The notes beneath the pieces were generated by a model that searched no databases, was not told where the DNA came from, and was given only the letters and a program-made list of their open reading frames with translations. Below are positions 1 to 32,680 of a stretch of DNA of 32,680 nucleotides, one piece after another. The DNA comes from Perkinsus olseni (lineage: Eukaryota). Numbering within the stretch: position 1 is the stretch's first letter; each line of letters opens with the position of its first letter. The stretch lies in the NCBI GenBank assembly GCA_013115125.1, contig JABANN010000400.1:1-32680 (forward strand), given 5' to 3'. The position numbers and the translations under genes were made by a program.

Positions 1-67
1 CCCGCCGTTCGTGTGGGGCTGCTCTTTGCGGGTCTGGCCGTGCGGCGGCCCCCCCCCCCCCCCGTTT

Positions 68-108
<41 letters not shown>

Positions 109-120
109 CCCCCCCGGGGT
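1..120. repeat. poly-C low-complexity tract, probably a sequencing/assembly artefact near a contig end
   Basis: Long C runs at 49-115; the poly-Pro ORFs are a by-product of them. Confidence 0.7.
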
Positions 121-889
121 CCACGGTTGGCTGAGCGGGATTGCCCAGGCACCCACCGGCTTGGGAGGCTGCGGGGTCAAAAGGAAGAAATCAGGGAACG
201 ATACTTCTTAACTGATAATCTCTAGGATAGACGTTCAAGAATGTTGGCGCTAGTGTCCCCCTTTGTAGTGCTAGGCTGATGACTCACGGCACAGACCACT
301 GTTTCCTGCTTCTTCGGAGGGCGCCCCGCTTCGCCGAGGCAACAATAGGATTTTTACGGGGGTTCAGCGATCTCCCGGCTTCATCGGCGTTGACGAGTAA
401 ACTACATTTATTACACATCACTCGTTTCACGCGTAACGTGCGTGAAACATGTGCGGCTACACAGAACAGCTACCGCTGATTAGTCTACTGCAATCAATGT
501 CACGCTGTCTCTGTAGGTGTCGTCTTAGCTGGCCCACCACATGCATTCGAGTAGACCACGGCCTTGGTTGTCGATATTGTGCGCCACCATCTGAATTCTA
601 ATGTCCTTCGTTGAACCAGGAGCGTCGCACTCCTGCGAATGAGGATCGACGAGCACCAAAGCGTCCCCAGAGACAAGGCGCGAGTATATAGCCTAGCGCA
701 TGAGAACGCTAGCTGTTAGACTAGCAGTGCTAGCGGTAATCACATACCTCAAAGTGCAAGAAAGGTTTCCTATTGTAGGCAATTCAGTGAGTGTGGCCTC
801 GCTTGCTAGTCGGCAGGCCCATTGGAGCGGTGGAATCATCGTTCTGACATCGATTCGTCATCCTTTGCAGTTCTCGGTGCACAGTCAAG

Positions 890-1642
890 ATGCATCTCCC
901 AATGACGAAGTTAGGCCAGTCTTGGCTCATGGGCATTCAAGCAATCACGTTGGTAGCGGCCCAAGAGATGGGGCGGCTCCTCTACACCTTGAGAAAACTA
1001 CCGCATGGCGTTCGATATCTATGAGGACCTTTATGTTGGTTTCACATTTGAGGTTGCGGGTAAACCGGCTTTCGTCGACGGTTTGTATCACTTGAACAAG
1101 AGCATCGCTACTTCCTACATACTCGATCTCAGCTCATCCGAATTGTGTAACTGGTATACACGGATGGAAGAACTTTCCCCTGAGATCGGTTTGAAAGCGG
1201 GTGACCTGATCACTTCGATCTACCGCGGTTCGGACACTATGTTCACCAAATTTCAAGCCAGGATGTAAGGTTCGTAAGGGTCACGTATCCCCTGGTCGCA
1301 GGCACTTTCCTGTACCCTGATGACGGCGAGGAAGCCATCAGGTTCGAGATCACATCTGACGCCAAAGTGTCCATAACGCTCTCGTGTGGTGTAACGCCCC
1401 CTGTGAGAACACAGTCGGGAATGGCCCTTACTTTACGGGAGTCACCTCATCAGACTCCCAGGAGCTTTTATAATGTAGCGCCTGAAAGCATGAGCACCTG
1501 CAACAAGTTCATTGCCGATGTTCGGACGAGCTGTCCTGGATTATCCGTGACGAGTGGCAGCCTCGAAGGGCTGATCTTCGTTCCGCATTCGGTGGTTATT
1601 ACAACGTTTGGTGGAAGCCGGCTGGGACTGAGAAGAAGATGA
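890..1642 (+). pseudogene. Secreted two-repeat hypothetical protein of a Perkinsus-type family, carrying two compensating 1-nt frameshifts (pseudogene or assembly errors)
   Basis: ATG 890/902 gives signal-peptide-like MTKLGQSWLMGIQAITLVAAQEMGRLLYT. Removing one A at 995-997 joins it to NYRMAFDIYE...TKFQ. Adding one G at ~1257 gives GQDVRFVRVTYPLVAGTFLYPD...GSRLGLRRR* (stop 1640-1642). The two halves share a G-x-(F/L)-x-Y ... F-x-G-x-x-(L/V)-x-(L/F)-x-R layout. Confidence 0.65.
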
Positions 1643-1653
1643 GCAGTCCATTG

Positions 1654-1675
1654 CACGGACAGTCCGTGACGGACT
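1654..1675. repeat. 22-bp excision-type scar, 8-mer CACGGACT
   Basis: CACGGAC AGTCCGTG ACGGACT, perfect. Confidence 0.9.
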
Positions 1676-2014
1676 CAGTACGCCACAGTCGGCGGCTTTT
1701 TTCAGAGGACCCTCTCCGGCACCGGCATTCCCACACTATTGTCCGGAATCTCACTCGGTCCCAGTAACCTTACTCTTCGAGTTTTTTGAGCTCATATTGG
1801 TGCCATGCTGTTATCCTATCCGTACTTTTGCTTAGTGAAATTCACTGAGACTCCAATCAGCGGGTGATACTTTTTATTCTTGCTTTTTCTTCTGTTTGCT
1901 TCACTTTCGACAACTTTTTCTAGGAGATGGATACGGATGATTATCATTCGGTTAGAGTTCTCACTATCGGGTTTTGCGGTCCCCGTCTGGATGACGTGAC
2001 GCCGCTTCTCTCAG

Positions 2015-2036
2015 CCCAGTAGTACTGGGCCAGTAC
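2015..2036. repeat. 22-bp excision-type scar, 8-mer CCCAGTAC
   Basis: CCCAGTA GTACTGGG CCAGTAC, perfect. Confidence 0.9.
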
Positions 2037-3572
2037 CACGCATCACGCCATTGCCAGTGTTGGCCAATGATCAGCTACTCACATTCCTCTTCTGGCTGAT
2101 GACGATTGAGCATTGATTGCGTGGTCCATTGACGGCGGCCCATATTAGTCGGTTCTTCCCTGCGCCTCGTGTGTCAGCGTGATATTCTCAGCATCCGTAC
2201 TTTGTTCGGGCCGAGCCATGGCCAGTCTCATCAGTCAACTCAGTGCTTAGACCAACCAAATATAGATTCGATTATGGTGGTCTCCGATCTTACACAAGTT
2301 AGCTTTCTCCGAATATCTCAGTTGCAATGAGTTGAGTACCGGGCGGGGTAACCCTAACACTTGCTAATAGGGAGAATTGCCTTCTTGGCACATGTTATCA
2401 ACATGTTTCTCTACGTTCGAAAAAGGTATATGACCAGCCGCAGGGTATGCCTTGCATACTGTTTTTCGAGTGTCTGAGTGTATTCAACGCTTGTTGCGTG
2501 CTCCGACGGTCGCGCTTTTACCGCACGAGACGATATTGGTCCGAGCGATGCCAATGTCGTCCCCATCGAGGAGAATATCTGCAGATACGGTACGTCCCCT
2601 GCATCCCATCGGCCGCGACAACTAACATGACAGGTCTGCATAATAGGACGCCAAATCTATAAGTGCTACACCCAATTGCTGCGTTATGAAGGTCTCCCCT
2701 CATCCTGATGGGCCATCAGGTCGGCGAGTCGAATGAACGCTAGCATTTTCAGGCTGAGAACACTACACGAGTAGAGGCACGGCGCTCATGTCAGCTTCAG
2801 ATGGCTCAGCAGTAACATAAACTCCCCGCACAGAGTTAACCAGATTGAGGAGCGTCTCCGACGGTTCACTGTGATTTTCGGTGTCGATAACGACGACCGT
2901 CGCGCTGAATGCGTTGACACGGTCGGGTTGACAGTGCATCAATACCATGTATTAATGAGATAACTCAACCATGTTAGAGTAACGAGCAAGTCAGAAGCGC
3001 TCGTGGCCGTTACTGAAATTCTACAATCATCAGTTGCCGACGAGTGTGACGGTGACGCGACGTCACCGGTGACTGCTCCTGGGTCTACCACATCTTTCGT
3101 CGAGGGTCTGGGCGAACAGCAGTAAACACACTGTATCCTGTCTTCTAATCAAGACCTCCAAGGTGAATCTCACTGACAGTATCACTCCCAAGATGGTGGG
3201 AGTGCCCGAGAATGTTTCCGTGGATCACGACACCTCCCGTCAAGAGACAGCCTCCTCCTAGCGCGGCCAATCTGCTAGTAACGCTGGGCAGGCGTGCAGG
3301 CGTTTGTAGAGACCTCAGATTCGATGATCGAATTTCGATCCTATTCAGAGCTATTCTATAGTAGTCTGTGCGACCCACTCTGCGGGTGGTAGGGGAAATT
3401 TGAGATGGTTCGTGAATCATTTGGCTCATATTCGAGACTCAGTCGATGCTTTTCCCTTGCGCCAGTTTCTCTCACGCAGCCAATCCGTAGAGTAGTAGTC
3501 GTAAGAGTAAGAGTAAGAATACCCGGTTTCACAACTACAGTAGCTTGGTTGCATCGCATGCAGTGAAGATCA

Positions 3573-3594
3573 CTCCAGTGACTGGAATCCAGTC
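3573..3594. repeat. 22-bp excision-type scar, 8-mer TTCCAGTC
   Basis: cTCCAGT GACTGGAA TCCAGTC, 1 mismatch; 13 bp upstream of the PLC ATG. Confidence 0.8.
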
Positions 3595-3607
3595 GTCAAT
3601 TCACTCC

Positions 3608-4664
3608 ATGGCCTTGCTGCTTACCTTGGTAATCCTTCAGTCGGCTACGACTTCTGGCCGGACTCGTGAATTTGGAGATATTCCCCTGAATGAATGGCCG
3701 ATGCTGATGTGAGTGCAGCGCCGTCACATCACCTGATAACCGGTCTCAGGTCTCACGACTCTGCCACTGGGTACATCTCCGAAAAAACTTTCCTATGGCA
3801 ATTATCTAAGACACAAAATGGTGATTTCACAGCACAGCTGAATTGTGGTGTCAGAGCGTTCGACCTTCGCCCTTTGTGCAACGCAGACGGCGTTTATATG
3901 CATCATGGGATTCAGCCCATCAAATATAGGATAGAAGATGTTGTAAAGGACATAATCACCTGGGCTGGTGAACATCCGAGGGAGTTCATCTCGCTGGTTA
4001 ACAGTCACTACTCTCCCAACACCGATGACTGTAAGGGCAAAGTTTGGCAGACTATGGCTACTCTGAATCTCATGCCATCTATTGGATCGGATGGGTCATG
4101 TGATAGGCTGAAGGGCCTCACCACCAATCAGGCTATGAAGATGACTGCACTTACAGGAGGTAATACACCGTCCTCAAATTATGTCCTCTCTTGCCGCTTC
4201 TCACGGAGCAATTCTCAGGTGGGCATGTCTTCGTTCTGGAGGGTGAGGGTATGTGCGTCGATGCCAACTACGATGCCTCTCTTACATGCTACCGTGAGAA
4301 TGGAGACTGTCTTAAGGGGTCACCCGGCAGTGAAGACATCAACAAAGAGTTGTTCCTTTACATCAATGAAACTGCCTCCAGGAAACCCAAGACTAATCTG
4401 ACTACGATCCAAGCGCATTGGCAATATGATTCGACGTCAGTAGAGAAGATGCTCAAGGCCGGGTCGAATATCCTGAATGATACGAAGCTCAGCGGCATCA
4501 ACAAGAAGCTCATTGGTATCATTCCGCAGCTGGAATATATCAATCTCCTCGAAGTCGATAATGCCTGTCTCGATGGGGTTGAATTGGCTGAATCTTTGAA
4601 GGCCCGGAGAGAGAATCTTGGCCAAGGTCAGGCCGGTTCTACAACCACAAGTGATAGCACTTGA
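3608..4664 (+). CDS. Secreted PLC-like phosphodiesterase (PI-PLC X-domain, TIM barrel); 3 exons 3608-3708, 3750-4159, 4219-4664
   Basis: Signal peptide MALLLTLVILQSATT; PLNEWPMLMSHDSATGY (first catalytic His); TQ...QLNCGVRAFDLRP; YMHHG (second His); EFISL. GT-AG introns 3709-3749 and 4160-4218 restore one frame. Confidence 0.85.
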
Positions 4665-5415
4665 CTCCTATCATAGAAGCCAATTATTTATTGATCTATT
4701 CTCTTTCCGTTGCCTTTTGTATTTACACCACTAGCTTAAGCTACCATACATCTCATCACTTGGTTTTTTCAAGACCAACCATTATCAATATTCTCTTTGT
4801 TTGTTGCGATACACCTTCTCCCTATGCAGTGTCACGGGGCTTATTAAGTTATAGAGGATAACGGAGCATTTAGATTGCCCTTGCGTTCAATTCGAACCTT
4901 TCACACTGTGTGTCAGTCACACACCGAGTCTCACTTCGACGTTGGGCGGGAACAAGTTTGCTGGACAGTGAAACCCTCCTTTTTTCCTGGTTCGGCAGCC
5001 GTTTCACGCGCGGGCGGATGCTGTATGACTGATGGCGATTATAGGCTGCATGCACTTTATGTGAGCGTATCTCCCCACCAGAGAAAAAAGGGTTTTAACG
5101 CCAAAAGAGACGTCATCATCAGTGGTAGCGGTATCCCAGGCTCTCACCACGACAAATGTGTTGAATGCGTTTGTCGTGGTGAGAGCCGTCGTGAGAGCCG
5201 TGGTGAGGGCTGATTGAAGGATTCATGATGGCAACCACAGAAATCGAGATAATCGGCCTCGTGGTCGGTGGTCCTTAGATTACCTCACGATGGCTATCAG
5301 GGCTCACGAATTAACGCAATGTCCCCATCTAAGCGAAGGTAGCAGAAAAGAGCGTCGGGCAATAGTACAGGTGAATGTTTGCAAATAATGGTCAATAAGT
5401 CTCTTCGTGTTCGTG

Positions 5416-8400
5416 TCAATCGTTATCACCTTCGGCTTTCATCTGTTGCTGGCCTGCGAACTCCCTTTCAATCGACTCTTTGGCTTGCCGTAGGAGATGC
5501 TCCAAGAGACCGCTCGGCACCGACGGTAATTTGGCGTTATCAACACTGAATGCCTCCTCCTTGTAGTCCGACTTGGGTGTCATCAAGCCCGAGACCGAGG
5601 CACTCCGGTTCAATCCAGACGGGCCGCATTTCCCAGCATGCCATTCAGACGCCACTGTATAAAGTGTGAAGGGCACAGTTGCGATGGCCGGGCCGAGGAT
5701 GACCCCACGGGCGCCGAACCAGCTGACACCGAGGCCGACGGCGACTGCGGACATCCACGGATTAGCATCGGGGATCTCTGAATAGATCGCCGGCCCCACA
5801 TACCACCAGACGAGGAAGTTGAGCACAGTGGCTATGGCACCGCAGACTTGCGCCATACCTCGGTCGTAGGAGAGGAAGATGTAGGGTACAATTAAGAAGG
5901 ACACTAAGCACGGGGATACCTGACCATTAGTTGGTGATGGAGTGGTATGAATGGGGACCTACCACTGGGAGAAGGCCAATAATAAAGGCGATGCAGGCCG
6001 GTATATAGGCCACTGGACAATCAAATACCTGAGATCGGGAAGCTAATGGACGAGCAAAGCACGATTTATCTCACAACCTACAGAGAAGACAAGCCACGTG
6101 TATACAGCATGGAATAGGGACATCTTAATTGCACTATAGAGTATGGCCTTGAGGGCCCTACGGACGATGTTGTAGAGGTAGAAGGAAGGGTCGATCACTT
6201 GTAGCACCTAATAAATAGGAGGAATACTTCACAGGCTGCCGAGGGCACGGATGTTTCATCAACAGCGGACAGCACTATGTGATATACGACCTCTTCCCCA
6301 CAGTGCAGCACGACCGCCGCTTGTCGCTTACAGTGGCCATGTAGTCATGCAGGCCTCCCTGCTCCGACTGTAGGAGGTAGTATAAAGCCGTTACAGCAAA
6401 GAAGAAGTGGAAGAGGGAGTCCACCAATGTCCCAACTATACCACTCACCACACTTAACGAAAACTGTATACCAGCCTGAGGGAGAACAACATCGAGGCAA
6501 GCGATGATACTGGTGGTGGTACTAGAGAGGCATGTCCGGAGGCTGCGAGGAGGTCCATGAGAAGGCTCCCGACGAGCGTAACAGCGCTGCTCTGCGTGGG
6601 GTTATCTTCCGTCTCTCGATCCACAGGGCCATGGGCGTTGGCACCCGCGTCGTAATACTGGCGTACCTGAAAACCCCCTCATCGCGACGTGTTGGCAGTT
6701 CATTGCCGATGACCTCCTTGTATGCCGACAGCAGCATAGATGGGGAAGTGACTAAAGACTTCAAGTTCCAATCCTGCAACAGCCGGGCAACCTCAGTAGT
6801 GTTGCCCAGTGGCACTGCCGGGTGACCACTGGTGCCCATAGTGTAGCTGTCATCGAAGATATCTTCAACCCCCTTCGCATAGGTGCATCCCGGGAAGGAT
6901 CCGACACACTGGAGGAACACCTCATCCCCAGCGGATGATGATGAAGACACATATGGTACTGAGGCGTTGGTTGCACCGCCCGATAGTATCTGAGCAGTGA
7001 CGTATAAGAAGGAGAACAGGTAGAAATTTCGGTAATGTCGTTGCTTTGTAATATATTTCTTTCCCCTGTCCATTCGGATGAGTGGTTTTCGACCTTACCC
7101 GGCGCCCTGAATTGCCAGGCTCGAGGGCCTTGAGCCTGGGCATGTAGACAAAACTGTTGAGAGGCACTACACTACTAATTTTCATCACGGCTACCAATCC
7201 CCATAGCGACAATTGATATCACGACAACCAAAGGGTATTAATTTTAGATTAATAATTTATCGTCCAACATGTTGAATAACCTGGCTTCCGCTGCGGCTGT
7301 TTGGGTCATGATTAGGCGACAGATAAGTCCTATGAATGAATGAATGAACTGGACGTCAGTTCGAGGTTTAGTAGGGTTCAATGAACAATTGGCCACGAAT
7401 TGTCGCGATCGCGTATTAAGTTCAGAATTGCCTCAGCTGAGTTTGTTAATGTGTTTGTTTGACAATCAGAAGGACCCGAGTTGAATCTAGGCAAATACTA
7501 ATAGGTTAATACTGGCAAATACTTAAATCTAGGTTAATACTGGTGCCAGTATTAACCCACTCAATCTCATATCCACGTGGAAGCTTCGCCTTTCCCGTGC
7601 GAGTCAAGTTGACTCAGTCAACAGTGTTGACTCAACACCTCTTACGCGGTGTCTTTACCACCGCCTTGCTCTCCTTATCGCCTTTCTCATCCCCTGGTAA
7701 CGCCTGTTTGGCGATGCTAACGACTCGCTGATGAAGTATCGGCGATAATCATCGACCAGGCGCGCGCTGACCCTCACGCACGAGCCGACAAAAGACATCA
7801 AGCCCTGCATCACTGCAGGCTCTAGTTGGGTTTTTCACCTCGTCTCTCAAGTCGGGAGGGGCCAGCCGTCCAGGCCAGTAGGCCGGAATGGAAGCACATC
7901 TAGCTTATGTACTTTTGAGAACCCACACGTCGTGAATCACGAGGTGTGGCTTCCCAATATCACGTTTCGTGATGCCGGCCGGGATTCCCGGCCCGCGGGG
8001 CGACTGTCGATTCGGTAAAGGCGGTCTTGATGGGCCCAACACGTCCGGCCCGGAAGTTCCGGGCAGAGAGCCTGAAGCAATCGCGCGCGATAGCCGCTTC
8101 GCACTCACCACAAAAGTCCTCATCGCATTTCGACTATCGGAAATTTCGATTCGAAATCACCATACCGGACTGGGTACAAACCCCAGTCAGCACTCCCACA
8201 GCTTGTGATAAAATTACTCCGCCTCCGGTATTCCGGGAGAATTTGTGGGCCCGGCCCACAGGCAAGCTCTAGCCCACTGTGGGCTGCCCTTAGCTCTTAC
8301 AGCTCAGCGTCCATTGCAGACTTGAAACGGTTGTTTGGTCGGACGGCCTCCCGGGAAATGTTTGGGCACGGGGTCCTAGTAGCGCCAACGGTAATTGCCC

Positions 8401-11193
8401 AACCCATTCTATAATCATCTGTGACACCGGTACTTCTCACCAGCTTCTCGGCAGCACTCAGCACAACGCCAAGGGATAGGTCACTTATTATTGGGTAGTT
8501 GTCGTTACACCATGGGTGCCCCGGCCCAACCAGCTGGTAGTAACCATCAGAGCTTTCAGCGTTTGTGAGTGGTCGGAAGGGGCGCCAGCCAACGGCGGGT
8601 CTACACCATACCCACAGTTGACATAATGCTGCGGCGCGGACGTCGCTGGACACTCAACCATTGTTCAACTGGTAGCTTGTCAGATGTGATATTTTGCACA
8701 ACCCTCTCCGTAAAGCAATCGAATAGACGAGTTTTCAAAATAGGTTTCAGGACTAGCAGGGCAGTAGTGAGCCGAGAAGTTTGACTTGGGACTCCCAAGT
8801 TGGGAGGGCCTCAGCATTAGATACGGAATATCACGAGGATTTCGAAAAGTTTCTTCTTCAAACTCGCCCTGTGAGAGTTTTTGGTGGGACAGGCTGTATT
8901 CTGCAAGTTAACAGCCTGTGTGATAGTATATAACAATATTCAGACCAGACAAGTACCGTCTATGTGATGAGAACTTCTCATTGAGAAGTAATTCTTATCC
9001 GATCTGAATGCCATATCTGAATGCAGCTGAGATTTTTCCAGCTCAGCCTGAGCTGGAAAAATCGAGTGAAGGATCACAGGCCATGACAACCGATCTATAT
9101 AAGTACCTCAGTTGACTCAAATCGATCTCCCAATCTTTCCTACCGTACCCGCAAACGGTGATGTATTACCATTTCGATGTAGTTGTAGAGATCCCTAGTC
9201 TTGGTGGTCACGGAGTCCGTCTCGATAAAGTGCGTCACCGCGTCACTCGCAGCTGAGTAGGCCAGCTCCGCGTACTGCTTGTAGGGATGAAGCGCCTGCA
9301 TCTCCAGCAGACTTCGCGCGCCACGGAATAGACTGCCAATGGCGTCCCAGAGAAAGGCAAATTCAAGGGATATATTATAACCGATGTAGGCCGCCAGGAC
9401 AGTACCCAAGACAGAGAAAAGGATCATCACGCTGGTGGCGGAGATGAAATCCGCGTTGGACTTTATGAAATTGTTGCATGCTCTACCACACCATGACCAC
9501 ATCATCAAGAAGCCATCATAGGAGGCCGTGAAGATGCGCTGGCTGATACGCCGTAGTGCGGTATGGGAGCCTCCATCCTCCGCCACTGAGGTGGGGTCGT
9601 CGATGCTGTCAGGATCCGAGGGCGGCCCTTCTGATGATGACTCACAACTCGGTGACTCAGACGCCGCGACCTGAACCAGAACACTACCTGCTGATAGTCA
9701 ACAAGGCATCACCACACGAACCGGTAAATGAGTTCGTCCGCTGTATCGCCCACCGCTTCTACTACCCTTTAGGTACTTCACTTTCTCGTACCATTTTCAA
9801 CAATGACCCCGGGATCTTATTTTTATGGTGCCTTACTGATGATACCACGACTATCGCTCTATCGTATGATTTGCGGCTAATAATATCAATACTCTCACTG
9901 GTATCGTTTCTGGAGCTAACTAGAGATATAAATTAGTACTATCATAATTCTGACGTGGCCAGACGCCCGACTTTCCCAGAAGTCCATGTAATGCGATACC
10001 ACAACTCGACCACCACCTGCGCACTTCGAGGCCCTTCCCCTCACTACACTATTATCATCATCGGGCCGGTCTTCCCTGCCAGCTGGAGTGGTACTCCGTT
10101 TCCCTCCACTGGCCTTCCTAGACCTACTCCTCGACCGACTCCGCCGCGTACTACTACCGGCTGTACTGCTCCTCGTTCTCCTTCTACTTTTATGCAGATA
10201 CAAGAACACTTTCCCGAGACCACATAGCCATCGCACCACCAAGACGGACACGGCGATGATGGTCACGTATCGGAATATAGCGCTGTATATTGCTGGGAAG
10301 GCCCAAGCAAACTTCCAAAAATAAAGATATAATATTACCGCGCGCCACAAAATTCTGAAGTACAGACTGCTACCACCATCGTCCCTCGGCAGTAGTACAT
10401 AAACCAGACAGCGATACAACACAGTGGCCGCGTCCCTGGCTTGCCGAAGAGACATCTTGAGGATGGCGCGAGAAGGGCTCAGTGGGGCTTCGGCTCCCCC
10501 ACCTCTGCTCTGCATTAGGGAAGGTGCGGCGGTGGACTCCTCGTCCTATGAAGAAGCGCCGATGTACTGGCTAGAGGAATCTAATGCCCACGCACGGCTC
10601 AGATACGACTATCACAAACAGGCCTTCTTTGATACCAATTTTTTCGTAATTCATGGCCGATAAATTTCCCCCCAACAACACGAACGACGAGCTCCTACCT
10701 GAGCGAATTGCGCTGTTGCAGAGTGGTGGCCGTCACGATCCGTTGATGTCGCGTCATCCCTGTATACCAGCACCGACCCACTAGGCCTCGACCTCCGGCC
10801 AGAGCGCCACTCCTGCGGGCTGCGTACCGTAATTTGTGGTATGTGAAATAAATTCAGCAACGCACTCTTGATAACTTGCTTCGGCGGGAACAACAAAAGG
10901 TACGCCACAATAACCCAGAAGAGCGTCTGCAGGAAGGGATACAGCAGCACATAATTCAGCCCCAGCAAAGCAGTAACACCGATGCACAGTAGAATGACCA
11001 AGTACGCCCGCACCCACATCGAGGGCTGCGCTGAGGCCCTGCTCGACTCGTACACTACACGAGTAAGACGCCGTTCTAAGCGGACCTCGTGATCATAGAG
11101 GGCCTCCGTGAAGGCATGCACTAGCTTGACATCATCCTGATACCTCTCGCCATCAGGCCGCCCTGCATCATGAGTGATGGAAGGCCCAGACAT
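5416..11193 (-). CDS. Multi-pass membrane protein, TMEM245 / AI-2E transporter-like; multi-exon with a ~1.9 kb intervening insert
   Basis: N-terminal part LNYVLLYPFLQTLFWVIVAYLLLFPPKQ (10651-11193 ORF), further TM exons at 9916-10515 and 9140-9586, luminal exon ~6520-6990, C-terminal AVGLGVSWFGARGVILGPAIATV typical of AI-2E/TMEM245. Joining both halves into one gene is an inference. Confidence 0.65.
7601..7638. repeat. Two overlapping 22-bp scars, 8-mers GAGTCAAC and GTCAACAC
   Basis: GAGTCAA GTTGACTC AGTCAAC (7601-7622) and GTCAACA GTGTTGAC TCAACAC (7617-7638), both perfect. Confidence 0.9.
8785..8806. repeat. 22-bp excision-type scar, 8-mer CTTGGGAG
   Basis: CTTGGGA CTCCCAAG TTGGGAG, perfect. 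Confidence 0.9.
8967..8988. repeat. 22-bp excision-type scar, 8-mer ATGAGAAG
   Basis: ATGAGAA CTTCTCAT TGAGAAG, perfect. Confidence 0.9.
9031..9063. repeat. Perfect palindrome, 16-bp arms, 1-nt centre
   Basis: GATTTTTCCAGCTCAG C CTGAGCTGGAAAAATC. Confidence 0.95.
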
Positions 11194-11397
11194 GATGACC
11201 TCATAGGATACTGAAGCGATACCACTCTCTCCAAGCTGGAGACTTGCCCCTTAGTGACTTGATAACACAGAGCCGACTATCTATGATACTGATGGAGAAA
11301 GTCTGAACACTCTATGCAAACAGTCTTGAAAAACAACAACATCGACAACAGGGACCATCTTATAATACTACCACACATCTCACTATAAATTACTAGC

Positions 11398-12835
11398 TTA
11401 TAGCTTCTCACCGTGAGCACCATCTCCAGGGGCCACAGCAATGGTATCGCACTTGATACCACTAGCCTTCTCGTATTTCTCAGCAACCTGCTTACAGAAA
11501 GCGTCCACCTTGTCGGCCTCAACTAGGTTAATAGTGCAGCCACCGAAGCCACCGCCCATCAGTCGAGCGCCCAGGAACCCAGGACAGCTCTGGGCTTGGT
11601 CAAACATGATATCAAGCTCCTTGCAAGAGTTGCCGAAATCATCGCGACTAGAAACGTGAGAGTCATTCATGAGCTGACCGAACCTCTTCATGTCTTTTTT
11701 CGAGATAGCATCCATGGCCTCGGCAACACGAGTATTCTCACCTGAAGGTACACAGTAGAGCCGCGACCCTCCCTCCCATCAGCCCTACCAATAATGTGAT
11801 TGGCTCTCTTCCTATCATCCTCGGACAAAACTGACTTCTTCACGTCATAAGTCTTGGTATCGATATCCCTCAGGAAGGGCACGCCAAGGGCCTTGGCAGC
11901 ACCGAAGCAGCACTTCCTCAGCTCGTTGTATTTACCATCCACGAGTTGGTGGGGGGCATGGGTGTTGCATAGAACAAAACGGACATCACCTAAGAGCACA
12001 CTATTCAACAGAGACCATCACAGCACCAGGCTTACCCTGCAGAGGGACGTAATCACAGCTGTTATCACGGCAATCCAGATGGACCAGCTGACCGCTCTTG
12101 CCAAAGGCAGAGGTGTACTGATCCAAAATACCACATCCCATGCCGACAAAATTGTTCCTGAAATGGCGAGAATAGGACGCGTCTTCTCATCAGTTGTGAT
12201 ACTTACTCAGCACTCTTGCAAGCCAAAACGACATCAAGTAGCTTGGCCTTGTACAACTTGCTATCGGGGCCGTCCAACTCTCGGATGAGGTTGGCAGTAG
12301 CGAGCTCGATGGCAGCAGAGGAGGACACACCAGCACCTGATAATAGAACCACATTTCCCACACTTCAGTGAACAATAATGCCTACCAACGGGGACATTAG
12401 AGTAGATACATGCCTGGAAGGCAGGGACCTCGTAACCCGCCTTTCTCAGCTCAACGATGACGCCCTTCGAGTAGTTAGCCCAGGAGTTCTCCCCATCATA
12501 TTTGGTATCATCATCGAGATCAAACTCTACCACATTCTTGAACGCACTGCTGTGAAGGCGCACCTTGTTGTCGGGAGACTTGGCACCGACAACGACGGTG
12601 TAACGATCAATGGCAGCCGATAAGACAAAACCCTCATTATAGTCGGTATGATTACCGAGGATCTCAATACGACCTGATACGGCAGGCACGATAGTAACAA
12701 CAGAATTCAACACTCCACGCCAACTCTACCTGGAGCAGCGCCGAAGACTGTTGGCTTCGACCCAAATCTTTGCTGATAATCCTTAGCAGCGTCTACTATA
12801 AGGGAAGCAGCAGGAGTCTTGAGGGTACTGCTCAT
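11398..12835 (-). CDS. galK: Galactokinase (GHMP kinase); 6 exons 12835-12730, 12673-12386, 12336-12207, 12157-12036, 11989-11789, 11741-11398
   Basis: APGRIEILGNHTDYNEGFVL, NVPVGAGVSSSAA (GHMP ATP loop), AENNFVGMGCGILDQ, LDCR, GARLMGGGFGGCTINLV; five GT-AG introns of 46-56 nt. Confidence 0.95.
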
Positions 12836-13544
12836 TTGCTTCACAACGATAATAAAATCAACTACAAAACGATAATTCACTATGAACTCGCGCGCTCGCT
12901 CCTCAGTTACCATATTCAGGAGGCACATAAGCGTTCACGCTAGCGCCTTCAGCGAGATGGGGACATCCACTAGCATTACTTCACACAACACCCAACAATG
13001 AGGGATATCCAACCGACGAATGGTTAGCTGACGTCGCACAAGATTGAAAATCTAAATTTAACCAACCAGAAACTTGCACGCGGAGTTCCGTTAGAAATTG
13101 TGGAAAGACGAGGAGTTCATTAGGCGGCTTATCAGAAGTAATGACGGATTCAATTGCTCATGAGCCACCAGTAGCCGCACATCGCAGCTCTCTCACAACT
13201 CGCACGTAGCTGATGAAGATTTGTTATGAGTGATGATGGCGATGTTGTACAAAAGAGCATCCACAACCAAGATTGGGTTGACCGCACCACGCAGAAATTA
13301 TGGGAATAGCACATGTTGCTGTATGCTAACAGTAGAACTGAATGGCCTACAAATACAACGCTGTATGCGTAACTTCTCCGACTCACGGGATGTGGCTCTA
13401 GCGACACGAAAAAGTTCATAGCGCAGCTACGCCGGAACCCTCGCAAAATTGCGACACGATTAGACAAAGGCAATTACGCAGTGATTAATTACGGAGGATG
13501 CCAACATCACATGGCAGCTCGGGAGAGCTGAACTAACTACAACC

Positions 13545-13616
13545 GGCTGTGTGGTCTAGTGGTATGATTCTCGCTTAGGGTGCGAGAGGTCCCGAGTTCA
13601 ATTCTCGGCACAGCCC
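13545..13616 (+). tRNA. tRNA-Pro(AGG)
   Basis: Acceptor stem GGCTGTG/CACAGCC; D-arm TGGTCTAGTGGTATGA; anticodon arm CTCGC-TTAGGGT-GCGAG; T-arm CCGAG-TTCAATT-CTCGG; 72 nt, no intron. Confidence 0.97.
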
Positions 13617-13891
13617 TCCCTTTCATTACAGTAGCTCAGGCACACAATATCTTAGAGTTAGAGAAACTTGCATCTGCTCCTCATACTCCGTCCTAATGAC
13701 TTACAAATGTTCAACGACTCGATAAAAACGCGGCATACACTCTAAACTATCTCCTGGGTCACCAGTAACTGAAAGTAACTCACCCTCTTCATGATGAATT
13801 ATACATCCGGATGCAGACTGCTACTAGAAAAATTCCTATGCATTCACGTTCGGAATACAATCGATAAAGAGTAGCGGGAGAGCCCTATTAT

Positions 13892-14651
13892 TCAAGTCAC
13901 CTGGGAGTGCTCTTCCAGGGCATCACTCGAAGTATCCGTCCCAAATGGACACAACGCCATCATCGCGAACTTCCAATGTTGTACGCCGAAGGGTATGCCG
14001 ATGATAGTCACAAAACACACCAAACCCACTGGGAGAACAAAACAGAAGATGCCCGATGGTGACGATGATGTGGTGGCCCCTACATGCCATGTGATAGATG
14101 CATAGTACTAATCCGAGTGGTAACCAGAGGACGTTGCCGACGAGCCTCGTAGTACACTCACACGTGTCCACAGACTGCCGACGCAACACCGTCTTGCCAA
14201 ACGGCAGGAATATCTGACATCAACACCACTATTGCCCCCGAAGATCATAAAGGAGCATCCAGCTTTCATACCGTGTGAAAAGTAAACAAGTCTTCTACTA
14301 ACCCCCTCCTACCAGCCATCCAAGCTTAAAGCATTGCAGGCCGAATGGTATGCCAACTATGGTCACACAACATACTACACCTATCGCCACCCCTGAAAGA
14401 CTTTATTCATAACACGACTGCGTAGCTGCTGTCTTACACATCAGAAAGCTCTCCCAACCGAACAGAAAAGCCCACACTAAATTACACGCCCAGTCACCGC
14501 ACCCTCGCCCATCCACTATATGATACGTTCGTATCGTTTGAACCTGACCCATGTACTGCACGCTTCGATACTCACGACCCACCCGAGTGACAGTGTTAGG
14601 CGCATAGTAGGGATTTTGAGGTGGTGGAGGGGCCTGCACCTGGGGATACAT
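13892..14651 (-). CDS. YccF-like (inner membrane component domain x2) small membrane protein with Pro/Gln-rich N-terminus; multi-exon
   Basis: Two repeats: NLVWAFLFGW...CCVTIVGIPFGLQCFKL...LPFGK and GNVLWLPLG...CFVTIIGIPFGVQHWKFAMMALCPFG. Exact 3' end uncertain (TGA at 13892 if no further intron). Confidence 0.85.
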
Positions 14652-14827
14652 CCACTACAAATCAGTACAGCTGCTCGTCCGACACTTCCCCCGCACTAAG
14701 CTGGATTGATCGAACACAACCTTTTCGTTATCCCCGGTCAACACTGCGGAGAAAATCTTTTTCCTTCTTCTACTGCCGTCGTTGACTATGCGGTTATTGA
14801 CGTCTCCTCCTCCTCCTCCTCGCAGGA

Positions 14828-15401
14828 TTACGCAGCAGCACTATTGCTAGCAGCGTGCATCAAAGTAATGTTATCTCCCTTCAAGAGAATCCTGCCCACA
14901 GGCCTTCGAGTATCCTTCTTAGTGTTGACCTGATGAACAACCACAACATACTCAAGCGCACTCGAGGCCGTCAGTGCCGCGTCGCGATTTTATGCCACTA
15001 GCCCGTTTATAACCTCTTCGGCATCATCCAATACCACATTCATGTACTCATCAAAGCCCAGGATAACGCCCTCCATGCGAAGGTCCTTATGATCATATCT
15101 AAATACAATAATAATACACAAGGGGCTCTAACAGAAAGATGCCTTCGCGCCGCACAGCGAAGAAAGTAAAGAAGCGACCATAATCAACCGCAGAAGCGCT
15201 CAGAATTGTCGAGTTCCGCTAAGCGACGAGCCACCTTTTTAAACCCGTTATTACAACCATACAACAATCCTCGTCTTCTCGGTCAGATACCTGATAAAGT
15301 CCCCTCACTGCTTTACCAATGACGAATGGTGTATCGACCTACCTGAAGATGAGGTTGATGGGCATGGTCATGATCTTCTGCAACTTCCTTTTGGACATCA
15401 T
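14828..15401 (-). CDS. SNRPE: Small nuclear ribonucleoprotein SmE; 4 exons
   Basis: [83 protein letters not shown]: Sm1 and Sm2 motifs of SmE. Confidence 0.95.
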
Positions 15402-15741
15402 CTTTGCGGAGGAAAAGGTGGCAAAAGGAAATCCAGCTACTACAACAATTCAACGACCAATAAAACACCTTCCCATGTTCCTGTGAGATATGCCCTTCCC
15501 ATGAGATGTGGTTAGCTTCACCACACCTTCAAGGACGCTGAATGAGAAACATTACTCATTCCTCAAGCAATTTACTCTAGGCCCTCTTCCGTATGGCAGT
15601 TTCTCATCCTTCAACGACCAATGAAACAACCCGGTAGTTGTGTTGTCTCAACCAATTGTGCAACGGCGGTGTGAGTCGAGTATAACATAATAACCACATC
15701 TCCGAGGACGCTGGATGAGAATCACCCGAACAGAGAATTGG

Positions 15742-15845
15742 GGGTGTTCAAGAGACTGCCTCCTCTAAATGCCAGCAGTGCTCCCAGAATTGAATTCAAA
15801 GTGCGAAGAGGCTCTCGAAACTTTGGAGAGGCCTATTGAACACCC
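15742..15845. mobile_element. Short inverted-repeat-bounded element (possible MITE relic)
   Basis: GGGTGTTCAA (15742-15751) and TTGAACACCC (15836-15845) with imperfect inward pairing; no TSD seen. Confidence 0.3.
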
Positions 15846-16113
15846 GGAATAATTTACTCTCGGTTCCCTTCCTCGGGACAGCTTCCCTGGCGCCAACATC
15901 CAATCAAACAACCCCGGTTCGAAAAGAGTAGTAGTTTGCACGAGTCTAGTGCGCGAGGGGCGAATCTTAACTGTCCGTCCCGGATTCTAATACGACCGAA
16001 GACGAGGGAATGACGATTCCGTAGGCCTACTCGATGATTCAACGACACAAATCGATCAGCGCATGAACAATCGCGCGCGCCCAAAATTCCTCAACCATCA
16101 ACAGCATCTCCCG

Positions 16114-16197
16114 CAGTGCTGCAAATTTTTGGAAAAGAGTCGAAAACATCAATTTCAAGAATTTTTGAGACTCTATTCAAAATTTTGGGCAGCACTG
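16114..16197. mobile_element. 84-bp fold-back element with CAGTGCTGC termini (possible hAT/Tc1-type MITE relic)
   Basis: Left CAGTGCTGCAAATTTTTGGAAAAGAGTCGAAAA versus right (reverse complement) CAGTGCTGCCCAAAATTTTGAATAGAGTCTCAAAA; a third related copy at ~15775-15830; no TSD seen. Confidence 0.4.
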
Positions 16198-16417
16198 TCT
16201 TGGAAGAGTTGGTGCTTCCCTAGCAGATCTAACACAATACCGTCAATAATAACGATATGATATGACAGAGAACAACTTATGCTGATTCTGATTCTGCTCA
16301 TGACCAGCGATGACGACTGGCAAAAAGGAAAATGACTGGCAGTATTTACAGTGTTTAAAACGTTATAATAGAAGATATGTTTCTTATGTGATACAATGAT
16401 GAGCACCATCTCCGGAG

Positions 16418-19400
16418 TTAGTCATCATCTGGGGAGTTGAGGCTCCACACCTCCACGTCTTGTATGACAAAATCTTCGCTTGATGCTAGTGGACCCGAAT
16501 TATATGTTAGACAATGTCCAGTTGAACCCTGAAGAAGAAACTCGTACCACACTTTCACCAACTCCCAGACATGAAATACCAACGCCAACCAGAGCGGCGA
16601 GAATTCCGTTAATCTCTCTTCGCGTGCTAGCCGTTTCAAAATAGTATCACTTACAAGGACCTAGCTGTCGAATTGGCTAACAATAGTTTCGCTACCATAA
16701 CCTGTCCCAGGTCACAAGGATTTTTATTCTACGCATAAGATTGTCAAATACGATGACGATGTTGATGATACGGCAACCATCGAGTCCAAGTAGTACAAAG
16801 ACGATGCTATTACCCTGAGCCAGGAATCGTAGATGCAGATGGCGCTCTGGCCAGATTTCCCTCCACCCCCAATCACGAGCCGACGCTCATCGCCGTACTG
16901 AAGAGGACGATGCGGAAAAGTCGCGCGCCACGAAATTGCGGGGGTGCTACCTGGAAAAACTCGTTCTTGCTGCTCCAAGGATATAATGTTATATCCCCTC
17001 TGTCATAGCCATGCTTACCAAAGGTGAAGACCCAGCTTTCACCTGAAATACCGTCACTGCGCCACGAAATTATCAACTGCTGCAGCTGAAGAGCCCAACA
17101 TACTGCCTCCCTAAATTTCAGGAGCGCTCCCAGGATTGGATTTAACGTGGGAAAGACCACCCTGGGAGCGCCCATGAATCTCAGAAGAGGCACTCTTACC
17201 AACACCAAAATCGTTTGTCGACAGATTTATTATGATACTAACTACTGTACGACGATTCGCCAATTTGAAAGTCTACTATGATCAGGCTAGAATCCTATAC
17301 CATCCAACCCGAACAACCAGAAAGTTGAAATTCCGGAGAGGTCTGTTGAACATTAGGAGCCCTGCATACCATTGCCGCAGAACTTTCCCGATTTCCTCCA
17401 CTGCCCCATACACAGGGCGCCGAACACTGTCCCCTCGGTGTCTTTTATAAGCAGAATAGACGGGCAGGGCATCCGCTCCATGTGCCTTGTCGAAAGGACA
17501 ACACATTAGTATGAAAGCGTCACTGCGCCACGAAATTACCTGTAGAAATTGTCCAGAGAGATGCCGTGCACCTTGGGCGAGTATGATAGAGTCCATTGCT
17601 GAAAAGGAAAAACATCACTAAGAGCAGGAAGCCCTCAGAATGGTTACCGTGAACCGCAACATAATAGGGAGATGGTCCGACAGTGTAGCCGCAGCCCTCC
17701 TTGTCAACAACCAAGGGTCCTTCGCATCCAAGTGACTGCGAAGGGAAAAGATACTGCTGCATGATCATCGCAATGTAAAGCGATAAAATGAGCGGCCTAG
17801 GTAGTAGTGAATGAGGATGTGACGTAAAAACCGACGTTATTTTCTCTTCGAGAATATTAATGTTGGAACAGCGTGAGATTGAGACTACCGTCATCCGATA
17901 CCACGATCAACCTCTATACTGCTCTGCAGAGCACTGCAGACACTTATATATGCGGCACGGCGAGAAGAGCCTCAGCACGCTAAGTTGTGATACGTATCAC
18001 CCGATAATGAAGAGCATCAATACCAATAGCGTCTTTGTGTATTCTGCAGGATTCCTCTGTTATTAGTATCAACGCTGCCCTCGTCCCACGCTATGATCAT
18101 TCTAGACACTCTCATGATACTACTTTTGTATATACTGCAGAGCACTTTCATCATCCACTGGTATCGTCAGCAGGGGGGCGGCCGAGTCCTGATCCTCGCC
18201 CTCCTCGGATGACGATGAGCCTTGGATCTCGCTGATAGCCACTACGTCAACCTACAAACCATCTCTTCACACAAAGCACTCACAGCGGCAGCGATCACTA
18301 CTCGGGACGGCGACGGAACCATGCCCGGTTTTCCATGATCCACCTGGCCGCCACCACTGCTGGTCTGACCAGTCGTATTTGAAACACTCTTATCTGCAGA
18401 AAAGGCGATTTGCGTACGAGCGAGCAGGAGTCGCGGCAGGCCCACCGTCAGTCAAGCCCATCTTCGCTAGCTCCTCAACAACAGCACTGCAGCTGAACGG
18501 CACTTCTGTGAGAGTGCTGATGTCTGTACAACCTCCTTTCACTGAGCAATTGAGAGGATGATGATCACTGAGACGGCCCCTCGCCGAAACAATAGCAATG
18601 ATAATACTCAAGTTTAATTCCCCGACATGCAAATTACGATACGTTGCAAGTCGCAATCGCCCAGAGAATTTTCAGCTTCATGTCCGCCGCCCCACCGACT
18701 GAGTGAAGGATCGAGCGAGTCGGGCGACCCCTCACCGGAATGATAACCGCGATGATACTTGAGCGTCCTTCACAGAACTCAGTCGAAAAAGCATCTCAAA
18801 AATCACACAGTTCACGTTCATGGGTTGAACATACCGTTCGCGTTAAGTTCACGTTAACGTCAACGTTAAGTAAGTTGACGTTGTGCATGACAGCACTGCC
18901 GCTGCGGATATAACCTTACACTACTGTAGTTCCCCTCGACAAAACCCCTCTACGCGTCACAGGGGATTTACCACGAGTGTACGCAGTTGACCGTCATTTA
19001 CCATTCTAATAGATACTATTCCTATAAGTTCTGCTATTGACGAGATTGCAGAGGAAAGAGACCCCGCAATCCAGGCTCGAGTCCCCCTTCAACAGCAGTA
19101 GTTTCCCTTAAGCGTCCTTGGTAATTCTGCAAACCGGAAGCCCCATTCTCTCAGTATTACCTCTTCTCTCCTCAGCAATATCATCAATAATATCAATCAG
19201 GCTATGGGCCACCTTATACAGCTTCTCACGACTAGGAAACTGATCGTGAGAAAATTAATCCCAACCCAAGCCGCAAAACCTACTTGAAAAACGACGACAT
19301 TGTCGTCCGACAGAGGTACTTGTTGTTGCTGTGAAGGGCTGCCCGTGGAGGCATCGCTCAACACGGAACCCACAGATCCAACTCTGTGCTTGCGACGGCC

Positions 19401-19885
19401 ATGCAGCGTGCTCAACTAAAACGAGGCACTCAACAGAAGAAACGAGAGCGCGACCTCACCTGCAGTTGCAGGAAATGGGCGGCGTACTCATCGGGGTCGG
19501 TCTCGCCGTAGTGACCGAACGTCCCTACGCGACGATGCCATCGAACTGGCTATGCAGTAGTGATCGCTACCCTACCTTGCGGGACCGGTTCCCCTTCATA
19601 CTCGCTGGTCGGCACAGTAACAGCCCCACATTCCACCAAGTCTCTCAGATCTATGTAGGCCTAGAAGAGCACGAGCGATATACTCCAATGGCAGAGCGGC
19701 TGTGCTCTCACCTGATAAGCTCCCATACCCTCAGTCCGCACACGTTCAAACCGAGGGTCCGGCTCGAAGTGTAACGTGGAGGCACTTTCTGATATCGTCA
19801 ACAACCCCGGAGCCTGAGCACCACAATTGTCAACAAAACTAACGGAATAAAAACACTGTATCAACATCGGAAAGCTAGCGCACAT
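16418..19885 (-). CDS. OXR1/NCOA7-like TLDc-domain protein; multi-exon
   Basis: TLDc: WTLSYSPKVHGISLDNFYR|HMERMPCPSILLIKDTEGTVFGA...FCGNG|ESWVFTF...YPWSSKNEFFQ|YGD...LVIGGG...AICIYDSWLR|G..GHCLTYNSGPL...FVIQDVEVW. N-terminal GLLTISE...FEPDP...EGMGAYQ resembles the OXR1 GRAM-like part. Start and middle exons uncertain. Confidence 0.8.
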
Positions 19886-20714
19886 CTACGAGAGTTATTC
19901 GGTTCTTAACCAATATCTATAACAAAAACCTTATACTTGAGTTTAACCCGTAATACCTGAATTGGCGTTTTCCGCCAGGTGGAAGACGCGTAAATGGCGA
20001 TGCAAAATGAAGTCAAATCACTCAGAGAAATACGCACGTGAACACCATTCCGAGAATAACGCATTGAGCATTTCGCGAGAGAGCTTTTTTTCGCGAAAAG
20101 GCGGTTTTATTTTGCAAAAAAAGCAGTTTTCTCCGTGAAAAACAACTCGAGCATTTGACGAATATATACTTATAGTCGTGAATGAGGCGAAATCTAGCCG
20201 CCACCACCTTGACATCTGGTGTACAGAACCATGCATGTTCTCTCATAAAAATATATGGTGACGTGAGCTCCGTGGTATCGCCACTGCCACAACGAGGACC
20301 TGATGACGAGGGTAACAACCAGCTTGCTCCTTCCTACAGTCGCCGTGGCCGCTATTACTCCTCTCCTGGACGAGGACTGCTTCGGGAGTCCCCACTTGAA
20401 CAGCTTCATCTGTTGCCATTACACGTAATCGGTAATTATGATGATGTCAAAACGAATTGAAAAAACTTGAGAAAGATTTTCGAATCGGTAGGGATACTAC
20501 TGCCTCTCCAGAATGGGAGAAGCGTACAAGAAGCATTACCAAAATATCCCAGGTATCGCTCATAAGAAGCGATAAACCGAAGATTCCGGATAACTCAACC
20601 CGGATAAAACTGAAAGGAATGATCTGTAACAACAACAACAGCAGCAAAACCTGAAATCCACAAAAACGAAAGTTCTGAATTGCCCATCTTTTCATCGTCA
20701 AGCTGCGTGCACAA

Positions 20715-21540
20715 TCATGACATGGTAATCCTCAGTATGCCTCTCGCTTCCCCCGACTTCCTGTCGACGCCCTGCATAGAGGTGAGTATCTTCTGTAGGT
20801 CAATCCACACTGGTTCAGTGTATGGCCATGGATCCAGCAGCAACACACTCGCTGTCTCCTTATGATACCCACCTATCGGGGCGAAGTGCCCTCCCCAGGG
20901 AACTTGCCCGGCCTCCGACATATCATAATTAAGAATAAAAAAATCTTTGCTGTGCGCAAAGAGTCGCTCCAACTCTGCTGCACTTTGCGGTCTCACAATG
21001 GCTGTGTCCCATCCCATCATACGGCAACTGTCGCACAATTGAGCTAGCGTTAGTCCCTCTTTCAGGATGGTATCTTTGCGCACCGCGAAGAATTCCATCT
21101 GCAGCATCTCCTCATCGCTCAGAATCTTCCCACTCATCGACGCCAGGACCATCGCCACCGACGTAACCCCGCAACTAGCGTGAGTTTGCTGTCGTCTATA
21201 AAACTTGATACCAGTTGGGCTACACCCTGCCAGTCTTTTCAGTCCCTCCTTCGACCGTAATAAACATAAGCCCTCCTCGTAACTGATGGATGATATCACA
21301 AAGTAATACCGAGATATAACACACACGTAACGGCTCAACTAATATCAGTGAAGAGTGTGAATCTCCTTCAAGGCAACAGCGACATGCAAGAACGCTCACT
21401 TTCGGTAAACTGCCAGCGCTTCCTGCTCGGACATCCTCTTTCTTTTCACAAGCCCATGAACACATCTGTGTCGTTGTTCGACGGGAAACACCTCCGGGAG
21501 GACCTGCTGTAGACCTTGAATGTCGTCCGGAGTCATCCAT
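20715..21540 (-). CDS. Short phytochelatin-synthase-like (papain-fold) protein
   Basis: QQTHASCGVTSVAMVL (Gln oxyanion + Cys), GLTLAQL, GGHFAPIGGYH (His), VLLLDP (Asp), MQGVDRKSGEARG. The core lies in one ORF (20715-21338); N-terminal exon structure unresolved. Confidence 0.8.
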
Positions 21541-22993
21541 AGAACAAAAATCTACATTGTGCAACTAATGTAGTAAACGACCTTCGTCTCATCCTGTAAT
21601 AACGTATCCCACTGAGGCCAGCGAAGCCCTTATTTCGATCGCAGTCAACTCTGTTCCACTCGGAACCAGTACAGCAGGCCGAGCAACCGACCGCCGGTCG
21701 GTTGAACCGAGCACGCTGAGAGTCCGGGAGACTCGTCACACGTCCCCCTTAGACAATGTCTAATAGACATCAGCTCGCTATAGCCTAACCGGGAACGTTC
21801 TGAATAATCCTTCGCCATACCACCACTGGGGCTATCCAGTCCCCAAGTGTTCCCGACAGCGCCGACCTTCTGTGGACTCAGTAACGATATGCTCCCCAAC
21901 GCCCTTGCCACGCAGCATTTCTCCAGTCGACGGCACACCATTCGAAGACGTCAGAACACTGACCAAAAAGGGTTCTGGCTGCTCTCACAGCACAGCTGGA
22001 AGCACGAACCAAACAGCAGCCTCGTGACGGCTGAGAAGAACACGAGGAGCCGCCGTGATCTCAGAGGCCTTCTACCACACTCCTGTTCGAACGAAACATC
22101 AAAGACAGTGCAAGGAAAGCCTTCCCTACGCAGTCAGGAGCGACAAGAGAAAAAGAGGATGGACGACCGTCCCGAAGTGAGTAAATTATAAGTGTGATTT
22201 TATTACAGCCGATGCCTATCCCACGCAGAGCACGCTATCGACATCGATGTTCCAGGAACCCACATTACAAAGGAGGCCGAGATTATCTCGCAACTTACCA
22301 CCGAAAGGCCGCGGAGAATCACCCGAAACATCAACGCTGAGGGCAAAGCGAGCAACGGTAATAGTATAATACGACGGCTGAGCACCACTACACAAGTGCA
22401 GCGGGGCTGAGCCAAAGTGACAGAGAAAGAGCAGCTCAATTAAGCAGCCACTGGCGCAAATACTGTAAAACTGGCATCAGTACAGCCACCAAGAATAGAA
22501 CCAAGGACCTTCCGGTTCAAAGCATAGTGGAGTTGAACCATCCACGCCTCCACCAAACTTCCACTGGCGACAACACCGTGCACAGATGCAAGGGTAGCAT
22601 CAGAAATGGCGGACCCTATGAGAGTCTACCTCGTCTAGTTGTAGATGTGCGCAATCAGTGGCTACTAACAGACCATCCCTCTCGTTGTTCTGACAGAGCA
22701 GATCAGCACAACAGAAAAGAACATCATTGTGGACGAGTAGAGGCCTACGCCTCCACCCGACCTATGACCAGTAAGGACTAATACGACAACAACGACGGTC
22801 ACCGAGTGATCGTCGTGTTAGACCAACCTCTGTGAGCAGTGTAATGACAACAGTAGCAATAATAATCATCAATATACCCACAGCACACAGAATAATTATC
22901 CACCATCACTTTACCATATTACAAACATTCGGGCCTCTCGAAAAAACGAGCCAACTGAAACGATGGACATAAGCCTCACCAAGCGTCCAGCAA

Positions 22994-24583
22994 CTATGCG
23001 TCATCAACCCCGCTTCCAGCCGACGTACCTATCACAATCGATCACCAAGGCGAGCGCTACTTACACCCTCCCAACCCTCACTTGCATCACTATGAAGGCG
23101 TTGCCTAATGCCATTGCCTTGTTTGTTGCCTCTAGCACTTCGGCCGGGTAAAGGCTGTTTGACGACGACGTTGTTGCTCTTCATCGTTCTGGCCTCCTCA
23201 GGACACATAACGTAAGTTTTGTGAGACTCTTCAGCGACAATGCGCGGTAGTACGGAGCTTAGCTTTGACAGCTGCTTCGACAAATCGTCCACCGAGGGAA
23301 CCTGGAGGATCCGTGCCATCAATCAACCCCACTCTCATAGTACTGATTTCATCTTAACGCATTTGACGTAGCTTCTCGGTAAGAGCCTCGACAGCAGTCT
23401 TGCCGGGTTCAAGTCGCATCTACTGTTTCCTACCAGTACCTACACCAACTGGACGAGTGCGCCGCAAAATACCGTGTAAAATTTCTCACCAGACTAACAT
23501 GCCCGCCATCGGTACGCTCACGCCGGCACTTCAAGGCACGAGCCATTGAACGGGCTTTACTAGCCAACCCGATGGTACTCTTAACTTCCACCCTTGGGTT
23601 AATACCATCAATTAGGGGTAGAATGCCAGAGGAGGATCTACGAAAAAACACGACCAGTTCTTGCTACAGCCAATCGGGCAATGATTCGGCCATTATCCGC
23701 CTCAGCCACGATTTAAAATCTCGACTTAGCATCATTCCGAGGGTTTGCAATTCACTAAGAGTGTACTTACAAAATTGCCGGAGGACAATCTTTGAAAAAC
23801 AAGATCAGATCGTTCGCAGTGAACGGTTCAATCGCCACGCCAAGCTATGAGTATTAATCAAATTGCAATCACCCGCAGTCAAAACGCAGAACAGCTCTTC
23901 AACAGTATGCTTACAAAATTTCCGATAGATTGACTAAGCCTGGCCACCTCTCCTACCTCCGGGCACACTTATAAACCCAGGCCGGATCGGCAGCAGTTAC
24001 GATATGGACCTTGCTGCCCTTACTCATATCCACTGCTTCTCGAAGAACTCTCTCAGCAGCCTCTAAGCAGGACCTGGCACCAGCATATTCTATAACAGTG
24101 GCGTACCCATTCAGCCACTAGCGAATCGCTCTCCGAGCCCGAATTTTTATCTCAACAACTAATCCCTCAAGACCTTACGAGAATCTACAGAAATATTTTA
24201 AGGGAAAGTTTGATGCACTGGATATAGTAAATTTTGTCCGCAGTGATCCCAAATATCCTTTAGTCACTCCCGTACTATGTTCAAATTTCTGTGTAAATAT
24301 ATCACGAGAAAAAAGTCGCAAACAATCGGAGAACTGATTCGAGCGGCACTTACAAAAAAGCAGCCTCAGCCTTGTCTGCCTCCGCCTCATCGAGAGTGCT
24401 GTGCTCAAGGAAGGCTGTAGTAGGAAATAAGGTATCATCCCAGTCGAATATGAATAGGGATGGTCGCCCCCGTATAGGGGGCTCAATACTGCCCTCCTCC
24501 GCGCCATCCTCACAACAGCACAACGAATCACTGTGACCACCAACAGGGGCACCAGTCACAGCTGATGATGACGCTGACATCAT
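22994..24583 (-). CDS. HAD-like protein of the DWDDT type (uncharacterised protist family); multi-exon
   Basis: First exon PSLFIFDWDDTLFPT (HAD motif I DxD); later exons LFCVLTAG, SKARSMARAL, YVKCVKMK|VPSVDDLSKQLSKLSSVLPRIV. The stop near 22994 is inferred. Confidence 0.65.
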
Positions 24584-24685
24584 GAAAGAAAGAGGCCCAA
24601 CTAGCAGAGAACAGTATCATAATCCCGTATCATCAGAGATAACACAACGCGACAGCGTCGAGACTATCATGTATCATGAGGACCA

Positions 24686-27600
24686 TCATCCTAGGAGTAA
24701 ACTCCGTCTCCTCTTGTTGGACTTAGAGCCCTCAGAAACCTGTGAATGCCTGTGACTAAGACGAGCCCCACTTAAGCTCTTGCATTTTTAGCTGCTGATA
24801 CTCGAGCGCTTCAGACTCTAGGGACGTCCCGTAGAAAACGCTCTGCCCCATTGAGTAGTCGAGCTACCATTAGTAGTCCACTATTAGTGATCTGCAGTAG
24901 TTTTATTTCGCCGCACAAGTTTGCCGAAGTTTTGACTAATTCGTCGAATTCAGACAGCGCCAAGTCACTATGATGCATCCAGTACGCCCACACCGACCGA
25001 AGCAACCAGCACCGCCTGACTACGTCCAGCGTTGTGTCGATTTCACGAAGTTCCTGGAAGGCCGGTATCAAGAGTTGAGGATTGGACTCGGCCAGTTCAG
25101 TAAACTTCTCCATCGATATCTTAGCTCCAACCGGCAGCTTCACTTCTCCATAAAGTACCTCAGCTCGCCGTTCTAACCATGCTTCAGATATGTCACCTAA
25201 ATTGCCGCCGTTGAAATCGACAGTGACTGCAAGGCCGTACGTGGTCCGGGTTCGGGTACTGCTACTCCTCAACCGGGAAAAATATCACGACAAACACATA
25301 AAATTGACATTTTGCGGCCCAGCGTTCAACATGCGTCATCAGCCCAGCGCACAACGTGTACTACCAGGCGAGTTGGCCCTGAGAATTTTCAACATCTCAG
25401 CCTTGTCAATGAAGCCACTGCCGTCCTCATCGAACATCATGAAGGCAAACTTCAACTTGTCCTTCGGAGGTGCATCGGTATGGGTGGATAACCCAACTAA
25501 AAGGATAACCATAGACACGAGTATTGACAAAAGTCGAAAAACAGCTATGTCATACCAGCTAGCTAGACAGAATAGCAGTATGTCCAGCCAACTTAGGAAC
25601 CATCCCACGACGATCTTTTCGTGTGGATTAAACGCTATAAAGTTTTCGCATCAATCTGATGCTCTCAAACGTGTCCATATTTCTGCTACTGAATTCGCGC
25701 CTGTAGCTAACCTACACCAAAGCACCGCTCAGGCCCAAGAAACTGGACATCCTCGAGTGTAAAACAAGCGAGCTTCGTGATGACATCCGGAAATCACGCT
25801 CGCCGTGAAAAATCCACGTCATACCAGTATGCATCGAGCCCCCTAACTAACCTATGAATTCCTTAACATCTATTTCCCCCGATCCATCAGTATCGAATAT
25901 GGCAAACAGCCGCCGAAGCATCGGAGTATCCTCCTTCAGAAGTGCCTACTGTTGTCGCTACGTGGTGTGATGAATATCCTACTGCAACACCTTCCTGAAT
26001 TCCTCGTAGTCTATCATTCCCGAGCCATCCTTATCGATCTCCTGAAACTTGTGAAATATCTTTTTGATCTGCGATGGCTTGACGCTCGACCCAGCCTCGC
26101 TCTCGGTGAAGGCAGTAAGGATATCACGCCTGGAATCTCGCGTTAAACCGCCGACAAATCGGGCTGAAGAGAGACCACTATCATCTCGGATAATGCTCCA
26201 GGATAATTCAACAATCACCTTCTTTGACTTGATTTTCCCTCTGCTCTACAGCACGCTCGAACTCCACTTCGAAGTCGGGATTATACCCGTACCTATCAAC
26301 GCCGTCATTCGCGGGTCATTTCAGGTTACTGAAAAATCCCGAACGGAAAAGTTCATGTGCATAAGTGGTAGTAGAATCAGCGGTAGGAGTAGTCCTAGTC
26401 TCAGGAGTCCTCTAAACGGTTGGTTGAAGTCGGTTAAGGAAGATTTTGAGGATCGTGCTGGGGTATGGAGGCGCGTTCCGAAGGATGATATGAATAGAGC
26501 CCCATGGCACAAATTCACCCTTATTCGAGGTGCGCACGTCCCCTAGATGGATATAAGCGCCTATTGACTGAGTAGCGTAGCGGGCCGATCAAAATAAGCC
26601 TAAACTACGAGCAAGCCCCAGTTATCCTAGTGATAGTATCGGAGCAATACGGCATCGTTACGCTGGTATCTTGATCGTTACTTAGCATGATAATCCCACA
26701 GCGACATCCTCTGCTTCGTCCTCTCTTCCAGTTCCACATTGCGGAATAGTAATGACGGCTTCAAAAACAACTCTGCGAACTCTCGGTAACTGATAAGTCG
26801 GGTAGCACATTCCCAAGGAAGGTCACCGGGCGAGCGCTACTATGAGCCAAAACTCGCTCGCCCAAGCGCATGACAAAAAGCGCGCGCCCTAAATCGTCAG
26901 ACAGCACTTAACGTAGCCGCTGCCGTTATTATCGACCATCCTGATCATCTCTTGTATCTCTTCGGTAGTGACTGCTTCTCCCGACAGAGCTAGTACTCGC
27001 CGTAACTGCGAAAAGCACTAATGATGAGTGATTAATGGTAGGAATTGATTTCTCAGAAACAGACCACCACTTCTGTCCTACAATTTGACGCTGGCACGAC
27101 GCCCAGCCAGTGGCTGGCAGCCACTGTGATGCTCACGGCTACGCTATCGAGCGGAATAAGTCGGTCTAATTGGCATGATTGATGACAACCCTGGGAAGTA
27201 CCACGCAGAGATTCGTAGACATAATTTCCATTAATCTGCGATTTTACTAAGCAGATGCTGACTGGCCTTTGCCCCTAACAGTGAACACCGGTAAAAGTCT
27301 AACTAGGCCAGAACCGGCGTTGGGCTACTTGAACTCACACGCGAACTGTCCCCTCCGCCTATGAACAACATAGACAGTGCTTCACGGTAACTCACGTCAG
27401 ATTCATCAAGATAGCCGTTGCCGTCGGAGTCAATACTCCTGAATGCTTCAGCGATCTAAAGTGAACCCGATCACATCAATCGCCGCAGGGCTGTTCTCGT
27501 TACCTGTTCATTGGTGAAAAGATTCTCTTGTATCCCCGGTATCAGGAAGGCGTCCAGAACGGAAGGATCTCCAGCTCGACCGTTGCGCTGAACAGACTCA

Positions 27601-27759
27601 CATCACCACTCACGCGCCCTTGGGGCCCGCAAACAACAAAACAGAACCTACGAAGTAAATGGATGAGCTAATCTCGCTAACTTGGCGCATCGGAATTGGT
27701 AATTTTGGCACTACAGCCTTCTCTTCGGAGGTTTCTGAGGTATCGGAGTCCGTGCTCAT
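24686..27759 (-). CDS. Multi-EF-hand Ca2+-binding protein (calmodulin-like pair plus calcineurin-B-like C-terminal part); multi-exon
   Basis: Five canonical loops: DSDGNGYLDESD (~27400-27430), DNNGSGYVNYRE (~26770-26940), DKDGSGMIDYEE, DTDGSGEIDVKE, DEDGSGFIDKAE; KLKFAFMMFD. Start MSTDSDT at 27759 and stop at 24686 are inferred. Confidence 0.75.
27103..27124. repeat. 22-bp excision-type scar, 8-mer CCAGCCAC (intronic, EF-hand gene)
   Basis: CCAGCCA GTGGCTGG CAGCCAC, perfect. Confidence 0.9.
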
Positions 27760-28799
27760 GACCAAAGAGTCAACCTCCACCTGTAGGCTCTTTCCGGAAA
27801 TCGGGAGGTGGCTCTCTGCTTCCTGCCAGTGGTGGAGGCAGTTGGGCCTGTTTCATGGGTGAACGGTTACCGTCACGGAATATCGCGGGAAGGGAGGCCA
27901 GTGAACTGAAGTCGTGAGCTTGCGCTAAAACGTCATGATGATACGATGGCAGCTCTTTTTCGGCTTCGAGTGCCCGACGCTGTATTAGGAGAGAACCTGT
28001 TCGTAACACGGAGGGTAATAACTCTAAATTTGCGTGCGACTGGCTCAGTAAATTACGAGACTGAACACAAGAGCGATCTCAGGGGGTACACACTTGTCAA
28101 TGTTAAGCTTTTTGAGCATCGTGGAGAGATGAAATAGTATGAGAACCGTGATGTACATAATATGCGGACATCAGCCCTGAAAAAAGTGCATGATCGAAGT
28201 TTCTTTCATTTGGAGTAGCTACCACACGGTAAATCCAGCATCACAATACGCAATGTGATGGAAAAGGTCAAACCTGGGATCCTAAGGTGGTTCCAGGACC
28301 CACCTCTCTGAGTGGGCCTCTCATGGACTACTGCAACGCTCGAACCGCAAGGGCAAGCTCTGTTAGGACGGCCTAGTAAGTACGAGGATCCCGATCAGAT
28401 CACGCTTTTCGTGGCATTGTCATGGATAGAGTTACTCCTAAACCCACCGACGCCAAAACATTTCAGGTATCTAAACATCATTGTTAAGTGTCCATGTAAC
28501 TTTCTACCAAGTAAAATAGTCGGACTATGATAGTGTAACGCTAGGCACCCCTCTGTCCTCGTCGTCATTGTGCACATACAGACTGAAACTCATTGAGCTA
28601 CATCATCACCGCAAAACTAAACGGCGGCTCTCGTATCATCCGACTTGACCATCTTAGCAGAATATGAAAGGTCTGCGCCTCGGGCCCGGTAACCATGCGT
28701 AGTAACTGTAGCCATTTGACGGGCAGGAGGCTAACAATACAGGCTCATGGATGAGGAGTCACGCATCAGGCTCATCGTGCGCATTCTACAATGACCCAT

Positions 28800-30510
28800 T
28801 ACAGCCAACGCACCCGAGTTACCGTCATGAACACAGTGGAAACACTTGGAGGTAACAAACGCAAGACGGTTGCGGAGATTGGCGCCGGCTATTAGGCGCC
28901 GTTAATCCTTCCGCAGCCTCGTTGGGAACCTTCTACAATGCAATTTCGGTAGTAGAACTCTATAATGAGAATACACTGTAGGTGAAAGATTAGCCGGGAG
29001 GGCAGCAGCCGATGCTCGGCACCTCTTCCGATGAAAGCGAAGGCGGAGCAACTCTCGAGCTGCCGGATGCGCTCGAAATCTCCAGGCCATGATAAGTAAG
29101 CGCCTCTACCAGCTGTGGATCAAGAGCGGACAAAGGGGTCATTATGAAGGAACATGCCGCCTGTGATTGGTTTTAAGCCTGAGCCTTACAGTGAGAATCA
29201 ATAGCTTCGCTGACAACTTGATCCATTCCGCCGCAGCAGTCCCTTGGGCTACTTTCCCTATAAGTTTACCCGTGAGTGGGCTACGATTACGGCTCTGGGA
29301 ACAACTTCGATGAGAATATCCCAAGCAGGTCCTGAGCGAGCCACTTGCAAGGAGGTTAATTCGCCTAGAAACGACGCTTCGCGGAAATATTGAGGAATGA
29401 GACATCCGCAATTCTGTTGTTTCTGTCCACCATTCCCCGCCTCCAGTGACTGGAGGCTCCAGACCTTCAGACCAGAAGTAAGTTAGGCCGTAAGTTACGG
29501 CGCCGTTGATCGCTTCTCCTCTTGTCCTTCCGCCAGTCGATTTCAAGCCAGTCATTCTCTTCTGCCTCAGACAAGCCAGACAATCCCATTCTGTCAGGGA
29601 AAACCACCTTGGATGCATCAAGCGACGAATCGAATGAGGAGTTCAGTTCTACACCAGCAATCCCAGACGTAGCCGCAGTTTCAACTTTTCAGCCATAAAC
29701 CCTCCTAGGGAGCGATGAACCTCTTCAACCTGGAAATGCGGCGAATGAGCAGTAGCAGACGTCGCTAGCGAGGAAGGAATGGGCCACTAGTAGTGGTCAT
29801 GATGGCAGGATGACTGAACGTGAGGCTTTACAATTACGAACACACGTCGCCTAAGTGATCAGGCCCACCAACCCTGCTTGGAAAAAATTCTTCGTCAACG
29901 TCTTCCGAAGACCGACTGAGGGACGGAACTCTTCTAGCGACATTGTCCGACAATGATTGCCGCGGCGGAGGTATGACAATGCCGCGGCTGTCGCTGCGAC
30001 AACAAGCGGTAGATGACGAGGCATTCTCCGATCTGATTTTGAGGGCCGGCCGGAACATCTTCTCTCGGCTCGGCCTAAAGCGTAGTCCGATTTGAGTGGT
30101 CCGAAAACCGCCATCTACTAAACGCTGTTAGCCTGGATCCAAGCTGCGTATATCTCCGATATGAACGCTTCGCCAATCAAACTCAGAATGGCAAACGCCG
30201 ATGCCAAGTTGACCCGTTGAGGCAGACCTTCTAAACTGACTCCCACCTCACTTTCAAGTCTCTAGAATACCGCTCCTCTGGCCTCTCTTTCTCCGCAGCA
30301 CAGCGATCTATCTCCCATTTGAGCATATCCGTGTATTTCATCGAACCCTCCCCCTGGCAAGCCCGCTGTAATTCAGAAGGCATCCTGTCGAAACGTGTCC
30401 GAAATTTCAGTACTTCGCTAATCGACGCATTTCCTATTGATAACCCAGAAGGCCCAGCAGGCAAACGGCGAGAAGCTGTGTATCGGATACATTGTGCCCA
30501 AAAACAGCCG
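28800..30510 (-). mobile_element. Heavily decayed retroelement-like (gag/pol-like) relic
   Basis: Intronless, stop- and frameshift-ridden peptide fragments (YTDMLKWEIDR...RDLKVRWESV; ENDWLEIDWRKDKRR; VVSRRINLL); no intact RT/IN motif or LTRs seen. Confidence 0.3.
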
Positions 30511-30596
30511 GTCTAGTTCATAACTCATAGCTTATGATTCATGAGCAGCCTGCGCAGTGCGTAGTACTCACCCCTCACTCATCATCTGGGGTGATA

Positions 30597-30618
30597 CCCC
30601 AGGCCCTGGGGCCCAGGG
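30597..30618. repeat. 22-bp excision-type scar, 8-mer CCCCAGGG
   Basis: CCCCAGG CCCTGGGG CCCAGGG, perfect. Confidence 0.88.
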
Positions 30619-30704
30619 GTATTTCAAATCTGTGACATTATAAATGAGCTTGTACTGATTGCACAGTAATTCACTGACGGCGAGCAGGCTCTTCATATTA
30701 TGAA

Positions 30705-30753
30705 GGGAACTAGGGACTACTTTATGAAGTTCATAAAGTAGTCCCTAGTTCCC
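30705..30753. repeat. Perfect palindrome, 24-bp arms, 1-nt centre
   Basis: GGGAACTAGGGACTACTTTATGAA G TTCATAAAGTAGTCCCTAGTTCCC. Confidence 0.95.
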
Positions 30754-31265
30754 CGTTCTTGTATCTTCCGTTCGCAGTCGTGATGAATGCCCTTGAGGTA
30801 CGCAACTGAAGTGTGCAGCATGTCGCATGAACTATTACAGACTTGAGAGAACTCATTCATGCTTGTGGAGACATCGCGGAGACACTAGCCTATGCCAATT
30901 CGGAATGGGAACAGTGCCCAGTGGCCACCACTGGTGGACCAAGAGTCATGCGAACACAGATGCAGGTTTACCTTCTCTTCTTGCTGATCAGTCTTTTGGA
31001 TCGATTGATCGTGGCTCCGAGAAATTCTCAATTGGCTCCTCCTATAGCAACCTCATAATGCTTTGATACGTTCCCAGCTTCCGTGCCGTCCACCTAAGAC
31101 TCAGCTAAGCGTCGAGCTGAATCGTACAGCTGATTTTCTCCCAGGGTGCGAGAGTAAGTGCGTCGGACTGTCAGATTTGGACTCACTTGCGTAGCAATCT
31201 TGTTCCTCAGCCGCATCGCTATTCTCACAAGCAGTCTTAAAACGCTTCTTTCGGGAATGGAGGGT

Positions 31266-31287
31266 CTCTCACAGTGAGAGTCTCACT
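31266..31287. repeat. 22-bp excision-type scar, 8-mer CTCTCACT
   Basis: CTCTCAC AGTGAGAG TCTCACT, perfect. Confidence 0.9.
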
Positions 31288-31308
31288 CCCATCTTTTCAA
31301 CTTGAAAA

Positions 31309-31330
31309 CTACAAAGTTTGTAGTACAAAA
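31309..31330. repeat. 22-bp excision-type scar, 8-mer CTACAAAC
   Basis: CTACAAA GTTTGTAG TACAAAa (A-run expanded before the final C). Confidence 0.75.
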
Positions 31331-31496
31331 ACATACGACATAAAATGAATATGTCCAACATCGTCGGCCGAGATACACCATTACCTCGTTCTAGAAAATC
31401 CTTATAAGATTATCCTTTCCTTTGGATATTGTAGCGAACTAGCTTACATTAGCTAAATTGCATTAAATGCAAGCCAGGAAGGTAGCTATATCAGCC

Positions 31497-31524
31497 TGCT
31501 AGTCACTAGCAGTAGCAGCTAGTG
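31497..31524. repeat. Excision-type scar, 8-mer TGCTAGTG, with a 6-nt internal duplication
   Basis: TGCTAGT CACTAGCA gtagca GCTAGTG. Confidence 0.7.
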
Positions 31525-31951
31525 GGATCTCCTATTGTTCCGATAATATTCTGGCGGAATAATTTCGCAGAAGATACTACCCGAGGCCAGCGGCTGAACT
31601 CTACTCTGCCGAACTGAGGGTTTCCCAGAGTTTCTGTCGTCGTAACTGTGTAACCTTGTCGCCAGACGGAGCCGAAGTTCTTCTGTTATTGTCTCGCCAC
31701 GAGACTCTCGCGCATTTTGGCTCCCTCAGCCTTATCCTGCTCATCTGCGTAGCGAGCCATTTGTTCCTGACCACATGCCGAGAAACGCGTTCGTGGTGAC
31801 TTGACACGTACAATCGACGATCAAGCGGCTCGAGCGGCTCAAGCAGCTCGGCTTCCTTTTGCTCAGAGAAAATTGCTCCAATTATTTTATCACTTCTCGT
31901 AGCCTCGGAGCGTATCTCATCGGCAAGCTCATCATTTCTCATCGGCATTTC

Positions 31952-31973
31952 TCATCTACTAGATGACATCTAA
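31952..31973. repeat. 22-bp excision-type scar, 8-mer TCATCTAG
   Basis: TCATCTA CTAGATGA CATCTAa, 1 mismatch. Confidence 0.78.
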
Positions 31974-32397
31974 GAGTACCTGATGCCGATGCGGTTCCGG
32001 TCGGTTTACTTTGGCTACGCAGAGACAGCTGTCTTGCGAGCCGCGGTTTCCTATACATATTATAATAAGCGCCAAATATCAATGTCAGAAGAGTGTGTCA
32101 CTCAGTGTGAGAAGGGATCGGTCAATCACCTTCCGCAGTGCGGCCTTCTCTTTCAAAAAACGACAGACTGGATATTCTTTCTTTTGACGCTTCAGCCGAA
32201 TGCTTTGCCTGAGGTGCACAAGCACATCAAGCCTTCAACTTGAAAGAGCCTTGTTGAACGCGATGAGCACGAAGGATGAAAGCGCGCGCTTCCGTTCCGT
32301 GGTGAGCGTGCAGCTCTCCTTTCGTCATCATTGATGAGACACCAATATACCAAGTATACTTCTTATACCATTCAGACCTCTATTTGGCGCGTGAGAC

Positions 32398-32419
32398 CGC
32401 TCATCATGAGCGGCTCATG
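32398..32419. repeat. 22-bp excision-type scar, 8-mer CGCTCATG
   Basis: CGCTCAT CATGAGCG GCTCATG, perfect. Confidence 0.9.
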
Positions 32420-32680
32420 GCAGGCGGTGCCGCTACCATGGGGAAGAAATGGTAAACGCGAATGATGAGTGTGACAGAAGGGTACTGAAGAGATGCGTCA
32501 GTTATAGCATGACCATGTTGTGCAGCGCCAGCCGGGCGCGAGCTGTTAGCGTCGTGAGTTCGCTCGCCTGTGACGCCTGATTGTTGATCGATAGCTCATT
32601 GTTCATTGGAGACTTACTCAGTCTCGTTTTTACCTTCCTGCACATCATCGTCAGCTGCAGACATATACCTCTCAACTTAT

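What the first reader, a model, noticed from the sequence alone, without database searches (positions are those of the whole stretch)
1654..32419. Stereotyped, sequence-independent 22-bp 7+8+7 scars throughout the window: a dense record of hairpin-type transposon excision with one dominant repair outcome
Seen: ten perfect copies (1654, 2015, 7601, 7617, 8785, 8967, 27103, 30597, 31266, 32398) and four near-perfect copies (3573, 31309, 31497, 31952) of N1-7 + revcomp(N1-8) + N2-8. Each uses a different 8-mer, so they share geometry, not sequence, and repeat finders would miss them. Fourteen bases are constrained, so chance expectation is about 4^-14 x 32,680, i.e. ~1e-4 per window at uniform composition. 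All lie outside intact exons, as expected for a net +14 bp frameshifting change. Established: hAT transposases (Ac, Tam3, Hermes) make 8-bp TSDs and leave hairpins on the flanking DNA, and opening these gives P-nucleotide inversions in which the base next to the element appears complemented. Inference: both opened hairpins expose revcomp(TSD) and anneal through it, giving exactly this 22-mer. Ac-type footprints are normally short and heterogeneous, so such uniformity at ~1 per 2-3 kb would imply heavy cut-and-paste turnover repaired mostly by microhomology annealing rather than classical NHEJ. I do not know of this being described for this lineage.
Basis: partly seen in the sequence, partly recalled or inferred. 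Interest (0 to 1): 0.92.

Follow-up and report, generated by a model that had tools for sequence, protein, structure and literature searches.

The report
Uniform 22-bp transposon excision scars
Non-coding DNA of this Perkinsus (shellfish parasite) genome piece is peppered with identical-shaped 22-base scars whose geometry matches what a hAT-type jumping gene should leave when it cuts itself out, giving an unusually readable fossil record of past transposon movement.

Summary
Twenty dinucleotide shuffles gave 0, and no excess appears at any other k from 3 to 13. With decayed copies there are 38 loci at 11 or more of 14 pair constraints, of which about 1 is expected by chance. The window is nuclear DNA of a Perkinsus species.

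Three independent features fit hAT-type excision:
- An 8-bp duplication.
- Palindromes with one unpaired centre base: 45 observed against 2.2 expected. Even palindromes show no excess, 2 against 2.1.
- A T at position 2 and A at position 7 of the target: 20 of 36 against 25% background, p = 1e-4. This is the Hermes/hobo nTnnnnAn preference.

No scar touches sequence with coding evidence (0 of 38).

Not tested:
- Transposase or intact elements elsewhere in the genome. No genome is held, and the window has none.
- Empty or occupied alleles.
- Raw reads.

I found no prior description in ten literature searches.

Verdict: a new variant of a known kind, with the repair pathway inferred only.

The parts
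1654..1675 (.). perfect scar, target CACGGACT
   Evidence: 14/14 constraints
2015..2036 (.). perfect scar, target CCCAGTAC
   Evidence: 14/14
   Evidence: 14/14
7601..7622 (.). perfect scar, target GAGTCAAC; overlaps the next scar by 6 nt
   Evidence: 14/14
7617..7638 (.). perfect scar, target GTCAACAC; its target is offset 2 bp from the previous one in the inferred original sequence
   Evidence: 14/14
8785..8806 (.). perfect scar, target CTTGGGAG
   Evidence: 14/14
8967..8988 (.). perfect scar, target ATGAGAAG
   Evidence: 14/14
   Evidence: 14/14
27103..27124 (.). perfect scar, target CCAGCCAC, in an intron of the minus-strand EF-hand gene
   Evidence: 14/14; lies between the exon matches 27351-27590 and 26910-27008
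30597..30618 (.). perfect scar, target CCCCAGGG
   Evidence: 14/14
31266..31287 (.). perfect scar, target CTCTCACT
   Evidence: 14/14
32398..32419 (.). perfect scar, target CGCTCATG
   Evidence: 14/14
3573..3594 (.). scar with one substitution, target CTCCAGTC
   Evidence: 13/14
8042..8063 (.). scar with one substitution, target CTTCCGGG
   Evidence: 13/14
8136..8157 (.). scar with one substitution, target ATCGAAAT
   Evidence: 13/14
29941..29962 (.). scar with one substitution, target CATTGTCG
   Evidence: 13/14
31309..31330 (.). scar with one substitution, target CTACAAAC
   Evidence: 13/14
31952..31973 (.). scar with one substitution, target TCATCTAG
   Evidence: 13/14
713..734 (.). decayed scar
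   Evidence: 12/14; 0 expected in shuffles
7238..7259 (.). decayed scar (AT-rich, less certain)
   Evidence: 12/14
8271..8292 (.). decayed scar
   Evidence: 12/14
23811..23832 (.). decayed scar in an intron of the EF-hand gene
   Evidence: 12/14; lies between the exon matches 23956-24072 and 23487-23642
30550..30571 (.). decayed scar
   Evidence: 12/14
31547..31568 (.). decayed scar
   Evidence: 12/14
31691..31712 (.). decayed scar
   Evidence: 12/14
1826..1847 (.). candidate old scar
   Evidence: 11/14; about 1 of the 13 loci in this class is expected by chance
4901..4922 (.). candidate old scar
   Evidence: 11/14
7978..7999 (.). candidate old scar
   Evidence: 11/14; odd palindrome with arm 8 at 7977-7993
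13786..13807 (.). candidate old scar
   Evidence: 11/14
19963..19984 (.). candidate old scar
   Evidence: 11/14
28302..28323 (.). candidate old scar
   Evidence: 11/14
28515..28536 (.). candidate old scar
   Evidence: 11/14
30478..30499 (.). candidate old scar
   Evidence: 11/14
30524..30545 (.). candidate old scar
   Evidence: 11/14
30924..30945 (.). candidate old scar
   Evidence: 11/14
31294..31315 (.). candidate old scar, abutting the scar at 31309
   Evidence: 11/14; odd palindrome at 31294-31308
31858..31879 (.). candidate old scar
   Evidence: 11/14
32324..32345 (.). candidate old scar
   Evidence: 11/14
31497..31524 (.). scar (target TGCTAGTG) carrying a later 6-bp tandem duplication
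   Evidence: removing one 6-nt copy gives a perfect 22-mer
32091..32110 (.). scar (target GAGTGTGA) that has lost 2 bp of a CA repeat in its middle 8-mer
30691..30753 (.). variant product, target CTTCATAA. The layout is N1-7, rc(N), 16 nt, rc(N), N2-8, then the reverse complement of the 16 nt. Read as both hairpins unfolded (the right one by 24 nt) and joined without annealing through rc(N).
   Evidence: two-hairpin scan hit with spacer 16; 24-nt arms with a 1-nt centre, 100% complementary
9026..9063 (.). variant product. The right flank carries a 16-nt inverted copy, with the centre base complementary to N1 (inferred target GCTGAGCT). The left copy of the target is truncated to GCTGA.
   Evidence: post hoc reading
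29439..29465 (.). variant product. Left palindrome has arm 9 (2 nt beyond the target CTCCAGTC), followed by an imperfect right copy.
   Evidence: post hoc reading
3340..3357 (.). candidate classical short footprint (N1-7 + 3 + 1 P-nucleotides + N2-8, target CCTATTCT), abutting the scar at 3319
   Evidence: 1 observed against 0.1 expected
32564..32580 (.). candidate classical short footprint (1 + 2 P-nucleotides, target TCGCCTGA)
   Evidence: 1 observed against 0.1 expected

Best explanation
The 22-mers are donor-site footprints of a cut-and-paste DNA transposon that makes 8-bp target duplications and excises by forming hairpins on the flanking DNA, one base into the flank. This is the hAT mechanism (Ac/hobo/Hermes type).

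Proposed sequence of events:
1. Insertion duplicates the target N1-8.
2. At excision, the left flank becomes a hairpin reading N1-7 then c(N8)...c(N1). The right flank becomes the mirror image, reading c(N8)...c(N1) then N2-8.
3. Both hairpins are opened at least 8 nt from the tip, or are nicked and resected, and then unfold.
4. The only complementarity between the two 3' tails is the 8-nt reverse complement of the target. They anneal through it, flaps are trimmed and the nicks are sealed.
5. The result is exactly N1-7 + rc(N1-8) + N2-8, a net gain of 14 bp.

What the sequence shows directly: the geometry, the length specificity, the single-base centres, the target bias, the absence from coding sequence and the graded decay. 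The chemistry of hAT excision is established knowledge. Deep hairpin opening and microhomology annealing are inferred. The scars have accumulated over a long time, mostly in promoter-like intergenic DNA.
For: - Only k=8 is enriched: 12 perfect against 0 in 20 dinucleotide shuffles, with k=6, 7 and 9-13 at 0.
- Odd palindromes with one unpaired centre base and arms of at least 7 number 45 against 2.2 expected. Even palindromes number 2 against 2.1. This fits a nick one base into the flank. [quoted passage not shown]
- Arms exceed 7 in 6 of the 24 palindromes of the perfect scars, which is the chance rate for one further base pair. The inverted block therefore ends exactly at the duplication (my count from the listing).
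- T at position 2 or A at position 7 of the target: 13 of 24 (perfect scars), 20 of 36 (13/14 or better, p=1e-4), 38 of 76 (11/14 or better, p=3e-6), against a background of 0.25. This is the nTnnnnAn preference of Hermes (PMC10368747 passage) and hobo (PMC11226609 passage).
- hAT elements make 8-bp duplications and hairpin-capped flank breaks (PMC4763223 passages).
- Variant loci contain the predicted un-annealed or one-sided hairpin products.
- 0 of 38 scars fall in the 16% of the window that has coding evidence, and two lie in introns.
- A continuum from perfect to decayed copies (12, 6, 7, 13) argues for real, old genomic events.
- In budding yeast, Ac/Ds footprints have palindrome arms up to 20 nt and use microhomology in 88-89% of cases (PMC5873905 discussion, citing papers I could not open). 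Deep opening plus microhomology therefore has precedent.
Against: - There is no intact element in the window: 0 pairs of 8-bp direct repeats flanking 12-nt inverted termini.
- No transposase domain was found in 145 ORFs of at least 70 aa.
- No whole genome is held, so hAT in this species is unshown.
- Three literature searches on Perkinsus with transposon terms listed Dada, Merlin-like and Tc1-like elements in Perkinsus marinus, and none of the listed papers reports hAT there (passages).
- No allele or orthologue with an empty or occupied site was examined, and no reads were laid.
- Only about half of the targets carry T2 or A7, and the extra C1/G8 bias (18 of 36) differs from the G1/C8 that I recall for Hermes.
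- The repair route is not demonstrated.
Confidence: 0.75

Rival explanations
1. The scars are excision footprints, but of a different or undescribed transposon superfamily that makes 8-bp duplications and flank hairpins. Candidates are a MULE-like element, a relative of the Dada, P or Kolobok group, or a Merlin-like element.
For: - MULE (Muta1) also forms flank hairpins and has 8-9-bp duplications (PMC5499845 passages).
- Dada and Merlin-related transposases are documented in Perkinsus marinus, whereas hAT is not.
- No hAT domain is present in the window.
Against: - k=9 gives 0 perfect, and k=6 and 7 (the Dada duplication lengths) give 0.
- More than 90% of Muta1 excisions in yeast are precise (PMC5499845 discussion).
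- Dada elements target tRNA and snRNA genes, whereas the scars lie in unrelated intergenic sequence.
- Hairpin chemistry is not known for Merlin.
- The T2/A7 bias and the one-base offset are hallmarks of the Ac/hobo/Hermes group.
Confidence: 0.12
2. The scars arise without a transposon. They come from replication template switching or snap-back synthesis during end joining, which copies a short stretch in reverse and then resumes.
For: - Template-switch and synthesis-dependent microhomology joining are known to create short inverted repeats. I saw only the title and abstract of PMC2943611 (listing).
- One locus (21684-21714) looks like a longer zig-zag, with 10-nt arms and mismatches.
Against: - Such processes have no fixed length, yet here 12 of 12 perfect events have exactly 8, with 0 at k=6, 7 and 9-13.
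- Arbitrary sequences cannot snap back on themselves without a covalent hairpin.
- The target-site base bias and the single-base centres are not predicted by this model.
Confidence: 0.04
3. The scars are a sequencing or assembly artefact.
For: No reads could be laid on the window.
Against: - Mutated and indel-bearing copies exist.
- Scars avoid coding sequence and show a target-base bias.
- Six runs from two studies each hold 0.98-0.99 of the sampled 31-mers of bases 1-10000. Ten strong scars there would account for roughly 5% of those words by my estimate.
Confidence: 0.02

Closest known systems
Ac/Ds (hAT) excision footprints in plants, Saccharomyces cerevisiae and Candida albicans
   Same: Both show palindromic P-nucleotide tracts centred on the complement of the base next to the element. 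Both derive from an 8-bp duplication and are explained by flank hairpins. In budding yeast the arms reach 20 nt and microhomology is used in 88-89% of junctions (PMC5873905 passages).
   Different: Experimental footprints are heterogeneous: 28 types among 128 events in C. albicans, with P tracts of at most 3 nt there. Here one product, in which the whole 8-mer is inverted, makes up 12 of about 14 perfect duplication-retaining footprints. It is also fixed in a natural genome at about 1 per kb. I could not open the primary yeast papers or the footprint figures, so I cannot exclude that this 22-mer was recorded among their minor products.
Hermes and hobo transposition (hAT, Ac clade)
   Same: Both have an 8-bp duplication with an nTnnnnAn preference. 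Both make hairpin-capped flank breaks. The first nick one base into the flank is recalled from Zhou et al. 2004, which I did not open.
   Different: No element or transposase was seen here. Position 1/8 of the target favours C/G (18 of 36) rather than the G/C that I recall for Hermes.
V(D)J coding joints (RAG hairpins opened by Artemis, P nucleotides)
   Same: Both involve a covalent hairpin on the retained DNA, with off-centre opening that gives short palindromic additions.
   Different: In V(D)J joints the P tracts are 1-4 nt and joining is by classical end joining. There is no flanking direct repeat, so there is no 8-nt homology to anneal. This comparison rests on recalled knowledge.
Muta1 (MULE) excision
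   Same: Both involve flank hairpins and 8-9-bp duplications, and the duplication guides the repair (PMC5499845 passages).
   Different: Muta1 repair through the direct duplication gives precise excision in more than 90% of events and leaves no scar. Here the inverted copy of the duplication is used and retained.

Membership tests
hAT superfamily excision footprint | 8-bp target-site duplication | tested here: met
   The zig-zag pattern is enriched only at k=8: 12 perfect against 0 in shuffles, with 0 perfect at k=6, 7 and 9-13. Exact 6-mer direct repeats peak at offset 14.
hAT superfamily excision footprint | [quoted passage not shown] | tested here: met
   Odd palindromes number 45 against 2.2 expected, and even palindromes 2 against 2.1. 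The rule is stated for Ac/Ds in PMC5873905.
hAT superfamily excision footprint | Target preference nTnnnnAn (Ac/hobo/Hermes clade) | tested here: met
   T2 or A7 in 20 of 36 positions against 0.25 background, p=1e-4, and in 38 of 76, p=3e-6. The consensus is cited from PMC10368747 and PMC11226609. The Buster-clade preference nnnTAnnn (PMC3499496) was not tested.
hAT superfamily excision footprint | hAT transposase (DDE catalytic core, hAT dimerisation domain, BED finger) encoded in the genome | not testable with these tools
   No genome is held. Within the window, 0 of 145 ORFs of at least 70 aa match any transposase family in Pfam.
hAT superfamily excision footprint | Elements with short terminal inverted repeats flanked by 8-bp duplications (occupied sites) | tested here: not met
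   0 candidates in the window with a 7-, 8- or 9-bp duplication plus 12-nt termini at up to 2 mismatches, apart from one 7-bp chance-like pair. The window is only 32.7 kb, so this does not speak for the genome.
MULE / Mutator footprint | 8-10-bp (typically 9-bp) duplication, with mostly precise excision | tested here: not met
   k=9 and k=10 give 0 perfect. The scars are imprecise by definition. Muta1 properties come from PMC5499845.
Dada (known in Perkinsus marinus) | 6-7-bp duplication and insertion into tRNA or snRNA genes | tested here: not met
   k=6 and k=7 give 0 perfect. The only tRNA gene in the window (13545-13616) carries no scar. Family traits come from PMC3706591.
Transib / RAG-type footprint | 5-bp duplication with flank hairpins | tested here: not met
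   k=5 gives 1 perfect against 0.25 expected.
Microhomology-mediated end joining product | Junction formed by annealing of a short homology exposed on both ends, independent of Ku and ligase IV | not testable with these tools
   The product is what annealing through the 8-nt inverted duplication would give. The pathway, its enzymes and the repair-gene repertoire of the organism were not examined.

The most novel reading that the evidence does not exclude
Perkinsus carries, or carried, a hAT-like family with so much cut-and-paste turnover that its footprints far outnumber its copies. By extrapolation from about 1 scar per kb in this window, there would be tens of thousands of footprints per genome.

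Break repair in this lineage processes transposase-made hairpins by deep opening or resection followed by annealing, not by tip-proximal opening and classical end joining. Nearly every visible excision therefore writes the same 22-bp palindromic scar.

Excision scars would then be a major class of indel mutation and a steady source of new hairpin-forming motifs in promoters. They would also be a countable, datable record of transposon flux that no other known genome offers.
Probability: 0.3. Interest if true: 0.85.

Novelty: new variant of a known kind. Interest (0 to 1): 0.72.

Why it matters
Excision footprints of DNA transposons are normally too short and too varied to recognise in a genome. 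The history of cut-and-paste movement is therefore inferred only from the copies that remain.

Here the footprint is long (22 bp), stereotyped and independent of sequence. Past insertion-excision cycles can therefore be counted, dated by their decay and mapped. In this window they concentrate in promoter-like intergenic DNA at 3.5-4.6 per kb, and recur at sites 1-2 bp apart.

If the finding is confirmed genome-wide:
- It would measure transposon flux directly.
- It would identify excision as a sizeable mutational process in an economically important shellfish parasite.
- It would point to an unusual way of handling hairpin-capped breaks in perkinsids, a group close to dinoflagellates and apicomplexans.
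- It would suggest that hAT-based tools would work in this organism and leave predictable junctions.

Tried and rejected
- **Whole genome.** None is held. The genome-wide k-scan, the transposase search and the repair-gene inventory were therefore impossible.
- **Read laying.** No reads or contigs were laid. The run shares (0.98-0.99 in X1-X6 from two studies, 0.18 in X10/X11) remain unlaid and are not used as evidence about strains or alleles.
- **Related DNA.** A scan of metagenome contigs with the P. olseni EF-hand protein gave 80 loci of at most 51% identity. None is a close relative. They served only as a negative control: 0 perfect scars in 201 kb.
- **Occupied sites in the window.** None found.
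- **Transposase in the window.** None found.
- **Earlier notes of this scan.** Nothing relevant.
- **Papers not held.** Three look-ups failed. I requested them as the primary yeast footprint papers (Yu 2004, Lazarow 2012) and the Hermes structure paper. Supplements are closed and figures are not held, so the actual footprint lists in PMC5873905 and PMC5499845 were not seen.
- **Literature searches.**
  - Footprint searches found no report of this 22-mer.
  - Searches that required the word Perkinsus found no description of these scars.
  - (Perkinsus with end-joining terms) was too loose and returned nothing on Perkinsus.
- **Considered and dropped.**
  - A 24-mer with zero offset: even palindromes are not enriched.
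  - Staggered-break fill-in would give tandem repeats, not inverted ones.
  - A short palindromic insertion element is ruled out because each scar derives from its own target.
- **Not pursued.** The 21684 locus, a possible k=11 zig-zag with mismatches, and the 18-nt inverted repeat at 5139-5187.

Full report
**Observation**

The ten coordinates given as perfect are exact instances of N1-7 + rc(N1-8) + N2-8. I scanned this geometry for k=3-13.
- At k=8 there are 12 perfect copies and 18 with at most one mismatch. Twenty dinucleotide-preserving shuffles gave none.
- k=6, 7 and 9-13 have 0 perfect copies, and k=3-5 sit at background.
- The two extra perfect copies are at 3319 and 21749.

I then scored the 14 base-pair constraints at every position, comparing with the mean of 10 shuffles.

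| Constraints met | Loci observed | Shuffle mean |
|---|---|---|
| 14/14 | 12 | 0 |
| 13/14 | 6 | 0 |
| 12/14 | 7 | 0 |
| 11/14 | 13 | 0.9 |

This gives about 38 scars in 32.7 kb.
- Exact 6-mer direct repeats peak at offset 14, as the geometry requires: 38 against 19-20 at offsets 13 and 15.
32091 is a scar that lost 2 bp.
- A control set of 80 unrelated metagenome loci (201,020 bases, mostly AT-rich) has 0 perfect copies.

**Where the window comes from**

This is intron-bearing eukaryotic DNA of about 50% G+C.
- A galactokinase exon is 90% identical to the Perkinsus marinus ATCC 50983 protein.
- A Perkinsus olseni EF-hand protein aligns to about 14 exon segments on the minus strand between 22997 and 27834, at 73-100% identity.

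The window is therefore nuclear DNA of a Perkinsus species. No whole genome is held for it.

**Anatomy**

The scar consists of two overlapping 15-nt palindromes, each with one unpaired centre base.
- Across the window, palindromes with a single centre base and arms of at least 7 number 45, against 2.2 expected.
- Palindromes with no centre base number 2, against 2.1 expected. Spacers of 2, 4 and 6 are not enriched.
- In the perfect scars the arms exceed 7 in 6 of 24 palindromes (my count from the listing). That is the chance rate for one further base pair, so the inverted block stops exactly at the 8-mer.

I inferred the target 8-mer of each scar and counted bases symmetrically. T at position 2 or A at position 7 occurs as follows, against a background of 0.25:

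| Scar set | T2 or A7 | Binomial p |
|---|---|---|
| Perfect scars | 13 of 24 | 2e-3 |
| 13/14 or better | 20 of 36 | 1e-4 |
| 11/14 or better | 38 of 76 | 3e-6 |

A C at position 1 or G at position 8 (18 of 36) was noticed afterwards and was not pre-specified.

**Distribution**

None of the 38 loci overlaps the 5,243 bases that have homology or Pfam coding evidence. About 6 would be expected at random. Two scars, at 27103 and 23811, lie in introns of the EF-hand gene.

Density by region:

| Region | Scars per kb | Context |
|---|---|---|
| 7172-9139 | 4.6 | upstream of a minus-strand gene |
| 27835-32680 | 3.5 | upstream of the EF-hand gene |
| 1-3693 | 1.6 | upstream of a plus-strand PI-PLC-X-like ORF |
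| 12836-20714 | 0.25 | no homology evidence |
| Compact gene block 9140-12835 | 0 | genes |

Several scars abut or overlap:
- 7601 and 7617 have targets 2 bp apart in the inferred original sequence.
- 3319 and 3340 share one base.
- 31266, 31294 and 31309 lie within 65 bp.

**Mechanism**

The following is established knowledge from passages I read.
[quoted passage not shown] In budding yeast the arms reach 20 nt, and 88-89% of junctions show microhomology (PMC5873905).
- Hermes and hobo prefer nTnnnnAn targets (PMC10368747; PMC11226609).
- That the first Hermes nick lies one nucleotide into the flank is my recollection of Zhou et al. 2004, which I did not open.

With that offset, the left hairpin reads N1-7 followed by c(N8)...c(N1). 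The right hairpin reads c(N8)...c(N1) followed by N2-8. If both are opened at least 8 nt from the tip, or are nicked and resected, they unfold into 3' tails. The only complementarity between the two tails is the inverted 8-mer. Annealing through it and trimming the flaps gives exactly the 22-mer.

The deep opening and the annealing are inferred, not shown.

Three variant loci fit the same intermediate.
- 30691-30753 reads N1-7, rc(N), 16 nt, rc(N), N2-8 and then the reverse complement of the 16 nt. Both tails are present but were joined without annealing.
- 9026-9063 has a 16-nt inverted copy of the right flank, centred on c(N1). It abuts a left target copy truncated to 5 nt.
- 29439-29465 has a left palindrome extending 2 nt beyond the target.

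The last two are post hoc readings.

**Is one outcome dominant?**

I scanned all products of the form N1-7 + a left P-nucleotides + b right P-nucleotides + N2-8, for a and b from 0 to 8.
- Only a+b=8, the 22-mer, is clearly enriched: 12 against 0.0.
- Single candidates for short classical footprints occur at 3340 (3+1) and 32564 (1+2), each against 0.1 expected.
- The a=1, b=0 class has 4 against 1.4.

So among footprints that keep both copies of the duplication, the 22-mer predominates. Precise excisions and deletions leave nothing recognisable, so the true share of this outcome is unknown.

**Age**

The numbers with no change (12), roughly one change (6 at 13/14, plus part of the 7 at 12/14) and more changes are of similar size. 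That is what steady accumulation with mutational decay gives, rather than a single burst. As a rough inference, about 10 scars per substitution class implies one new scar per roughly 150 point substitutions in this window.

**What argues against, and what is missing**

- The window has no element with an 8-bp duplication and inverted termini.
- The window has no transposase domain among 145 ORFs.
- Three literature searches on Perkinsus with transposon terms listed Dada, Merlin-related and Tc1-like elements in P. marinus. None of the listed papers reports hAT there (passages).
- The only indirect support for the scars in independent data is that six runs from two studies each hold 0.98-0.99 of the sampled 31-mers of bases 1-10000. 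By my estimate the ten strong scars there would account for about 5% of those words. Some of these runs may be the source of the window.
- No close relative's DNA was reachable.

**Rivals**

- Another hairpin-forming superfamily with 8-bp duplications cannot be excluded without the genome. MULE (9 bp, mostly precise excision), Dada (6-7 bp, tRNA targets) and Transib (5 bp) each fail a tested feature.
- Template switching or snap-back synthesis has no reason to produce exactly 8 in 12 of 12 cases, or a target-base bias.
- An artefact is contradicted by the decayed and indel-bearing copies, by the avoidance of exons and by the target bias.

**Novelty**

- The four footprint searches found no report of this 22-mer or of a genome-wide stereotyped hAT footprint.
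- The four searches that required the word Perkinsus found no description of these scars.
- only retrieved papers stating the target consensus, and one search was too loose to count.

The held library lacks most subscription journals. Three papers I tried to open were not held: I requested them as the two primary yeast footprint papers and the Hermes structure paper. Figures and supplements were not visible either. The product may therefore have been seen as a minor species in experiments.

I rate this a new variant of a known kind. The chemistry is known. The uniformity of the product, its density and the lineage are unusual.

Noticed in passing
window 49-125: There is a poly-C tract of about 67 bases, interrupted by GTTTT, near the start of the window. 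It may be a low-complexity or assembly-prone stretch.
   Followed up: no
window 13545-13616 (+): This is a tRNA-Pro(AGG) gene, the only Rfam or ARAGORN hit in the window. It carries no scar or insertion, although Dada transposons target tRNA genes in Perkinsus marinus (PMC3706591).
   Followed up: partly
window 20730-21536 (-) and 22997-27834 (-): The Perkinsus olseni protein model P0001 (865 aa) joins residues 1-119, which match the phytochelatin-synthase-like gene, to residues 213-865, which match the EF-hand gene about 1.5 kb away. That public model may be a fusion of two neighbouring genes.
   Followed up: partly
window 5139-5207: An 18-nt perfect inverted repeat with a 13-nt loop is followed by a 12-bp tandem repeat (2.8 copies). 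It lies between two convergent genes and is not of the scar type.
   Followed up: no
window 21684-21714: An odd palindrome with 10-nt arms is followed by an imperfect direct copy (7 of 10). It looks like a longer zig-zag, equivalent to k=11 with mismatches, and does not fit the 8-bp rule.
   Followed up: partly
window 9000-27000: G+C skew is strongly negative and A+T skew positive over about 18 kb. This coincides with genes on the minus strand and may be a transcription-associated strand asymmetry.
   Followed up: no
window 3573-3594 and 29441-29454: Two scars about 26 kb apart share a 14-nt string, with targets CTCCAGTC in both. This may be coincidence or a favoured target.
   Followed up: no
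window, ORFs not located: Among the 145 ORFs, two matched the YccF membrane domain (best E=5.9e-10) and one matched the TLDc domain (E=8.7e-05). A follow-up scan of ten ORFs did not show which ones.
   Followed up: partly

Follow-up and report, generated by a model that had tools for sequence, protein, structure and literature searches.

A double palindrome in Perkinsus olseni read as the probable repair scar of a hAT-type transposon

How did two palindromes come to lie end to end over 63 bases (30691-30753) of a 32.7-kb stretch of Perkinsus olseni DNA, the whole of which is called the window below? We favor the reading, at a probability of about three in four, that they are the repair scar of an excised hAT-type cut-and-paste transposon, in which both chromosomal ends left behind by the element had been sealed as hairpins, opened at different distances and joined. 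The argument proceeds from the letters of the scar to the allele of a divergent strain, from there to the many related scars in the window, and finally to the course of the excision and its relation to hairpin-forming systems already described.

The double palindrome and the allele of a divergent strain

The smaller palindrome, of 7+1+7 bases (30691-30705), has as its center T 30698, found in a palindrome scan of the window. The larger, of 24+1+24 bases (30705-30753), is perfect: a repeat finder returned two fully complementary (100%) arms of 24 nt, 30705-30728 and 30730-30753, separated by a single nt. When the window was shuffled 200 times under a first-order Markov model, odd palindromes (those with a one-base center) with arms of at least 12 did not occur at all.

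Both palindromes are built on one 8-mer, CTTCATAA, referred to as N. On the plus strand the stretch begins with bases 1-7 of the left target copy (CTTCATA, 30691-30697, base 8 being absent) and continues with a left palindromic tract (P tract) at 30698-30705, TTATGAAG, the reverse complement of target bases 1-8. Its last base, the G at 30705, is common to both palindromes, the coordinates of which overlap by this one base, and represents a 1-nt microhomology at the join. The right P tract (30706-30729) is composed of GGAACTAGGGACTACT (30706-30721) and a second copy of TTATGAAG (30722-30729), that is, of inverted target bases 1-8 plus 16 right-flank bases. Bases 2-8 of the right target copy (TTCATAA, 30730-30736) and the right flank AGTAGTCCCTAGTTCCC (30737-30753), template for the long inverted copy, complete the stretch. 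Expressed in terms of N, with rc for reverse complement, the left half reads N1-7 + rc(N1-8) and the right half rc(N1-8 + 16 flank bases) + N2-8 + flank. An earlier note on this DNA had given the same letters and segments, all of which match the sequence exactly, including the single G that joins the two ends. Both hairpins are separately readable at this site because their tracts were joined end to end rather than overlapped.

Public sequencing runs were queried with 29700-31700, and contigs of four of them (X1, X2, X6 and X7) were aligned with a likeness floor of 85%. Two studies account for the three samples X1, X2 and X6; the window may itself derive from X1 and X2, which makes X6 the sole clearly separate sample among them. 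Each contains the whole stretch in one contig, with 0, 0 and 1 differences, respectively (T>C at 30670 in X6). Since the palindrome is unchanged in all three, an assembly error is unlikely.

The fourth run, X7, carries the same organism label as the others, yet it comes from a divergent strain that is about 96% alike (the lineages differ at about 3.5% of sites); over its longest aligned pieces, of 476, 481 and 896 letters, it differs at 16, 19 and 32 letters, respectively. One of its contigs aligns with 30216-30691 (476 nt, 16 of them differing) and resumes at 30730, the first base of the right target copy, so that 38 bases with the right P tract are skipped. At this joint 77 letters lie on the shorter side and six (TTCATA) fit both sides. 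The X7 allele is thus ...CAGGCT CTTCATAA AGTAGTCCC..., with a single 8-mer and without the 38 extra bases. Exactly this wording had been predicted in the earlier note for the orthologous allele, and it is read letter for letter across the joint 30691->30730. The empty allele is represented by one contig of modest depth (539 nt, depth 7.1), and contigs show the presence of a sequence, not its absence.

With the empty allele at hand, the bases at the two centers can be assigned. T 30698 is the complement of target base 8 (A), and G 30729 is the complement of target base 1 (C). The earlier proposal that the stretch consists of two hairpin-derived ends is supported by this complement at both centers and by the empty allele itself. 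The probable polarity of the 38-base change rests on two lineages only, and a slippage loss of the 38 bases in X7 between the TTCATA repeats would lead to an identical empty allele.

Such a loss is what one would have to assume if the palindrome were an old or functional hairpin, regulatory or structural, that had been deleted in X7 between the TTCATA repeats. The 6-nt repeat flanks the 38 bases and slippage could remove them; moreover, the single-stranded DNA fold of the stretch is very stable (−26.4 kcal/mol versus −5.25 ± 2.16 kcal/mol in 200 shuffles, none of which was as good; z = −9.8). However, the hairpin is not conserved in X7, the only divergent lineage compared, and a search of Rfam at the gathering threshold gave no match at the palindrome (the only match in the window is a tRNA). 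The 24 arm pairs have 0 mismatches against the local flank, although the lineages differ at about 3.5% of sites, and dozens of unrelated sequences in the window share the geometry. We therefore regard an old or functional hairpin as extremely improbable.

Companion scars in the window and in the divergent strain

If the stretch is an excision scar with two hairpin-derived ends, regular scars of the same origin are needed as companions, and these are present far above chance. The window contains 45 odd palindromes with arms of at least 7 where about 2.0 are expected, and 2 even ones versus about 1.85. Arm lengths do not decay but are concentrated at 7, with 29 cases, and 8, with 11, and the distance between neighboring centers (arms of at least 6) is 7 in 15 cases, every other distance up to 30 being found at most twice. 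Underlying these figures is a 22-mer of the form N1-7 + rc(N1-8) + N2-8, of which the window holds 12 exact copies (about 1e-4 expected) and 6 with one mismatch.

These 18 regular scars start at 1654, 2015, 3319, 3573, 7238, 7601, 7617, 8785, 8967, 21749, 27103, 29941, 30597, 31266, 31309, 31691, 31952 and 32398. They are concentrated at 1.6-3.6 kb, 7.2-9.0 kb and 29.9-32.4 kb, with none between 9.1 and 21.7 kb, and none of the 18 lies inside an ORF with a Pfam match. Two regular scars adjoin at 7601-7638, with four centers (7608, 7615, 7624 and 7631), which suggests repeated events at one spot.

A general-form scan was also made, in which a repeated 6-mer encloses a middle tract of m bases whose two ends must be the required complements. 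For m = 8 there were 15 matches versus 0.83 expected, and for each of the other values between 2 and 40 there were 0 to 4; the present locus is the sole match at m = 32. Short footprints with a middle tract of 2-6 nt were not clearly enriched (6 versus about 2.9 expected).

Two further scars are irregular like the one at 30691-30753. The second (9025-9063) consists of GCTGAG (N1-6) followed by a 16+1+16 palindrome; the 6-mer recurs 15 nt upstream of the center, and the center C together with the right arm defines N = GCTGAGCT. In the third (31497-31524), with N = TGCTAGTG, the ends meet without sharing the 8-nt overlap, and the order is N1-7, a left P tract of 9 nt (reaching one base into the left flank), a right P tract of 5 nt, and N2-8. 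The P tracts thus measure 8 and 24-25 nt at 30691-30753, 0 and 16-17 nt at 9025-9063, and 9 and 5 nt at 31497-31524. They vary, according to the model, because the hairpins were opened at variable distances.

A two-step origin of the double palindrome, in which a regular 22-nt scar would have been hit later by an event in its middle 8-mer TTATGAAG, was considered and rejected, because both copies of TTATGAAG are intact and not complemented at their inner ends and because the inverted copy of the right flank runs on through the 16 bases that separate them.

For 14 odd palindromes with arms of 7-10 (centers at 2712, 7985, 8056, 8150, 8252, 8278, 11890, 19300, 21694, 29448, 29494, 29948, 31301 and 31465), no exact second copy of the target was found within 80 nt. 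By chance, only about 2 odd palindromes would be expected across the entire window, far fewer than these. The palindrome centered at 29948 is the one-mismatch 22-mer starting at 29941; the others perhaps represent scars that are one-sided or have decayed. No single 8-mer could be fitted to the palindromes at 21684-21710 and 29439-29462.

From the 18 regular and the 3 irregular scars, 21 targets can be deduced. T at position 2 or A at position 7 was found in 21 of the 42 positions (background 0.25; binomial P = 5e-4), a bias to be read with the small sample of 21 sites in mind. The present site CTTCATAA has both T2 and A7. At the outer positions, C1 or G8 occurs in 18 of 42.

The geometry and the target bias bear on a second way of obtaining an inverted flank, namely fold-back or snap-back synthesis, in which the template is switched during replication or repair without a covalent hairpin being formed. 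The inserted bases are entirely local sequence, as a template switch would have it, and polymerase-theta end joining yields templated inverted insertions. Snap-back priming, however, depends on a loop and on a paired 3' end and would retain the original base at the turn, whereas here the arms abut a single base that at both centers is complemented relative to the empty allele. The fixed 8-bp unit and the T2/A7 bias have no basis in a template-switch model, and even-centered palindromes are not enriched. A template switch is therefore very unlikely to have made the scar.

A footprint of the MULE or Transib/RAG type was tried as a candidate and rejected. It would have even hairpins and a duplication of 9-10 bp or 5 bp, Transib making 5-bp duplications, while even palindromes in the window are at background level and center spacings other than 7 are seen at most twice each.

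The comparison with X7 extends to the companion scars. X7 omits 14 bases at 30598 and 14 at 31267, and these omissions correspond to two of the 22-mers of the window, both exact matches: 30597-30618 with N = CCCCAGGG and 31266-31287 with N = CTCTCACT. Conversely, X7 has 21 additional bases behind 29928 (site 29921-29928), the first 14 of which turn GACGGAAC of the window into a private 22-nt scar. The remaining 7 inserted bases belong to a 5+1+5 palindrome. The only other multi-base row in the indel table of X7 is an omission of 8 bases at 31146. Four of the five multi-base differences between X7 and the window in 2 kb (the indel-table rows plus the 38-base joint) are thus such scars, a count that excludes two further X7 joints, one skipping 131 bases (31030 to 31162) and one stepping back by 70 (31225 to 31156). 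For the 22-mer at 31309 no X7 difference is listed, although a missing row does not prove identity. As far as two aligned lineages can tell, scar formation is ongoing in both, since each has private scars.

The 131-base segment (31031-31161) is skipped in one X7 contig and kept in another, with no target duplication evident; part of it (31131-31154) is 83% like part of a tRNA-Pro gene at 13545-13616. The X7 contig that returns by 70 bases would represent a tandem duplication in X7 that is absent from the window. At about 30556 two X7 contigs stop in a 20-letter loose end, which is an 8+1+8 palindrome also absent from the window.

The search for an element and the meaning of the scars

No element with terminal inverted repeats between exact 8-bp direct repeats was found in the 32.7-kb window, and Pfam transposase families gave no match among its 78 stop-to-stop ORFs of at least 85 aa (a further 162 ORFs, of 58-84 aa, lie below this length). 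Long-range repeats within the window are limited to short chance-like pairs and a tRNA-like fragment. An occupied allele, with the element in the site, was not found in the four runs aligned. The loose end of an X7 contig at 30075 was tried as a possible element end and discarded, as its sequence is similar to that of the window itself and appears to be diverged DNA; further X7 loose ends, at 30208, 31156 and 31252, were weighed in the same way. Because no element or transposase was found, the former presence of a transposon at 30691-30753 is something that we infer.

The window has few long ORFs and one tRNA. Pfam matches above the cut-off were obtained in four ORF groups (galactokinase together with the C-terminal GHMP kinase domain, phytochelatin synthase, and EF-hand), and there is a weak match to PI-PLC-X; all of these are domains of host type. 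The phytochelatin-synthase-like ORF lies on the minus strand (20715-21338), and 91% of its length aligns with a Perkinsus olseni protein at 92% identity; on the strength of this one match the window is taken to be nuclear DNA of the genus or a near relative. Throughout 10000-26000 the GC skew is negative (about −0.04 to −0.2) and the AT skew positive, consistent with most genes being on the minus strand. Other features of the window are a long C-rich tract at 49-125, in which runs of C are interrupted by GTTTT and single G, and, at 5139-5210, a perfect inverted repeat of 18 nt around a 13-nt loop, behind which its right arm recurs twice more as a partial direct copy; this arrangement is unlike that of the one-base-center scars.

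From Perkinsus marinus, Dada and Merlin-related elements have been reported (PMC3706591, PMC8101967), and integration of foreign DNA at transposable-element sites has also been described (PMC7200600). The portions of the literature on Perkinsus transposable elements that were covered make no mention of hAT.

The outcome of the search raises the question whether an element was involved at all. A domesticated hAT-like nuclease or another, unknown enzyme could introduce staggered breaks with hairpins at CTnnnnAG-like sites, and the scars would then record a lineage-specific mutational process. The very high scar density (18 regular scars in 32.7 kb), the large share of scars among the multi-base indels between X7 and the window (at least 4 of 5 in 2 kb), and the failure to find an element, a transposase or an occupied allele in the window or the four runs all agree with such an activity. 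What it does not readily yield is the duplication of target bases 2-7 that flanks every scar and that needs a staggered 8-bp insertion followed by gap repair; an integrated element explains the duplication, and a simple break does not provide it. In addition, a window of 32.7 kb covers far too little of the genome to argue against elements outside it. We consider an element-free nuclease unlikely, and return to the excised hAT-type transposon as the preferred source of the scar.

The scar fits a hAT footprint in its 8-bp duplication, its one-base centers, the complement rule and the T2/A7 target. The duplication is kept as N1-7 on the left and N2-8 on the right, is a single copy in X7, and is based on the only unit, 8 bp, that is enriched in the window as a whole. 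The one-base-center geometry of the hairpins is likewise borne out by the window, where odd palindromes are enriched and even ones are at background.

Scars of this kind are known; what is new is the instance, a natural scar with an empty allele in a sister lineage, in a perkinsid. Within the portions covered of the literature on Perkinsus palindromes, on Perkinsus hAT elements and on genome-wide hAT palindromic footprints, no such scars were found described, and the local density of scars and the dominance of the 22-nt form appear to be unreported in the literature searched. The empty allele of the sister lineage confirms the two-hairpin reading and supports the interpretation of the nearby 22-nt scars as excision scars.

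A more far-reaching proposal is offered tentatively, and we regard it as more doubtful than probable: such scars could be the main class of multi-base insertions in this Perkinsus genome (about one per 2 kb), made by an extraordinarily active hairpin-forming transposon or by a domesticated or unknown hairpin nuclease, with repair nearly always proceeding via annealing of long 3' overhangs and not via classical tip-opening end joining. If true, they would form a lineage-specific mutational signature that records how a protist repairs hairpin-capped breaks. Should the density hold genome-wide, the hit-and-run of transposons would be, besides their insertion, a major source of small intergenic insertions, and the spectrum of the scars, with its long inverted tracts, annealing over 8 nt and scarcity of short P tracts, would give a sequence-only view of double-strand-break repair. 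The organism, in which double-strand-break repair has been little studied, belongs to a lineage of oyster and clam parasites.

Proposed course of excision and comparison with known systems

In Hermes the nick in the flank strand falls one base outside the element, and the 3'-OH thus generated attacks the other strand at the element end. The tip of the resulting flank hairpin contains one unpaired base from the opposite strand. When such a hairpin is opened 3' of its tip, a 3' overhang is formed, and fill-in puts the complement of the bordering base at both centers. The Hermes-type nick and fill-in agree with the published description of Ac/Ds footprints, which is discussed below.

Applied to the present locus, an element would have inserted at the 8-mer CTTCATAA and thereby duplicated it. 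Upon excision the transposase would have nicked the DNA one base into each flank, and the chromosomal ends would have been sealed as covalent hairpins, the left one ending in bases 1-7 plus the complement of base 8, the right one being its mirror image. Host nucleases would then have opened the hairpins 3' of the tip, at a distance of about 8 nt on the left and of 24-25 nt on the right, leaving 3' overhangs of inverted flank sequence. The left overhang would have been 8 nt long (7 nt if the shared G is assigned to the right tract) and the right one 24-25 nt. The tips of the overhangs would have paired via one G:C rather than via the 8-nt complementarity at the overhang bases, and gap filling would have fixed a net insertion of 38 bp. 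In the usual outcome, overhangs of at least 8 nt would anneal via their inverted 8-mers and the flaps would be trimmed, which would give the 22-nt scar. The opening distances (8 and 24-25 nt) are estimates read from the product only, and the opening enzymes and the order of the steps are likewise putative.

Hairpins on the flanks are also formed in V(D)J coding joints and in the excision of Transib and of the MULE Muta1 (PMC5499845). The present scar resembles these in that covalent flank hairpins, opened by the host and processed by end joining, can leave palindromic additions. It is unlike Muta1 and Transib in that only odd-centered palindromes and the 8-bp unit are enriched in the window. 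Muta1 fits less well because its hairpin is even (43+43 nt) and its excision mostly precise, more than 90% of the excisions in yeast being so (PMC5499845, PMC5225508).

Hermes generates 8-bp duplications and has the preferred target 5'-nTnnnnAn-3' (PMC10368747, PMC2803484). The present locus is like Hermes and hobo in the 8-bp duplication and in T2 and A7 at CTTCATAA. It is unlike Hermes at the outer positions, where C1/G8 is favored here (18 of 42); among the Hermes sites tabulated, the first base is G in 9 of 16, A in 5 and C in 2, and the last is often C or T (PMC2803484). A Hermes-like element or transposase was not found in the window.

A close published parallel is that of Ac/Ds, a member of the hAT superfamily, the P-nucleotide footprints of which have been described in plants, in S. 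cerevisiae and in Candida albicans (PMC5873905). Their hallmark is palindromes centered on the complement of the base bordering the element; in S. cerevisiae the arms are up to 20 nt long, and arms of at least 3 nt were present in 66 of 140 footprints (PMC5873905). The scar at 30691-30753 shares with these footprints the 8-bp target duplication on both sides, the inverted repeats centered on the complement base, a join with little or no microhomology, and long arms, which are known from Ac/Ds as well. It differs from those studied with Ac/Ds in being a natural, fixed scar and not an experimental revertant, and in its arm of 24 nt; furthermore, the element itself was not seen here. Plants and Candida have mostly short footprints, with a middle tract of 2-6 nt, and these are not clearly enriched in this window. 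Unlike in Candida, where short P tracts of 1-3 nt dominate, the common product in this genome is the full inverted 8-mer, that is, the 22-nt scar.
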